A stretch of 64,000 nucleotides of DNA, from positions 142,291-206,290 of the IMG/VR virus record IMGVR_UViG_3300044551_000092; one strand, written 5' to 3'. Positions 1 to 64,000 of the stretch are shown piece by piece. The notes beneath the pieces were generated by a model. It saw only the letters and a list, made by a program, of their open reading frames with translations. It did no database searches and was not told the origin of the DNA. The stretch's first letter is position 1; every line of letters starts with the position of its first letter. This stretch comes from a virus (lineage: Duplodnaviria > Caudoviricetes). The translations under genes and the position numbers were made by a program.

Positions 1-27
1 ATGATGATATAATGAGGAGGAAGTAAA

Positions 28-1077
28 ATGCCAGTATCAGAACAACGAGATGTCATTCCCTTTGTTAATAACTTGGAAAAAGAAATTAATAATCTAAATA
101 TATCTGTTTCAAGTTGGATTCAATCTGAGGATCGGATCAATGCTAAAATAAAAGATGTCGATGCAAATACCTATCGCTCACAAACGGCTGTTGTAAAGGC
201 GGATGAGGCTATTTCAGAAGTCAATAATGCAACGGTGGGGATTGTAGCGAACCGTGGTCAGCGCCTTGCTGCACTGCTTCAGCAAATGCGTGAGCAGATC
301 TTAGAGGCAGCTGCCAATCAAGAGAAAAAGGGCGGCGGTACCGGTGCTTATGATAAACGAATCAATTCAGAGATTGATAACGCAGTAGCTCAAATCAGTC
401 CTTTTGTGAAGGATGGTCTAAAATTAGATTATCGCTTTAAAAGCTTAGAAAAATTAGCAAATAACGCATTAAAAGAACTGATACTGCCCTATAAAATAAC
501 AGCTGAAGCAAATGGAACAGAATATGATCTACCAGCCATTGAAAATGTAACGCCAATTGAAGGGACGGTTACTATCCTTAATCAAGACCTAATTCCTTTA
601 TTTACGAATGATCACAGTAATCTAATTGCAGGCGAGCTGAATAGCGATGGCCATATCTTATTCAATAATGAGATCCATCAGACGGTGAACTTGTATTTCC
701 CGGCAAAAATTGCATTCAACAATATTCCGAAAGATTTTGTAATGATTACCGTTGAAATGATGCTTGAGAAAAATAGTAAGTTAATGAAAAGCATTCTAAC
801 GTTTCAAGAAACTTTAGATAAACTCATAAATACGGTGGAACAAATGCAAGGAGCCCATTGGACAGCAGATTTATCCATCGTTAAAAATCATCAGGATATT
901 ATCAAAGAAAAGATTACGCCAAAAAGCTTAGGCGTAGAAGTTAAAGATGGCATAGCTAACGTCAGCTTTGCCTATGAAGATAATGATTTTTTGAGCCATT
1001 TTATTTGTGAGAAATATGATGATGAAGCTAAAACATGGAAACCATATGATGGTGCTGAGGGCATCATTCCAAAGTAA
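28..1077 (+). CDS. Hypothetical protein, probable virion structural protein
   Basis: 349 aa, RBS GAGGAGG, coiled-coil N-terminal half; first gene of the structural-like run. Confidence 0.5.
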   Translation: MPVSEQRDVIPFVNNLEKEINNLNISVSSWIQSEDRINAKIKDVDANTYRSQTAVVKADEAISEVNNATVGIVANRGQRLAALLQQMREQILEAAANQEKKGGGTGAYDKRINSEIDNAVAQISPFVKDGLKLDYRFKSLEKLANNALKELILPYKITAEANGTEYDLPAIENVTPIEGTVTILNQDLIPLFTNDHSNLIAGELNSDGHILFNNEIHQTVNLYFPAKIAFNNIPKDFVMITVEMMLEKNSKLMKSILTFQETLDKLINTVEQMQGAHWTADLSIVKNHQDIIKEKITPKSLGVEVKDGIANVSFAYEDNDFLSHFICEKYDDEAKTWKPYDGAEGIIPK

Positions 1078-1109
1078 AAACATTTGCCCGAAGATTGAGG
1101 GGAATTTCA

Positions 1110-3572
1110 ATGAGCAGCCAATTCCTAAATGATTTTCTCTTAACGATGCCAGAGATTCAGCGAAAAAAGATATTGGAATTGCTGGAATTAAAGCAACAAA
1201 AAGGTTTTATCAAATCAGATGAAGAATTTCAACAAGAACTTAATCGTTTAATGAAAGATCTTGAAAAATATAACGGTCAGCCGACATTCAACCCGATTTC
1301 GCAAAGCGGCCGTACAAACTCAGATGCTTATAATCAGAATATGAACGCGATTCTGTTTGATTTAAAAACTTTGTTTGATGCTTCGAGTCAAATTGATCAG
1401 TTGATTGACGATAACCAACGCATCTCGCTATCAAAGTTGTCCGACCTGCAAAAACAGGTTCAGACTCTAACGGCACAGGTTGATAAATTTAAATTACTGA
1501 TCAATTATTCCAATGCTTTTGATGATGTCATTTATGAGCAGTTCAAAATCCCTGATTATCAGGAAACGGATAAAACTGTACTCAATGAATTGCGAGTAGA
1601 TCGGTTCGGCGAGCAACGCCCAGAAACATATGATGCCGAAAGCGATGGCAACAGCCTGCATCTCGCATCTTTTCAGACCCTTGATCAACTAAAGACCAGC
1701 TATGGGAAAAAAACGGCACAGATCAGTGTAAAAAATCGCACTGGTCTTGTTGCATCGAGTACTGAGCATGCGATCGATCAAGCCATTGATGGATCGATCG
1801 ATACATTCTGGGCTGAAAATGTAATTGTCGATGACACCATCAATCAAGACATCGACAATCTCTGGGCTAATGACTACAACGGCTATCCGAAGTCTGGCGC
1901 ACTGTGTGAAATTGAAATTATCCTGAATAGTGTCACAGCGGTATCTGAAGTAGATTTCTCACCTTTTACTAACTATCCGCTGGAAGTCGTTAGTATACTT
2001 GGCTATGAAGCACAGGGCACTCAAAGCAAAGTTCATGAGTTGATTTCACCGAATCATACAAATTTATATCAGCGAAGTCAGAAATCAACCGGTAAGATGA
2101 TTTTTCAATTTCCGGAAGTCAACATTAAAAAACTGCTTATTCTTATCCGACAGGAAAATTACGTCAAAGAAAACTATATTGTTACAAATGATCAGAAAAA
2201 CAATCAGCAGCTTTGGGATAATATGGGCTCGACAGACCAATTTCTTTATGATGAACGAGATCCTGACGAAACGATAGCTGAATTCAATAAAAAGAATGAG
2301 GTAACCGGCTGGAATGTTTATCTACAGAAACTGAAGGAATGGGCAGTTACTGTCAAAGATAGTTCTTTACTTCAAGCAGCTGAAAAGGCTCTTAAAATTA
2401 TTCAAAACGGGGATTATAAGAATCCCTTACTGCTCCAATTACAAACGATTTCAGACAAATCTTGGACCGGGAAAAAGGGCGTAAGTGTACCGAATGTCCC
2501 CGAACTTTCCGAACAGTGGTTGGCTGTAAATAAGGTTTCATATTTGTATGGCGCCTATGATATTGGCGTTTTTTCTAAAAAATACTTGGACAATTCAATC
2601 TATATTTCACAGGAATTGCCCTTTAAAAACAATCCAAAACGATTAGCTTTAACCACTGAAGAGCAAAACGTTGCTATTCAGGTAGATATGGAGCACAGCA
2701 CTTACGTCACTGATATTGAATATTATCTGGCATTTAATGAACATCCAAAGCAAGAAAACTGGTATGCAATACTTCCAACAAATAAACCATACGTACAGGG
2801 TGAACTGCTTTGTGGGCTTAGAAATACTCATACAATTAACGATCAGATTGAGTTCGACCCAGAGGTTGTAAGTTTCACATTGCGTTTTCCTTATTTATCA
2901 AAGGATACGGTAACGATTCGAAGGAATGGGCAGCCCATGCTTTCTAATATGTTTGATCTTTCTGATGACGGGACAACGGTCTCAATTAAACGAGAATTCT
3001 ATTCGCCGGCAAGTATCTACACGGCCGATTATAGGCCCGTAGAAAGTGCATTCTATATTGACGTGAACGAGGATGTCGGCCTTACTCCGATGCAATTCAA
3101 AATGAAAGACGGCACGATCGGGGAGCATTTTGAAGTTGCTGATGCGAATAACAAAATTACCTTGTCTCATTTGCCTTATATCTTCCGGGAGCAGATTTTC
3201 TCGATGAATGATGGCGATCAATCCTATAAAGAAAACACGTCGCATTACACTTCTGACGATATGTATTATCCCATCATTGTTCGGGTAAATGGGGAAGAAT
3301 ATAAGAATATTACAGATTATGCGACCAATTCCTATAACCAAGAACGATTAAAAGAGAATAATGGGAAGTGCTTTGCTCAAATTAACGATCAAGTGATTTT
3401 CGGCAGATCCAACACCGATCTTAAAGATATACAAGTCGATTACTATTTTATGAAAACAAATATCCGCCTTAAAGCTATTTTAAGACGTAATCATAATCTT
3501 GATGAAAGTATTACACCGCATCTTTACAATTGGCAGCTGCGGAGCCAGACAACAAATATTAAAGATGCCTAA
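1110..3572 (+). CDS. Large putative virion (baseplate/tail appendage) protein, paralogue family member
   Basis: RBS GAGGGG before ATG 1110. Shares GxPxF..S..YN..DL N-terminal motif, discoidin-like AIDGSIDTFW and C-terminal TPxL motif with neighbours. Confidence 0.55.
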   Translation: MSSQFLNDFLLTMPEIQRKKILELLELKQQKGFIKSDEEFQQELNRLMKDLEKYNGQPTFNPISQSGRTNSDAYNQNMNAILFDLKTLFDASSQIDQLIDDNQRISLSKLSDLQKQVQTLTAQVDKFKLLINYSNAFDDVIYEQFKIPDYQETDKTVLNELRVDRFGEQRPETYDAESDGNSLHLASFQTLDQLKTSYGKKTAQISVKNRTGLVASSTEHAIDQAIDGSIDTFWAENVIVDDTINQDIDNLWANDYNGYPKSGALCEIEIILNSVTAVSEVDFSPFTNYPLEVVSILGYEAQGTQSKVHELISPNHTNLYQRSQKSTGKMIFQFPEVNIKKLLILIRQENYVKENYIVTNDQKNNQQLWDNMGSTDQFLYDERDPDETIAEFNKKNEVTGWNVYLQKLKEWAVTVKDSSLLQAAEKALKIIQNGDYKNPLLLQLQTISDKSWTGKKGVSVPNVPELSEQWLAVNKVSYLYGAYDIGVFSKKYLDNSIYISQELPFKNNPKRLALTTEEQNVAIQVDMEHSTYVTDIEYYLAFNEHPKQENWYAILPTNKPYVQGELLCGLRNTHTINDQIEFDPEVVSFTLRFPYLSKDTVTIRRNGQPMLSNMFDLSDDGTTVSIKREFYSPASIYTADYRPVESAFYIDVNEDVGLTPMQFKMKDGTIGEHFEVADANNKITLSHLPYIFREQIFSMNDGDQSYKENTSHYTSDDMYYPIIVRVNGEEYKNITDYATNSYNQERLKENNGKCFAQINDQVIFGRSNTDLKDIQVDYYFMKTNIRLKAILRRNHNLDESITPHLYNWQLRSQTTNIKDA

Positions 3573-3584
3573 GGGGTGTCATCA

Positions 3585-6296
3585 GTGGCACAGACAAGCA
3601 ATAATTCAGAACTGCTTTATCAACAAGCAAAAACATTATTTGACCAAGCCAAAGCTAAATTCGATGATGGAACCATTCAAACGGAGCCCCAACTCGTACA
3701 AGAAGTATTTCAATCTTTTCAGAAATTCTTTACGTCAATTGGGAAACCGAGTTTTGTGCCGCGTTATGCAACTGAAAACGGTCCGCTCTGGTCAGAAGAC
3801 TTTAATTCAATGATGGATGAAATTCGTATAGATTTAGAAATTCTCTATCGTGAAGCGGATCTATTGGGTGATGCCCTTTATACGGATTTTAATCATCATT
3901 CGGTTCAATACACGGCAGTTAAGCAACAATTTTCAGAGGTCAATGATAAACTCAAGGATTTAGAAATATATTCAAAGTACACGACTGACGGGATGCTACA
4001 ATTTGGTCGTGATGACTTTTTTAATTCTGATCGTATTGATTATGATAAGATTTCAGGAAAGCCTCTTGAAATTCATAACGGTATCCTGACTTTGCCGACC
4101 AAGGAGGGCGCGTCTAATGCGGCCGCAGACGCGCAGATTTCGATTGTAACGGGTAATAAATCGTTTGGTGACTACATACTGGGCTCCGAGTCAAACGGCT
4201 TTCCAGGCAACAATGCGGAGGTTTCCGTGGTTGCTGATCCATACCTAACCAATGGAGACAGTTACTTCTTTGTCTCGCGCGATAACAATCATGGAAATTA
4301 CGGTGCGGTGCTCGACGGGGATGCTAATACGTGGTTTGAATACGAACGGGTAAACGTGCGCGATCAAGAGAAAATCAGGGTGGCGAAGAATTTAGGTTGG
4401 GAATATCAGGTCTATGAAAATAAAACAATACCCTTTGCTAAAGATCCAGAGAATGGAAGACTCAAACTTCATCTTCAAATTATGCTTAAAAAAGAAACAA
4501 TTATTAATCAAATCAATGTGAATATGTATACGCCGCCAAATTATGGGGCGCGGACTGCAAACATTAAAGACATTACCGTTGCAGCAGAAAACGGAATCCC
4601 AGAATCCATTCTATCAAGTGTAACAAAAGATGGTTATTCTTTTCACTTTGAGCCTCGTAAAGTAAAAGTTGTACATATCCTTTTCGAACAGTCACAAAAA
4701 TATATGACCGATATTGGTCATCTCTATTTCAAAAAGAAAATCACAACGAAGAAAAACGGTGACTACGTCTTTGATACGCTGAATCAGAACTATCAGGACG
4801 ATCAGGCAACGCGACTCGACGGGCCGAAGATCAGCCTTACGGATCTCGGTGTCAAAGTAGACGTAAAAAATACCGATGTCAGTGCCTACTATCCGGTCAA
4901 GGGAGAAAACAGTGATGCCATCTCGCTGCAGGAGATCGTCAACCGGATCACGGGAGATATTGATCTAGATACTGTCGATATGGGTATTGAACGCTTTGAG
5001 GGCTGGCGCTACTGTATTGGAGTTCAGGATATTGAGATTCTGTCAGCGGAATATGAAACCGAAGGAGAGCTTGTCACCAAGCCGATCTATTTTGAGAAAC
5101 CGCTGGATAAGATTTCTTTATCAACCGAAAGTGTCCTTCCTGATTTCATTAAAGAAAATCCCGACATTAAATATGACTGGCTAAAATTTTTTATCAGTAT
5201 CGACGATGGTTCGACTTGGAATCCGATTACGCCGCTTGAGTATGAAACGATGAGCATGGATGATCCGCCCAAAATTTATACAATTCATCAAGTGCAAGAT
5301 AGCGATGCAAAGTTATCTGATAAAGGCTACTTAGAATCAGTAACTCCCGTATACAGTATCCGTTTACGAATTGTTCTGTCACGGCCTGAAGATGCTGAAA
5401 TATCTTCAATGGGTGCTTCAACTGTTACGCCATATCATAGCTATTCAACGCCAAAATTAAACAATTATTTGATTCAAGCCTCGACGCGAGAGATTGATTT
5501 AAATACGGAAGCATTGGATCAAATTAAAAATCTCAACGTGGAGCCAACTTACCCAACTCATGAATACACGCCTCCGACGGTTATTCCTAATCCAATTCCT
5601 GAAGATCCGACACCTCCGCCGCCTCCGGCACCGCCGGATGACCATGTGGATCCAAATCCGGAGACACCGCCACCAACTTCTAATTTAAAAGTCATCATGG
5701 ATAATAAAGTCGCGGAATGGTGCAGCAATAAAGATTTAACGGTTGTGGGTTCAATTACCAGCAATCTAAATCTAAAAAATGCAATATTACTGATTAATGG
5801 TCAAGAAATCAAAAACGAATCGTTAAATAATATAAAGGAGTATGCCTTTAACTGGACAATTACTTCTAAACAATTACAGGATTTAGGATTTGACATCGAT
5901 GATCAAGTTTTCATTCAAGTGGGCGGCACCGATGAACTTAAAACAGGAAGCGACAATGAAACGGTCACGCTTATTGATTGCTCAACACCTCCACCGCCGA
6001 ATGATTGTTGGGAATTTGATAAACTATTCGTTCATTACTATAATCCAACCAGTCAAAAGATGGAGCAGATTGAACTTTCCGCTACTGTTTTACCTTATAC
6101 TGCAAGTCTGTCTGATGGGACACAAGCTATTATTGGTTGGAATCAAGCAAATTCATCAGCCTCAATTACACTACGTAGTGGAAAATTTATTGTCGATGGT
6201 GTTGGCGTTCATTATATTGATTTTAATAATAATGAAAAAACAGTCTGGAGTTCGACGGCATCAGGCAATATTCCACCAGATACCCCACTGAGTTAA
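3585..6296 (+). CDS. Large putative virion protein, paralogue family member with Pro-rich linker and extra C-terminal domains
   Basis: GKPSFVP..SEDFN..DL, AVLDGDANTWF, TPKL, then a PTPPPPPAPP linker and beta-rich domains. GTG 3585 follows AAGGGG (track start 3576). Confidence 0.55.
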   Translation: MAQTSNNSELLYQQAKTLFDQAKAKFDDGTIQTEPQLVQEVFQSFQKFFTSIGKPSFVPRYATENGPLWSEDFNSMMDEIRIDLEILYREADLLGDALYTDFNHHSVQYTAVKQQFSEVNDKLKDLEIYSKYTTDGMLQFGRDDFFNSDRIDYDKISGKPLEIHNGILTLPTKEGASNAAADAQISIVTGNKSFGDYILGSESNGFPGNNAEVSVVADPYLTNGDSYFFVSRDNNHGNYGAVLDGDANTWFEYERVNVRDQEKIRVAKNLGWEYQVYENKTIPFAKDPENGRLKLHLQIMLKKETIINQINVNMYTPPNYGARTANIKDITVAAENGIPESILSSVTKDGYSFHFEPRKVKVVHILFEQSQKYMTDIGHLYFKKKITTKKNGDYVFDTLNQNYQDDQATRLDGPKISLTDLGVKVDVKNTDVSAYYPVKGENSDAISLQEIVNRITGDIDLDTVDMGIERFEGWRYCIGVQDIEILSAEYETEGELVTKPIYFEKPLDKISLSTESVLPDFIKENPDIKYDWLKFFISIDDGSTWNPITPLEYETMSMDDPPKIYTIHQVQDSDAKLSDKGYLESVTPVYSIRLRIVLSRPEDAEISSMGASTVTPYHSYSTPKLNNYLIQASTREIDLNTEALDQIKNLNVEPTYPTHEYTPPTVIPNPIPEDPTPPPPPAPPDDHVDPNPETPPPTSNLKVIMDNKVAEWCSNKDLTVVGSITSNLNLKNAILLINGQEIKNESLNNIKEYAFNWTITSKQLQDLGFDIDDQVFIQVGGTDELKTGSDNETVTLIDCSTPPPPNDCWEFDKLFVHYYNPTSQKMEQIELSATVLPYTASLSDGTQAIIGWNQANSSASITLRSGKFIVDGVGVHYIDFNNNEKTVWSSTASGNIPPDTPLS

Positions 6297-6313
6297 AAAG
6301 GAGCAACGTTGTT

Positions 6314-7450
6314 ATGAGTATACAGCATGCGGAATTAATGACGGGTGATCCCGAGCCGAAACAATCGGCTCCTTGGATTAATGAAATTAAAAGCAATCAA
6401 CTAGGAAATGCACCGTTGCTTTCCGGAACAGGGACCATTGCTTACTATACATTCGGTTCAGATTGGAATAAAAATCAATGCGGGAACGGTGTTCTGTACG
6501 ATCCCACTGATCAGGATTTCAATCCTCCCGAAGTCAATTTTAATCAAGTACCTAGCTCAATTCCATATCACATGTTGGTTGACGGGCATTATCAAGTCCA
6601 TATGACTGCTCACGATGATAAATTGCTTGATGCTGTAAGAGCAGCATATGGAAGTGTCCAAATTGTAGACGAGAAGGATATCGGCGTCAATCAAAAAGAA
6701 TATGAATTATTAATTCCTGTAACAGTTCCGCCTAAAAAGTTACTTCAAGCTGCAAGAATTGCGGACATTGTTTTTATATTCGATACATCTGGAAGCATGG
6801 AAGATAATATTGACAATGTTAAAGCAAATATTCAGGAATTTATTAACTATTTTAAATCACATAATATTGAAGCTTATATGGGTGTTATGACGACTTGGTA
6901 TGACGGAGACATCGTTAAGCATAATCTACTGCCGGCTGATCAAGTTAACATTGATGATGTGCATGTGGACGGCAGGGACAAAAGCGGCCTGGAAGAAGAG
7001 CAAGGGTGGCGGAGTTTTACAGACAGCAATTATGGATTACCCTATTTTTATTCTGAGTTTCATTCGAACTCAATTCGTCATTGTATCATGCTTACTGACG
7101 CCCGTTTTCGCGATGACATTCCAAACGATTTAATTAGTGCCTTGAAGTCGAAAGACGTGATTGTCTCAATGATTTGTGATCCGAATAATAATAAAAGTTC
7201 GAGTGGGCAGGCGGAATTTACTATCCTATCTCATGACACCGGCGGAAAAGAATACGATATTTTTAATGCCAATTTTTCAGATCAAATGCTGCAGATCGCA
7301 GATCAAATCGTAAATTCAGCCATTTATGGAATAGATGATACATCAATTACAGTCAGTGGCCACGCCACGGACCTGTCCGGCAATGAAGGTTCAAATTCAA
7401 CAGTATTGAATTTTCATGCTGACAATGTGGATCTGGGTGAAGAATCATGA
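6314..7450 (+). CDS. von Willebrand factor A (vWA) domain protein
   Basis: DIVFIFDTSGSM (MIDAS DxSxS), later IMLTDA and TGG motifs typical of vWA. Confidence 0.8.
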   Translation: MSIQHAELMTGDPEPKQSAPWINEIKSNQLGNAPLLSGTGTIAYYTFGSDWNKNQCGNGVLYDPTDQDFNPPEVNFNQVPSSIPYHMLVDGHYQVHMTAHDDKLLDAVRAAYGSVQIVDEKDIGVNQKEYELLIPVTVPPKKLLQAARIADIVFIFDTSGSMEDNIDNVKANIQEFINYFKSHNIEAYMGVMTTWYDGDIVKHNLLPADQVNIDDVHVDGRDKSGLEEEQGWRSFTDSNYGLPYFYSEFHSNSIRHCIMLTDARFRDDIPNDLISALKSKDVIVSMICDPNNNKSSSGQAEFTILSHDTGGKEYDIFNANFSDQMLQIADQIVNSAIYGIDDTSITVSGHATDLSGNEGSNSTVLNFHADNVDLGEES

Positions 7451-9579
7451 GTATTCGGCGTATACAAATGAGTCGAGCAATTGAACAGATCGTCAAATAT
7501 TTTCTGTTTCATGGCCGTTATCCTATCTATCAAACGATTACTCATTATTTCTCAGATTGGTTAACTCGGCACAATCCTGGAGAGCCAAGCTTTAATCCAA
7601 AACCGGCTCTAAAAAAGCAGAAGACGAGCTCAGAAAATTATAATAGTAACATTAAACAAATTGATACGGATTTGAATGATGCTTATGAGGCGACAATCGA
7701 TCAAAATAATCGCGTGATGACTAATTTTAGCGCGGTAGAAACGGAGCGGCAGAAACTAATTCAACAGTTGGACATACTTTCAAGCACGATTGACGAGCTT
7801 CTGATGGTGTCGGGCAATGCTGATTTTAAGGATTTTGACGGTAAACTGATCAGTTTCGAAAACGCAGACCAGGTCAATCAGGAAGAAAGCACGGTCCTGC
7901 TTGATTTACCGAATAAGCAAGTGACGTTGAAAGAAAACACGAACCAGGTGACCAAAGTGAAAGTCAACCCGGATCGCGTTACGTTTAAGGCACTCATGCC
8001 GGCGGAAAAGATATCGGCCTTAACTAAGCTGTCTGGCGCATTTGATGACCAGATGAACACCGCCTGGTGGCAGATCGTCAAAACCAAAACGCCGGGTTCT
8101 ACCGAAGACGAGGGTAGCTATGGTATGCGCGCACAGCTCGACATCAATTTTGACGCGCTGCAGACGATTAACGAAATTCGTTACATTGCTCACAATAACA
8201 AACCGGTCACCGTATCGATCAATTATACGATGGACGGCCAGTCGTTTAGCCCGCTGCCGGGCAAAGACTCTGCCAAGGTCGTCAACCAGACGGCAAACTG
8301 GCAATTTCAATCTATCTCGGTCAAAGGTATCCGTTTTATTTTTGAAAAAAAGGAGCATGACGACTTATCGGCAGGCATGTATCAATACTATTTTGGGGCT
8401 AAAGATATCTCGTTTTTAAATCGTTTCTATCAACAATCCGGTGTATTATATACCCAGCCGATTGCATTCTCCGACAGCGTCAAGCGTGTCACGCTTAAAG
8501 CTAAACACACCGTGCCGGCTAATACCGACATCCAGTATCAGGTGGCTCTATATGACGCGGAAATGAATCTCGACGCATTGAATTGGTATGCGATCAGTTC
8601 CTACGACGAAACCAATCCGAAGTATGCAACGATCGTACAATTTAATACGAAAAAACTACGCGTCGTCAATGCCAATAAAATAGAAAAGACTGGCGAAGTG
8701 ATTAACAGTGAGTTACTGTTTCGCCTACTCAAGCCCGACGGCGAAGGCATCGTGTCGCAGACGGATGATACGGGCGAGACCTTTGACTCACTTAAAAGCG
8801 CCCAGTTATTCCGAGGAATCAACCAATGGAAGCGGGAGAAGACATATCTTCCGTTTACCGGCGCGGTACCGCTCAATTCGCAGTGGGATCCAATCGCTGC
8901 CCAGACACCGGCACTGATAAGTGAGAAATATCTGCCGCTCTCAAACGAACTGCCGCTGAACGATAACCCGGCTGATCCGAATAGAGACAACTTCTTTCGG
9001 TTTACAATTTGTATTTATGCAGAACATGAAAATGATGCGCCACTTGGCCTTTCGATGCTGCACACAATCAATGATGAAATAAAAAAACGAATTGGGACTT
9101 ACTCCATCTATTTAAATCGTGAGCGGCTTATTACTGAAAATGATCAGGTCCAAATGCATTTTCAAAAGGGATGGAATGAAATTGTATTATTGTATTGGTT
9201 CGGGGACACACAAAAACGATCAGACTTTACTGCGGCTAGTATGCCAGTGGTGACTTATCTGGGGCAATTTAATTTTGCCGGTGAAACAAAAGTCCGTGCT
9301 GAACTGCTACCGATGACTTATACCGATGAACATAATCTGTTCTACAATATCGCACCAAATAATCATGATTACTTTACAATCCATGAACAGCAGGTCTGTT
9401 TTAACTACAACCCACAAGGTTGCAATTTTCAGTTGCTTTATGAGACTGATTTAACTTCCGGTGATCTAGAAAATGATCTAGAAAATAATCAAGTGATTGT
9501 GCGCGCTCTAATGTCTCATGAAGCGGGTATGAATGATATTACACCAGCAATAACCAATATCCAGCTTCATGGAAAGTAA
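7447..9579 (+). CDS. Large putative virion protein, paralogue family member
   Basis: GEPSFNP..SSENYN..DL, AFDDQMNTAWW, C-terminal TPAI; ATGA overlap with upstream gene. Confidence 0.55.
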   Translation: MSIRRIQMSRAIEQIVKYFLFHGRYPIYQTITHYFSDWLTRHNPGEPSFNPKPALKKQKTSSENYNSNIKQIDTDLNDAYEATIDQNNRVMTNFSAVETERQKLIQQLDILSSTIDELLMVSGNADFKDFDGKLISFENADQVNQEESTVLLDLPNKQVTLKENTNQVTKVKVNPDRVTFKALMPAEKISALTKLSGAFDDQMNTAWWQIVKTKTPGSTEDEGSYGMRAQLDINFDALQTINEIRYIAHNNKPVTVSINYTMDGQSFSPLPGKDSAKVVNQTANWQFQSISVKGIRFIFEKKEHDDLSAGMYQYYFGAKDISFLNRFYQQSGVLYTQPIAFSDSVKRVTLKAKHTVPANTDIQYQVALYDAEMNLDALNWYAISSYDETNPKYATIVQFNTKKLRVVNANKIEKTGEVINSELLFRLLKPDGEGIVSQTDDTGETFDSLKSAQLFRGINQWKREKTYLPFTGAVPLNSQWDPIAAQTPALISEKYLPLSNELPLNDNPADPNRDNFFRFTICIYAEHENDAPLGLSMLHTINDEIKKRIGTYSIYLNRERLITENDQVQMHFQKGWNEIVLLYWFGDTQKRSDFTAASMPVVTYLGQFNFAGETKVRAELLPMTYTDEHNLFYNIAPNNHDYFTIHEQQVCFNYNPQGCNFQLLYETDLTSGDLENDLENNQVIVRALMSHEAGMNDITPAITNIQLHGK

Positions 9580-9595
9580 GGAGAGAATGGGACCT

Positions 9596-10138
9596 ATGAA
9601 AAACTATAAGCTACCAAGCTTGGTGATGCGTAATGCCCGTAAAAGAGGAGAACGCGAATCTGAAAAGGTGCTTTCAATGGAACATGAATTTTGTTATGAC
9701 GTGCACGTTCAATTTCAAGACATTATTGATCAAACGAGTCGAATTCAAACCGATATCAGCAATAAGTTTCAAGGAGAATCAATCGAAAATACACAAAACT
9801 TATTGGTTTCCTATCGAAAATCTATTGCTGTTAACAAAAATCAATTAACCTATCCATTAATACAAGAAATGGCAGTGAGTTCAATTGATCATGTTGTGTT
9901 AAAATTAAAAGGTGGAGATACTATTTCACCAACTGATTACACGATTTTTAATAATAATAGTGTTACGTTTAGAAAACCAGTTGAGGGTATCATTATTGCT
10001 TCATTTATCGCAAAAGTTAGTTTTTATAACCAAAGATATAATGGCCAAGATGATCTTATAAGACGATTAAGTAACCTTAATGCAAGAATGGAACAGTTAG
10101 ACGAAAGGATTAAAGATTATGCGAATGCCAATTTCTGA
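9596..10138 (+). CDS. Hypothetical structural-region protein
   Basis: ORF in operon; N-terminus (ARKRGERESEK) resembles that of the next gene (ARFRGPTSSNE). Confidence 0.5.
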   Translation: MKNYKLPSLVMRNARKRGERESEKVLSMEHEFCYDVHVQFQDIIDQTSRIQTDISNKFQGESIENTQNLLVSYRKSIAVNKNQLTYPLIQEMAVSSIDHVVLKLKGGDTISPTDYTIFNNNSVTFRKPVEGIIIASFIAKVSFYNQRYNGQDDLIRRLSNLNARMEQLDERIKDYANANF

Positions 10139-11363
10139 GCCGGGGCACGCCCGGTTTCGGGGCCCGACCTCATCAAATGAATATAATGATATGGAAGACG
10201 ATCATTATGCGGATCTAGTCAATCTTTTTAAAGCAATAAATGATAATGAATTGTCTTTGCAATTTAGCAAGGATGCGGCTTTAACTTCGGATAAGATGAT
10301 TGGCACGTATATATCCTTTTTAGAGGGGCGTGTAACACAGTTAGAAAACAAGCTCGACCAGTTACAAATCGACCACCTTCGTTCCTCAAAAATCGGCTTA
10401 GTCAGTGATATGACAGCTCACTACCCAGATCAGGATCAAGATAAAACAATCAACGACAGCCGATGCCAAATCGATTTTCCTTTTCGACATGCGACGCTTC
10501 CGAAAACTTCACAGATTCCAAAGACTTATTTAACGGATAAAAACAAAGAAGTTGTTATACCGGAACAACTTGAAATTACAGTCACACGAAACAATACTAC
10601 CGGAGTTATCGACGAAAACGATATTCGTATGGCCTTTAATGGTGACAACAATGAGTTCTGGATTCGTAAAGTATCCTATGATATTGGAACCGAACCGAAT
10701 GAGGAGGATGTTATTGTAGATGTTTCACTTCCTCAGCAATTGGTTAATAATCTCAATGTAAATACAATCCTCATTCATCCACATCCGGAACTGGGGATTG
10801 AAGTCAAGAATGTCGAAATCAGTACAGCTAACGGCTACGAAACGGTTCCGGGATTTAATCAGGATGAGGTAGCCAGTCTATCTCAGAATCTCTATGCCCC
10901 ACGGAAGAAATACTATTTCCCGCAAAAACCCGTGCAGCATGTCCGCTTGACTTTAGTCCAACATCATCCGATAAAAATGAACGATAAAATGGTTTTTATT
11001 CTGGGAGCTCAAGAAATCGGTGTGTATCTAACTAGCTTTGAGCCTTCAGGAAGCTTTGTTCTCACCCATTTTGATATGTCTAAAGTTGGCGTCTATTCAA
11101 TCGAATCAGTCGATCATATTTTTCAAAACAGAGATACATTTAGCTATCCCCGATCTTTAGATAATCTACTTGAAAACAACCTGTACAATTATGAAATATT
11201 AATTCCCCAAAATAATTCTTTGGTTCCCATATCGAACAGTCAATGGTCTAATTTAACGGCTAAGGAAATCTGGGTGAAAACAGTTCTGTATCCGGATCCA
11301 GGGATGAATAATGGAGTTAATCCCTGCCTTCATGCTGTTCGTTTAAATTACTATCAGTCATGA
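10119..11363 (+). CDS. Putative virion protein, short paralogue family member
   Basis: RGPTSSNEYN..DL, AFNGDNNEFW, C-terminal NPCL. Confidence 0.55.
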   Translation: MRMPISEPGHARFRGPTSSNEYNDMEDDHYADLVNLFKAINDNELSLQFSKDAALTSDKMIGTYISFLEGRVTQLENKLDQLQIDHLRSSKIGLVSDMTAHYPDQDQDKTINDSRCQIDFPFRHATLPKTSQIPKTYLTDKNKEVVIPEQLEITVTRNNTTGVIDENDIRMAFNGDNNEFWIRKVSYDIGTEPNEEDVIVDVSLPQQLVNNLNVNTILIHPHPELGIEVKNVEISTANGYETVPGFNQDEVASLSQNLYAPRKKYYFPQKPVQHVRLTLVQHHPIKMNDKMVFILGAQEIGVYLTSFEPSGSFVLTHFDMSKVGVYSIESVDHIFQNRDTFSYPRSLDNLLENNLYNYEILIPQNNSLVPISNSQWSNLTAKEIWVKTVLYPDPGMNNGVNPCLHAVRLNYYQS

Positions 11364-11376
11364 GGAGGGGTGGCAG

Positions 11377-11937
11377 TTGAATCGTTATCTAAACGAATTT
11401 TTAGATTCGTTATCAGGACTTCTAAATATAAAAACATTGACGGCTTCCGTCATAGGAGGCTTTATTGTAATGATATATAACTTCTTATACGGAAACGGTA
11501 ACGTCGAAATCATGATAGTCCTGATTGGTGTTACTTTGCTGGACTGGATTACCGGTATAAGTGCAGCTCGTATAGATCATAGCTACAGTTCTGAATATGG
11601 AAAAATTGGTGTAGCGCGAACAGTTTTTATGTTTTTATTACCTGCCGTGGCGCATCATATCGATAATTTTTTAGGTTCTATGAATATCTTATTTTATATG
11701 ATTGCTTGTGGGCTAATTTATCATACTTGGATGAGCATGATTGCGAATACAGTGCGATCAGGTTGGGGACGCTGGGTTCCTGTTTGGTTACTGAATCAGA
11801 TTTCCTCAGAATTAAAAGCAAAAATTTATCGTGCAGATGAACGTCGAAAAAAATTCTCTGAAAAAGAAGAAGAAGAAAATAAAATTATAAAGACCGTTTA
11901 TAATCGAAAACAGTCATCAAAAAAACGAAGAAAATAG
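11377..11937 (+). CDS. Phage holin family protein
   Basis: 3-4 hydrophobic segments, LDWITG..SS motif of the Firmicutes toxin-secretion/lysis holin family, basic C-terminal tail. Confidence 0.75.
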   Translation: MNRYLNEFLDSLSGLLNIKTLTASVIGGFIVMIYNFLYGNGNVEIMIVLIGVTLLDWITGISAARIDHSYSSEYGKIGVARTVFMFLLPAVAHHIDNFLGSMNILFYMIACGLIYHTWMSMIANTVRSGWGRWVPVWLLNQISSELKAKIYRADERRKKFSEKEEEENKIIKTVYNRKQSSKKRRK

Positions 11938-12047
11938 ACGAAATATTTAGAATTAAAGAGTAAATGGCATTGATTATCTAATTTTCTGTGTTACAATTAA
12001 GATACAAGATAATTAGTGCTATTTTTCTACAAATTGGAGGAAAAATA

Positions 12048-13043
12048 ATGGGTGAAGAATATGTACCCTCACGCGAAGAAACTAAAATTATCCGCGAAAA
12101 ATTAAAAGACTGCAAGCAAGAATGGCTTGAAAGCAAGCAAGGCAAACGTGGGCAAGGAACGGTCAATTATATCGGCTGGAATACGGTCCGGCAAATCATT
12201 GACGCGGCGGTGGATGGACTCACTTATTGGGATTTCGGTATTATCGATCAATGGCGTCAGGAAATCAACGACGGTAAAACTGGAAATATGGTTGGTTGGG
12301 TTTATCAGGTAAAAGCCTACATTTATATTCCCGGACTCGGCCGTCGCGAACAATTCGGTAAAAAAATTGCCATCGGTGGCGTAAATAATCAAGATTCTGC
12401 ATTTCAAGCAGCCGCGTCAAATGCACTATCTAAATGTGCTTCATTATTTGGCGTTGGTGAAAAAATCTATGCGAAAATTAAAATTGAAACTGAGGATAAC
12501 AATTCATATGGAAATAGCAACTATACAGATCAACAGCAGGCTCCGTATAATCAACAGCAGTGGGGGCAGCCGCAAGAGAATTGGAATCAGCAACAACCTA
12601 ATGATCCAAATTGGAACAGTGTGTTTCATCAGGTAGATCAGCAAATGTCACAAGGGAATGTGCAAACGCCTTTTGATCCAACGCCCCAGGCTGTACCCAA
12701 TCAGTTCCAGGCCATGCCACAGCCAACCGCTCAGCCACAGAATATGCCAAATTCCCAATATGGTGCGCCGGTTAATGCGGGAGGCGGGATGAACGCTTCA
12801 GCGGCTACTCAGCAGGCCACTACCAATCCACAAAATAATGTCTTGAATCCTTGGCAGGAAAAAGGCGTACAGAACGAATTATTGAGGTATCGAAAACAGA
12901 AAGAACGGCTAAAAGTCAATAATGATGATCAAATGATTCCTTACTTAAGAGATTACTTTAAATCAGAAAATGCATCACTGAACAATTTAACTCCAGATAA
13001 TTTAAAGAGTTTCAATGACTATCTGGATAAAGTCTCAGCTTAA
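12048..13043 (+). CDS. Rad52/Rad22-family single-strand annealing protein with Gln/Asn-rich linker
   Basis: YIGWNTVRQII..W.F..REQFG..AASNALSKCASLFGVG; RBS GGAGG before ATG 12048. Confidence 0.7.
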   Translation: MGEEYVPSREETKIIREKLKDCKQEWLESKQGKRGQGTVNYIGWNTVRQIIDAAVDGLTYWDFGIIDQWRQEINDGKTGNMVGWVYQVKAYIYIPGLGRREQFGKKIAIGGVNNQDSAFQAAASNALSKCASLFGVGEKIYAKIKIETEDNNSYGNSNYTDQQQAPYNQQQWGQPQENWNQQQPNDPNWNSVFHQVDQQMSQGNVQTPFDPTPQAVPNQFQAMPQPTAQPQNMPNSQYGAPVNAGGGMNASAATQQATTNPQNNVLNPWQEKGVQNELLRYRKQKERLKVNNDDQMIPYLRDYFKSENASLNNLTPDNLKSFNDYLDKVSA

Positions 13044-13060
13044 AAGTAAAGAGGGATCTT

Positions 13061-13720
13061 TTGATGACGATCAAATGGCTTGCCCAGTATTTTGTCCACA
13101 TGATCACAGAGAAAGCAGACCCTAGAGGACGACAGACCCAAGCGGCTGAAATAGCCATTGAAGAATTGCAGCAAAAAGGCTGGACAATAGAAGGGATTAA
13201 AGAACAACTTGATCGCTTTAAATCTGTTTACGCTGATGCCGCAAAAAATATTTATCATGTTCAGGAAATTATGAATCATATTCAACCGCCGCGTAATCTA
13301 ATGATTCCAGGAGCGTTTTATTATCATCATATTTTAAGAAAGATGCCACCGGCACCGAAAATGATTTTCGATCCTGTGACCAAAACTTTCCACCAGAAAG
13401 TTGAGAAATATTATCTTGAAATGAAACCTTACTTTTCAATGGATGAACTGCTTAGATACTGGTATCGAGGGCATCGGAAGCCGGACAAAGTCAATCAGGA
13501 TATCTCTCGATTCAATTATCTGCTCAAAATATATGATCTAGATGTCATTCTGTTTGCAATCGATATTGGGCGTCAGTACCGTAAGGAATGCGGGCGCGGC
13601 GAATTAACGAACGTTTTTGAGATTGAACATTATATCGAGGCGGCAGAAAAAAGGATTAAAGAAAAACGCGCCCTTTCAAAGCTTCAGGGGGTCAATGAAA
13701 TTGTTCGGAGAGAAGGATAA
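13061..13720 (+). CDS. Hypothetical replication-associated protein
   Basis: 219 aa ORF between the SSAP and the primase, with RBS. Confidence 0.5.
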   Translation: MMTIKWLAQYFVHMITEKADPRGRQTQAAEIAIEELQQKGWTIEGIKEQLDRFKSVYADAAKNIYHVQEIMNHIQPPRNLMIPGAFYYHHILRKMPPAPKMIFDPVTKTFHQKVEKYYLEMKPYFSMDELLRYWYRGHRKPDKVNQDISRFNYLLKIYDLDVILFAIDIGRQYRKECGRGELTNVFEIEHYIEAAEKRIKEKRALSKLQGVNEIVRREG

Positions 13721-13722
13721 CG

Positions 13723-14829
13723 ATGCAAGTCTATGTTGAATGCGGGGCAGAATTTATGGGAAGAAACCATATTACTCGTTTTCGTCGTAAACAGTATATG
13801 CCTCCGGCCCAAGTCGATCTCTTCCGTATTCAATATAATAATCGTGATGTCTATCAAACGGTCATGAATTATCTCGACCCAATTTGGTTCCAGGATGAAA
13901 AAGGCCGGTGGCTGATAAATGCAGCGGATAGTCTTAAATATGGAAATTTCTATATGGATTTTGATACAGATTTTTCTGATCCACAGGCATTTAGCAAGAT
14001 TCGTGAAGACATCGCGATCGCGTTACGTTATTTAAAGCTATTTCTAAATATCGATCCGCGCTCGATTTACTACTATTTCAGTGGTTTTAAAGGTTTTCAT
14101 CTCATGGTCAATGCTGAAATTATCGGTATTGAACCGCATTTGGCTCTGAATGAAATCTATAAAGATATTATCGAAGACATAGGTCAATACATTAAACACG
14201 ATACGCTGGATCGTGGCATTTATGATGATAAACGGATGTTTCGTCTAGTTAACAGTATCAATGGGAAAAGCGGTTTATATAAAATCCCATTGACCGCAGA
14301 CGAATTTTTAAATTTCAGTTATGAAGAAATTAAAAATTTGGCTAAACAGCCACGAACCATTCATTACAAATCGCCCGTTTATCAACCACGGGCGAAATTA
14401 CAGTTTCAAAAAATAGTTGATAATTGGACAAAACGAATCAATATAAGACAAAGCTATACTGGCAAGATACGTAAGTTAAAAGTGCTTCCTCCCTGTATTG
14501 CTCACATGCGGGAAAGAACATTTAGGCAAACAGTAGATCAACGCAATAACAGTGCTACGGCTCTCAGCAGTTTCTATTTTCAACAAGGTCTTGAGAGAGA
14601 AGATACTCTTGACCGCTTAATTCTGTGGAATGAACAATGCTGTTTGCCGCCCCTTAAAGAGCGAGAGATTAGAACCATCGTGCACAGTGTTTATAATGGT
14701 CAGTATCGCTATGGCTGCGGGACGTTTAAAAAGGTTTCTGGCCTATGTGATAAAGACCACTGTCCTCTATTTCATAAAGAGTTAAACATAGAAAATCAAG
14801 CCGAGCAAAAGCAGAAGGCGGTCAGATGA
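13723..14829 (+). CDS. Archaeo-eukaryotic primase (PrimPol-like) with PriCT-type C-terminal domain
   Basis: Motifs FYMDFD, SGFKGFH, RMFRLVNS; C-terminal PPC..RNN..WN..PPL.E.E and Cys cluster. Confidence 0.75.
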   Translation: MQVYVECGAEFMGRNHITRFRRKQYMPPAQVDLFRIQYNNRDVYQTVMNYLDPIWFQDEKGRWLINAADSLKYGNFYMDFDTDFSDPQAFSKIREDIAIALRYLKLFLNIDPRSIYYYFSGFKGFHLMVNAEIIGIEPHLALNEIYKDIIEDIGQYIKHDTLDRGIYDDKRMFRLVNSINGKSGLYKIPLTADEFLNFSYEEIKNLAKQPRTIHYKSPVYQPRAKLQFQKIVDNWTKRINIRQSYTGKIRKLKVLPPCIAHMRERTFRQTVDQRNNSATALSSFYFQQGLEREDTLDRLILWNEQCCLPPLKEREIRTIVHSVYNGQYRYGCGTFKKVSGLCDKDHCPLFHKELNIENQAEQKQKAVR

Positions 14830-15899
14830 TTTCTTTTGAAGATATGCTCAAACAAATGGATAAACAAATGGATCAGGAAGAAAAAGCTTTTTCTATTACA
14901 CCTGAGAAACGCCTAGAAGTTAAACATCCAGAACTTCTTGTTGACCACGAACTAACGGATATCGAACGAGAAATGATTCAGACGATACAGGAGTCCGACC
15001 AGTATGCTTGGAGCAAGGCCAAGTATGGGAGCTTTACAACCGGTTTTAATCTGTTTGATCAAGTTATTGAACACGACTTACAATCAGGACTTATTATTCT
15101 TGCGGCCGATCCAAATGTTGGCAAGTCCGCCTTTATGCTGCAACTTTTAAAGCAGGTCTCTGAAAAAAATGAAGATTGTTTTTGCGAGTATTATTCGTTA
15201 GATGATAATAAAAAGAAGATGCTGCCCCGATATATTGCGAATGATCAATTAATCTCAATCAATGAGGCCAGCAACCCTTCGAAATATGCGAATAAAAAAG
15301 ATCTTTTAGATAAACGGAATGAAGGACTGAAACATCTTTATGAAAACATCGGCCGATTTTCATTAAGAGATGATACGGGGGATGGCTCATCGACGCTCGA
15401 AGCACTTGAGGACCGCATTAAAAAATTGATGATGAATTATCCAAATAAACGCATTATACTGGGAATAGACAGTTATTTTGACTTAACGACCCGAGCGAGC
15501 TTTAACAGCGACAACCGGGAAGAAGAAGAAATGGCCAAGAAATTAAAAGGTTTAATTAAACAGTACGACATTACAATTTTCTGTACCGCACATTTAAGAA
15601 AAACGAATGGGAATCGGCCAAACATGGATGATTTAAAGGGTATGAAACGCCTGCAGTTTGAAGCAGACATTATTGGTATGCTGTACAACGAAGTCGGTAT
15701 TCATGAAGAGGCCGCTGAGGTCTATTGGACCAGCGACGACGAAGAGTTAAAAATGCCAGTTCTTGAAATGAAAATTGTTAAAAATAAGATGGGCAGTTTT
15801 AAGGGGACCCACTTTTATAATATGACGCCTAAGTATAGCCAGTTTGTCGAAGCGACGCCAGAGGCTTGCCGCCAGTATTCCGCACGTATTTATGGCTAA
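14826..15899 (+). CDS. dnaB: DnaB-like (SF4) replicative helicase
   Basis: Walker A AADPNVGKS, IDSY, AHLRK, DLKG..EAD, IVKNK.G. Confidence 0.8.
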   Translation: MISFEDMLKQMDKQMDQEEKAFSITPEKRLEVKHPELLVDHELTDIEREMIQTIQESDQYAWSKAKYGSFTTGFNLFDQVIEHDLQSGLIILAADPNVGKSAFMLQLLKQVSEKNEDCFCEYYSLDDNKKKMLPRYIANDQLISINEASNPSKYANKKDLLDKRNEGLKHLYENIGRFSLRDDTGDGSSTLEALEDRIKKLMMNYPNKRIILGIDSYFDLTTRASFNSDNREEEEMAKKLKGLIKQYDITIFCTAHLRKTNGNRPNMDDLKGMKRLQFEADIIGMLYNEVGIHEEAAEVYWTSDDEELKMPVLEMKIVKNKMGSFKGTHFYNMTPKYSQFVEATPEACRQYSARIYG

Positions 15900-15916
15900 A
15901 AAGGAGAGTGAACGCA

Positions 15917-16426
15917 ATGGCTAGTCCGACTGATTTATTGCGAAGTTATTTGCATGAATTTGAGAATATCTATATTCATTCGAAATTCAATATCGAAAAT
16001 AAACTAAATCAGTTTCAAGAAAATCTAACAAACTTGAATCAGCAATTGATACAGGAAAATGATTTAATTCGTCAAGCAACCGGCAATCATGAGAACCAAG
16101 AAATTTTAGATCAACTGAATGAAACGAAGGAACAAATGAGCGACAATTATCAAGCCATTCAGGAGATAATTGATCAGTTAAAATTAGATTTAACACATGA
16201 TTTTCAACTATTAAATTATCATACAAGAGAGCTATATAAGACTGACTTAGATATTGCCGGTTTTACCAAACATGAATTTGCGGGGAACTATAAAGCGATC
16301 ATTGACGGCGATTTAATTACAATCAAGAAAGATGGCCACGCCGAAACGCCAATCGCAACTGACCTTAAACGCTGGAAAGATAACAATCAATTCAACATGG
16401 TTGTCATTAAGAAAGATAAAAAATAA
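15917..16426 (+). CDS. Hypothetical coiled-coil protein
   Basis: RBS AAGGAG; ORF in operon. Confidence 0.55.
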   Translation: MASPTDLLRSYLHEFENIYIHSKFNIENKLNQFQENLTNLNQQLIQENDLIRQATGNHENQEILDQLNETKEQMSDNYQAIQEIIDQLKLDLTHDFQLLNYHTRELYKTDLDIAGFTKHEFAGNYKAIIDGDLITIKKDGHAETPIATDLKRWKDNNQFNMVVIKKDKK

Positions 16427-16449
16427 AACCAGAAGGGAGGCTAACTCCT

Positions 16450-16899
16450 TTGAAATTCTCGTATTATTTCAATCCCGAACGAACGGAACGGATCGATTTT
16501 AACTTTGAACTGTCCAGTATCGACGACACGCAAGATACACAAACCATTGCAAACTATACCATAGGCATTGAAGAATATACTGATAATAAAATCGCCAACC
16601 ATATATCTAAAGGTGGGACCTTCCATTTTTCTATAGTTGGTGTTCCAAACGAAGAATTTGAACATGATATCAACTTTGGCCGGATACGCTATGACAATAA
16701 ATGGATCTTCGAAGCTGTTAATAACAAGAATAACAGTGAACAAGATCGAATTGGTCTGATTTGTAGCAAAGAAAATAACCCCTTGGGACTGGACATTACG
16801 AATACCAGTGAACTCTACGATGCTCAACTCAAAGCGAATACCTTCTCTCAACTTGAACAGGATTATGAACCACCAGAAGATTTATTTTCAGAAAAATAA
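16450..16899 (+). CDS. Hypothetical acidic protein
   Basis: RBS GGGAGG, TTG start. Confidence 0.55.
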   Translation: MKFSYYFNPERTERIDFNFELSSIDDTQDTQTIANYTIGIEEYTDNKIANHISKGGTFHFSIVGVPNEEFEHDINFGRIRYDNKWIFEAVNNKNNSEQDRIGLICSKENNPLGLDITNTSELYDAQLKANTFSQLEQDYEPPEDLFSEK

Positions 16900-16918
16900 A
16901 TATAAGGAGACAAATAAT

Positions 16919-17320
16919 ATGTTTATTGGACCCACTCTAACTCTGGAGCAACTCAATAAGTTCCTTAATAAACGCCTGCAAGATGAAGAACATCATATAG
17001 GCGAAGTTAGTAGACAAATTAATGATCTACGAAATGAAATGAAACACACGCAAAAAACAATATTGGACAATAATCGTACTGAAGTAAACCCCAATTATAT
17101 TAGTCTACAAGAGAAATTCAACGCCAAACTTAAATTGCTTGATGAAAGCAATGACACGATTGAATTTCTTAATGATCGGATCGATCAATTGGAATCAATT
17201 GAAAAAGATCCCCTGCATAGCAAGGAAATGAAATATAAGAAAATAACCCTTTCAAGTAATGATTGTTTGATGCTTGGCGTACCGCAGGACTTCAATTTTG
17301 AAAAGGAAACGATAAGCTGA
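16919..17320 (+). CDS. Hypothetical coiled-coil protein
   Basis: RBS AAGGAG before ATG 16919. Confidence 0.55.
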   Translation: MFIGPTLTLEQLNKFLNKRLQDEEHHIGEVSRQINDLRNEMKHTQKTILDNNRTEVNPNYISLQEKFNAKLKLLDESNDTIEFLNDRIDQLESIEKDPLHSKEMKYKKITLSSNDCLMLGVPQDFNFEKETIS

Positions 17321-17655
17321 TGCATGAACTGGAGCGTGAAGAGCTACGGGAAAATTATCTAAAAGAACGTATGACTGTGGTAAATAAGCAAATAGACCGT
17401 CAAACAATTCTAGGAAAAGAGAATATGAATAAATTACCACGGCATATGGTTAATTGTAACTGGTTTTCAGAATGTCCCATTGATTTTAAATGTCGGGCTT
17501 ACAATCCAACCTATATACGTTGTCAGAATTGTATCCTCGCAAAAAAAGATCTGATTTGCCGAAAAAAGCGACTGCACTGTGAACGTAATTTGAACCGGAT
17601 GATCACCCGACCATTTATTGATTTGGATAAAAAGGAAGACTCGTATGGACTTTAA
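17320..17655 (+). CDS. Cys-rich putative metal-binding protein
   Basis: CNWFSEC..C..CQNC..C..HC; TGATG overlap. Confidence 0.5.
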   Translation: MHELEREELRENYLKERMTVVNKQIDRQTILGKENMNKLPRHMVNCNWFSECPIDFKCRAYNPTYIRCQNCILAKKDLICRKKRLHCERNLNRMITRPFIDLDKKEDSYGL

Positions 17656-17851
17656 AACTTTTCAAACGAAACAGCTAAAGCAGGAACTAACAAGCCCGTG
17701 CTATTGCCGGTATTGTGGCCAAGATATTAAACAGCCGTCTAATCGTAGCACACGGCATATGACGGGGGAACACACAGGCGGTTGGTACAGCAATTGGGAA
17801 ATTGAACATCATATGCATCTTAAATGCGCTCAGCAAGCAATGTGGAAATAA
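17645..17851 (+). CDS. Small zinc-finger protein
   Basis: CRYC ... HLKC. Confidence 0.5.
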   Translation: MDFKTFQTKQLKQELTSPCYCRYCGQDIKQPSNRSTRHMTGEHTGGWYSNWEIEHHMHLKCAQQAMWK

Positions 17852-17869
17852 TGGGAGGGAAAATAAAAC

Positions 17870-18382
17870 ATGTCACATCCAGGATTAGATAAATTCAAAG
17901 AAGAAATGGATCTTATTACGAACGACGACATCAAGGCTTTTGTCAATAACGCGATTGTAACGGGGCCTGAAAGTTTCTGGCAAAATGATACTACCGTAAA
18001 AATCGCCAAAAAAGCAGTAGCAATCGTCGATCTATTTATGCAAAATGATAATCTCGCAAATGGAGTTATCCGAGATATGATTTTGGCCGGTACAATTCTT
18101 TCTGATATTGCCTTAAATGAACTTTCGGACAAGGTAAAAATACTACATCCATTTGCCGCTTCAATTTATTTAAATCCATTGAAGAAGGACATTCACGGTA
18201 ATTCTTATCAGGGTGCTTTGCGAATTATAGAAACCCATGAAGGGAATCAAACACCCAGCGTTATCGTGCGTGTTCAACCCGGCACACCTGAATATCTTGT
18301 GGCGCAGGCTTATACTCTAGCGAAGTCTGATGTCATTACGATAAATAAAACTTTAAAAGAGGAGAAACAAAAAAATGAGTGA
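17870..18382 (+). CDS. HD-domain-like protein with degenerate metal site
   Basis: ILAGTILSD (HD position), HP..A, IETHEG resemble the phage HD-hydrolase layout. Confidence 0.45.
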   Translation: MSHPGLDKFKEEMDLITNDDIKAFVNNAIVTGPESFWQNDTTVKIAKKAVAIVDLFMQNDNLANGVIRDMILAGTILSDIALNELSDKVKILHPFAASIYLNPLKKDIHGNSYQGALRIIETHEGNQTPSVIVRVQPGTPEYLVAQAYTLAKSDVITINKTLKEEKQKNE

Positions 18383-18704
18383 AATTAATGAACAAAAAGT
18401 GCAAGCTCTGCAGGCAGAAGTGAAAACCAATTCATTAGACGAAACACTGGACGTTATCGATAATATTGTCAAAGAAGTTCAAGCTTCTCCATCCGTTAAA
18501 ACTTATGCAACCACTCATTACAAAAGGCTCTTGCTGCATGAGGCTCCGATTGCGGCAGTCGTAATTCTTGCCATCTGTGGAGTGCAGTTGGACGATATCT
18601 CGCCGTTAATCAAAGCGGTGGCTTCAATCGGAGCCGTGGTTGTCGGTGCCTTTCCCGTGCTGACACATAATAAGTTGGTTAGTCAACTTAAAAAACTGTT
18701 TTGA
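18375..18704 (+). CDS. Small two-TM membrane protein
   Basis: Two hydrophobic segments in the C-terminal half; RBS GAGGAG. Confidence 0.55.
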   Translation: MSEINEQKVQALQAEVKTNSLDETLDVIDNIVKEVQASPSVKTYATTHYKRLLLHEAPIAAVVILAICGVQLDDISPLIKAVASIGAVVVGAFPVLTHNKLVSQLKKLF

Positions 18705-18720
18705 TTAGTTACAGGAATCC

Positions 18721-18745
18721 AGCCCCTTAATCAGGGGCTTTTTTT
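18721..18745 (+). terminator. Rho-independent terminator
   Basis: AGCCCCT-taatc-AGGGGCT followed by a T run. Confidence 0.75.
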
Positions 18746-18757
18746 GAAGGTGACAAT

Positions 18758-18988
18758 ATGGAATTGATTCAGGCATATCTAAAAAAAAGCAAAACGGCCA
18801 AAGATAAACGACTGATTTCGAAATTGAAAAATTCTACTAATTTCAGAGACTATGGTCAACACATGAAAAAGTTATATGATCTGCAAAAAATGACTCAAGC
18901 TCTTACTGTTAATCAGCGGTTTATGCATGAATTGCAAAATAATCCGGTCCTTGATTTTCTTGCGGCACTCGGTGAGACCAATGATTGA
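18758..18988 (+). CDS. Hypothetical protein with MELI-type N-terminal tag
   Basis: Starts MELIQAYLKK; RBS AAGGTG. Confidence 0.6.
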   Translation: MELIQAYLKKSKTAKDKRLISKLKNSTNFRDYGQHMKKLYDLQKMTQALTVNQRFMHELQNNPVLDFLAALGETND

Positions 18989-19736
18989 ACTGACGGCTGC
19001 GGATCTCTATCAAATTCGTCACTGCGGACTTCAGTATTTCTTAATGAAACACAGTCATAAGACCGCTGCAAAATCAAACATTGAACGGGTAAGGGAGATA
19101 GTTACAGCCTCGATTAACTATTATTATCAACAATTAGAGGCTGGACAAGTACTCTCTTTTAAAGAATTGCAATTTAAGTTTCTATCCATTTGGAATCGAA
19201 ACAAAGATCTTACCAATCCAGTAACAATTAAAACAAAGATTGAAGGCGCTACCCGGACACAATATAAAAAGACCGGTCTCCGGTTTCTGGATCATTTTTA
19301 TCGAAGGCAGGAGCTGCATGTCGATCAAATCATTGCCCGACAAGTTGGTTTTCGGGTGCCGATTGTTACCGGCCAGTTCTACATAAAAGGGAGTATCCCT
19401 TACATTACTGAAACGCCGAATGGAAAAATCTCCATTATCAACTATCGAATGGGCACTAAGAAATATGATACTTTCTGGCAAAAAACCGATCTGGACATTA
19501 CCTTGCAAGCTTATGCTTATCAATCTATTTTTAAAAAACAACCAGATAATATCTTTGTCCATCAGCTTTATTCTGACACGTATGCTTACTTGAAACGCGG
19601 CAAAACTGATTTCCGGCGAATGATTAAAATAATCAAAAACGTAAAACAGCTTATTGATACGGGGAACTTTTTTCCGAATGAGGGATTTTTATGTAGTAGC
19701 TGTCCAGTCAGAAGCCTCTGTGCTAACTGGCATTAG
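18981..19736 (+). CDS. PD-(D/E)XK (RecB/Cas4-like) nuclease-fold protein, catalytic motif degenerate
   Basis: N-terminal HC, GSIPYI..IINYR, LQAYAY, C-terminal CSSCPVRSLC. Confidence 0.65.
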   Translation: MIELTAADLYQIRHCGLQYFLMKHSHKTAAKSNIERVREIVTASINYYYQQLEAGQVLSFKELQFKFLSIWNRNKDLTNPVTIKTKIEGATRTQYKKTGLRFLDHFYRRQELHVDQIIARQVGFRVPIVTGQFYIKGSIPYITETPNGKISIINYRMGTKKYDTFWQKTDLDITLQAYAYQSIFKKQPDNIFVHQLYSDTYAYLKRGKTDFRRMIKIIKNVKQLIDTGNFFPNEGFLCSSCPVRSLCANWH

Positions 19737-19752
19737 AAAAGGAGAATGAGAA

Positions 19753-20214
19753 ATGAGGAAAGACTGGATTCATTATTTTATGGATATTGCAGAACTGACC
19801 AGCCAACGTGCTACTTGTCCAAGACTGCATGTTGGCTGTGTGATTGTTAAAGACCATCGGATAGTCAGTACCGGCTATAATGGAAGCATTCATGGGCAAC
19901 CGCACTGTGAGGACGCAGGATGCCTTCTGGACGAAGAGGGACACTGTATACGTACAATTCACGCTGAAATGAACGCAATTCTTCATGCGGAGCGTGAGAG
20001 CCTCATAGGAGCAACAGCATATGTTACCGACGAGCCGTGCGCAAACTGTATGAAAACACTAAATCAAGCTGGCATTAAAAATGTTATATATAAGAATGCT
20101 TATCCCAATCCCTATAATCAATATTTTATAGACGGTATGGCTGTTTTTAAACTTACAGATTTAGAGAAGAGGGAGTCTATTGGAACTCATTCGCAGTTAT
20201 CTGAACAGACTTGA
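19753..20214 (+). CDS. dCMP deaminase (ComEB-like)
   Basis: RATCPRLHVG, TGYNG, HAEMNA, PCANC zinc-deaminase motifs. Confidence 0.9.
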   Translation: MRKDWIHYFMDIAELTSQRATCPRLHVGCVIVKDHRIVSTGYNGSIHGQPHCEDAGCLLDEEGHCIRTIHAEMNAILHAERESLIGATAYVTDEPCANCMKTLNQAGIKNVIYKNAYPNPYNQYFIDGMAVFKLTDLEKRESIGTHSQLSEQT

Positions 20215-20617
20215 TTTACTTCAGATTCGCAAAGAACTTAGTTCTCAAATGAGCTTAGAAGGCATAACCCATCATATTTTTCTGAGAAGTCTTTTTGCAA
20301 CTGATAATAGTCACAATAGGCAGGAACCCACTTGTAAAATCGAAGAGTCCGTAATCAGGGACGATTTTAAACTTGTAAATGAACTGTTAAACAAAAAAAT
20401 TTATTTCTATTCAAGAAAACAATTACTTGGATTTTTAGCTGACCAGGAAAAAGCGCAAGCTAACAACTATGAGAATAGGCCGATCTTTACCTGTTTCCAA
20501 AAACTTATGCCTTGTAAATTGGTTAATATTATTTTTTGGGTTAACGGGTACAAGGATGATAAAACAATCGTTACGACCGGGAGTGCCGCGCATGGCATCC
20601 ATGATATCGTGAGGTGA
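20180..20617 (+). CDS. Hypothetical protein with MELI-type N-terminal tag
   Basis: TTG start, RBS GAGGGAG, MELIRSYLNR. Confidence 0.6.
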   Translation: MELIRSYLNRLDLLQIRKELSSQMSLEGITHHIFLRSLFATDNSHNRQEPTCKIEESVIRDDFKLVNELLNKKIYFYSRKQLLGFLADQEKAQANNYENRPIFTCFQKLMPCKLVNIIFWVNGYKDDKTIVTTGSAAHGIHDIVR

Positions 20618-20622
20618 TTAAA

Positions 20623-20955
20623 ATGGAGCTTATTCAGTACTATGTTAATCGAAATTACTTAATTAACACTCGAAATCAAATGCAAGAGAAGATAAAAAAG
20701 TTTATAACCGGGCATTGCCCCATTATTGAATACGATATTGGACTACTGACAGAAATTCTAAAGAATGATGATAAACGTATTCATTGGTCTACGAAACGAC
20801 TACAGCATTATCTAAAAGTTCAAGAAGCCATTCAGATCAAAAAAAATAAAAAAATTCGTCACCCTCTCACATATTTTCAGGATGGAGATCAAAAATCTAG
20901 TAAAAAAGAGTATCCAGTGATAATGATGGGGGGTAATCTCTATCGAGCTCATTAA
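20623..20955 (+). CDS. Hypothetical protein with MELI-type tag, paralogue of the upstream gene
   Basis: RBS GAGGTG then ATG 20623, MELIQYYVNR. Confidence 0.6.
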   Translation: MELIQYYVNRNYLINTRNQMQEKIKKFITGHCPIIEYDIGLLTEILKNDDKRIHWSTKRLQHYLKVQEAIQIKKNKKIRHPLTYFQDGDQKSSKKEYPVIMMGGNLYRAH

Positions 20956-21181
20956 TGCTTACTTACTAAGAAATGAAATTCTTTCTTGGGAAAGTATGTA
21001 TAATAATTTAAGTAAAAGATTGATTCTACAGCATTATTTAGAGCTATCCGCCTCTGGAATGGACGCTCTTTTTAATCATTATAAAATAGCTAAAGTATTA
21101 AAAGTTTGGGAAAACGAAACAACGATTTCCTGGTTTTATCAGCACTTGAAAATGATTTTACTCGAATATAAAGAGTCATGA
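20942..21181 (+). CDS. Hypothetical protein with MELI-type tag, apparent ATC start
   Basis: Track ORF 20996 is open 18 codons upstream to ATC GAG CTC ATT AAT GCT TAC TTA CTA AGA (IELINAYLLR), preceded by GGGGGG. Confidence 0.5.
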   Translation: MELINAYLLRNEILSWESMYNNLSKRLILQHYLELSASGMDALFNHYKIAKVLKVWENETTISWFYQHLKMILLEYKES

Positions 21182-21238
21182 TATAATAAAAGTTGGATAT
21201 AGAGAACCTCTGACTATTAGATTAGGAGGTTTTCTTTC

Positions 21239-22147
21239 ATGAAATCGTGTGTATTTAGCTTTGATGAAACGAAAGCAGAAGAAATCAAGCAGCTTGCACT
21301 TGGCCAAGATTATATTGATTGGGGTTTGCATACAATCATGGCGCCAGTGGCTTGGAAAACAACGAAAGGTAATGGAGTTAAAGTGGCAGTGCTTGATACC
21401 GGCGTGGATCAGACACATCCTGATCTGGAGGCCAACATTGCCGCAGTGGTTGATTTTACAGGATCACCTTCTGGCACAAATGATATTCAAGGCCATGGCA
21501 CCCATTGTGCTGGAATTATTGCAGGGACCGATACGGGAACCGGAATTGTCGGTGTCGCGCCACAGGTTAAATTATATTGTGGGAAAGTCCTTGGAGACAA
21601 TGGAACCGGATCAATAGAGAACATCGTCAAGGGGTTGCAGTGGGCAATACAGGAAAATGTCGATGTCATCAGTATGAGTCTCGGCACTACTCAACAACCT
21701 CCAGAAAAACTTCACGAATCCATTTTACAGGCTATTACAAAGGGCATTACCATTGTAGCGGCGACTGGGAATAATAATGGACCTGTAGGATGGCCGGCAC
21801 TTTACGATGAAGTCATTGCTGTGAGTGCTCTAAATGAAGACTATGATCGGGCAGATTTTTCAAATTATGGGATAAAAAATGAGATCATTGCCCCGGGTGT
21901 TGATATCCTATCGACATATAAAAATCACACCTATGCTCGCTTATCGGGGACATCGATGGCCACGCCAATTATTTCAGCCTCCGCCGCTTTGTATATTTCC
22001 CGCTTTAAAGAGCTGAATGATCAGCGGCCAAGCGTTCAACAAATTCACACGGCACTGGACCGGGCAACTGTTGATCTCGGCGGGGCAGGAAAAGATGAAT
22101 ACTATGGTTTTGGCCTCATAAATTTAGCTAAACTTTTTAAAAATTAA
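21239..22147 (+). CDS. Subtilisin-like S8 serine protease without signal peptide
   Basis: Catalytic triad motifs VAVLDTG, GHGTHCAG, SGTSMATP. Confidence 0.92.
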   Translation: MKSCVFSFDETKAEEIKQLALGQDYIDWGLHTIMAPVAWKTTKGNGVKVAVLDTGVDQTHPDLEANIAAVVDFTGSPSGTNDIQGHGTHCAGIIAGTDTGTGIVGVAPQVKLYCGKVLGDNGTGSIENIVKGLQWAIQENVDVISMSLGTTQQPPEKLHESILQAITKGITIVAATGNNNGPVGWPALYDEVIAVSALNEDYDRADFSNYGIKNEIIAPGVDILSTYKNHTYARLSGTSMATPIISASAALYISRFKELNDQRPSVQQIHTALDRATVDLGGAGKDEYYGFGLINLAKLFKN

Positions 22148-22198
22148 TTAATACTATAGTTTCAGGCAAATTGGCTTATATTTAGTAAAAATATGGTG

Positions 22199-22225
22199 AC
22201 AGAGGGAAATTACCTCTGTTTTTTT
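22199..22225 (+). terminator. Rho-independent terminator
   Basis: ACAGAGG-gaaatta-CCTCTGT followed by a T run. Confidence 0.7.
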
Positions 22226-22377
22226 CCTATTTATCGTATATAATGAATTTATGAAACGAAACACAATCCGAACACAAGAAAGTGTGGCGATAACATTGTC
22301 TAAAAAAATGATTCATCTCGTCGAGGATGCAGGATGGGAGATCGATAAAAAAGAATTAGAGGAGGCTGTCAAAACCA

Positions 22378-22833
22378 ATGCCAAGAACAAATATCGGGGC
22401 AAGAATAAAGAAGAAAAACAACAATCTCAAGATAATAACAAATAATAAACCTGTTCTAATTAAAACAGACAAAAGTAACGGATTAAGTCGAATAACGATG
22501 ACATTGGAGCCTGAAAAATTCGAAGAATTTAGTTCTGATTATCGCTTAACTTTCGATGAGTATTGCGATGCTATTGATAAGGCTGCTTCAGAAGAGTTTG
22601 ATGACTGGTCAGAACTTCGTCTTAGAGATCAAATTGCTATGAGTCAAGATGCACTCATTACGAAAACAATGATTAAATACGCGAAAACAGAAGAAAACCT
22701 AGACCTTTCTAAATTCAATGGCAACAACTTGGAATACATCAAGCGTTATGATACGGAAGGAACCTTTATCGGCGAGGCCATTCGACTAACGCTTTTATCC
22801 ATTGATCAAAATAATATACAGGTAACTAAATGA
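22378..22833 (+). CDS. Hypothetical protein
   Basis: RBS GAGGAGG; ATGA overlap with next gene. Confidence 0.55.
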   Translation: MPRTNIGARIKKKNNNLKIITNNKPVLIKTDKSNGLSRITMTLEPEKFEEFSSDYRLTFDEYCDAIDKAASEEFDDWSELRLRDQIAMSQDALITKTMIKYAKTEENLDLSKFNGNNLEYIKRYDTEGTFIGEAIRLTLLSIDQNNIQVTK

Positions 22834-23426
22834 CTCCATTAAAATTGCCGATGATGATGTATGGGAGATTCCGTCACGTTCGGGTAAAACATGACAAAGA
22901 AGGGCACACAGTCTATCTTAAAAATACCGCAGGAGAAATTCGTTTAACACCCAAAGGTAAAAAAATACCTGTTAAAGAAAAAGTATGGATCAACCATGTA
23001 CGTGGAAAAAGTAATGGAATCTATCCTTCGGTAAATCACATTTATAAGCGAATCGCTCATGGTAGACAGCAGTTAAACCAGCCGGCTCTTGATCTGTTAG
23101 AAACATGGAAAGCGCTTGCTTACGAATGGGCTCAAGAAACCCATTGGGATCATTCATATAATGGAAAAGTCGTTGTAGAATTAACAGCCTATTTTCCAAA
23201 TGACTTAAAAAAGAGAGACACTAATAACGTATTTAAACTATTAATGGATGCTCTGGAGGGACCAATCTATCCAAACGATGTTAATGCATTGCCGCGTGTC
23301 CTGGATTTTCACACAGTTGAAGAAGAAGAACCTTACTTCATTCTCAATATCTATCGTAAGGAGGATGAAGCTATTGTCATGCGTGAACGACACCGAAGCC
23401 TGTATAGCCCTTTATCAAAAGTATAA
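22830..23426 (+). CDS. rusA: RusA-family Holliday junction resolvase
   Basis: PSVN N-terminal motif and RDTNNVFKLLMDALEG..YPND signature. Confidence 0.75.
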   Translation: MTPLKLPMMMYGRFRHVRVKHDKEGHTVYLKNTAGEIRLTPKGKKIPVKEKVWINHVRGKSNGIYPSVNHIYKRIAHGRQQLNQPALDLLETWKALAYEWAQETHWDHSYNGKVVVELTAYFPNDLKKRDTNNVFKLLMDALEGPIYPNDVNALPRVLDFHTVEEEEPYFILNIYRKEDEAIVMRERHRSLYSPLSKV

Positions 23427-24156
23427 GCAATCACAGCCGCTTATAAATTGTTTTGAATTGATGTTTAAGAAATATACGATTCTTTTTAAGGATAAAATCA
23501 TTGATTTTCATGATTATAACCAACGCTTTTTTATCAGTTTTTATCTAAAAGAAAAAAAGGATCGATCAAATTTTAGAAAAGGCAGTTACCATGCTAAAGA
23601 ACTTGTCAGGAAAGCATACAGGGTATTGGATCTAATACGCCCAGCTTTTGAAGGGGTCGCAAATATCTATGGTGAATTAATTATTCCATTTCTACAATGC
23701 GCAGAACATTATAAAATCAAGTCATCTTTTCAAAACTATATCTACATTGCTTATAAATACTATTTAAAACGGCATATAGATCAGTTAATCAAAAGTTATT
23801 TATCTTTTCATACACGAAATCTTCCAATGGCTCAAGAAAATATTATCAAATTAGAGGAATCGCTTAAAATTTATCCTCAATCAACATTGCAATTAGATCT
23901 GGACAATGATCTTGCCTTAACTCATCCAGATTGGATCAATGGGAAACTAGCTCAATATCCGTTTAATCAACTAAATAGTCTGGAACGGCGAATTTTAGTA
24001 GAAACCTATACAAATACCGAGGCCAAGACAGATCGCGATATCGCAATAATTGTTGGCTATCACCCCAAATCAATCAGTCGAATTAGAAAAAAAGTAATCC
24101 ACAAAATTATTCATTATCTTCAGGAGGCCAAATTATGGCAACAGCAGCCGGCATAA
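23374..24156 (+). CDS. Phage sigma-70-like transcription factor
   Basis: Region-2-like SSFQNYIY and region-4 HTH LNSLERRILVETY..TDRDIAIIVGYHPKSISRIRKK; RBS AAGGAGG before TTG 23374. Confidence 0.65.
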   Translation: MSCVNDTEACIALYQKYKQSQPLINCFELMFKKYTILFKDKIIDFHDYNQRFFISFYLKEKKDRSNFRKGSYHAKELVRKAYRVLDLIRPAFEGVANIYGELIIPFLQCAEHYKIKSSFQNYIYIAYKYYLKRHIDQLIKSYLSFHTRNLPMAQENIIKLEESLKIYPQSTLQLDLDNDLALTHPDWINGKLAQYPFNQLNSLERRILVETYTNTEAKTDRDIAIIVGYHPKSISRIRKKVIHKIIHYLQEAKLWQQQPA

Positions 24157-24359
24157 TGACTATCAGTAGAGATTCAGAGGATTTACTCTTCACTGTCCAT
24201 AGATTTGAGAAACTAATGGAGATTGAGCCCCACGATTCATTTGTCAAGATTGATACCGTGTGCTATCCACACCGATTATTTGAAAAAATTATCCTAATGA
24301 ATAAAAGACAAATTAATGAAGTCTTAGATAATAAGGCCCTATGCACTGAAGCTCAATAA
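24135..24359 (+). CDS. Hypothetical protein
   Basis: RBS AGGAGG. Confidence 0.5.
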   Translation: MATAAGIMTISRDSEDLLFTVHRFEKLMEIEPHDSFVKIDTVCYPHRLFEKIILMNKRQINEVLDNKALCTEAQ

Positions 24360-24482
24360 ACCAACTAAATTATTTATATATAAATTCATAATATTTTGCC
24401 TATTATCTATTGTTTTTAAGAAAATATTAGATATAATAAAAGTAGTAGTAACACAGATGTAACACAAAAATGGGGCAATTTC

Positions 24483-25325
24483 ATGGGGACATTTGACGAT
24501 CAGATTAACCATTATTTGATCGAAAAACAATATCACAGTACCAGGCCGATGCGGAATATTATTCATCCATCTTGCATTGGAATGTGTCAGCGACGTATTG
24601 TATTCGACATGATGATGGTTCCAAAAGAAATGCAAAAAGTACAGGTCCTAAAAATTTTCGAGAACGGTACCCGGATGCATACCTGCTATCAAACATGGTT
24701 AGAAAAAATCGGCATTTTGGTTGAAGCAGAACGTAAACTCGATAAAGGCGCCATTTCAGGACATTGTGATGCGATCGTCAAGACGTATCCATTCACATGT
24801 CCAAAGGGACAAGAGACCATTATTGAATTTAAAAGTGCTGCAAATGATAGCTTTAATTGGATGCAGAAGAAGAAAAAGCCGAAAACAGAGCATTATCTAC
24901 AAATTATGTTCTACATGTATCTTAGCGGCATTCATCAAGGGATTATTTTTGTAGAAAATAAAGATTCACAAGAGACATTAGAATTTCCAATAACGTATCG
25001 TCCTGAAACCGGAAAGCAACTTTATGATCGGGCCAATTACTTAATCGACTTAGCCAAAAAGCGAAAGCTTCCGGATCGTCCTCAGAAATATGTACCCAGC
25101 TGTTATAAGTGTTCTATCTGTGATTATGCTTTTTATTGTCACAATCAAAGCATCAAGCGAAACGGAGAGGTTCGCTACCCCATACCTTTCCGTTTCGGGA
25201 CTCCCGCTTACATTCATGCTCTTGAAATCATCGATGCCGTTAATAATCATAAGCCCATCCCAGATGTCATCAAGGGAAACACTTTAGGAGACTTATACAG
25301 CGAAACGGCAGCAATGAATCAATAA
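24483..25325 (+). CDS. Cas4-like PD-(D/E)XK exonuclease
   Basis: HPS..GMC.R, G...H, SGHCDA, IIEFKS, Q..FY, C..C..C..C. Confidence 0.8.
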   Translation: MGTFDDQINHYLIEKQYHSTRPMRNIIHPSCIGMCQRRIVFDMMMVPKEMQKVQVLKIFENGTRMHTCYQTWLEKIGILVEAERKLDKGAISGHCDAIVKTYPFTCPKGQETIIEFKSAANDSFNWMQKKKKPKTEHYLQIMFYMYLSGIHQGIIFVENKDSQETLEFPITYRPETGKQLYDRANYLIDLAKKRKLPDRPQKYVPSCYKCSICDYAFYCHNQSIKRNGEVRYPIPFRFGTPAYIHALEIIDAVNNHKPIPDVIKGNTLGDLYSETAAMNQ

Positions 25326-25348
25326 TCTAATGATTAGAGGGATCATGA

Positions 25349-25600
25349 ATGTTTCAACGTGTTGATGTTGGCTATAATAACTTTGTTTTCTGTGAAAAGA
25401 TTATCGGTGTAGGAAATCCAAACTCATCTCCGATGAATCGTTTAATAAAATGGGCTAAAGAAAACCATCGTCTTGCGGATTTTACGCAGGGTAGAAAAAC
25501 ACGATCAGTCATTGTCGCAGAAGCAGAATTTGGTGTTTATTACATTCTATCCGCGCTCAGCACCATTGCTTTTAATAGCAGAATGGATAAGATCAAATAA
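25349..25600 (+). CDS. remA: RemA (DUF370) family regulator homologue
   Basis: VGYNNFV..II.V.NPNSSPMNRLI..AKE...L.D.T.GRKTRSVIV matches the RemA/YlzA pattern. Confidence 0.8.
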   Translation: MFQRVDVGYNNFVFCEKIIGVGNPNSSPMNRLIKWAKENHRLADFTQGRKTRSVIVAEAEFGVYYILSALSTIAFNSRMDKIK

Positions 25601-25619
25601 GTCGATAGAGGAGGCCATT

Positions 25620-28600
25620 ATGGAGGGGGATCAAGAACCTATCGTCCATTTACACGTTCACAGCGAAAACAGCTTATTGGACGGCTTATCAAAAATAGAT
25701 GAACTGATTACACGAGCAAAAGAAATCGGCAGCCCCGCATTAGCATTAACCGACCATGGAACGTGTGCTGGAATTCCAAGCTTTATTCGTAGTTGTAAAA
25801 AAGCTGGAATTAAACCCATTCCTGGCTGCGAAGCCTATATGACAAAGAATCGTCTCGTTAAAAGCGAACAGCTTTCAGACATGCGAACTAATCTTTGTTT
25901 GAAATATCATATTTTAAACACAAGTAAAAAGCCTGATATGAAACGTTTAGGGAAGTTTCTTCGCGGGATGTTGAAAAACCCATCCACGTTTAAAGAACAG
26001 GCTGATGATTTATTAAAAGACTACTATATGCAAAATACGGTAGATCTTTTCAGCATTTTTGACGCACAACCAACGAAGCAACAAATGCAGGCTAATTTCC
26101 TGCACGACATAAATAACTACCTGGACTTTGAGACCTATCATTTGCTATTAATCCCTATCGATAATGCAGGCCTGGCTGACCTGTACGAAATTGTATCGGA
26201 TGCACACATTAATGGTTTTTACGGCAAGCCACGTACGGATCTGCAAATTATACAAGAAAAAGGTTTAGGCAAACACATGATAGCAACGTCAACTTGTCTG
26301 GGTGGTTATTTTTCTCATTTGTGCTTGGCAGGGCGAATTGAACAAGCTAAGAAATATATTAAAAAATGCAAAAATATTTTTTACGGTTATTATCTAGAAA
26401 AACAGGCTTCGCAACTTCCAAAACAAATTCAATTAAATGCAATTATAGATCAACTGGCAGTTGAAACACATACGCCAAAAATCGTAACTTGCGATGTGCA
26501 CTTTGCTCGAAAAGAAGATCATGATACACAAGATGCCTTAATTTGCATGTCAATCAACAAATGCCTGAACGACCCCGATCGCTATCATTACGCTCCGGAT
26601 TACTATTTAAAAACGGCCGGCGAGATTCGCCAACAAGTGAATGACGACGAAGCAATCGCCAATACACTTGAAATTGCCAAACAAGTAAATGTGTCTGAGC
26701 CTAAAAAGCCACTGTTTCCAAAAATGCAGGTAGCGAAGGGGGCCACAGCAGAAGCATTACTTCGGCATCAAGCCTGGCAGAATCTTTTTCAAATGTGCCT
26801 CAAGCATTCAGAGTGGAATATAGAAAGCTATTCTCAACGATTAGCATATGAGCTGAATGTGATCTGTAAGATGCAATTTGCTGACTATTTCTTAATTGAG
26901 TCAGACATGATCAATGCGGCAAATGATGCTGGTTATCTAACGGGGCCGGGACGTGGATCGGGTGCCGGCTCACTGACTTGCTATGTAATGGGGATTACTA
27001 AAGTTGATCCACTCAAATATGGGTTGCTGTTTGAACGATTTCTAAATCCTGAACGGGCCGGGTATCCTGACATAGATGTCGATTACAGCTACTCAGCTGC
27101 TCGATGGACGCAAAATTATCTAAAAAAAACATATGGAAATGATCGAGTCGCTCAAATTGGAACGACGGGGACGATGGCAGCACGTCAAGTTATTCGCGCC
27201 GTAGGGAAAGTGCTTGGTTATGATCTGGACACACAGGATCGATTTGCCAAGGCGATTCCCGACGCCCCACATACCAAACTTGCTGGCGCCTACGAGACTG
27301 AAGAAACGGTGAGAGCGATGGCCAGCCGTTATCCTAAGTGGTGGGACCTGGCAAAAAAGTTAGAGGGCCACGCAAAGAGCCTCGGCGTCCATGCTTCAGG
27401 AATTGTTCTATCACCAGTAAAAATCGACCGTGTCGTTCCGCTTAGGCGGGATAAAGAGGGGCTTGAAACAACCCAATTTGATATGGAACATATTGAAGAT
27501 TACTTAGTCAAATTTGATTTGCTTAAATTAGATACGTTGGATCTCATCCAAAACACGTTAAACAATGCCGGAATAAACGGAAAAATTAACATTAATGAAC
27601 TGGATTTAGAAGATCCACGTGTTTATAAAGAAATCTATCAAGCCAATAATCTAGCTGGTATCTTTCAATGTGAATCTAAACTGTTTCAAGATATTATACG
27701 TGTTATTCAACCAACAAACTTCAATGATTTAAGCGTACTTGTTGCTTTGGGGCGACCAGGGCCGCTAGATTTTGTTGAATCCTATGCTAATCGAAAACAT
27801 CGAAAGGAAGAAGAACAATATTCTTTTCCCGAATTAAAACCTGTACTTAAAGAAACCTACGGGATTTTAGTTTATCAGGAACAGGTAATGGCAATGTCTC
27901 GTATTTTAGGCGGATTGACGCTTGGCCAAAGTGACATGATTCGAAAGGGCATCGGGAAGAAAATACCGGATCTTCTGAACCGTTGGCTTGATCTCATGAT
28001 CTACGGCAGTAAAAAGTATAAGATGCAACATCAACAGCTGGTGAAGCAATTTCCAAAAAAGGATATGATCCCTTTAAGTGAAGAAGGCAAGCCTTCATTC
28101 TGGGTCGATTATGATTATAAAAATGTCCCCGAAGTACAGGGGGCTGTCAACCGGGGCTTTAATCTGGAAAAACTGCTTGTCTTAAAAGAGCAATGGATTA
28201 AGTTCGGCAATTATTGTTTTAATAAAAGCCATAGCGTGTGTTACGGTATGATCTCATTTATCACGGCTTGGCTAAAATGTTACTATCCGGTAGAATTTAT
28301 GGCCGCACTGCTCACTCAATCCGAAAATAAAAAAGACAAGAAGAAGCAACCAAAAAACGTGGTTTATATTCAAGAATGTGAAAAAATGGGTATTCTTGTT
28401 CTACCTCCTAACATTAAACTATCAGAACGAAAATGGACGCCAATTCACAAAGACGGGAAAAGCTATATTCTCATGGGGCTTTCCGGTATAGCCGGCATTA
28501 AAGAAGAAACGGTTGAAGAAATCAAAAGCTATGATCTGTCTAAAGTTAAGACGTTTGAACAGTTCCTTTGGTGTATCAACCAATATAAAACTGAACACAA

Positions 28601-29099
28601 GAAAAGCAGACTGAATAAAACGATCGTCATGACTTTGATTAAGTCTGGTGCCCTCGATTGTCTTAGCAGGAATCGCAATAAAATGTTGAAACAATATGCA
28701 GAAGCGCAAGGCAGAGAAGTACCGAAACTGCCGGCCAACACTTCTAAAAAAACAATCATTCAATTTGAGAGGGAAACCATCGGTATGAGTTTAACTTACA
28801 AGTCACGCTGGTCGCAGCTACCACCGGACACGCAAAACATTCAATTTACCGGCTTTATTATTGAAATTAAACCCTTTAAGGCCAAAAGGGATCAAAAAGA
28901 ACATTGCCGTTTAATCATTGAAACACAGGAAGATGAAATCAACTGTCTCGTATTTAATCGTACTTGGAAGCAGTATGAAAAACAACTTGTGGTTGGCAAT
29001 AAAGTCACTTTTGTTGGCAATAAATCAGACGATACATTTCTAGTCAATCAAATAAAAGTACACTCGCCAGACGAGACAGACTTCTATCAGGAGGCGTGA
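25620..29099 (+). CDS. dnaE: DNA polymerase III alpha subunit (DnaE type)
   Basis: HLHVHSENSLLDG (PHP), GPGRGSGAGS, FERFLNPER..PDIDVD, KFDLL, FNKSHS, C-terminal OB fold; RBS GAGGAGG before ATG 25620. Confidence 0.95.
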   Translation: MEGDQEPIVHLHVHSENSLLDGLSKIDELITRAKEIGSPALALTDHGTCAGIPSFIRSCKKAGIKPIPGCEAYMTKNRLVKSEQLSDMRTNLCLKYHILNTSKKPDMKRLGKFLRGMLKNPSTFKEQADDLLKDYYMQNTVDLFSIFDAQPTKQQMQANFLHDINNYLDFETYHLLLIPIDNAGLADLYEIVSDAHINGFYGKPRTDLQIIQEKGLGKHMIATSTCLGGYFSHLCLAGRIEQAKKYIKKCKNIFYGYYLEKQASQLPKQIQLNAIIDQLAVETHTPKIVTCDVHFARKEDHDTQDALICMSINKCLNDPDRYHYAPDYYLKTAGEIRQQVNDDEAIANTLEIAKQVNVSEPKKPLFPKMQVAKGATAEALLRHQAWQNLFQMCLKHSEWNIESYSQRLAYELNVICKMQFADYFLIESDMINAANDAGYLTGPGRGSGAGSLTCYVMGITKVDPLKYGLLFERFLNPERAGYPDIDVDYSYSAARWTQNYLKKTYGNDRVAQIGTTGTMAARQVIRAVGKVLGYDLDTQDRFAKAIPDAPHTKLAGAYETEETVRAMASRYPKWWDLAKKLEGHAKSLGVHASGIVLSPVKIDRVVPLRRDKEGLETTQFDMEHIEDYLVKFDLLKLDTLDLIQNTLNNAGINGKININELDLEDPRVYKEIYQANNLAGIFQCESKLFQDIIRVIQPTNFNDLSVLVALGRPGPLDFVESYANRKHRKEEEQYSFPELKPVLKETYGILVYQEQVMAMSRILGGLTLGQSDMIRKGIGKKIPDLLNRWLDLMIYGSKKYKMQHQQLVKQFPKKDMIPLSEEGKPSFWVDYDYKNVPEVQGAVNRGFNLEKLLVLKEQWIKFGNYCFNKSHSVCYGMISFITAWLKCYYPVEFMAALLTQSENKKDKKKQPKNVVYIQECEKMGILVLPPNIKLSERKWTPIHKDGKSYILMGLSGIAGIKEETVEEIKSYDLSKVKTFEQFLWCINQYKTEHKKSRLNKTIVMTLIKSGALDCLSRNRNKMLKQYAEAQGREVPKLPANTSKKTIIQFERETIGMSLTYKSRWSQLPPDTQNIQFTGFIIEIKPFKAKRDQKEHCRLIIETQEDEINCLVFNRTWKQYEKQLVVGNKVTFVGNKSDDTFLVNQIKVHSPDETDFYQEA

Positions 29100-29101
29100 G
29101 G

Positions 29102-29470
29102 ATGGAACTGATCAGCGCCTATCTTATGCGTAAAAAAAGCCGTACTGCTGTATTTCATATGACAGTTAATGGAAAAAACATTATCAGTCGTTTAGTGGAA
29201 ATCCAAATCATGCCGACAGTATCTCCTATGTATGGAATAGGTGACATCAATCCAATCGCAAATTCACTAAATGCCTATGAATATGAGTTTAAATTAATAG
29301 ACATTGACAAGACAGATTTGGTACTTATTACACAAGCTTATCAAAATTTAGAACTTGTAGACGTATTCTTAAACTTACCGAAGAGAGGAAAAGAAAAGTC
29401 ACTCAAAGGCACTATCACAGATATATCTAGTTTAGATAATGACGAAATTATCTTAACCCTTCGAGTGTAA
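29102..29470 (+). CDS. Hypothetical protein with MELI-type N-terminal tag
   Basis: RBS AGGAGG, MELISAYLMR. Confidence 0.6.
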   Translation: MELISAYLMRKKSRTAVFHMTVNGKNIISRLVEIQIMPTVSPMYGIGDINPIANSLNAYEYEFKLIDIDKTDLVLITQAYQNLELVDVFLNLPKRGKEKSLKGTITDISSLDNDEIILTLRV

Positions 29471-29497
29471 ACCCATAAAGAGGAGTGTTCATTCATC

Positions 29498-30634
29498 ATG
29501 GTAGTTTATTTAGGAACAGACCTTTCACATCATAACTATGCCACGCGGTCAGATGGATCGTTTATTCAGTCATCTATCGATTTTCAACAATTAAAAAAAG
29601 CAGCCAGCTTTGTGATTGCCAAATGTACGGAGGGATCGGAGGCCGGGTCGCACTTTTATGACAATACTTTTGCTTATACCATCACTCAAGCCAATAAGGT
29701 AGGCCTCATGACACATGCTTATCATTATTTTCGTGGCATATCTGAAAATGATGCTCGAGCCGAAGCCCGCTGGACAGAAAAGAACTTGCGTAAAGCAAAA
29801 GTAAAAGGGCAAATTTTCTGTGACGTTGAAGACAACTCACTTATCCATAATAAAAGCAAACTCACAAAATATGTGGCAGCTTATTTTGACGAGTTATATC
29901 GACTGGGTTATAAAAAACTAGGACTATATGTCAACCTAAATTTCTATCGAAATTTTATTGATTATCAAGCTCTGAAAAAAGAATTTCCAGGCCTGCTGCT
30001 TTGGTTGGCCAGGTATAACTTTGAAGCAGGTTATAAGGTAGATGTCTGGCAATTCACTAGTACCAAAAAAATTCGTGGTGTTGATGATCCGACCGTTGAT
30101 TTGGATTATGCCTATACTAATGAAATGGTGGATGTGAAAGCAGCTAAAGATACCTCAAAAAAATCTGCTGTTTCTAAAATTGTTGATAAAGTTAAGAAGA
30201 CAGTGACTTCGCGAAAGACACATAAGATCAAATCTGGAGATACGCTTTGGGAAATTGCGCAATCCCTAAAAGGAGTATCAGTCTCTGACCTTATCCGTTG
30301 GAATCCCGGAGTAAATCCACAAGCACTTAGAATCGGTTCAAAAATTTATATCGAAGGACCAAAAGCTACAAATAAAAAGAAAACGGCTAAAATTTCTTTA
30401 CCCGGCGGTATTCTGAAAAGAGGGAGTCGCGGGAAAGATGTTTTAACCCTACAAAAAGCGCTAGTCAAAGCAAACTTCTATCCGAATAAACACGTTAAGA
30501 ACAACGGCTGTGATGGCATCTTTGGGCCAGACACTGAAGATGCTGTGCGCCGATTCCAAAGTGTTTACTGCAATCCGGCAGATGGTATCTATGGGCCAAA
30601 GACCAGAGCAGCGTTACTGAAAAAACTTAGCTAA
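29498..30634 (+). CDS. Endolysin: GH25 muramidase + LysM + peptidoglycan-binding domain
   Basis: GTDLSHHN, KCTEG, HAYHYF, CDVE, WLARY, WQFT; HKIKSGDTLWEIA (LysM); GS.G.DV..LQ..L..DGIFG..T..AVRRFQ. Confidence 0.92.
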   Translation: MVVYLGTDLSHHNYATRSDGSFIQSSIDFQQLKKAASFVIAKCTEGSEAGSHFYDNTFAYTITQANKVGLMTHAYHYFRGISENDARAEARWTEKNLRKAKVKGQIFCDVEDNSLIHNKSKLTKYVAAYFDELYRLGYKKLGLYVNLNFYRNFIDYQALKKEFPGLLLWLARYNFEAGYKVDVWQFTSTKKIRGVDDPTVDLDYAYTNEMVDVKAAKDTSKKSAVSKIVDKVKKTVTSRKTHKIKSGDTLWEIAQSLKGVSVSDLIRWNPGVNPQALRIGSKIYIEGPKATNKKKTAKISLPGGILKRGSRGKDVLTLQKALVKANFYPNKHVKNNGCDGIFGPDTEDAVRRFQSVYCNPADGIYGPKTRAALLKKLS

Positions 30635-30643
30635 AATTTAAGA

Positions 30644-30676
30644 AATAAAGAGGGGACGCGTTCCCCTTATTTTTTT
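30644..30676 (+). terminator. Rho-independent terminator
   Basis: AGGGGA-cgcgt-TCCCCT hairpin followed by a T-rich tail. Confidence 0.65.
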
Positions 30677-30691
30677 ATGGAGGGATTGAAG

Positions 30692-30946
30692 ATGAAATTT
30701 ACAGTTTCATGGAATGTGATCTTCAACATTCTGTATGTCCTGTTTACGATGGGCTTATTGTGGGTGATTAATCATTTTGTGGGATCAACATTTGCTCTAC
30801 TTATCGGTTTTGGCATTTTACTAAAACAAGGATTAGATATCGAAGATCGGGTTAATGCCACGTTCGAACTGACCCAAAAAACCAATACTCGGCAGGAGGG
30901 GCTGTTTTCATGGATGAATACCTTCAGACGACAGAAGCATATCTAA
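30692..30946 (+). CDS. Small membrane protein
   Basis: Two hydrophobic segments; RBS GGAGGG. Confidence 0.5.
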   Translation: MKFTVSWNVIFNILYVLFTMGLLWVINHFVGSTFALLIGFGILLKQGLDIEDRVNATFELTQKTNTRQEGLFSWMNTFRRQKHI

Positions 30947-31149
30947 GAGTCATACAAGGCATATTAACGAAACAGCAACAGGGAAAAGCTGAAATTCTGA
31001 TTGATGAACTTTATGACAAGATAAGGGAAATCTGTGAACGAGAAAAACTATCAGTATTAGAAATGATGCATATCATTCTGAAAGCTAATTTCATCGTTTT
31101 ACAAGCCTGTAGAAATGACATAGAGGATAAAAAGAAAAAGGAGAATTAA
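30910..31149 (+). CDS. Hypothetical protein
   Basis: RBS AGGAGGGG. Confidence 0.5.
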   Translation: MDEYLQTTEAYLRVIQGILTKQQQGKAEILIDELYDKIREICEREKLSVLEMMHIILKANFIVLQACRNDIEDKKKKEN

Positions 31150-31150
31150 A

Positions 31151-31711
31151 ATGAACGATGTTTTTCATTATCCGCTCATATGCTTTTTAGGTCCATCGGG
31201 AGTAGGGAAATCTACGATTGCAAAAAAAATTAACTTGCCTAAGATTCTTTCTTATCGTACAAGGCCTATTAGAAAGAATGAAAAACAAAAAAATGACGGG
31301 TATTTTATTTCAGAAGAACAATTTCAACAGATGGATCAACAAAAACGTTGGTTAGCTAAAACGACCTATGCGGGTTATCACTACGGAATTACGCAAAACG
31401 AACTAGCTATTTTAAAAATATCCCCAGCCATTTATATTGTGGACTATCCCGGTTTAACATATCTAGAAAAAATGGTTGCTATGAATAAATCAGCAGTGAG
31501 GCTAATTAGTATTTTTATCAATGCACCAAAAGAACACCTTATATCCAGGATGCAAAAAGATCAACGTGACTTAAAAAGCATTCAAGATAGGGTGACTCAA
31601 ATCGAAAAAGATCTAAAAAACAAAGACAAATGTGATTATCTAATTTCTAATATCGACTTAAAAGAAACGGTTTCAAATATTATAAAAATCATTGAACATA
31701 ACCGTCAATGA
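31151..31711 (+). CDS. gmk: Guanylate kinase-like protein
   Basis: GPSGVGKST, SYRTRP.R.NE, Y.FIS...F, YAGYHYG. Confidence 0.8.
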   Translation: MNDVFHYPLICFLGPSGVGKSTIAKKINLPKILSYRTRPIRKNEKQKNDGYFISEEQFQQMDQQKRWLAKTTYAGYHYGITQNELAILKISPAIYIVDYPGLTYLEKMVAMNKSAVRLISIFINAPKEHLISRMQKDQRDLKSIQDRVTQIEKDLKNKDKCDYLISNIDLKETVSNIIKIIEHNRQ

Positions 31712-31837
31712 AAAGGATACTATTACCAATTCATTTTTTAGAAGTATATTGAAAAAACATATTTATGGAGTTTGGTTCTATGGTAAAATGGAAAAGAAAT
31801 GAAATAATAGATAAGGTCTATTACTATAGACCTATCA

Positions 31838-32023
31838 TTGGGGGAGGAAGTCAACTTGATCTATAAGATTGTCTATTTTTCCGAGGATCATTATCAAGAA
31901 GTCAAAGCTAAGATTTTAAACGTGAATTATGATAATGGGATGATCTTAGTCACAGTTAATAACAGAGAGAAAAAACTTCTCGCCGATGATATCTTAGAAG
32001 TGACACCGCTCATGATCGCTTAA
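31838..32023 (+). CDS. YolD-like small protein
   Basis: I.YF..DHY.E....I..V......I.......L..DDIL.V pattern; paralogue of the next gene. True start may be the TTG after GGAGG. Confidence 0.55.
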   Translation: MGEEVNLIYKIVYFSEDHYQEVKAKILNVNYDNGMILVTVNNREKKLLADDILEVTPLMIA

Positions 32024-32107
32024 ACACTTAAAAATGGATAGGAAATTCAGCAGCTGATTAAAACCGTCCACATTTTAACAGTTGCTTTTTTATGCATGAA
32101 AATCAAG

Positions 32108-32136
32108 TTGAAGGCGAACGTATATTCGTGTATAAT
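32108..32136 (+). promoter_or_regulatory. SigA promoter with LexA (SOS) box in the spacer
   Basis: TTGAAG-17 bp-TATAAT with CGAACGTATATTCG at 32115-32128. Confidence 0.75.
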
Positions 32137-32173
32137 ATTCTTAGCTAATAAACCGAGGAGAGAAGTGGGCTTA

Positions 32174-32347
32174 ATGGGGGATCTAAAATGGAAAATAGTT
32201 TATGTAGATTTTGAAAAGGAGAACTATTACGAAGTCATTGCTCCCGGAGAATATAATACAGAACAACGAATCATGATTGTCAAAAGCAAAGACAAAATGC
32301 TGAAAATTCCTACCGATCATATTTTATCGGCAGAACTCATTTTTTAA
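32174..32347 (+). CDS. YolD-like small protein, SOS-regulated
   Basis: KIVYV..ENYYEV....I.......IP.DHILS; downstream of the SOS-box promoter. Confidence 0.55.
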   Translation: MGDLKWKIVYVDFEKENYYEVIAPGEYNTEQRIMIVKSKDKMLKIPTDHILSAELIF

Positions 32348-32538
32348 GACGATAAATTCTAAATAGAGAAACAAAAGCAAACGAAGTGAAATAGATATTT
32401 TAATTTCTAAAGAAATTATGCAAGGTATCATTCAAAAAACATAAAATGTGCATCCGGTTTTTTAAAGAGCCGTTTATAACAATTTTTTATTGTCTCATAA
32501 TGTTGAATCATTTTATGGTAATCGTGTATAATATGTAT

Positions 32539-32692
32539 TGAAGTTGAGTAAAAATAATACCGTTGATGGTTGCAGCCATCAACGGTTAGGCAATTCCGCA
32601 AATGAGCGGACAGCGCATCGGCAAAATCGAATATCTAATAATGATCCGCTTCAGCCACTGGACGGCATATGTAGCGGATCATTTCTTTTTAT
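32539..32692 (+). ncRNA. Type I antitoxin sRNA (RatA/SR4-like) 1
   Basis: Promoter TTGAAT-18 bp-TATAAT (32503-32532), hairpins, terminator AATGATCCGCT..AGCGGATCATT; convergent on the toxin 3' end. Ends approximate. Confidence 0.7.
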
Positions 32693-32798
32693 TTGACAGC
32701 ATCACCAGAACGCCAATGATGCCAAGAATTCCGAAAATTACGGAACAAAAAACGCCCGCAATCTGAAACGCCAACATCAAGGCCTGATAATCTGTCAC
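32679..32798 (-). CDS. Type I toxin, TxpA/BsrG-like membrane peptide 1 (39 aa)
   Basis: MTDYQALMLAFQIAGVFCSVIFGILGIIGVLVMLSNKKK; GTG start, SD AAGGGGGG with upstream anti-SD CTCCCC. Confidence 0.8.
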   Translation of the reverse strand: MTDYQALMLAFQIAGVFCSVIFGILGIIGVLVMLSNKKK

Positions 32799-32941
32799 TT
32801 GCGCCACCCCCCTTCGTTGCCGGGGAGTCACTTATCCGCTCATATGCAAATTCATTGCCACTAAAATTATAGCATATGAAAATGTTCAAGCGGGAAATTA
32901 TTAGTAAATAGATCAGAAGATAGAAAAGTTATTTGGTTAAC

Positions 32942-32975
32942 ATTACTTCGTCAAATTAACATTTTACGAAGTAAT
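32942..32975. other. lox/dif-like tyrosine-recombinase core site
   Basis: ATTACTTCGTCAA-ATTAACAT-TTTACGAAGTAAT; 13-8-13 inverted repeat, 25/34 identical to loxP by hand count. Confidence 0.6.
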
Positions 32976-33039
32976 GTTTCCAAGCCTTTATGCCAATCAT
33001 TAATAAAAATCTAAATCACACTGTCTGGCGACACACACC

Positions 33040-33252
33040 TCATTTGCTTAGCTCCCTTTTTTGGGCTTCCCGTAAATTATCCAGAAGAAAAGCCCGCTTC
33101 AAGTCTGGCCATTCTGCAAGAGCCAGCAGGGCTTCCTGAATCAGCGCGTCATAGGTTGACCGCTTGCCGGTGTGCCTGACAATCATGGCCGTATTAAACA
33201 GCATCTGACGCGTTAAATCATTAACCTTAATCGCTTTTCGCATATCTTTCAT
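33040..33252 (-). CDS. Small putative ribbon-helix-helix DNA-binding protein
   Basis: RKAIKV..LT..ML....TYDALIQEAL; RBS AAGGTG. Confidence 0.45.
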   Translation of the reverse strand: MKDMRKAIKVNDLTRQMLFNTAMIVRHTGKRSTYDALIQEALLALAEWPDLKRAFLLDNLREAQKRELSK

Positions 33253-33461
33253 AAGATCACACCTTGTTCTTTTAATTAATTTTATTGTACTACGTGAATT
33301 CGTTAAGGATAATTTTTTTCCTGACAGCCGATGCCTTGCACCCATCATCGATTTCGATCGCTAGGAAGCGTACTTCATTCCAGATTTAGAAATATTTTTC
33401 TGTATAATTCAATTCATAAATTTCATACTAAAGGATATAAAATCATAAGGATGCCGTTCTA

Positions 33462-34268
33462 TTGTTTATTCGACCAATGTTACTTCAGGAAATTGATAAA
33501 CCGTTTAATAATAAACACTGGATTACCGAATTAAAGTTTGACGGAATACGTCTGATCCTTGATCGTTCCGAAGGAATCCATCTTTACTCAAGACAAAATC
33601 ACGAATGGACAGCTGCCCTTCCCCATCTACAAAATTTAGATCTTCCACCTGGGACTGTACTTGATGGTGAACTGATTCTTCCTAACGACATCGGCCAACC
33701 AGATTTTGAAGCACTTATGGGACAATTACTGAGCGGTCGGACAATTTGTAGGGCAGTATACTGCGTTTTTGATATTCTAAAATATGCTGGAGAAACTACT
33801 CTGTCTCTTCCGCTTCTAAAAAGAAAAAAGCTTTTAAAAAGTGTTTTGTCTCAAAATGAGTCCATTATTCAGGTTCCTTTTATTTTAGGAAATGCTTTGG
33901 AGTATTTTAATGCCATTAAGCAAAAGAATCTTGAAGGAATCGTTTTGAAGAAATTAGATTCTCATTACTATCCCGGGAAAAGATCAAATGAATGGCTCAA
34001 AGTAGTTAATTATCAGTACATCAATGTTTTGATAACGGGATTTCGGAAAAACCGTTTTGGTTTGTTCCTTTCTTTTCATGACGGCTCGCCTGCTGGAATT
34101 TTGGAATTCATGGCTTCAAGAGATAAAAAAACCTTTTTTAATCTGGCGTCCCCCATTGAAGAAAAAAATTCTACTGTATTAATTCAACCTATACAATGTC
34201 AAGTTAAATACAGAAATTTAACAAAACACCAAAGATTGAGGTTGCCTGTTTTTACTCAATTTCTATAA
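33462..34268 (+). CDS. ATP-dependent DNA ligase (SPbeta LigB-like)
   Basis: PML, ELKFDGIR, VLDGE, VFDIL, EGIVLK, WLK. Confidence 0.9.
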   Translation: MFIRPMLLQEIDKPFNNKHWITELKFDGIRLILDRSEGIHLYSRQNHEWTAALPHLQNLDLPPGTVLDGELILPNDIGQPDFEALMGQLLSGRTICRAVYCVFDILKYAGETTLSLPLLKRKKLLKSVLSQNESIIQVPFILGNALEYFNAIKQKNLEGIVLKKLDSHYYPGKRSNEWLKVVNYQYINVLITGFRKNRFGLFLSFHDGSPAGILEFMASRDKKTFFNLASPIEEKNSTVLIQPIQCQVKYRNLTKHQRLRLPVFTQFL

Positions 34269-34317
34269 GCAGTTATACTAACTTGCCCCAGAATGCCGAA
34301 ATAGGTATAATAATGAC

Positions 34318-34452
34318 AGGAAGTCAGTAAAATAATACCGTTGGTGGTAGCACACCAACGGTTTGGCAACAGACTGCAAATGCAGAACCGCCACCACAGC
34401 TGAAATAATCCGCCATAGCCTTGGTCAAAAGCATAAGGGCGGATTATTTTTT
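34318..34452 (+). ncRNA. Type I antitoxin sRNA (RatA/SR4-like) 2
   Basis: Promoter TTGCCC-17 bp-TATAAT (34283-34311); same 5' hairpin as sRNA 1; terminator AATAATCCGCC..GGCGGATTATT. Confidence 0.7.
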
Positions 34453-34560
34453 ATGATCTGTTTTTGACAGCATTTCCATGATCCTTACAACAACTTCTAT
34501 TACCAAGAGAATTAAACTGGCAAATGCGATTGCAAGGGTCAGTGCTTCGTATGCTGTCAC
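34444..34560 (-). CDS. Type I toxin, TxpA/BsrG-like membrane peptide 2 (38 aa)
   Basis: MTAYEALTLAIAFASLILLVIEVVVRIMEMLSKTDHKK; GTG start, SD AAGGGGGG, anti-SD CTCCC, extended -10 TGATATAAT. Confidence 0.82.
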   Translation of the reverse strand: MTAYEALTLAIAFASLILLVIEVVVRIMEMLSKTDHKK

Positions 34561-34648
34561 GTCTATGCGCCCCCCTTCATACGGGAGTCTGCGGCATAGG
34601 CGGTCCGCTCTTTGCTTTTTCTGTGCCTTTACAAATTATATCATAATA

Positions 34649-35470
34649 TCAGCTACTTTCTTCTCTGATGAGATCATAAGCTAATAATACATAAGAAATA
34701 TATCTATCCATCCTGATGTACTTCTCTTCTTTTTTAAATGCCACGGTAGATGTTAAGAAATTACGACTGTCATTATGATTTGCAGTTGAAACTGTGTATT
34801 GAAAAACTTCTGGAGAGACATAAAATTTATATTTATGTTGCTTTAATTTTTTGAATGTCATATTAGTAATCTTTTCTTTATTTTTACTCCAATCTGATAA
34901 ATCAAGTTGACCCAATTCAGAATATAATAGTTTACTTATATGATTATTTTCTCTCACAATATGATAATTACGCAAAGTCGTATCGCTATTTTCATCTGTT
35001 AAATTCAACTTTATTGTATCTTTTGCGATATAATTCATAAAATAATCTTGTCCAAGTAGGTTAAATTCGGTCTTATCCATTTTGAAATGATCTATCCAAA
35101 TGTTCCTACGATCTTTTTGGCTCGGTATACTTAAATCAATTCTAAAAAATGGATTGCTATCAAGATCCCCCTTTTTATTTACCGGAATTTTGTTATCAAG
35201 AAATGCATACCATTTTCCGGTAAGATTAAACCATTCAGGATGTTCTGAAGCATTATCATCTGGGTTTGGTTTTGCATTTTTCTTTGCTTCTTTTTCTTCT
35301 ACTTTCTGTACATCTTTATACTTCATGGGATGTTTCATATCACGAGATTGCGAAGCTGTCGGATTTTCTTTATTTTTGTAGGTTTGTATCCTAGACTGAT
35401 AAAATTGAAATCCGGAAAGAATAAGTATAACGATGGCAACAAGCATAGTTATTTTTTTCACCCTGTACAC
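34649..35470 (-). CDS. Membrane-anchored or secreted hypothetical protein
   Basis: KK followed by a hydrophobic N-terminal segment; AT-rich gene. Confidence 0.6.
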   Translation of the reverse strand: MYRVKKITMLVAIVILILSGFQFYQSRIQTYKNKENPTASQSRDMKHPMKYKDVQKVEEKEAKKNAKPNPDDNASEHPEWFNLTGKWYAFLDNKIPVNKKGDLDSNPFFRIDLSIPSQKDRRNIWIDHFKMDKTEFNLLGQDYFMNYIAKDTIKLNLTDENSDTTLRNYHIVRENNHISKLLYSELGQLDLSDWSKNKEKITNMTFKKLKQHKYKFYVSPEVFQYTVSTANHNDSRNFLTSTVAFKKEEKYIRMDRYISYVLLAYDLIREESS

Positions 35471-35543
35471 CTCAAATAGTCAAATGGTCTATAAGTTATT
35501 ATAACCACTAAATGGTATATAATAGAAGCGCTTTCCGCATATG

Positions 35544-35595
35544 CGAACATATGTTTTTATTTTCCAGTGAAGAAGAACACATATTCGCATATAAT
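35544..35595 (+). promoter_or_regulatory. Two LexA boxes over the SRAP-polymerase promoter
   Basis: CGAACATATGTTTT (35544-35557) and AGAACACATATTCG (35574-35587); -10 TATAAT at 35590-35595. Confidence 0.75.
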
Positions 35596-35641
35596 ATACC
35601 TTGATAAGGTTATGCTGATTATAAAAAGGAGGAATTGTAAA

Positions 35642-36328
35642 ATGTGCGGGCGTTACACGTTAATTGCTCCATTTGTACAAGTTATACGACGGTTTAATAC
35701 TCCTAAGCATCCCAGTGATGCGGAATATCAGGCTAACTACAATGTAGCTCCGGGCCAACCAATTCTCTGCATAATCAATGATGGCAAAGAAAACAGATTG
35801 GGCTATCTACGCTGGGGCCTTATCCCTCACTGGGCAAAAGATACAAAGATTGGCTATAAAATGATTAATGCTCGTGCTGAAACAGTGTCTACGAGACCGG
35901 CCTATCGAGCTGCCTTCAAAAAACGCCGCTGTCTAATCGTAGCGGACAGTTTCTACGAATGGCGACACGATACAATGAGTAAAACCAAAATGCCCTTGCG
36001 GTTTATGCTGAAGTCTGGCGAGATGTTTGGTATGGCCGGACTATGGGAGCGCTGGAGCGCGCCTGACGGGCAGGTCATTTATTCGGCTACCATCATTACG
36101 ACAAAAGCTAATTCAATCATGGCGCCGATACACGACCGCATGCCGGTTATTCTGCGTCCTGAAGACGAACAGAAATGGATTAGTTCTGAGCCAGCAGGCA
36201 GCGAGCAGCTATCCCTTTTGCAGCCATATGAATCCGAAAAGATGACAGCCTACCAAGTTTCTCAAGAAGTTAATTCGCCAAGGAACAACAATAAACACTT
36301 AATCCAGCGTGTTGAGCCCAATGAGTAA
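35642..36328 (+). CDS. SOS response-associated peptidase (SRAP/HMCES, YoqW-like)
   Basis: MCGRY N-terminus, YNVAP, WGLIP, INARAE, FYEW, HDRMPVIL; RBS AGGAGG. Confidence 0.92.
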   Translation: MCGRYTLIAPFVQVIRRFNTPKHPSDAEYQANYNVAPGQPILCIINDGKENRLGYLRWGLIPHWAKDTKIGYKMINARAETVSTRPAYRAAFKKRRCLIVADSFYEWRHDTMSKTKMPLRFMLKSGEMFGMAGLWERWSAPDGQVIYSATIITTKANSIMAPIHDRMPVILRPEDEQKWISSEPAGSEQLSLLQPYESEKMTAYQVSQEVNSPRNNNKHLIQRVEPNE

Positions 36329-37556
36329 CAAAGTTATTTTCTTGGTGGATATGCAGACGTTTTATGCTAGTTGCGAAAAAGCTGCACACCCGGAATGGAG
36401 AAATAAGCCGGTAATTGTGGCCGGCGATCCCGAGCAGCGCTCCGGCATCGTCCTGGCGGCTGACCCGATCGCCAAGAGGAAATACGGTGTCAAAACCGCT
36501 GAGTTTGTCGGTCAAGCTGTATTAAAATGTCCTCAAGCCATCCTGGTGCGTCCAAGGATGCAGCATTATATCGACGTGTCCTTACAGATTACGGAGATAT
36601 TTGAATCATTCACCGACCTGGTCGAACCTTATTCCATTGACGAGCAATTTCTCGACGTGACCGGGAGCCAGCGACTATTTGGTTCACCAATCGAGATTGC
36701 ACGAAAAATTCAGCAAAAAATCATGAAGAATACCGGTATCTATGCGCGCGTCGGCATCGGGCCCAATAAGGTGCTCGCTAAAATGGCCTGCGATAATTTT
36801 GCCAAGCATAACGAAACTGGAATCTTTGAACTGAACCACAACAATATAAAAAAGAATTTATGGCCTCTGCCGATAAACTGTGCGTTCGGAATTGGCAATA
36901 GAATGGAAAGAAATCTAATTGGCATGGGAATCCGGACAATCGGCATGTTGGCCAGCTACCCGTTAGACCTATTAAAAAAGCGCTGGGGCATCAATGGCGT
37001 GGTTTTATGGCAGACGGCTAACGGGATTGACTATTCTCCCGTCACGCCTAACTCGCATGCCGAACAAAAGTCAATCGGCCGCAACATCACCCTGCCATAT
37101 GACTACACAACGGAAAAAGAAATAAAGGTTGTATTGTTGGAGCTGGCGGAAGACGTAGCTTATGTGGCCCGGCAGAAGCACTGTCGTGGGCAAGTTGTTT
37201 CGGTCGGCGTTCGCGGTGCGAACTTTGACTTTCCTACCGGCTTTTATCGGCAGACGAAGCTCCTCTACTCCACCAACTTTGGTATGGACGTGTATAAGGC
37301 ATCCTGCCGCCTATTTAAACGGTATTGGGACCGACAGCCGATCAGAAGCATTGCCGTCAGTCTTTCAACTCTCCAGCCGGCCAATTATTATCAGCTTGAT
37401 CTCTTTAATAATCTGATTAAAAAAGAGCGGTTGGCCGAAGCCGTAGACTCAATCTACAGAAAATACGGCCGCACCGCTATTTTTAGAAGTCCTTCGCTCA
37501 GTGAATATGGTCAACTCTTTAATCGCACGGAAAAGATCGGCGGGCACTGGAAATAA
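36321..37556 (+). CDS. Y-family translesion DNA polymerase (UvrX/YqjW-like)
   Basis: LVDMQTFYASCE, YSIDE, GIGPNKVLAK, QLDLF, C-terminal IGGH. Confidence 0.92.
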   Translation: MSNKVIFLVDMQTFYASCEKAAHPEWRNKPVIVAGDPEQRSGIVLAADPIAKRKYGVKTAEFVGQAVLKCPQAILVRPRMQHYIDVSLQITEIFESFTDLVEPYSIDEQFLDVTGSQRLFGSPIEIARKIQQKIMKNTGIYARVGIGPNKVLAKMACDNFAKHNETGIFELNHNNIKKNLWPLPINCAFGIGNRMERNLIGMGIRTIGMLASYPLDLLKKRWGINGVVLWQTANGIDYSPVTPNSHAEQKSIGRNITLPYDYTTEKEIKVVLLELAEDVAYVARQKHCRGQVVSVGVRGANFDFPTGFYRQTKLLYSTNFGMDVYKASCRLFKRYWDRQPIRSIAVSLSTLQPANYYQLDLFNNLIKKERLAEAVDSIYRKYGRTAIFRSPSLSEYGQLFNRTEKIGGHWK

Positions 37557-37560
37557 TATT

Positions 37561-38109
37561 CTATTTTAATAATTCAAGTAATCTAACTGTATCTTTTATC
37601 TCCTGCCGGTTTAGCATACAGAGAATATGCGTGACTGTACTTTTACTATGGCGCTGCAATTTTTTTATGGAAGCACAAATTTCATGAGACAGAAACTGGT
37701 TTAATGCATTAAGAATTGGCTCGGAAGCATAAAAACGAAGTCTTGGGTGTCCGATTTTTCCACCTAATTTACAAGTATCCAAAGTATAATGTTGAATAAA
37801 GTAGCCCTTAAAAAAAGATAACAATTCTTCATCATTTAAATTAGGGATTGTCCGCTGTTTATCGGACTTACCCGTAAATCCATGCTGTATCATCCAATGG
37901 ACATATGGATGGCTGTGAATGAGCTTTATCCGCCAAGTTGAATGGCCATGTTCTGTAACCTTGAATACCTTCTTCTGCGGGGAAACAACGTTATTCACAG
38001 TTTCTATAATAGATCTGTCGATGTTCTGAACAAGCAAAAAATCCTTATTTAAGCGGGATGTCCCCCACAGAATGCCCATAATATAATAATCTATTTTCAT
38101 TAAATTCAT
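37561..38109 (-). CDS. Degenerate double-LAGLIDADG-fold protein
   Basis: YYIMGILWG and FFKGYF helices without the following DG acidic residues. Confidence 0.5.
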   Translation of the reverse strand: MNLMKIDYYIMGILWGTSRLNKDFLLVQNIDRSIIETVNNVVSPQKKVFKVTEHGHSTWRIKLIHSHPYVHWMIQHGFTGKSDKQRTIPNLNDEELLSFFKGYFIQHYTLDTCKLGGKIGHPRLRFYASEPILNALNQFLSHEICASIKKLQRHSKSTVTHILCMLNRQEIKDTVRLLELLK

Positions 38110-38112
38110 CTC

Positions 38113-39051
38113 TTAACGTAATAATAATTCATCACCGTATCCACTGTTTTGTAAGTCTTGTAAGAATGGACGAAGTTTTTTTACCTGTTGTACAAAAACG
38201 GTATTTTCTTGTTCCTGTTGATTCATCCAATTTTCTATTAAAGCAAAGTCTGTATAAGTCGCATAATCTCCACCGTGATCACTTACCGTGTTATCTCTTG
38301 AATCACTATAAAAATATGACTCAGGATCTCCGAGGGAACCAATTATTATTATTCTTTCATTCATAAGTGTATTTAACTTAAGCAAAAAAATAGCTTTAGG
38401 TGTGTCCATATTAGCGATAGAATTAAATCGAATAAAAACTTGATCATAACATATTTCTAAATGATCTCCACTTATCCTATTAATTTCATGACTATTTGGA
38501 TTATTAAGGTCTTTATAGATAAATGCATCTGGCCATTTAAATTTCATATCTAAGTCGTTGAGATTAGCGTTGAGAAATGCAAACTTTATATGTATGCTAT
38601 CTTCATCTTTTGAAGGAAATGAATAATATGTCACCGTCGGTCGGCAAGATCGTAATAATGAATACTTTTCTTGTTTTTTCTTTTGTTCTATCTGATAAAA
38701 AATCATAAGAGCTGAAGCAAAAATAGATATAATAGTAGCCGTGCTAGTATAAATTGCGGAAACAATAGAATTATTATTCTCATTTGAACTATAGAAAAAA
38801 TAATTTACTATAAAAAAAGAAACAGTGTAAACAAGTAAAAAAACGAGAGCCATTCCAGTTATAATAAGACATAATGTTAATAAATTGAATCCAAAATCTG
38901 GTTTAGACTTTTTTCTGCTTTTTAAATCATTTATTAGATTTTTTTGTAATTTCTTTATGCTTTTAAAAAGAGTTATATCATAATTAATAGCAAACCAGAA
39001 AAACGAAAAAAGAACTATCATGATAAATGTTGCAAGAGTCAATTTAACCAT
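38113..39051 (-). CDS. Three-TM membrane protein with C-terminal soluble domain
   Basis: Three hydrophobic segments in the N-terminal 120 aa; very AT-rich; RBS AAGGCGG. Confidence 0.6.
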   Translation of the reverse strand: MVKLTLATFIMIVLFSFFWFAINYDITLFKSIKKLQKNLINDLKSRKKSKPDFGFNLLTLCLIITGMALVFLLVYTVSFFIVNYFFYSSNENNNSIVSAIYTSTATIISIFASALMIFYQIEQKKKQEKYSLLRSCRPTVTYYSFPSKDEDSIHIKFAFLNANLNDLDMKFKWPDAFIYKDLNNPNSHEINRISGDHLEICYDQVFIRFNSIANMDTPKAIFLLKLNTLMNERIIIIGSLGDPESYFYSDSRDNTVSDHGGDYATYTDFALIENWMNQQEQENTVFVQQVKKLRPFLQDLQNSGYGDELLLR

Positions 39052-39081
39052 GTTATTATCCGCCTTAATTCATATTTTGAC

Positions 39082-42000
39082 TCACAGTATTAATTGAGAA
39101 ACTTGTTCTTCATACTTTGGCAAATGATCCACGATATCCAATGTGTTTAAGGATACCGTAATGATCTGTAAAAGTAGGTTAAAAATGTATTTTGGATCAT
39201 TGGAATAGTCATTTGGGTCGTCAGTAATTCCACTCTTTTTGTCTGTTTTTACTTGATATTGATCCAGGATCCATTCGATGGCCGGTCGGCCGTTGACCAC
39301 ATAATCATAAGCGCGATCCGGGATATTATGTATTTTAATATCGGTATTGTAGACAATCGTTGAGAGGTCTCCTCTGTGCGGGTGCTTCATCTTTTTGACG
39401 CGATAGGATGGATTGTCTTTAGCCTCGATCGTAACACCGTCATAGGGTTCTGCGTTCTCATAGTTCAAATGCAGGTCTGCTAGCTTTCGGCCGGCCTCAG
39501 ACCACGCCTCTGGATACTTTAAAATGGGAATTCTGGCAATATCTTTTTTCAAGTCATTCTGATACTTCTCTCGGTAAACCTTTGAATGCAATACCCCATA
39601 GACATAATAAAACGTGTCGTCGATAGATAGGCCAAGTTTATCAGCAAACTCATGTGAGAGATTGTCTTTGCCGGTATCAAACAGCGTAAGGTTATTGCTC
39701 TTTTCGTTATCATAGCGCATAAAGCCTTGACCCGTGTCCATCATATGAAGATTCGGAATAATATCTGTAATAATTGCAGAAAAAGGTCGTACTGCTCCTC
39801 GGCCCGTTGTATAAATAACAAAATTTTGTTTGCCAAATTTCTTGTAATATAAACGAGGTTCTTCTATTACATTTTCATCGTAGAAAAGCCATTTTTTAGT
39901 GAATGGTCGATACATACTCAATACAATTTTTTGTCTATTAAAATTTAATAAATCGCCGTGCTTAAACCTTTTTTCAAGTTTTCTAGTCCATTTAATATAA
40001 TGCTCATTTCTATTAGCGATTTTTAATTTAACCGAAGATGTAAATTTATTTGTCTTTTGAACTTCCAGATTATAATTACTAATCATTTTAGATATATTAT
40101 TTAACATTTTATCTTTATTAAACCCGTATACCCATGAATCTCGATTTGTTGTTACACCCAAAGCGTTGTTATTAAAAATTGATGTTTTGTTCTTTTCCGA
40201 TAGTGAAATAAATTTTTGATAGTGTTCATTACGTTGATTTAACCAATCATTATTTTTATCTGGCTGTATTATTTTCCAATTAATATTTTTAATAGACTGT
40301 TTTGCATGTAGAATACTTAACTTTTGATCCCGATCCAGATAATCACCAATATCATGATAATAAAGCTGATGATTAGGCGAACCATCTTTTACAAGAATGC
40401 TAATAGCTACCGGCGCCCGGCTACCAGAGCCAAAGATCTTTCCACCTTCTTTTCTGGATTGTTCTCCCTGAGTGCGCTGATTTCCTCTTAAATTAAAGAC
40501 ATACAAATAGTTAAACTCGTCATATAAACATTTTCTCAGACCATCTGCAGCTTTTGAATCAAGATAGCTGCCATTGGTAACGAAACCAATCACACCTTGC
40601 TCCTTAATACGGTCTGTAGCCCAGCGAAAAGCTTTGATATAACTATCGTATACCCCCTTACTCAAACCGGATTTACTATATTTTACATATGTATTTTCAA
40701 TCTCTTCTTCAAGTTTTGGATAATGCTGATTTTGTCGATTATCATTTTGATTTTGCTGGCCAACAGAATAAGGCGGATTACTGATAATGGCAAAGATTGG
40801 TTGCTGTTGCTGTTTACGTAGGCGAGAGTCATTTTCATTGAATAACTGATCTGCAAACGAGTCCTCTTTTTCTGTGCTTTCAAATGTGTCAGTCAAAACA
40901 ATGCCCTTAAACTGGCGATACTTGTCTGGCATCAGATCATGGAAAACCTGCTCAATGTTAATTGCTGCGATGTAATACGAAAGCAAGATAATCTCGTTAG
41001 CGTGCATTTCTTGTGTGTATTTTCGCAACAAGTCTTCAGGTTTAATGACGCCGACTTGCAGCAGCCGGGTCATAAAAGTACCAGTCCCCACAAATGGGTC
41101 AAGAATATGGATGCCCTTATCAGAAAGTGTCAAATTAAAGTATTTCTTTAATGTGTCATTAACACTATTGATGATAAAGTCAACCACTTCAACCGGCGTA
41201 AAGACAACGCCTAAGCGTGCTGTAGTATCAGAGAATGCATTTTTAAAGAAGTCATTATAGAGTTCGAGAATGACTTTTTGCTTGCCGGCGGCATTGTCGA
41301 TCCCAGAAGCACGGAGCTTCACGCTCTCATAGAATTTATCCAGTGATTTCTGCTCGGTCTCAAGAGCTTGATTATTTAAGGCTTTAATCATCCGTTCCAT
41401 CGCTTTGGAAACAGGATTCTGATTAATAAAGCTGGTCTGGTCGAATAACGCCTGAAAAACCGGCTTGGTAATGAGATGCTGCGAGAGCATCTGAATGGCT
41501 TGTCGCTCGTCAATACCGGCATTAATATTGTGCTTAAGACTTTTTAAGAAGATATCGAAGGCTTTAGCAATCTTTTTGTCCTTTTCAACAAGCCCCTGAA
41601 TGCGTATAAAATGCTGCTGAGCGATCTTGGCCACGTCGCTTGACCAGCTTTCCCAGTAGCGACGGCTGCCAACTTTCTTAACGATCTTGCCGTAAATGGC
41701 ATTCTGACATTCTTTCCAGTCAAGATTCCATTCAAGTTGTTGATCTTCTTTGTCTTTTGGATTATTGGGTACTCCAGTTTCATTACTGGTATCTTTGACT
41801 TTTTCTCCACCAATCCCAATAAGATCAACATTCTTGGGTTTACTATTATTCAATTCAATTTTGTTAATGATGGAATCAAAACGTTCATCATGTGCTCGGA
41901 GTGCCTGTAGGACTTTCCAGACAACCTGATAAGCGTCGTTATTATCAAGGACTTCTTTAGGATCTGTAATTGACGGGACACCGATCGGCAGAATGATATA

Positions 42001-43767
42001 ACCGTACTTCTTGCCTTCGGCCTTACGCATCACACGGCCGACCGCCTGAATAATATCCACTTCAGATTTTCTAGGGTTCAAAAATAGAATAGCATCCAGT
42101 TCCGGTATATCAATGCCTTCAGTCAGGCAGCGGGCATTGGATAAGATGCGGCATTCATTACGATTGACGTTGCCCTTCAGCCAATCAATGCACCGATTGC
42201 GTTTTAAGGCATTAAATGAGCCATCTACGTGTTGAACTTCACACTGCAATACGTCATCTGAACCGGTCGTATTTATGTATTCACTGATCGTCGATTGAAA
42301 TTCTTGAGCAATCTGTTTTGATGCTGCAATCGACTGGGTAAAGGCAACGGCCCGATGCATCGGTTCCCCAGATGTCTCCGGTCGATTTGGTTTCCGTTTA
42401 ATCAGGCCGTTCCAGCAACCTATAATCTTAGCAACATCGCCCAGCCTAAGTTCTGAGTCGTTATTAGACAGAATGTGTTGAAAGGTGCGGGAGACATAAT
42501 GCTCGTCAACACCAAGCACCATGACTTTATAGTCAGAGAGGATGTCTCGCTCCACGGCCTCGCCAAAAGTCAACCGATAAAATTCTTTGCCGTAAATGCT
42601 CTCGTCGTCCATTGAAGCAAGGATAATATCTTTTTCTGTTGCTTTGTCCTTAGTCTCCGGTTTATAGATGCGCGGCGTTGCCGTCTGATAAAGCCGCTTA
42701 TTACCTTGAATATATTCGTTATAATGAACCTTGGTAAACGAACTCTCGTCTTCATCTGAGAGCTTCGCACCCGTTGTCCGATGGGCCTCATCACAAATAA
42801 TTAGATCAAAGGGTCCCAATCCTTTATTCTGAGCGCGGCTAATCACATCAATGGATTGATAAGTCGAAAAGAAGACGCTCATATCGGGTGCTATAGCACG
42901 GCTTCTGGTTCGATTAACATAATCCAACAGCTTATCCGTATCAGTCGTTGACTGAAAGCCAATATCGACGCTACGCAAGTCCTCGTCTCTTTTGGTTACC
43001 TTACGGTCTGAACAGATAGCAAACGTTTGCATATTTAAGCTGGTATCATTTGTCCAGCCTTTTAACGTCTGAGAGAGTAATGACAAAGACGGGACTAAAT
43101 ACAGAACACGGTACGGCCGGCAAAGCTGCGCAAGCTTTTCCATTGTTTCAGCAATTTTCAGGCTGGTATACGTTTTACCTGTTCCACAAGCCATAATTAG
43201 CTTACCACGATCCGATGTTTTAAAGCCTTTTACCGTCGCTTCAATCGCCTTACGCTGATAACTACGCGGCTGTTTATCTGATTTAATTTGCATCAATGAA
43301 GGCCGATCGAGTGAGTAGTCTTCCCAGTTGACCTTACTGTTACGCAAATCACTCAGGCTAAGACGAACAACCGGTTTATCACGGTTATCTAGTGCATCTT
43401 CGGCATTTTTTCCCCACCTATCAGTGGTTGAAACAATAATGCCATCTGAATATTTCCGCTTACCCATTTCAGTAAAGAATGAATCAATATCTTCTTTATA
43501 AATAGTCTTATTGGCAGCATAAAATTTACATTGAATGGCTGTATATCGGCCGGTTTGAATATTTTCGGCAACCAAATCCACACCGGTGTCATTTTTGGCG
43601 ACATCATCAGGAGCATCTTTAAGCATCCATACATGGCTAAACAATTGCTGGAAGCGCGGTTCGTGTTTAAAATAGGCGACCATCAGTTCTTCAAATAATG
43701 TCCCTCTGTCGCGTTGAGCTTTTGCATCCAGTGTTTCCAATACCCGGTCGAATGAATCTGCCATCAA
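39082..43767 (-). CDS. Type ISP restriction-modification enzyme (LlaGI/LlaBIII-like)
   Basis: Mrr-like DTGVD..AIQCK nuclease; MACGTGKT and DEAHRT SF2 helicase; LDPFVGTG and NPPY N6-adenine MTase; C-terminal TRD; 1561 aa. Confidence 0.92.
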   Translation of the reverse strand: MMADSFDRVLETLDAKAQRDRGTLFEELMVAYFKHEPRFQQLFSHVWMLKDAPDDVAKNDTGVDLVAENIQTGRYTAIQCKFYAANKTIYKEDIDSFFTEMGKRKYSDGIIVSTTDRWGKNAEDALDNRDKPVVRLSLSDLRNSKVNWEDYSLDRPSLMQIKSDKQPRSYQRKAIEATVKGFKTSDRGKLIMACGTGKTYTSLKIAETMEKLAQLCRPYRVLYLVPSLSLLSQTLKGWTNDTSLNMQTFAICSDRKVTKRDEDLRSVDIGFQSTTDTDKLLDYVNRTRSRAIAPDMSVFFSTYQSIDVISRAQNKGLGPFDLIICDEAHRTTGAKLSDEDESSFTKVHYNEYIQGNKRLYQTATPRIYKPETKDKATEKDIILASMDDESIYGKEFYRLTFGEAVERDILSDYKVMVLGVDEHYVSRTFQHILSNNDSELRLGDVAKIIGCWNGLIKRKPNRPETSGEPMHRAVAFTQSIAASKQIAQEFQSTISEYINTTGSDDVLQCEVQHVDGSFNALKRNRCIDWLKGNVNRNECRILSNARCLTEGIDIPELDAILFLNPRKSEVDIIQAVGRVMRKAEGKKYGYIILPIGVPSITDPKEVLDNNDAYQVVWKVLQALRAHDERFDSIINKIELNNSKPKNVDLIGIGGEKVKDTSNETGVPNNPKDKEDQQLEWNLDWKECQNAIYGKIVKKVGSRRYWESWSSDVAKIAQQHFIRIQGLVEKDKKIAKAFDIFLKSLKHNINAGIDERQAIQMLSQHLITKPVFQALFDQTSFINQNPVSKAMERMIKALNNQALETEQKSLDKFYESVKLRASGIDNAAGKQKVILELYNDFFKNAFSDTTARLGVVFTPVEVVDFIINSVNDTLKKYFNLTLSDKGIHILDPFVGTGTFMTRLLQVGVIKPEDLLRKYTQEMHANEIILLSYYIAAINIEQVFHDLMPDKYRQFKGIVLTDTFESTEKEDSFADQLFNENDSRLRKQQQQPIFAIISNPPYSVGQQNQNDNRQNQHYPKLEEEIENTYVKYSKSGLSKGVYDSYIKAFRWATDRIKEQGVIGFVTNGSYLDSKAADGLRKCLYDEFNYLYVFNLRGNQRTQGEQSRKEGGKIFGSGSRAPVAISILVKDGSPNHQLYYHDIGDYLDRDQKLSILHAKQSIKNINWKIIQPDKNNDWLNQRNEHYQKFISLSEKNKTSIFNNNALGVTTNRDSWVYGFNKDKMLNNISKMISNYNLEVQKTNKFTSSVKLKIANRNEHYIKWTRKLEKRFKHGDLLNFNRQKIVLSMYRPFTKKWLFYDENVIEEPRLYYKKFGKQNFVIYTTGRGAVRPFSAIITDIIPNLHMMDTGQGFMRYDNEKSNNLTLFDTGKDNLSHEFADKLGLSIDDTFYYVYGVLHSKVYREKYQNDLKKDIARIPILKYPEAWSEAGRKLADLHLNYENAEPYDGVTIEAKDNPSYRVKKMKHPHRGDLSTIVYNTDIKIHNIPDRAYDYVVNGRPAIEWILDQYQVKTDKKSGITDDPNDYSNDPKYIFNLLLQIITVSLNTLDIVDHLPKYEEQVSQLIL

Positions 43768-43971
43768 AAGACTTCCCCCTATTTTAAGCTAAATCCAAAT
43801 AGAACTATTTTTATTATACCGAGTACAATTTTTATTGCCAGTAATTTAACATATTTATCCATTTAACCATATTAAGGGTTCTTTTTGTGCTGTTTTATAT
43901 ATTCTTTTGGATTTTGGTTCTTAAAGAGAATATACTAACAATAAACAAACAATAATTGGAGGCGATGAAAG

Positions 43972-44319
43972 GTGCAAACATTCCTGACAAAGGAACGTGC
44001 CATATTAAAAGTATGCCTAATCCACGAAATTGAAAAAAGCCCTTCCTATGGATGGGCTTATCACTCAACGATCGCTGAACAGATCCCTGGATTTAAACCA
44101 AGTAAATCTGAGATATATAAATCACTTCATGAATTAGCAGCAGCTGATATTGTTAAGCGCTCAAGGAGAAAAAGAAATGACGAGGGATTGCAGGAAATTA
44201 TTGTTTATACATTCACATCTGGAGGCTATGCCAAAGCACAAAGATATAAAAAATTAGTTTATGATGACCTGATTAGGAGTCAAACTATGATAAAGCACTT
44301 CTTAAGTACGATTTTTTAA
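43972..44319 (+). CDS. rtp: Replication terminator protein homologue
   Basis: FL.K.RA.LK, GFKP...E.Y.SLHEL, LQE...Y.F, A..YKK align by eye with B. subtilis RTP over the full length. Confidence 0.8.
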   Translation: MQTFLTKERAILKVCLIHEIEKSPSYGWAYHSTIAEQIPGFKPSKSEIYKSLHELAAADIVKRSRRKRNDEGLQEIIVYTFTSGGYAKAQRYKKLVYDDLIRSQTMIKHFLSTIF

Positions 44320-44329
44320 GTACCCCCCC

Positions 44330-45538
44330 CTATCTTCTATTTCCGAAGTATATTTTTTTTGCTTTTTTTTCTATTGCCGGGAATTCTTTTTGGATATAAT
44401 AATAATCAAATTCAGGCATTTGATGATCTTCAAAATAATCTCTTAATCGGCCTTGAAGCCACCAATCTGGATAAACTTCACGGTTATCGATATTTCTGAC
44501 ATTTTTTCTCTCGCAATAATCTAGAGCTAATTTCTGAAAGCGTTGCCGCTTTTTTTCTTCTTCAGTTAATGAATGATCATCCGGTTTAGTAGAAGGAACG
44601 GGTTCATCAGCATCTTGATCTTTTTCAGTTGGTACTAAAGCATAATTATTTTTAATAGCAGCTACAATAAAAGCAGCTAAATTTTTAATTTTTGTTTGTT
44701 TTTTTAAACTAAATTGTAAATTGGCCTGGATTACATATGAATCATATTTCTTAACCAGAGCTGCAGCTTGGAATCTGTCCACCCCACACTTTTCCAATTC
44801 ATTAATTAAATCTTGATTAACCAAAGTTTTTATTTTTTTTGGCTTTTCCTGTACATGAAAAATAAATCCAATAATTCGTCGGCTTTCTTTTACGTCTTCG
44901 TATGAAAATGTAATATCTGTTAATTCGTTAATATGTTTCTGTGCATCGTTTAGTATCCGCAATTTGAAATGGCTGACACGTTTATATTTGGTTTTTGGTA
45001 GCATAAGTATTTCTCGTAAATCCTTTATTGTCATTGAAAAAGCGCGCTGAAATTCGTGTTCCTTCAAAAGTTCATAAATAACCATATCATAAGGTGAGCT
45101 GAGCCGCAGGATATGTTTGAGTTGAAATTTATAATAATGATCTTTTAAATTTAATAAATACGGTTTCAATTTATCTGTAAATCTTAAAATAACTTCGCCA
45201 TCATCATATTCTGAATAATCGGCCCAGTTAATATATTTTTCTTTCTTCCCTTCTGTAATCCTAACCACTTTGGTCTGCAGACCGAGAACGGTTTTTTTAA
45301 CTTGCTCATAATAATTTTTAGATTTGATGCCTAAGATATTAGCAATTCGTTTAACACTCATTTTTTTAAATTTAAACTCATTATCTTTTGGACCGATGTC
45401 GGCAATAAATATATAAATGATCCGTCGTTCGTCCAGCGTCAAATCCTGCACGGTTTCGATTAATTGATTGGATTTTTTTACTAGGTTATTCTCGCTAATT
45501 GTGACAGGAAGTACTTCATGTTCGAGTGATGCGACCAT
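44330..45538 (-). CDS. Rep_3-family plasmid replication initiator
   Basis: VKKSNQLIE..LTLDERR, LKPYLLNLK..Y, LSSPY...YELLK, LRE.L....Y.....FK.RIL..A...IN..TD; RBS GAGGAG. Confidence 0.9.
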   Translation of the reverse strand: MVASLEHEVLPVTISENNLVKKSNQLIETVQDLTLDERRIIYIFIADIGPKDNEFKFKKMSVKRIANILGIKSKNYYEQVKKTVLGLQTKVVRITEGKKEKYINWADYSEYDDGEVILRFTDKLKPYLLNLKDHYYKFQLKHILRLSSPYDMVIYELLKEHEFQRAFSMTIKDLREILMLPKTKYKRVSHFKLRILNDAQKHINELTDITFSYEDVKESRRIIGFIFHVQEKPKKIKTLVNQDLINELEKCGVDRFQAAALVKKYDSYVIQANLQFSLKKQTKIKNLAAFIVAAIKNNYALVPTEKDQDADEPVPSTKPDDHSLTEEEKKRQRFQKLALDYCERKNVRNIDNREVYPDWWLQGRLRDYFEDHQMPEFDYYYIQKEFPAIEKKAKKIYFGNRR

Positions 45539-45598
45539 ATATAAGACTCCTCGACTGGTTCTTGTTTCCATTATAAATTTAATAGAAAAAACGTGCTA

Positions 45599-46126
45599 CT
45601 CCTTTATTTGTGGCCTTTCAGATAATTTGACAGCATGTTGCAATTTATTACAAATATTAAGAGATTGCAAGTATTAATGTTTAAGAGGGGCGGAAAGCCT
45701 TGATACAATTGGGCTGAGAGATTTAAAGGCCACAAATAGGGGGCGAAATGCCACAAATATAGGGTTAAGAGCCACGGATATAAGGTGAATTGCCACTGAT
45801 TAAGGGCTAAATATCACATTTAAAGGGGGAAAATGCCACAGATAAGGGGTAAGTGCCACAGATAAGGGGCGAAAGAAATCTACTTACTAAGAAATTTAAA
45901 AGCCACAGATAAGCTTCTTTCTAAATGATTAAATGCCACAAATAGGGGGCGATATCAATTAAAATGCCACAGATTTGGGGCGTACGTTTCCTTAAAAAGT
46001 AAATATCAGTTTTATAAAGCTTGTATTACCCCAAATCTGTGGCATTTAACTGACTCAACTGAAGAGTTGTCGCTTATTTGTAACGGTTCATGATTGATCT
46101 ATTCTAGTCGCCCCTTATTTGTGGCA
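45599..46126. repeat. Iteron array / plasmid replication origin
   Basis: Consensus GCCAC(A/G)(A/G)ATAAGGGG. Direct copies start at 45729, 45750, 45771, 45792, 45813, 45835, 45855 (about 21-bp period), 45902, 45935, 45966. Inverted copies end at 45614, 46043, 46125. Confidence 0.9.
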
Positions 46127-46265
46127 TTTAAAAAAGATGATATAGGAACTAAAAGTGTCCTTGATCATTTCTTTCTGATTCAACCTTGTCAACCCATTTT
46201 TTCAAACCTGATTTCTATCATTTTTACTATATTATAGCGTATTCCGTCTACTTTTTCAGATATTC

Positions 46266-46297
46266 AAAAGGCCTATAGCAATAAGTTATAGGCCCTT
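46266..46297 (-). terminator. Terminator of the minus-strand operon
   Basis: GGCCTATA-9 nt-TATAGGCC, followed by TTTT on the minus strand. Confidence 0.6.
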
Positions 46298-46316
46298 CTT
46301 AATTTTAAATTATTAT

Positions 46317-46967
46317 TTAAAGAATATGTTTGACAAAGAGTTGTGACCAGCTTTCCAACCGATCAAAATAAAATGATTTATTGAGTAAATCTTTTGTGAG
46401 CCACAATCCTTTAAGTGTATCCTTTTCTCGGACTTTGATAGCAACATCTAAAGCAATTTCAATAAGATAAATAATGCCTAAATGAACTTGCCCTACTGTA
46501 TTATTATCATCATTGACTAAACCAACAACTTTAGGCTTTAAAACATCCAACGAGATTGCCATATGATGAAAATTATTTTGAATAATAAGTTCTTCATTCA
46601 ATTCTCTAAAAAGGTTTTTACTAACAGCTTCGTCAATTGAGTCCTTTTCACCTGTATAGTTCATATGACCGCCGACACCAAGGGAGAGCTTATTAAAAAG
46701 CCGTGATTCTCCTCCTCCCTTCAATCGCTCATAGCTAAAATACTGGTCACCTTGTTTGATAATCGCATAAGGAATAAGCTGTTTAAACAACGGATCGTTC
46801 TCAGCAGGGCCACGTCGTCGAACTAGAAAAGCATCGTTCATGTTTTTCATAAAACGATTGATAATTTCTGATCTAGTTTCAACACCATTAAAATAAATTT
46901 CTTTATTGTCAAATAGATCTTCAACTGGGACACCAATAATTAACTCATTAGCTTTTTCAGGACTCAT
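46317..46967 (-). CDS. NUDIX-superfamily phosphoesterase (YmaB-like)
   Basis: AENDP..KQLIPY, ESRL..KLSLGVGGHMN, RELNEEL, VGQVHLG, LESWS. Confidence 0.8.
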   Translation of the reverse strand: MSPEKANELIIGVPVEDLFDNKEIYFNGVETRSEIINRFMKNMNDAFLVRRRGPAENDPLFKQLIPYAIIKQGDQYFSYERLKGGGESRLFNKLSLGVGGHMNYTGEKDSIDEAVSKNLFRELNEELIIQNNFHHMAISLDVLKPKVVGLVNDDNNTVGQVHLGIIYLIEIALDVAIKVREKDTLKGLWLTKDLLNKSFYFDRLESWSQLFVKHIL

Positions 46968-46972
46968 TAACT

Positions 46973-47203
46973 CTATCTCCTTAAACTTAGTGGTGGGATT
47001 TCTTCATGAATAAAATCAACAAATACTTTATCTTTTCTATTTTTCAACCAATTAATATAAGCGACATTTTCAGCACCATAATATCCTCGCCGTTTAGCCG
47101 CTGGTACTTGCTTTTGAAACATATCCCATAAAAAGATGTGCTCCCGTGGATGTAGCTGCGCAAATGTATTTGTGATAAAAATGGATCGATTAATATCAAT
47201 CAT
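46973..47203 (-). CDS. Hypothetical protein
   Basis: RBS AAGGAGG before ATG 47203. Confidence 0.55.
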   Translation of the reverse strand: MIDINRSIFITNTFAQLHPREHIFLWDMFQKQVPAAKRRGYYGAENVAYINWLKNRKDKVFVDFIHEEIPPLSLRR

Positions 47204-47921
47204 GACGACAACCTCCTTTTTGTATCTTATATTGATGATATTTCCCATGATTAATTTCAAGGCAGTTCAATTGATACCCAAAACAGCACCCACCATCTAT
47301 GCCGATTTTTAAGGAATTAAAATAAGGATCTGGAGAATTTTGCAAATTGATCGTTGGCGTATGACCAAAGACAACAATTTTCTTTTGCTCGTGGTTATTC
47401 GAAAGAAATGGTTCACGGTTCCATAAGAAGTCTTGACGAGAACTTTTTTTCCAATCGTAAAGAAAGGGATTAATCCCAGCGTGAACGAAGATGTGTTTCT
47501 CCCCTTCATAATACAGGGGAAGTCCAGTCAGAAAATGTACTATATTGCGATATTCTTCTTTAATGAATTCTGCCCACTTTATATATTTCTCAAAATAAAT
47601 GGGTTTATCAACAATCGTGGGAATGAAACTCTTAATAGTTTCCATACCCCCGTTCTGAAAATACATAACTCTTAGGTCATTGTCTTTCGGCAGGTTCAGA
47701 TACCTAAGAAACAAATCATCATGATTCCCTCTGATGGCAATAGCGCCATTCTGAACAAGTTCTGCGACTTTAAGAATAACTGGTTTGCTGTCTGGTCCGC
47801 GATCCATATAATCACCAAGAAGAATCAGCTGATCTTCCTTGGCATTATATTGTACCTTATTCAGCAGCTCCATAAACTCTTGATAACAGCCGTGAATATC
47901 GCTAATCACTAGTGTACGCAT
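47196..47921 (-). CDS. Metallophosphoesterase, Ser/Thr protein phosphatase type
   Basis: SDIHG, LGDYMDRGPDS, RGNHD, FVHAG, VFGHTP, IDGG. Confidence 0.9.
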   Translation of the reverse strand: MRTLVISDIHGCYQEFMELLNKVQYNAKEDQLILLGDYMDRGPDSKPVILKVAELVQNGAIAIRGNHDDLFLRYLNLPKDNDLRVMYFQNGGMETIKSFIPTIVDKPIYFEKYIKWAEFIKEEYRNIVHFLTGLPLYYEGEKHIFVHAGINPFLYDWKKSSRQDFLWNREPFLSNNHEQKKIVVFGHTPTINLQNSPDPYFNSLKIGIDGGCCFGYQLNCLEINHGKYHQYKIQKGGCRHD

Positions 47922-47927
47922 AAAACT

Positions 47928-48389
47928 TCACTCTCTTTTCACTTCAGGTACAATTAATTTCTCAGACATACAACGTGTCATTGTTGAAATGGCTAGAGCA
48001 AACATATAGCACGTGGAACTTAATGAAACCTCAGGCCGGCAGGTCACAACAATTTCATCACCATCAACAACTTTATAATCTGAATAAAAATAATTACTCA
48101 TAAAATAATGAACCTGTTTTTGAAACAATTGTTCGGAGATCTCCTGTCCTCTCATCCATAATTCTGAGTAAACATGGCCGTCATCAGTTAATGTCATATG
48201 CCCATCCGTATATTCGGTTAAGTAAAGACCGATGAAATCACTCATATCGTCCACAATGGGAACCTGAATTTCAAACGAGGTGGTTATATCTGGATTCTGT
48301 TTTAGATAATCGGTACCTTTGACTTCAATGACGGTAAACTTGATCCATTCGTCGTGTAATATATTTTTTACTTGAGCAAGCGTTAGCAT
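47928..48389 (-). CDS. DUF1828-like hypothetical protein
   Basis: I..P..D...D.I.LY......LTDDG....EL pattern. Confidence 0.5.
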   Translation of the reverse strand: MLTLAQVKNILHDEWIKFTVIEVKGTDYLKQNPDITTSFEIQVPIVDDMSDFIGLYLTEYTDGHMTLTDDGHVYSELWMRGQEISEQLFQKQVHYFMSNYFYSDYKVVDGDEIVVTCRPEVSLSSTCYMFALAISTMTRCMSEKLIVPEVKRE

Positions 48390-48409
48390 AGCCTTTACAC
48401 CACCATTTA

Positions 48410-48820
48410 TTAAAATGAGAAAGATAACTGATTTTCATCAATTTCTGAATTAAAGACGCCAATCAAACGACGATTTTTAACAACATAAAGCTGTTTACCT
48501 AAACAATACTCGTCATCATCAAGATTAACTGTATCGCCAATTAAGAGAGAACACAGTGAACGAACCTGCTGTGCGTTAATTCTGGGTTGTTCAATCAATT
48601 GTGCTTCACAACAATTCACTTCAACTTTGCACGTTGCGGCTACATAGAGATGGTATTTTGCACCGCACAAAGGGCAAACAATATCTTCTTTTTCCCGATC
48701 GTCCTCAAGATCTTTAGCCAATTCAATCGTTTGATCGTAGATATTAGTATGAATGCGATGTCCACACGTGCAAAGCAAATATCCATCCGGTAGAGTATCT
48801 TTATAATCCCGTTTATTCAT
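48410..48820 (-). CDS. Zinc-ribbon protein with C-terminal clamp-binding-like motif
   Basis: CTCGH..CPLC; ends QLSFSF. Confidence 0.5.
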   Translation of the reverse strand: MNKRDYKDTLPDGYLLCTCGHRIHTNIYDQTIELAKDLEDDREKEDIVCPLCGAKYHLYVAATCKVEVNCCEAQLIEQPRINAQQVRSLCSLLIGDTVNLDDDEYCLGKQLYVVKNRRLIGVFNSEIDENQLSFSF

Positions 48821-49280
48821 GGTTTTCACCTGCGTTCAACCAATTTTGAAAATCCTGAGAATACTCGAATATTGGCAAACTCGAAAGATAAGCCGACGTT
48901 TCTGCTGGCGACAGTTCTGTTTCATAAATACCTTCCATGACTTCACTTATACCTCGTTGATCAAGTAACTCATATAAAAGAGAATAGATCTCTTCCGTGT
49001 AATCTGATTCTTCCACCCCGTCTGGAACATGATAACCATAACCGTCTTGTAGAGTTCTTTCTGCTTCCCAAAAATCGGACTCGACAATGTACACGGCAAT
49101 TGTACCTTCATTAGGCGAATGGCCGAAGGCAAATATAAAATGAAGATTCATTTCTAAATTTGCTAGTATTTGATTATTAGCTGTTGATTTGGCACTAATA
49201 CCTGTCTCATTTTTTGATTTTTCTTCTTCGGCTTTTTTTAGCCATTCTAAACGTTCTAAATAAGGCTTCAATAATTCCAT
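48813..49280 (-). CDS. Acidic hypothetical protein with MELI-type N-terminal tag
   Basis: MELLKPYLER; G-rich RBS. Confidence 0.6.
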   Translation of the reverse strand: MELLKPYLERLEWLKKAEEEKSKNETGISAKSTANNQILANLEMNLHFIFAFGHSPNEGTIAVYIVESDFWEAERTLQDGYGYHVPDGVEESDYTEEIYSLLYELLDQRGISEVMEGIYETELSPAETSAYLSSLPIFEYSQDFQNWLNAGENHE

Positions 49281-49309
49281 CTATAATCCCCCCCGATTTT
49301 TTCAATAAA

Positions 49310-50131
49310 TCAAACTGGTTCAATTAACTCTGTCAGTGCGCTCTTTTCCATTCGCGCCATATCAATCAGCCAAAAGTCATCACCATTTTTCATTACATCA
49401 ATTGACCATTTACCCATTAAACCAGTAACACCTTCTAAGTAAGAACTTATCTCATGAGCAATCATCTTTTTATATGATTCATAATTTTCAAGTAAATTTG
49501 GTAGAGCTTGTTTATACATAAATTTATCCTTATCACGAAGATGATTTAACATCAGGTCAGGATGCCAATAGTTGGCCACACCAAGTAACTTTTTCTTATC
49601 AAAATCATAAAAATAACGAAATTCAGTGTGTAGCGGCATCCCTTCATATATTTTTGGCCAGTGATCCTTGTCTTCGATAAACTCACGAAACACGACTTCA
49701 GCTGTACAGTCGGCGCCCAAAATCATGGATTCGTAATAAATATCTAACATCTGAGCGCCGAGCTGAGAACGGTCCTTACAATAACAAAATTTGAAGACAA
49801 ATTTATCACTGAAAATCCCTGTTTTAATAAACAAGGGTTTGTCCTTTTGAAAATTACCAACAAAAGAATTTAGTTCTCTATTAAATGATTGCTTTGCTTC
49901 TTCGGTATAATGATCGGAACGTAACCAATTTACTGTCTCTTGGTCTAGTGTAAAGAAACGTGTCTCTGGAATTTTTAGAATTGTTTTATCCCGTGTTTTA
50001 GAAGTGGCGATTTTTGGAAACCAATATGACATATTTTCCGGATTGGCTCGTGCGTCTTCATAAAATTCCCGATGTATTTTTTCTAATTCTTCCTGTGTTG
50101 GTATTTTAAAATTTGGAATAAATTTTTTCAT
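49310..50131 (-). CDS. ATP-grasp fold protein (Cdc123/R2K-like)
   Basis: LFIKT...S.K, VFREFI, EFRYF, WSIDV....FWLIDM; RBS AAGGGAG. Confidence 0.6.
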   Translation of the reverse strand: MKKFIPNFKIPTQEELEKIHREFYEDARANPENMSYWFPKIATSKTRDKTILKIPETRFFTLDQETVNWLRSDHYTEEAKQSFNRELNSFVGNFQKDKPLFIKTGIFSDKFVFKFCYCKDRSQLGAQMLDIYYESMILGADCTAEVVFREFIEDKDHWPKIYEGMPLHTEFRYFYDFDKKKLLGVANYWHPDLMLNHLRDKDKFMYKQALPNLLENYESYKKMIAHEISSYLEGVTGLMGKWSIDVMKNGDDFWLIDMARMEKSALTELIEPV

Positions 50132-50198
50132 ATTATTTTCTCCCTTCAAAAAATAGGATTTGATTATGTATGGAGACATTTCTGTCTCCGAGAAAATA

Positions 50199-50450
50199 TT
50201 ATTTACTTTTTTCATAGTCTTCAATGTTTTTTTTAATCAGTTCGAAAGCTTCAGCTTCGGACTTAAATCTGAGATCGGTGACTTCAAACAAAAAATCTCC
50301 GCTTTCACGATCATAGACCAAAGCACCAACGGTATCTCCGATTTGATCAATGTCGTGATAAGGGAAGCAACCTGTGTCATCGAGTTCAAAATCAATATCC
50401 TGATAGGCTAAAGAAATGATCTGAACCTTATACTTCTCGTTTAATGTCAT
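50199..50450 (-). CDS. Small acidic hypothetical protein
   Basis: RBS GAGGTG. Confidence 0.5.
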   Translation of the reverse strand: MTLNEKYKVQIISLAYQDIDFELDDTGCFPYHDIDQIGDTVGALVYDRESGDFLFEVTDLRFKSEAEAFELIKKNIEDYEKSK

Positions 50451-50463
50451 TCTTACACCTCTT

Positions 50464-50703
50464 TCAGTAAATATCCGGGAGACCATATTCTACTTCAAAA
50501 GTTTCGCGAATAGCAGTAATTTTCTTAATATCGTGTTCAAAAACCGGTGTGTGTTGGTAAGTGGCTGAGTTGTAAATACGGCGCATGTTTTCAACAAATT
50601 CTTCAATTAAAGAATCTATCTGATCTTGCAGTTCAATTTGAGCGTTGGTAGGCTCTCCGTCCTCAAAGTAGCCTAATTCATCGTCTGTGACAGCAATATT
50701 CAT
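50464..50703 (-). CDS. Small acidic hypothetical protein
   Basis: RBS AAGGGG. Confidence 0.5.
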   Translation of the reverse strand: MNIAVTDDELGYFEDGEPTNAQIELQDQIDSLIEEFVENMRRIYNSATYQHTPVFEHDIKKITAIRETFEVEYGLPDIY

Positions 50704-50716
50704 AGAGCATCGCCCC

Positions 50717-51982
50717 TTATTGTTTCGTAATGTCGAGCTGTTGATCTGCTTGAAAATCTTTTATTTCCACGTCTTGTTTTAAACCCGGGATCTGCACGGG
50801 AAGAATTAAATCTAAATTACGATGATCGACACCGGCTTCTGCTAAAATAAATGGTTTAAGTTGACCAACAAAACCAATGTTAATCATGCTCTGTGCAGGA
50901 TAATGCTCTAAAGCTTCACGAATATAATTTGCGTTAACGCCCATCTGGAGATCAGCGCCGGCTGCTTGTTCACTGAGCGCCAAATCTTCGACAAACTCAC
51001 TTTTCTTCCCTTTCTCATCCGGAGAAATCATGCGGAGCTGACGATCTTCCGGTTTAATTTTGAGTATAGAGGGGCGTTCCTCGTTCATCAAAAGTGAACG
51101 CTTAACAAGGCCTAATAGCTGGCCGGCATTAGCAACAATCTTTGTTGGAAAAGTATTAATCTGAATCAGGCGGTCAGTATTGGGATATTTGCCATCCAAC
51201 AATCGACTAACGATAGTTAAATTGCCCAAATTAAAAGAGGCAAATTTACTGGCAGCGTTAATTGTAACCTTATCTACGGTCGCCAGCTGTTTCATTAGTT
51301 CTTTAATACTGATCGCGGGTACAACGACATCAATAGCCGCTGCTTCTTCTTTAAATTCATAATAAGCTTGAGCCAAGCGATAGCGGTTTGTTGCAACAAG
51401 CGTTAAGCCTTTGCCCTGTATCACATGATGCACACCGGCTAAAATCGGTTTCGATTCATCGCTGGCAGTGGCAAACACCGTCCGCTGATACATCGAAGTC
51501 AACACGTCGGAGGGCAGTGTTACGGAAACGGCATCCTTAATGTCCTGTTCCTTGGGAAATTCAATACCATCAAGAATAGATAATTTAAACAAAGTGCTGC
51601 CCGATTTAATCGAAGCGATTCCGTCTTTCACTGTAATCTTTGTTTTGCTACGCGGAAGATTCCGAACAATATTAGCAAAAGAACGGTCCTGAAAAACAAA
51701 CTCACTTTCGTGGCCATAAAGAATTTCAAAATTATCTTTTTTAGGAACAACCAGAGTGGTTCCAAAATCACTATTTTCAGCACGAAGAATTAACTTATCT
51801 TTTGTGATTTTAAAATAAATACCGGTTAAAATAGCTTTCGGCGACTGTTTAGCTGCAGTTCGCGCGACACGACTTACACTGTTGGATAAGGTTTCAGTTT
51901 TTATTTCAAATTGAACATCTGGTGCTAACTCTTCATCGACTTTCTTTTCAATATCCAATACTTCTGCTTCGTTTACAGCCAT
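50717..51982 (-). CDS. dnaN: DNA polymerase III beta sliding clamp
   Basis: ILTGI, EFP, TVFA...DESKPILAGV, VATNRYRLA, SRLLDGKYP, N..Y..EAL, LILPV. Confidence 0.9.
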   Translation of the reverse strand: MAVNEAEVLDIEKKVDEELAPDVQFEIKTETLSNSVSRVARTAAKQSPKAILTGIYFKITKDKLILRAENSDFGTTLVVPKKDNFEILYGHESEFVFQDRSFANIVRNLPRSKTKITVKDGIASIKSGSTLFKLSILDGIEFPKEQDIKDAVSVTLPSDVLTSMYQRTVFATASDESKPILAGVHHVIQGKGLTLVATNRYRLAQAYYEFKEEAAAIDVVVPAISIKELMKQLATVDKVTINAASKFASFNLGNLTIVSRLLDGKYPNTDRLIQINTFPTKIVANAGQLLGLVKRSLLMNEERPSILKIKPEDRQLRMISPDEKGKKSEFVEDLALSEQAAGADLQMGVNANYIREALEHYPAQSMINIGFVGQLKPFILAEAGVDHRNLDLILPVQIPGLKQDVEIKDFQADQQLDITKQ

Positions 51983-52000
51983 AATTAGTTTCCTCTCATT

Positions 52001-52180
52001 TCAAATATTTTTAAAGCGTTTGGTTTTTCGCCTTTTCTCAATTGTATGAAATAGTTTTGATAAACCAAATTCAAATCTAAAGAAAAACTGATGATTACGA
52101 TGAACCATTTTGAAACTGAATCCGAACAGAAGGAAAGATAGCAAAAGAAAACTAAAAAAAATCATAAACCAAAAAGTCAT
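52001..52180 (-). CDS. Small single-TM protein (59 aa, below track cutoff)
   Basis: RBS GGAGGAG; MTFWFMIFFSFLLLSFLLFGFSF followed by a basic tail. Confidence 0.55.
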   Translation of the reverse strand: MTFWFMIFFSFLLLSFLLFGFSFKMVHRNHQFFFRFEFGLSKLFHTIEKRRKTKRFKNI

Positions 52181-52240
52181 GGTGCTCCTCCATTTTTCTT
52201 TTTCATACTGAAATAATGAAATTTAATTTTGTTATCTTTT

Positions 52241-52582
52241 TTAAGCATCCGCTTCACTCACAGCTTTTCTAGCGTAAAAAAGCAATATCTCATAATCATG
52301 CGATGTGATAAGAAATTTTCCCTCCTTCGGATAATATTTATTCGTGATTTTTTTAATTTCTTCCCTCGGCGACAACGGATTGATAATTTTCTTCCTGCTA
52401 TAGGCCGCTCTAATAATATCGATAAACGTTTCTTCGCTAAGCAGATAATCTTCATCTGGCGACATTTTTCCAATTGCTTTGTAAATTCTGTAAACTGGGC
52501 TAAAACCGTCGACTCTAATATTCAAATTATCAATAACCTTTTGTTTAACTGCTTTTTTCAGCACATATATGTCTTCATTCAT
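52241..52582 (-). CDS. Hypothetical protein
   Basis: RBS AAGGGAG. Confidence 0.55.
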   Translation of the reverse strand: MNEDIYVLKKAVKQKVIDNLNIRVDGFSPVYRIYKAIGKMSPDEDYLLSEETFIDIIRAAYSRKKIINPLSPREEIKKITNKYYPKEGKFLITSHDYEILLFYARKAVSEADA

Positions 52583-52626
52583 TGCTCTTGCTCCCTTTCC
52601 AGCTTATCGTTCTCTCTCCTCAGATT

Positions 52627-52893
52627 TTAATCAAAGTAATCTTCTTTATAGCTCAAATCGTTTTGTAACTGTTTGATTTTTTGAAGCACTTCTTTATTTT
52701 TCGTATGATGTAACCAATCTACTAGTTTATCTAAAACTATATCTGCCGGAACTTCACCAAGATAGACACTCATAACACCAACGGCTTGTTTATCTTTATA
52801 GATTTCATTCATACGAAAATGCATAGATCCAGCCTTAACTTTTTTACAGGTATCGTATATCGCTTTAAAACTACTTTTTTCGTCTTCGGTCAT
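52627..52893 (-). CDS. Hypothetical protein
   Basis: RBS AAGGAG. Confidence 0.55.
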   Translation of the reverse strand: MTEDEKSSFKAIYDTCKKVKAGSMHFRMNEIYKDKQAVGVMSVYLGEVPADIVLDKLVDWLHHTKNKEVLQKIKQLQNDLSYKEDYFD

Positions 52894-52905
52894 ATTTTTA
52901 GCTCC

Positions 52906-55900
52906 TTAGGCAAACAAGGTTAACTGTCCTTCGACAGCACGATCTTTCTTTTTTAAACCCTTATTAAAGGCTTTAGCATCTTCGACAACTGAAATAACTT
53001 CTTCAAAGTGAGCTAGATATTCAGCCAGTGCTTCAGAAGAAATATTACCAGCAGCGGCTTCTTTCTTAATATCTTCCATCAGTCCATTCGCGATCGCGCG
53101 GACTTTCTCAATACCCCCTTCAATTGGGTTCATGTCATAGTCGTCATAGGTATTGTATTTAGCGCTTTGCAGCTCGGCATAGGATTGATTTAATTTTTGA
53201 AACCGGTCATGAATTGTATTGACGTTGTCCAGTTTGCCTTCATTCATCAAATTCTTAGCCAGCGCCATCATACTGTCTCCGCTGTCGGCCATTGTTCGAA
53301 GTCCTTCTTCACTGAACTTCCCCTGCATGGCCATTGCCGCGTCAATCTTCTGAGCGATATTATTCAGTACATCCTGCTGAATCGTATGTGAATAAGCTAA
53401 CGTATAAACTTTAACTGGTTTTGTTTGTTTAATCCGCCAGCTTCGACGTGAAGACTGCATATAGTTAAACACTGAGTAATCCTGCTGATAATAAATGATG
53501 TTCGGAAAATCTAGCAAATCTAGGCCAACCTTCACCAAGCGTGCATTGGTAATCAATACATCCCAGTTATGGGTTTTCATCATTTGTTTAAGCCATTTTT
53601 CACGACCTTTAGAATTGACAGGCATTCGAATCCCATCGTAGCTCCCAGAAGAACGTAAGATGCCGACATTGTATCCCATACCCTTCAAACGATCATATAG
53701 ATACGTATCCATTGACGTATAAGCTCGATTGCCGGAATAACGAACATATACAAGTGATTTCCGTCCCTGATCTAGTTCATCATCAATGATATTCACGAGT
53801 TCCAAAAACTTAGTCGGCACAAAAGATTCGGGAAATTTCTGTGGATGAGCCAGAATCTGCTCAACCCCATCCTCGTCATATGTTTTTACAACGTCCATAT
53901 TAAATGGTGCATCACAGTACTGATACATCGTATTAATGTAATTTGAAACAAAACTTATACCGGATTGAAACATGGTGCTTCGTAAATATCCCTTCATTAC
54001 ACTGTTCAAATGGTCATAAGCTTCTTTCTGTTGCGAATCCATATCAACCAATACGGGAATCTCCTGATAAGGTGGAAGTGCATATCCTAAATCAGAAAGC
54101 TCCAAGAACACACAGTTGCTCATAAGATAAGTTGGAAACAGATGTGGTGATAGTCCAGGCTTCTCATTAGATGCAATTTGTTTTTGCACTGATTGATTAG
54201 CACTGTTGTATTTAATTTCATAAACCCCGTAACGGTTAATAAAACTGCCTTTATCTTCATACTGAATGCCTTCACGATGCAATTTCTTTGAATCTAAACG
54301 GGCAAGTAAGTAAAAGATGTCGCTAGACATACCACCCATCAAAGTGCCTGTTAAAAGAATCTGCTTTTCGGTTGCATTGATCAGCTGACCAAATGCTTTG
54401 CCAATTTCAGAGTCGCCGCTTTTATATTCGTGGACTTCGTCAGCAATTAAATATTTAAAAAATCCGCGACGTAACTTTTTATTAATCACCCACGCCGGAG
54501 AAATTTTACGCTTTAAGGAGTCAGGTGGCAGCTGTTCCGGCTGCCACAAAACATAACCGCATTCTTGAATAGGCTTGTTTTTATCTTTCACTTCAGACTT
54601 TGGAAGTTCTTTTGTAAGCACATTACGAGTGCAGACCCAATTCGTACTAACTTTAATTTTTTCTTTCCATTTGCTTCCGACTCTTTGTTCAAAAAAGTGA
54701 GACCCAGCAATCCGTTTCTTTTTTTCATGTAACGGGTTGCCACAATGTGGGCAATAGAAACCCGTATCAGACGCCTCATACATTGTACGGATATCCGGAT
54801 GGTCATCAGTGCCCCAATTTACAAAGCCTTTCTTAAAGCGGACACGTGGGCGTTTTGGCAATGGTTTACCGTTTTTAATCGCGTCGGCTCGTGCAAGTCG
54901 ATAATTAGTCAATATTTCATGAGCCGTTCCACTATTTTGTCTCCAGTCTTTAATGGGGGACAATTTATAATGATATTTAGCCAGGTCACTGTTCATCACG
55001 TAATACTCAATCTCAGTAGGATGATATGGTTTCTGGCGTAGTGCGAGTGCATCGCGCCAACTTTTAATTTCGTAGACTTTCACATTCGGTATTCGCTCTT
55101 TAATTTCACGTTTCCATTTTTCAACCATGATGCTTGGTGAGTAGACTAGCACGCGATAAGGGCCCGCATGATCGGAATGTTTGCGTAAGGATTCAGTAAT
55201 ATATGGCGCACTTTCTCCAATCGCCGTTTTTCCCGTACCCATTTCTCCCACGACAAAGCAGTAGTGATCTTCTAATAAAGTTTTAGAAATTCCCATTACT
55301 GTATCGGCCTGTGGAGGAAACAGTCCTGTTATTCCTTGTTGATTTGCAGTTATATTCAACTGTTTAAAAGCCGGACTATGTTCGTCTTGTTCAGGATCAA
55401 ATCGTGATCTTGTATTTTCTTTAATTCGTTCTCCAAGAGCGCCAGCAAAATGCTCCAAATAGGTAGATAGATCCGTGCAATTCTCTAATATGCCCTGTGT
55501 CCGGCCATCCTCCATCATTGCAAAATCTAAATCGTATGATTTCACGCCTTCAGATATAATCTGCTCAAATTGTCTTTCCGTGAGACACAATAAGCCAGCT
55601 TTTAGGTCATAATGATTAGCAAAAGATTGTACGATCAACGGACGATAATAGTGATGCTCAATCAACGCGTCAACAATATAATCTTTCCAATCTTTAAGCA
55701 TAGGTGTATTGTATTTTTCCCATAACACCTTGTAAATTTGATCACGGATATTACCATCCCAAGCAAGAATCAGATCGCCAAGATCATCGGGAACTTTCTT
55801 TACAGAAGGATCCGTTGCGTTATTTTCTTCCATCCAATGATCGCATTGTTTCTGAAATTCCCGTCGAACGTTGATATCCTGCTGAATGTTTTTATGAACA

Positions 55901-56223
55901 TAAAGACATTCTTCAATCTCATCAATTTTAGATGAGAAACTTAAATACTTCTTGGTTTTCTTAAAATATAAGTTCTTACGTGAATAACGGACATTGTTTT
56001 CGTATTTAATTGGACCAAGAGACCCCGTGTGCCCTTGCTGTATTAATAAATCAGCGTAGGCAATTTGTGATGGCTTGGCTAATAAATTACAGAGATAAAC
56101 ATCATTCGTTGATGAAGTGACAAGCAAATCGATATAAGTAGTGGCCGGTTGATTGCGACCGTTATAAATATGGACATTATGCAGCTTGTCATAATAATCC
56201 GTCGTTGTTTCCAAGTCCATCAT
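52906..56223 (-). CDS. SF2 (SNF2-like) helicase with zinc-finger insert
   Basis: GEMGTGKT, IADEVHE, LLTGT, GLDL, QSSRRSWRIKQ; CPHC insert; ends QLTLFA. Confidence 0.85.
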   Translation of the reverse strand: MMDLETTTDYYDKLHNVHIYNGRNQPATTYIDLLVTSSTNDVYLCNLLAKPSQIAYADLLIQQGHTGSLGPIKYENNVRYSRKNLYFKKTKKYLSFSSKIDEIEECLYVHKNIQQDINVRREFQKQCDHWMEENNATDPSVKKVPDDLGDLILAWDGNIRDQIYKVLWEKYNTPMLKDWKDYIVDALIEHHYYRPLIVQSFANHYDLKAGLLCLTERQFEQIISEGVKSYDLDFAMMEDGRTQGILENCTDLSTYLEHFAGALGERIKENTRSRFDPEQDEHSPAFKQLNITANQQGITGLFPPQADTVMGISKTLLEDHYCFVVGEMGTGKTAIGESAPYITESLRKHSDHAGPYRVLVYSPSIMVEKWKREIKERIPNVKVYEIKSWRDALALRQKPYHPTEIEYYVMNSDLAKYHYKLSPIKDWRQNSGTAHEILTNYRLARADAIKNGKPLPKRPRVRFKKGFVNWGTDDHPDIRTMYEASDTGFYCPHCGNPLHEKKKRIAGSHFFEQRVGSKWKEKIKVSTNWVCTRNVLTKELPKSEVKDKNKPIQECGYVLWQPEQLPPDSLKRKISPAWVINKKLRRGFFKYLIADEVHEYKSGDSEIGKAFGQLINATEKQILLTGTLMGGMSSDIFYLLARLDSKKLHREGIQYEDKGSFINRYGVYEIKYNSANQSVQKQIASNEKPGLSPHLFPTYLMSNCVFLELSDLGYALPPYQEIPVLVDMDSQQKEAYDHLNSVMKGYLRSTMFQSGISFVSNYINTMYQYCDAPFNMDVVKTYDEDGVEQILAHPQKFPESFVPTKFLELVNIIDDELDQGRKSLVYVRYSGNRAYTSMDTYLYDRLKGMGYNVGILRSSGSYDGIRMPVNSKGREKWLKQMMKTHNWDVLITNARLVKVGLDLLDFPNIIYYQQDYSVFNYMQSSRRSWRIKQTKPVKVYTLAYSHTIQQDVLNNIAQKIDAAMAMQGKFSEEGLRTMADSGDSMMALAKNLMNEGKLDNVNTIHDRFQKLNQSYAELQSAKYNTYDDYDMNPIEGGIEKVRAIANGLMEDIKKEAAAGNISSEALAEYLAHFEEVISVVEDAKAFNKGLKKKDRAVEGQLTLFA

Positions 56224-56252
56224 CCTTTCTAATACTTGTGTTACATAATGTG

Positions 56253-57500
56253 TTACATTATTTGATGAAAATCACCATTATGATCTAAATACTTAATGTT
56301 TATATCAAAATATTCCCGCTCTTTCATGCGAGTCAATCCGTTTTCAGTATAGGTTGAGCGACGTTTTAATTTAATGGCACTCCCTTTAACTAAATGCTGA
56401 TCCGGTCCGCTACCGATATAGCCATTCAAATTTCCGCTTGTTAACAGTAGCATGATGTGTCCTTTATGCAGAGGCGTCGGTGAAACAAAATCATTTTCTG
56501 ATAGTGATCGATCATAATCTTCTCTAAACTTTTTGATTAAAGTAGATTTATGACTGGATTCTAAAATTTCTTCTGGTGACAAAGGGCCTACACGAAAATA
56601 CTCGACCAGATCTTCTTTGGTTTCCGGGACTTTATAGAGCGGCTTAGCCTGAATCGTGAGTGGCTCAATATCTTCGGGATGCTTAAATTTAGTCTCAGCC
56701 AGTAAAATACCGCCATCTCGATCATTGATGCGTTTAATACGTTTTCGAGCAATAATTATACAGCGCCCATAGGAATAGTAATCGTCATGATCTTCCAATC
56801 GCAAAATCTTAATATCTGTAAAGTTGTTATACAGCTTAATGCTTATTTTCTGATCGATTAATTCCTTTGGCGTCAGCATAATGAGCAATCCGCCGGGAAT
56901 CAAACGTTCGATTGCGTTTGCTAACAAAAAATCATCGTCCCGTAGGGTTCCAAGCCGTCGCTCCTGTTCTCTAGATGCGCGCCTGAATAAGATTTTCTGA
57001 TGCTCGATCGCTTTTGCTAACCGTGCGTCCGCTTTCTTCTTTTGAGCTGCCAGCTGTTCTTTAGAAAACCCTTCTTTGGATAAATCAAGTTGATTTCCAA
57101 CTAGTGCTTTAGCTTCTGCAATTTTCTCCTTTGCAAGCCTTTCATAGTCCGGTTCCTGATAAGCACTAATATTTTCGTAGACTTCTTCATAAAGACTATT
57201 GCTGATCTCGGCGTCAACGACAACAACCGAGAATGCTTCTTTAGAAATCCGAGACTGATCAAGATAAAATGACTTGCAAACCTTTTTAAAATATTCTGCA
57301 GCTTGATTAGCAGAGTAATCATTTTGTTCAATACCATATAGAGATACCTGTTCCGGAGGCACCCTCTTAGTCAATCTGCGAAGAAAATTACCGTCAGAAC
57401 AACGATAATCTAACAGATTAAAATGCTTTTCATGGGGAAATTCCAGATAGGTACGAAGAACTTCCGTACAAAAGCTATTTAATTTATCATTAATTTCCAA
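56253..57500 (-). CDS. Methyltransferase-fold protein (DUF6094-like) with degenerate motifs
   Basis: LLDYRCSDG (motif I-like), LYGIE, L.PGGLLI, C-terminal PLHKGH..LLLTSG.LNG..HLVKG; no NPPY. Confidence 0.65.
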   Translation of the reverse strand: MEINDKLNSFCTEVLRTYLEFPHEKHFNLLDYRCSDGNFLRRLTKRVPPEQVSLYGIEQNDYSANQAAEYFKKVCKSFYLDQSRISKEAFSVVVVDAEISNSLYEEVYENISAYQEPDYERLAKEKIAEAKALVGNQLDLSKEGFSKEQLAAQKKKADARLAKAIEHQKILFRRASREQERRLGTLRDDDFLLANAIERLIPGGLLIMLTPKELIDQKISIKLYNNFTDIKILRLEDHDDYYSYGRCIIIARKRIKRINDRDGGILLAETKFKHPEDIEPLTIQAKPLYKVPETKEDLVEYFRVGPLSPEEILESSHKSTLIKKFREDYDRSLSENDFVSPTPLHKGHIMLLLTSGNLNGYIGSGPDQHLVKGSAIKLKRRSTYTENGLTRMKEREYFDINIKYLDHNGDFHQIM

Positions 57501-57514
57501 AGTCCATCACCTTC

Positions 57515-57919
57515 TCAATCGTAAAATAGTGCATGAGATAAATCAGAATAGACACGTTGAAACAAACGAATATCAACGCCGGCAGAAACATAACCAGAGA
57601 CGTTTTTTAGGGATTTGCCATGATAGCTTTTTGTATCTATTGAAACGCCTTCCGCATTAGTTGCACACTTAAAAATAACATATGGAACAGGCTGGTTAAG
57701 GTAAAAATGAATAGAGTCAAAGTCACGTGTAAAACGTATAATTACACGATAATCTTGATCATCTATCTGATAGTGTTTTGAATAGATTGCAAATTTAGTT
57801 GTACTTCTTTGGACCTCATAAAAGTCTAAAACTTTTAGCTTCATCTCCGTCAAATTCATATCTATACCCTTTAATCGAAAGGGTGGATGACGGTAGAGAT
57901 AGGCTTGTATCAATTCCAT
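57515..57919 (-). CDS. Hypothetical protein with MELI-type N-terminal tag
   Basis: MELIQAYLYR; RBS GGTG; own extended -10 upstream. Confidence 0.6.
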   Translation of the reverse strand: MELIQAYLYRHPPFRLKGIDMNLTEMKLKVLDFYEVQRSTTKFAIYSKHYQIDDQDYRVIIRFTRDFDSIHFYLNQPVPYVIFKCATNAEGVSIDTKSYHGKSLKNVSGYVSAGVDIRLFQRVYSDLSHALFYD

Positions 57920-57969
57920 AGTTTTTTCACCACGATAATTATCTAAAGATCATTATAGCATAAAAAAAG

Positions 57970-58020
57970 ACAAGATTATCTAAATTTAGATGAAACACAG
58001 TGAAATTTAGATAATCTTGT
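57970..58020. repeat. Perfect 18-bp inverted repeat (terminator or operator)
   Basis: ACAAGATTATCTAAATTT-15 nt-AAATTTAGATAATCTTGT, T run follows on the minus strand. Confidence 0.7.
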
Positions 58021-58030
58021 AGAAAAAGAA

Positions 58031-58465
58031 TCATATATTTTGCAAATAGGCTCTTAACTGTTCAATCGATTCAAATCCAATAGGTTTTAATCCCTTATCA
58101 TAAAAAAGAACTTCCAATATAACTTCCAACAATTCAGATTTTGTAATTGGAACTCCTCCATTTAATTTGTTTTCTGTTGAAAAATTACGTATAAAGTGGA
58201 CGAGATCCCGATTATAAACTTGCATATTAGAAAGCCAGGGGCGCACCCCATAGACACTGTCATCTAAGCCGGGGCGTCGAATTTTGTCAAAAGCTGACTT
58301 AATTTTCTTAGCCGGAAAAGTGCGAGTTTGACTCATTTCACTTCTTGGTGTGGGCTCAACAACAGTCTCTTGGGTTGAACGATGAATTTTATTTGCTAAT
58401 AGAGAAGTATCTAGTTGAGTTGCTTTATTTTGATGAGCTTTTCTCATCATATCTTTTGCTCCCAT
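58031..58465 (-). CDS. Putative DNA-binding (partition-adaptor-like) protein
   Basis: Disordered basic N-terminus; C-terminal ITKSELLEVILE helix; RBS GGAGGGAG. Confidence 0.4.
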   Translation of the reverse strand: MGAKDMMRKAHQNKATQLDTSLLANKIHRSTQETVVEPTPRSEMSQTRTFPAKKIKSAFDKIRRPGLDDSVYGVRPWLSNMQVYNRDLVHFIRNFSTENKLNGGVPITKSELLEVILEVLFYDKGLKPIGFESIEQLRAYLQNI

Positions 58466-58542
58466 CGATATTCTCCCTCCAATCGTTACACCCATTATAG
58501 CATAGAAAATCATTAAGAAATATTTCTTAATAAAATAAGTGA

Positions 58543-59205
58543 TCAGGGAGCAAGTTGTTGATTTTTATATCCGTTAAGCTGCTGATTCAATAGATCTACA
58601 ATAGACCTGAGCTCCTGCGGGCTTAGTTCATTTAATTGATTAAAAGGATGTATGGCTTGATAGCAAATTTGCTGCAGATACTTTGAATTTATACCCGCTT
58701 GATTGGCTCTGATAAAAAGCTGATTAATTTGCGAAATTAATTGTTGCCGATCAGCTCTTGCTTGTTCGATATAAGGGACTTTGTCTATTTCTTCTTTGCT
58801 GCAAGAGCCAGAGTTATAGCCCATATTGTCGAGCGCGCGCCCCACTGCCGATTCTTCAGCATTTTCGACCCATGCAGATCGGTCAGCTCCGGTGCCGCCG
58901 GCAATCGAAAGCGAATAACCAATCCCATCAGCTTTAGTCAGAACGCCAATACTGGCCATTGTAACGCCGATATTTTTTGAAGAAACATTTTCGGTGAGCT
59001 GTTGAATGGTCTGTAACGTCTCAGGCGTCATTTGCTCAAAGACTTTCTTGTCTTTCCAAATTAATGCACCCATTAAAATGTAATTGTAAGACTGGTTAAT
59101 ATCAGATAGCGGTAGTGGAAAGATAACACTGTTTTTAAAATCATTACGGAGACGTTTTTTTCTTTGTTTGACCGTTTCGTATTCTGATAAGCTATTTTTG
59201 TTCAT
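58543..59205 (-). CDS. Second putative single-strand annealing protein (Rad52/Sak-like)
   Basis: WVENAEESAVGRAL..GY...S.EE motif. Confidence 0.5.
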   Translation of the reverse strand: MNKNSLSEYETVKQRKKRLRNDFKNSVIFPLPLSDINQSYNYILMGALIWKDKKVFEQMTPETLQTIQQLTENVSSKNIGVTMASIGVLTKADGIGYSLSIAGGTGADRSAWVENAEESAVGRALDNMGYNSGSCSKEEIDKVPYIEQARADRQQLISQINQLFIRANQAGINSKYLQQICYQAIHPFNQLNELSPQELRSIVDLLNQQLNGYKNQQLAP

Positions 59206-60484
59206 TTTTTTCCCTCTCTCGAACTCGTTCTTTTATTGTCTCATATGAAACACAGAATAATTCAGCAATTTGTCGAATAAATAAATCTAACTGTATTGGA
59301 TCCTGAACGGTCTGTAAAACCTTAATCACACGCTCCATCCGGTCACTTTTTGCTAAATTGATTTCATCGTAATGATATAAAATGTTATCCTGTGTTTCAC
59401 TGTAAATACGATTAATTTTCCATTGCTGAATAGACTGAGTATGTTTTTGCATATAGACGTGGAGATTGTCGTCAAATAAACCATACTGATTACAGAAATC
59501 ATCGGGATCCATATGATCAGGTAATGGCATAATAAGACACTTTAAGTCATGAAGGCGGAGCTTTACCTCATCGCGTTCAGCGGCCAGTAGGCCCGCTTCA
59601 TCGCCGTCCCGCATAAGAATGACTTGGTCAGCTCCAGCTCGCTTCAAGAGCTTTATCTGCGCTTCTGTGAGTGCCGTCCCCATGGTCGAGACGACATTAT
59701 TGACCTGATGCTTATGCAAATTAATGACGTCCGTATAGCCTTCGGTCAGAATGGCAGCATGTGATTCCCTGATATAGTCTTTAGCTAAATTTAAACCGTA
59801 TAGATGATCGCCTTTATTAAATCGATAGCGATCCTTATACTTAATCACTTGCTTGCCGGCTTGTTTTAGCATTTCGATCCGGGCACTGGAATACGGCAGC
59901 CGACCGGTGAAACTAACGAGATGGCCATCATAATCCCAAATTGGAAAAGTAATGCGTCCTACGGTATTCAGCAGTTCTTTGTTCTGATCATCTCCAAAGC
60001 CCAATTGCCATTGCACGATTTCCGTGAGACTGAAACCGCGGTCGGTCAGATAATTTAGCGCTTGATGATTCTCTTTCAAATTGGCCTGAAATCGCTTGTT
60101 TGCGGCTTCGAGATAAGTGGTCCATAACTCAGCCTTTTTCGCTGCCTCTTTCTCTTGTGGCGTCTGAGGTGGCAGAGTCATGCCACACATCTGAGCAAGT
60201 GTTTTAACCGCATCGTCAAAATTCAAATGGCCGGCGTTCATTAAAAAAGAAATAGGATCCGGACGTTTAACCGTACTATGATTCTTCGAACCGGCGCCAC
60301 AGGCATGGCAATAAAACGTATTATTATGTGGATTAACCTGCATGCTTGGATCCTTATCGGGATGAAATGGACAGAGCGCCAGATAATTGCTGCCAAATTT
60401 TCGCACGGCAGTAAACTGAGAAACCAGGGCAACAAGATCAACTGAACGGTTCAACTGATCTAGCCACTCTCTTGGGTAACTCAT
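59192..60484 (-). CDS. dnaG: DnaG primase
   Basis: CPFH.D..PS....FYCHAC zinc finger, GRITFPI, FTGR, LYGL, EGYTDV, GTALT, DGDEAG, DPDD. Confidence 0.92.
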   Translation of the reverse strand: MSYPREWLDQLNRSVDLVALVSQFTAVRKFGSNYLALCPFHPDKDPSMQVNPHNNTFYCHACGAGSKNHSTVKRPDPISFLMNAGHLNFDDAVKTLAQMCGMTLPPQTPQEKEAAKKAELWTTYLEAANKRFQANLKENHQALNYLTDRGFSLTEIVQWQLGFGDDQNKELLNTVGRITFPIWDYDGHLVSFTGRLPYSSARIEMLKQAGKQVIKYKDRYRFNKGDHLYGLNLAKDYIRESHAAILTEGYTDVINLHKHQVNNVVSTMGTALTEAQIKLLKRAGADQVILMRDGDEAGLLAAERDEVKLRLHDLKCLIMPLPDHMDPDDFCNQYGLFDDNLHVYMQKHTQSIQQWKINRIYSETQDNILYHYDEINLAKSDRMERVIKVLQTVQDPIQLDLFIRQIAELFCVSYETIKERVREREKNEQK

Positions 60485-60579
60485 AAATAGGCTCACCTTC
60501 TTAGAAATAAAATTGCAAAATATATGCCGACAGGCATAATAATGGCTTTCACCTATTTAACATAAGCGAAAGCCGAAAA

Positions 60580-61572
60580 TTATGATTCTACGTGAAGCAC
60601 ATAATCAGCCAGATGCCCTACTTGTTCAAACATCATCTTACGGAATTTATCCCGGTCCATCGTGAGCTGGACATTACTTAATGAAACATAATTATCGACA
60701 ATACTGATAATAAGCTGTTGCATCTGACGAATGCGTTTGGGATCCAGCTGATATTTCTGTCGAATTTTTAAATTTTCTTCTTTTAGCGAATCAACCTGTG
60801 CTTGCAGATCTTGAATCGTATTCAAATTTTTATTTCGCTCTTCAATTAAATTCTGAATGAGCTTTCTGTTTTCAGAGGTCGATAATTGTTGCGCAAGATC
60901 TTTAATGTAGACAAGAATCTCCTGTAGTGATTGGTTCATCACAGAAAGAACTTCCTTGTCATTATGTTGAATCAGATCATCAGCCTTTGGCACCCTCTTC
61001 ATAGTAGCAAGGTATTGTTGAATACGATCATCTAATGTTAAAGGTTTACTTACGAGTGGCTGAATACTTTTTTCTTTTTCTGGTTTAATATCTATCGGTT
61101 GAGAACTGATTTGTTCCTCCATTTCTTTTTTAATTAAGTCCTTTATGCTAGTATACTGATCCGGATAAATAACTGTGCTTTTGCTACTGTGATCAGCTGA
61201 CTTATTAGTTTTAGTGCTTTTCTTATTTTCTGTTTTAGACTCCTCTATTTGCTTTTGAGATTTATTCTCCAATTCTTTTGTGTTCAATTCTTGGCTTTGT
61301 TTCTGAATTTTTTTGTCCCATGACGATGATATACGGAACAACTCTTTATTATAGCTCCCGCGTGTACCTGTTGGAACAAGATAACCAAGATCAATTAGCC
61401 TTTTAACTCTGTATGTTGCAGAACTTGGCTTAATACCTAACATCTTACCTAGTTTAGTAGTTTTGATATCGTATTTATCTGAATGAGGAACCCGCATATG
61501 TTCCTTAATTAGACTGATAACCTGATCATCACGAACTTTATATGACCTACTCGCTAAAGCGGTATTCGGCAT
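60580..61572 (-). CDS. HTH + coiled-coil protein
   Basis: TTKLGKMLGIKPSSATYRVKRLIDLGYL winged HTH; C-terminal coiled coil. Confidence 0.6.
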   Translation of the reverse strand: MPNTALASRSYKVRDDQVISLIKEHMRVPHSDKYDIKTTKLGKMLGIKPSSATYRVKRLIDLGYLVPTGTRGSYNKELFRISSSWDKKIQKQSQELNTKELENKSQKQIEESKTENKKSTKTNKSADHSSKSTVIYPDQYTSIKDLIKKEMEEQISSQPIDIKPEKEKSIQPLVSKPLTLDDRIQQYLATMKRVPKADDLIQHNDKEVLSVMNQSLQEILVYIKDLAQQLSTSENRKLIQNLIEERNKNLNTIQDLQAQVDSLKEENLKIRQKYQLDPKRIRQMQQLIISIVDNYVSLSNVQLTMDRDKFRKMMFEQVGHLADYVLHVES

Positions 61573-61764
61573 CCGAACTCCTCCTGATTTCAAAATATAA
61601 ATAAAAGTAAATTAATCAATAACCTTTATTTATATTATATAACAGAAATCAAGAGTTTAATACTAAAAAACGCTAAAACAATTAGAAAGTTATTAAAAAC
61701 AAAATAAAAATATCTAAAAAAATGAAAAACACTTAGAATATGCATGAATATTATTTAATAACAT

Positions 61765-63753
61765 TTAGAAAAATAATTCTTTTTTCATCGTTTCGGGTAT
61801 TTCAGCAATAAAACGTGAAGGCTTATACGCCTGTTGCCCTCGTCCGTCCGGTCGCTGACGTTTATTCACGTAACTAATACATAGATCATCTTTAGCTCGT
61901 GTAATGGCCACATACATGAGGCGACGCTCCTCTTTTAAATCAGTATCATTTTGGCTTCGCCACCCCGGAAAAATTAATTCATTACAACCGACAACAAATA
62001 CATAACGAAATTCCAAACCTTTAGACGCATGAATAGTCATTAAGTGCACTGTGTTTTTTTCGCCATCTTCAGTGTCCGTGTCTGTAATTAAAGACAACTC
62101 TTGCAAAAATTCATCTAAAAATTTTTCTGGATTTTCTTCCTCATAATGCCCTGCCATTTTAATAAATTCATTTAGATTCTCTAATTTATCATCTTCATCT
62201 TTATTTTTTTCAGCGCGTACTTTATATAAGTGAGAAAGACCGGTATAGTCTGTTACATACTGAATAAAATGAGACAAAGATAAATTGGAATCTAATTTTG
62301 TTTCAAGATCATCTAACATTACCAAAAAAGTATGAATGGCTGCGAGAGTCCTTTTATTTAAGCCGCTGATTTCATCAGCCATTTTTAAGGCTTTATATAT
62401 ACTGATTTGATGATTAGATGAAAATTTCTCAATTTTCTCCTGCGTTGTTTTCCCTAATGATCGAGATGGTTTATTAAGAACACGTAGCATAGCGGCATCG
62501 TCTTTTCGGTTGTAAATCAGCCGAAGATAACATGTAAGATCTTTAATTTCCTCGCGTTCAAAAAAACCAGAGTTTCCAATAACTTTATACGGAATGAAAT
62601 TATTTACCATCAACTGTTCAAAAACGCCAGACTGATAACCATTACGATAGAGGACGGCAAAATCGGACCACTTATATGATTTATCAGCCAGCATGGTTCG
62701 TTTAATGACCGCGCCAACAAAAGCCGCTTCTTTATATTCATCTTCCAGTTGAACAATTTTAAGGGGTTTTCCTCCCCCTCGATTTGACACACTTTCCTTC
62801 GCATAAGGGTTCTTGTTGTTTGCAATTAAGGCGTTACTGGCTTTAACGATGTGATCGGTCGAACGATAGTTTTTCTCCAGTTTAATAACCTGACATGGGG
62901 CGAACGTCTTTTCAAACGACATGATGATACGAATATCACTGCCACGGAACCCATAAATAGACTGATCTGCATCGCCAACAACAAAAATATTGTTCTGGGG
63001 TTCGGCGAGTTTTTTTAATAAATGAAATTGTGCTGGATTGGTATCCTGGTATTCATCACACATGACATATTCAAACTTATTCTGCCAATAAGAAGCAACA
63101 TCGGGATACTGAGTCAATAACTGAACGGTATTCATAATTAAGTCGTCAAAATCCATTGCGTTAGCTTCCTGCAACATTAGTTGATAGCGCATGTAAACCT
63201 GCGCCATGACCTCATTGACTTCGCCCTCGGCTTCGTGAAGTAGGCAATAGTCCGCTGCCTGAAGTTTATTCTTAGCAGTGTCGATATAGTGCATGGCCAC
63301 GCCTGGTTTATATCGGCCATCAATTCCCATAGCTTTATAAATACGCTTGATAAGTTGAAGCTGGTCATATCCATCATAGATGACAAAACTACAACGACCG
63401 CCCTTTTTCTCATAACCAAGGCGGTCGCCGTGCCGACGGAGAATCCGGACACATAGGCTGTGAAACGTGCCCATCCAGACACGGTTCATGTCTTTTTCGC
63501 CGACAATCCTGCTTAGCCGTTCTTTCATCTCTTTTGCGGCCTTATTGGTAAATGTGGCGACAAAGATACGACTGGGATCAATACTATTCGCCATTAGATT
63601 GGCCAAACGAACGGTTAGTGTTTTGGTTTTTCCACTTCCGGCACTGGCAAGCACAAGAAAGCGCCCATCGATTTGCATGGCCGCTTCCCTTTGTTCATCA
63701 TTTAGTTGAGCGAGTAGTTCAGCTACTTGAAAAACATTAACCGGCAAAGTCAA
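61765..63753 (-). CDS. pcrA: PcrA/UvrD SF1 helicase
   Basis: LNDEQ, ASAGSGKT, TFTNKAA, TFHS, DEYQDTN, GDADQSIYGFRG, NYRS, TIHASKGLE, EERRLMYVAITRA. Confidence 0.95.
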   Translation of the reverse strand: MTLPVNVFQVAELLAQLNDEQREAAMQIDGRFLVLASAGSGKTKTLTVRLANLMANSIDPSRIFVATFTNKAAKEMKERLSRIVGEKDMNRVWMGTFHSLCVRILRRHGDRLGYEKKGGRCSFVIYDGYDQLQLIKRIYKAMGIDGRYKPGVAMHYIDTAKNKLQAADYCLLHEAEGEVNEVMAQVYMRYQLMLQEANAMDFDDLIMNTVQLLTQYPDVASYWQNKFEYVMCDEYQDTNPAQFHLLKKLAEPQNNIFVVGDADQSIYGFRGSDIRIIMSFEKTFAPCQVIKLEKNYRSTDHIVKASNALIANNKNPYAKESVSNRGGGKPLKIVQLEDEYKEAAFVGAVIKRTMLADKSYKWSDFAVLYRNGYQSGVFEQLMVNNFIPYKVIGNSGFFEREEIKDLTCYLRLIYNRKDDAAMLRVLNKPSRSLGKTTQEKIEKFSSNHQISIYKALKMADEISGLNKRTLAAIHTFLVMLDDLETKLDSNLSLSHFIQYVTDYTGLSHLYKVRAEKNKDEDDKLENLNEFIKMAGHYEEENPEKFLDEFLQELSLITDTDTEDGEKNTVHLMTIHASKGLEFRYVFVVGCNELIFPGWRSQNDTDLKEERRLMYVAITRAKDDLCISYVNKRQRPDGRGQQAYKPSRFIAEIPETMKKELFF

Positions 63754-63998
63754 CACATCCTTTTTTCTTGAAAGGCTTTCACAGCGCTGATAATTTGTTC
63801 TGCTCGGTTGAGTCAAGTGTGAGATTCCATGACTTTGGCTTGACCCGACTTTGCAACGTGCTGTAATTTCTCCGGATTACTGAGAATTTGCCTTACCTTT
63901 GTTCTAATGTTTTCCTTAAAAGAATAGGTTACTAATTCATCTTGACTGAAGTGGGCTTGAAAATATCGATTTTCATTAACAAGACTAAGGGCGCCTTG
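63750..63998 (-). pseudogene. 3' end of a glycosyltransferase (GT-B, CgeB-like) with an in-frame TGA; 5' part lies outside the window
   Basis: QGALSL..YFQAHF..ELVTY..ILSNPEKLQHVAKSGQAKVMESHT*LNRAEQII; TGA at 63813-63815 sits where HTW is expected. Confidence 0.6.
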
Positions 63999-64000
63999 AG

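What the first reader, a model, noticed from the sequence alone, without database searches (positions are those of the whole stretch)
18758..57919. Shared 10-residue N-terminal tag (M-E-L-[IL]-x-x-Y-[LV]-x-[RK]) on seven scattered small proteins: candidate targeting or packaging system
Seen: 18758+ MELIQAYLKK, 20180+ MELIRSYLNR, 20623+ MELIQYYVNR, 20942+ IELINAYLLR, 29102+ MELISAYLMR, 49280- MELLKPYLER, 57919- MELIQAYLYR. Apart from the tandem group at 20.2-21.2 kb, the bodies look unrelated (basic helical, beta-rich, very acidic). Codons differ at conserved positions (E: GAA/GAG; L: TTG/CTC/CTT/CTG/TTA; I: ATT/ATC/ATA), and starts (ATG/TTG/ATC) and RBSs differ, so conservation is at the peptide level and not a DNA repeat. 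The genes sit as inserts among core genes, for example between dnaE and the endolysin. Known precedent: phage T4 internal proteins share a roughly 10-aa N-terminal capsid-targeting sequence. Inference: an amphipathic-helix address label that loads diverse cargo into the virion for co-injection, or docks the cargo on one common partner (chaperone, protease, secretion machine).
Basis: partly seen in the sequence, partly recalled or inferred. Interest (0 to 1): 0.92.

Follow-up and report, generated by a model that had tools for sequence, protein, structure and literature searches.

The report
Shared N-terminal tag on phage proteins
A family of roughly 200-kb phage-plasmids of Bacillus-like bacteria puts the same eight-residue peptide (Met-Glu-Leu-Ile/Val-x-x-Tyr-Leu) at the front of many otherwise unrelated small proteins, so it is probably an address or docking label, but what reads it is still unknown.

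Summary
All seven window ORFs start with the motif, and four more lie elsewhere in the same 206-kb genome (11 of about 235 genes; shuffles give 0-1). The conserved core is eight residues, M-E-L-[IVA]-x-x-Y-[LIM]. The R/K at position 10 is specific to this genome.

The tag also heads 3-16 proteins in each of five IMG/VR relatives, and proteins in syntenic elements of the Bacillus cereus group and B. velezensis. One relative is a Paenibacillus rhizovicinus plasmid. It is absent from more distant phages that share DnaE, capsid and S8 protease genes.

Synonymous codons vary freely, so selection acts on the peptide. The bodies are unrelated: dUTPase, Tad2-like domain, P-loop ATPase, zinc ribbons and orphan folds. 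Orthologues keep the tag at about 30% body identity.

AlphaFold2 models it as a short N-terminal helix; in one protein it has low confidence.

My best reading is a portable docking peptide read by one common partner. A T4-like capsid-targeting role is the leading specific model, but only at about one chance in three. Protease or unfoldase recognition and replisome docking remain open. One co-folding job gave no verdict.

This scan has found similar leaders, with other sequences, in other phage lineages.

The parts
18758..18988 (+). Tagged ORF T05, 76 aa, MELIQAYLKK. It is the first gene after a terminator-like hairpin (18721-18739).
20180..20617 (+). Tagged ORF T06, 145 aa, TTG start, (M)ELIRSYLNR. 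It overlaps the end of the dCMP deaminase gene.
20623..20955 (+). Tagged ORF T07, 110 aa, MELIQYYVNR.
20942..21181 (+). Tagged ORF T08, 79 aa if it starts at ATC 20942 (IELINAYLLR; GGGGGGT 7 nt upstream), or 61 aa and untagged if it starts at ATG 20996. It lies directly upstream of the S8 protease gene.
   Evidence: start inferred
29102..29470 (+). Tagged ORF T09, 122 aa, MELISAYLMR. It begins 2 nt after the DnaE stop codon and lies upstream of the endolysin. A tagged gene occupies this slot in all relatives examined.
48813..49280 (-). Tagged ORF T10, 155 aa, acidic, MELLKPYLER. It lies downstream of the phage DnaN clamp gene.
57515..57919 (-). Tagged ORF T11, 134 aa, MELIQAYLYR. It is a core gene of the clade, between the primase block and the methyltransferase-like and SNF2 genes. 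Its family has 42 clusters, nearly all beginning MEL[IVL]xxY.
21239..22147 (+). Context: intracellular-type S8 (subtilisin-like) protease with an intact Asp/His/Ser triad. It lies in the same terminator-bounded unit as T05-T08 (next terminator 22198-22220).

Best explanation
The eight N-terminal residues M-E-L-[IVA]-x-x-Y-[LIM] are a portable short linear motif. They form a short amphipathic helix on a flexible N-terminal arm. The motif has been placed on many unrelated, mostly small, non-structural proteins of one clade of roughly 200-kb Bacillota phage-plasmids. It is kept by selection on the peptide itself.

Its most likely job is to dock all these proteins on one common reader. The specific model I rank first is the T4 one. 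In that model the tag binds the assembling prohead core, so the tagged proteins are loaded into the capsid and delivered with the DNA. Many of them are fast-evolving accessory proteins, and one carries an anti-defence-type domain.

Shown here: the motif, its enrichment, peptide-level selection, unrelated bodies, conservation in orthologues, restriction to one clade, and a helical prediction.

Inferred: that it binds a partner at all (about 0.8), and that the partner is the prohead (about 0.3-0.35; the confidence below is for this specific model).
For: - Enrichment and N-terminal position. There are 54 instances in six genomes, with Tyr7 invariant, Glu2 in 52 of 54 and Leu3 in 51 of 54.
- Synonymous codons follow genome usage. 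Upstream DNA is not conserved.
- Bodies are unrelated. 43 tagged proteins fall into at least 34 BLAST clusters. Pfam finds a Tad2-like domain, DnaJ-type and Lar-type zinc fingers and a terminase-like P-loop ATPase. In the relatives G003 (L052) and the B. cereus-group element (L263) it finds a dUTPase whose domain starts at residue 36, behind a tagged arm. A profile-profile comparison of two tagged families aligns only the first 11 columns.
- Orthologues at about 30% identity keep the tag. 42 clusters of the T11 family nearly all start with it.
- The tag is absent from Moorella phage MTATph1, Bacillus phage KLEB27-3, ten more distant DnaE-bearing records and 80 loci around distant S8 genes.
- In the T11 AlphaFold2 model the body has pLDDT 84 and residues 1-10 have pLDDT 52, with a helix at 3-10. 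In the T04 model the helix is at 2-9.
- T4 likeness: the T4 capsid-targeting sequence MKTYQEFIAE also sits at the N-terminus of diverse internal proteins and has hydrophobic residues at positions 4, 7 and 8. Tandem arrays of tiny, fast-changing tagged genes resemble the variable T4 internal-protein locus, for example about 10 genes at G005 105,960-110,126. A candidate prohead protease-scaffold gene follows the portal gene.
Against: - There are no virion data.
- No conserved cleavage residue follows the tag across the clade.
- No head protein carries the motif.
- Tagged genes lie only in replication and accessory regions. They include a dUTPase and a clade-core replication-module gene, which are not obvious capsid cargo.
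- A tagged gene always flanks DnaE, and a tagged gene always precedes the S8 protease. This points at least as much to replication or proteolysis as to the head.
- In the T04 model the tag helix has the same confidence as the rest of the N-terminal domain, so it may be packed there.
Confidence: 0.33

Rival explanations
1. The tag is a recognition or processing signal for a protease or unfoldase. Candidates are the phage's intracellular-type S8 subtilase, its Cdc48/VAT-like AAA+ ATPase, or a host Clp-type machine. The tag would either be cut off (for example after Tyr7) or would mark proteins for timed removal.
For: - The gene directly upstream of the S8 protease is tagged in all seven clade genomes or loci that have S8, and these upstream genes are not detectably homologous to each other.
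- T05-T08 and S8 lie between two terminator-like sites.
- Relative G004 lacks S8 and the adjacent tagged array as one block, and has the fewest tags of the complete genomes.
- The motif places an aliphatic residue (I/V/A) three residues before an invariant Tyr. This fits the known P4/P1 preference of subtilisins (general knowledge, not tested).
- Bacillus intracellular subtilisins are regulated by a short N-terminal [LVI]-[IFLV]-P-[YFH] peptide that lies across the active site (PMC6220982).
- The phage has a clade-specific, highly conserved Cdc48/VAT-like AAA+.
Against: - G004 keeps three well-formed tags without any S8 gene.
- S8-bearing relatives outside the clade have no tags.
- The tag lacks the Pro and the spacing of the LIPY/F motif.
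- The AAA+ family is common in unrelated bacteria, so it is not a tag-specific invention.
Confidence: 0.2
2. The tag docks proteins on a replication or nucleotide-metabolism hub. Candidates are the phage DnaN clamp, DnaE, SSB or a dNTP-synthesis complex. N-terminal PIP boxes place UNG2 or DNA ligase I on PCNA in the same way.
For: - Tagged genes are dense in the replication module. A tagged gene follows DnaE in every genome.
- T11 sits between the primase and SNF2 genes, and T10 lies near the DnaN gene.
- A bona fide dUTPase carries the tag on a 35-residue arm.
- The spacing (aliphatic at 4, aromatic at 7, hydrophobic at 8) equals that of the PIP box Q-x-x-[LIM]-x-x-[FY]-[FY] (general knowledge).
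- The phage clamp is clade-specific in sequence.
Against: - The clamp is a bacterial DnaN type. It aligns end to end with B. subtilis DnaN, including the C-terminal LILPV pocket motif. A QL[SD]LF-type ligand is therefore expected, and the tag does not resemble it.
- Tandem arrays of tiny zinc-ribbon proteins and a Tad2-like protein are odd replisome clients.
- Four tagged genes lie in the left arm, outside the window's replication block.
Confidence: 0.12
3. The tag binds a conserved host protein such as RNA polymerase, a chaperone or a protease adaptor. The tagged proteins would then be host-takeover effectors aimed at one host hub.
For: - The motif is strictly conserved across elements whose hosts span Bacillus, Paenibacillus, Alicyclobacillus and Virgibacillus. 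This fits a conserved host target.
- Many tagged proteins are small, orphan and fast-evolving.
Against: No host candidate was identified or tested. A dUTPase and a clade-core replication gene are unlikely takeover effectors.
Confidence: 0.12
4. There is no separate signal. Either the proteins are one diverged paralogue family whose first helix alone is still recognisable, or the helix is an intramolecular cap or self-association element.
For: - Some tagged genes are tandem and could be duplicates.
- In the T04 model the helix has the same confidence as the adjoining domain.
Against: - The bodies belong to different established families: dUTPase, Tad2-like, P-loop ATPase and zinc ribbons.
- Profile-profile comparison finds nothing beyond the tag.
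- The tag is the lowest-confidence part of the T11 model.
Confidence: 0.05
5. The conserved element acts at the nucleic-acid level, as a translation-initiation context, a promoter-proximal element or a recombination handle for shuffling gene cassettes. The peptide would be a by-product.
For: - The element always lies at the 5' end of genes.
- There is a slight GAG excess at codon 2.
Against: - All six Leu codons and both Tyr codons are used in genome-typical proportions.
- Start codons, ribosome-binding sites and upstream DNA differ.
- Genomes from 35% to 50% GC keep the same peptide.
Confidence: 0.03

Closest known systems
Capsid targeting sequence (CTS) of phage T4 internal proteins (MKTYQEFIAE; Mullaney and Black 1996, as cited in PMC8442874 and PMC3012670)
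   Same: Both are peptides of about 10 residues or fewer at the extreme N-terminus of diverse, fast-evolving, partly anti-defence proteins. Both are amphipathic, with hydrophobic residues at positions 1, 4, 7 and 8. Both occur in hypervariable loci of small genes.
   Different: The sequences differ. No cleavage motif follows the tag here, whereas T4 has L/I-x-E. The phage is a non-T4, HK97-type phage-plasmid of Bacillota. There are more clients per genome (up to 16 or more), and they include a dUTPase and a core replication-module gene. Encapsidation is untested.
PIP box and other clamp-interacting peptides (for example N-terminal PIP boxes of UNG2 and DNA ligase I; bacterial QL[SD]LF motif)
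   Same: Both are short terminal docking motifs carried by many unrelated DNA-metabolism proteins. The spacing is the same: aliphatic at 4, aromatic at 7, hydrophobic at 8.
   Different: There is no Gln at position 1. The phage clamp is a canonical DnaN type, whose known ligands look different. No binding was tested.
LIPY/F N-terminal pro-peptide of Bacillus intracellular subtilisin proteases (PMC6220982)
   Same: Both are short N-terminal peptides with Leu, Ile and an aromatic residue that relate to an intracellular S8 protease. Here the tagged genes sit directly upstream of such a protease.
   Different: The ISP peptide is part of the protease itself, has an essential Pro and has one-residue spacing. 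The tag sits on other proteins, has no Pro and has two-residue spacing. It also persists in a genome without S8.
Shared N-terminal leaders found earlier in this scan in other phage lineages (MKCPEIIKEA, MIKLKDLLKE, MK[HY]LKx[FY]xEF and others)
   Same: The same phenomenon: one decapeptide-scale leader heads many unrelated small phage proteins.
   Different: The sequence, the host phylum (Bacillota) and the element type (phage-plasmid) differ. Here named, culturable hosts carry the elements.

Membership tests
T4-type capsid targeting sequence | A short peptide at the extreme N-terminus shared by otherwise unrelated proteins | tested here: met
   54 instances in six genomes; the bodies are unrelated
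T4-type capsid targeting sequence | The tag ends at a prohead-protease cleavage site (L/I-x-E in T4) | tested here: not met
   Nothing is conserved after position 8 across the clade. R/K at position 10 occurs in this genome only.
T4-type capsid targeting sequence | Tagged proteins are present in the prohead or virion, and the tag is sufficient to load foreign proteins | not testable with these tools
   No cultured phage of the clade is in the phage collection, and there are no proteomic data.
T4-type capsid targeting sequence | The phage has a prohead protease and scaffolding core | tested here: inconclusive
   The 446-aa gene after the portal has weak matches to a head maturation protease (PHROG E 6.5e-6) and to a protease/capsid fusion model (E 7e-8), plus a coiled coil. 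Pfam S78 is absent.
PIP box / clamp-binding motif | Q-x-x-[LIM]-x-x-[FY]-[FY] binding a PCNA-type clamp, or QL[SD]LF binding DnaN | tested here: not met
   The spacing matches the PIP box, but position 1 is Met, not Gln. The clamp is a DnaN type with a canonical pocket motif. The tag does not resemble QL[SD]LF.
ISP LIPY/F pro-peptide | [LVI]-[IFLV]-P-[YFH] within the protease's own N-terminal extension | tested here: not met
   The tag has no Pro. It sits on other proteins. The phage S8 has only a short untagged N-terminus.
Single paralogous protein family | Homology along the whole length | tested here: not met
   BLASTP, Pfam and hhalign

The most novel reading that the evidence does not exclude
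The tag is a genetically encoded sorting code read by dedicated phage machinery, such as the S8 subtilase and/or the Cdc48-like AAA+ unfoldase. That machinery would process, unfold or destroy about 5% of the phage proteome on schedule. This would be a virus-encoded, tag-directed proteostasis system with no described counterpart in phages.
Probability: 0.12. Interest if true: 0.9.

Novelty: new variant of a known kind. Interest (0 to 1): 0.68.

Why it matters
- If the tag is an address label, it defines in one step the client list of a still unidentified machine in a widespread group of large Bacillota phage-plasmids. There are about 10-20 clients per genome. They include a dUTPase, a Tad2-like protein and dozens of orphan proteins.
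- If the tag loads cargo into the capsid, it would extend the T4 'internal protein' strategy to an unrelated Gram-positive lineage. It would flag many candidate injected anti-defence proteins and give a ready tag for packaging foreign proteins.
- If a protease, an unfoldase or the replisome reads it, that would be a new kind of short linear motif network in a virus.
- The elements occur in culturable hosts (B. velezensis, the B. cereus group and a Paenibacillus rhizovicinus plasmid), so the question can be tested directly.

Tried and rejected
- **Co-folding.** One job with the AAA+ ATPase, the S8 protease and T11 as partner gave no answer (score 0.00, controls not run). It is evidence neither for nor against binding.
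- **RNA evidence.** No RNA holder is listed for window 18700-27000, so nothing can be said about expression or timing.
- **Searches with single tagged proteins.** T09 and DnaE as single queries in viral contigs found nothing. T11 in the word-indexed protein search found only itself. T04 by tblastn against phages found nothing. Relatives were reached only through alignments.
- **Other searches that failed or did not help.** With the AAA+ alignment it returned only 36-40% relatives in Treponema, Armatimonadota and others, which did not identify the host. The metagenome scan with S8 gave only relatives of 44% identity or less, with no tags.
- **Fold and atlas searches.** Searches with T11 gave no convincing match.
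- **Sigma-70 promoter scan.** No more sites than in shuffles.
- **Literature search for IteA/IteS.** It returned unrelated papers.
- **Readings considered and rejected.** DNA repeat or recombination handle; translation signal; one diverged family.
- **A match inside DnaE.** MDLIPSYINRK in relatives resembles the tag, but it lies in a DnaE stretch shared by the relatives and I judged it coincidental.
Full report
**What the window is**

The window is the last 64 kb of a 206,290-bp IMG/VR virus record that CheckV rates as complete. A crude gene call gives about 235 genes. The structural block lies at about 66-153 kb on the + strand. Replication and accessory genes lie on both sides of it.

The window holds the following genes:
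- PD-(D/E)XK nucleases
- a dCMP deaminase
- an S8 protease
- a RusA/RuvC-like gene
- DnaE
- an endolysin
- a DnaN clamp
- an SNF2 helicase
- a methyltransferase-like gene
- a DnaG primase
- a UvrD helicase

**Observation**

A six-frame scan of the whole genome finds nine strict matches, and every one is at an ORF start. There are also two looser N-terminal matches: a TTG-start MELIHVYL at 36047-, and MVELISQYL at 61383+. That makes 11 tagged genes.

Controls:
- A relaxed N-terminal pattern gives 10 hits in the real genome against 0-1 in 20 triplet shuffles.
- The related Moorella phage MTATph1 and Bacillus phage KLEB27-3 (393 kb together) have none.
- Ten more distant DnaE-bearing viral records have none.
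- 641 kb around 80 distant S8 genes have none.

**The tag across a clade**

A DnaE alignment retrieved five IMG/VR relatives at about 50% DnaE identity, with GC contents of 35-50%. Each carries the motif at ORF starts. The counts with the relaxed pattern are G001 12, G003 8, G005 16, G004 3 and G002 3; G002 is a 61%-complete provirus.

G005 has a tandem run of about ten tagged genes of 50-113 aa at 105,960-110,126.

Over 54 instances the profile is M1, E2 (52 of 54), L3 (51 of 54), [I25 V17 A8 T3] at 4, small or polar residues at 5 and 6, Y7 (54 of 54) and [L38 I11 M4] at 8. Nothing is conserved beyond that. The R/K at position 10 is a feature of this genome only (9 of 11).

G005's S8 protein is letter-identical to a protein named as plasmid-borne in Paenibacillus rhizovicinus. 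S8 proteins at 55-64% identity sit on 200-245-kb contigs of B. velezensis, the B. cereus group, Alicyclobacillus, Virgibacillus and Paenibacillus.

The B. cereus-group and B. velezensis loci are syntenic with the window. They carry tags in the same slots.

**Peptide-level selection, not DNA**

All six Leu codons occur at position 3 (p=0.11 against genome usage). Both Tyr codons occur at position 7 (p=0.70). Glu shows a modest GAG excess. Start codons are ATG, GTG or TTG. Ribosome-binding sites and upstream DNA are not alignable.

**Bodies are unrelated**

- The 11 bodies of this genome share no BLASTP similarity.
- 43 tagged proteins from six genomes form at least 34 clusters.
- Pfam assigns a Tad2-like domain to T04 (residues 68-134, E 2e-11).
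- In relatives it assigns DnaJ-type and Lar-type zinc fingers and a terminase-like P-loop ATPase.
- It also assigns a dUTPase whose domain begins at residue 36, behind a tagged arm (E 1e-24 to 1e-28).
- hhalign between the T11 and T04 families aligns only the first 11 columns.

**Orthologues keep the tag**

T11 is a core gene of the clade. Its orthologues share about 30-35% identity and all begin with the tag or a mild variant such as MDLATAYL.

A profile search of 1.84 billion representatives found 42 clusters of this family. Nearly all begin MEL[IVL]xxY[LIM]Y.

Homologues that first looked untagged turned out to carry variants: MTELAEAYI, MELANRYL, LNELASIYL, and MEG[KR]ELVTCYL (conserved in two genomes). 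One P-loop ATPase homologue in G004 truly lacks the tag.

**Structure**

AlphaFold2 gives T11 a confident alpha/beta body (mean pLDDT 84). Residues 1-10 form a helix with pLDDT about 52. No solved fold matches the body.

The T04 model (mean pLDDT 72.5) has a helix at residues 2-9, then a small N-terminal domain and the Tad2-like domain.

The hydrophobic residues M1, L3/I4 and Y7/L8 would line one face of such a helix. This follows from the sequence.

**Genomic context**

- Tagged genes never lie in the structural block.
- A tagged gene follows DnaE in every genome.
- The gene just upstream of the S8 protease is tagged in all seven genomes or loci that have S8. T05-T08 and S8 lie between terminator-like sites.
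- G004 lacks S8 and the adjacent tagged array as one block, yet it keeps three tags elsewhere.
- Genes that are present in all tag-bearing genomes and absent from untagged relatives include a Cdc48/VAT-like AAA+ ATPase, the DnaN clamp, SNF2 helicases, several head and tail proteins and many small genes. Phylogenetic profiling therefore does not single out a reader.
- The AAA+ family is also common in unrelated bacteria.
- The clamp aligns end to end with B. subtilis DnaN, including the C-terminal pocket motif.

**Interpretation**

The data establish a portable, peptide-level N-terminal motif on unrelated proteins. The simplest mechanism is docking on one reader.

The nearest documented precedent is the T4 capsid-targeting sequence. 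It is an N-terminal decapeptide on diverse internal proteins and is cleaved by the prohead protease (PMC3012670 and PMC8442874). The hydrophobic spacing and the hypervariable arrays of small genes fit that precedent.

Four points do not fit: the missing cleavage motif, the lack of virion data, the tagged dUTPase, and the tight links to DnaE and S8. I therefore give the capsid model about one chance in three. The protease/unfoldase, replisome and host-hub models remain alive.

**Relation to earlier notes of this scan**

Comparable shared leaders, with other sequences, were reported in other phage lineages. Earlier notes on this genome describe a tail-borne RNA polymerase and a phage-plasmid lifestyle. 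I used those notes as context only.

Noticed in passing
outside the window: L001:28-3800 (genome 28 to about 3,800): A CRISPR-like array of about 60 copies of a 32-nt repeat (GTCGCACTCTTTATGAGTGCGTGGATTGAAAT) at 65-68-nt spacing. Spacers are mostly unique, and one spacer is repeated three times in a row. Transposase-like ORFs follow at 4.1-5.4 kb. The element may carry its own array, or this end of the record may be host flank.
   Followed up: partly
window 50717-51982 (-): A phage-encoded DnaN sliding clamp (TIGR00663 E 8.5e-58). It aligns end to end with B. subtilis DnaN 4TR6 and has an extra C-terminal tail of about 24 residues. It is only 27-37% identical among relatives whose DnaE is about 50% identical.
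   Followed up: partly
outside the window: L001:17403-19052 (-): A Cdc48/VAT-like single-module AAA+ ATPase (549 aa), about 60% identical among clade members and absent from untagged relatives. Near-full-length 36-40% homologues are common in Treponema, Armatimonadota, Planctomycetota and other MAGs.
   Followed up: partly
L263:19260-19832; L052:9164-9676; G002 around 3419 (-): In relatives, a trimeric-type dUTPase carries a 35-residue N-terminal arm that begins with the tag (MELTQPYL, MELTIEYL).
   Followed up: yes
G004 (L068) 3,949-5,106 compared with window 19753-22833: The S8 protease and the tagged genes upstream of it are missing as one block between the dCMP deaminase gene and the next conserved gene.
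   Followed up: yes
window 20942-20996: The tag of the fourth ORF is reachable only from an ATC codon, which has a G-rich ribosome-binding site 7 nt upstream. This is either a rare non-canonical start or a recently disabled start.
   Followed up: no
L068:6984-11017 (G004); G003 142,212-148,450: In these two relatives DnaE matches in two pieces with an intervening insert. In the cultured Bacillus phages KLEB27-3 and WH1, DnaE is annotated as two or three CDSs, with an HNH endonuclease gene between the pieces in KLEB27-3.
   Followed up: no
window 27600-27650 region of DnaE; G001 131853, G004 9707, G005 187036: A DnaE-internal stretch shared by the relatives (MDLIPSYINRKHG in relatives, LDFVESYANRKH here) resembles the tag. 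I judged it a coincidence because it lies within the polymerase sequence itself.
   Followed up: partly
window 18721-18739, 22198-22220, 30650-30668: Three terminator-like hairpins on the + strand divide this region into two units: T05 through S8, and the RusA-like gene through DnaE, T09 and the endolysin. The endolysin would therefore be co-transcribed with DnaE.
   Followed up: no
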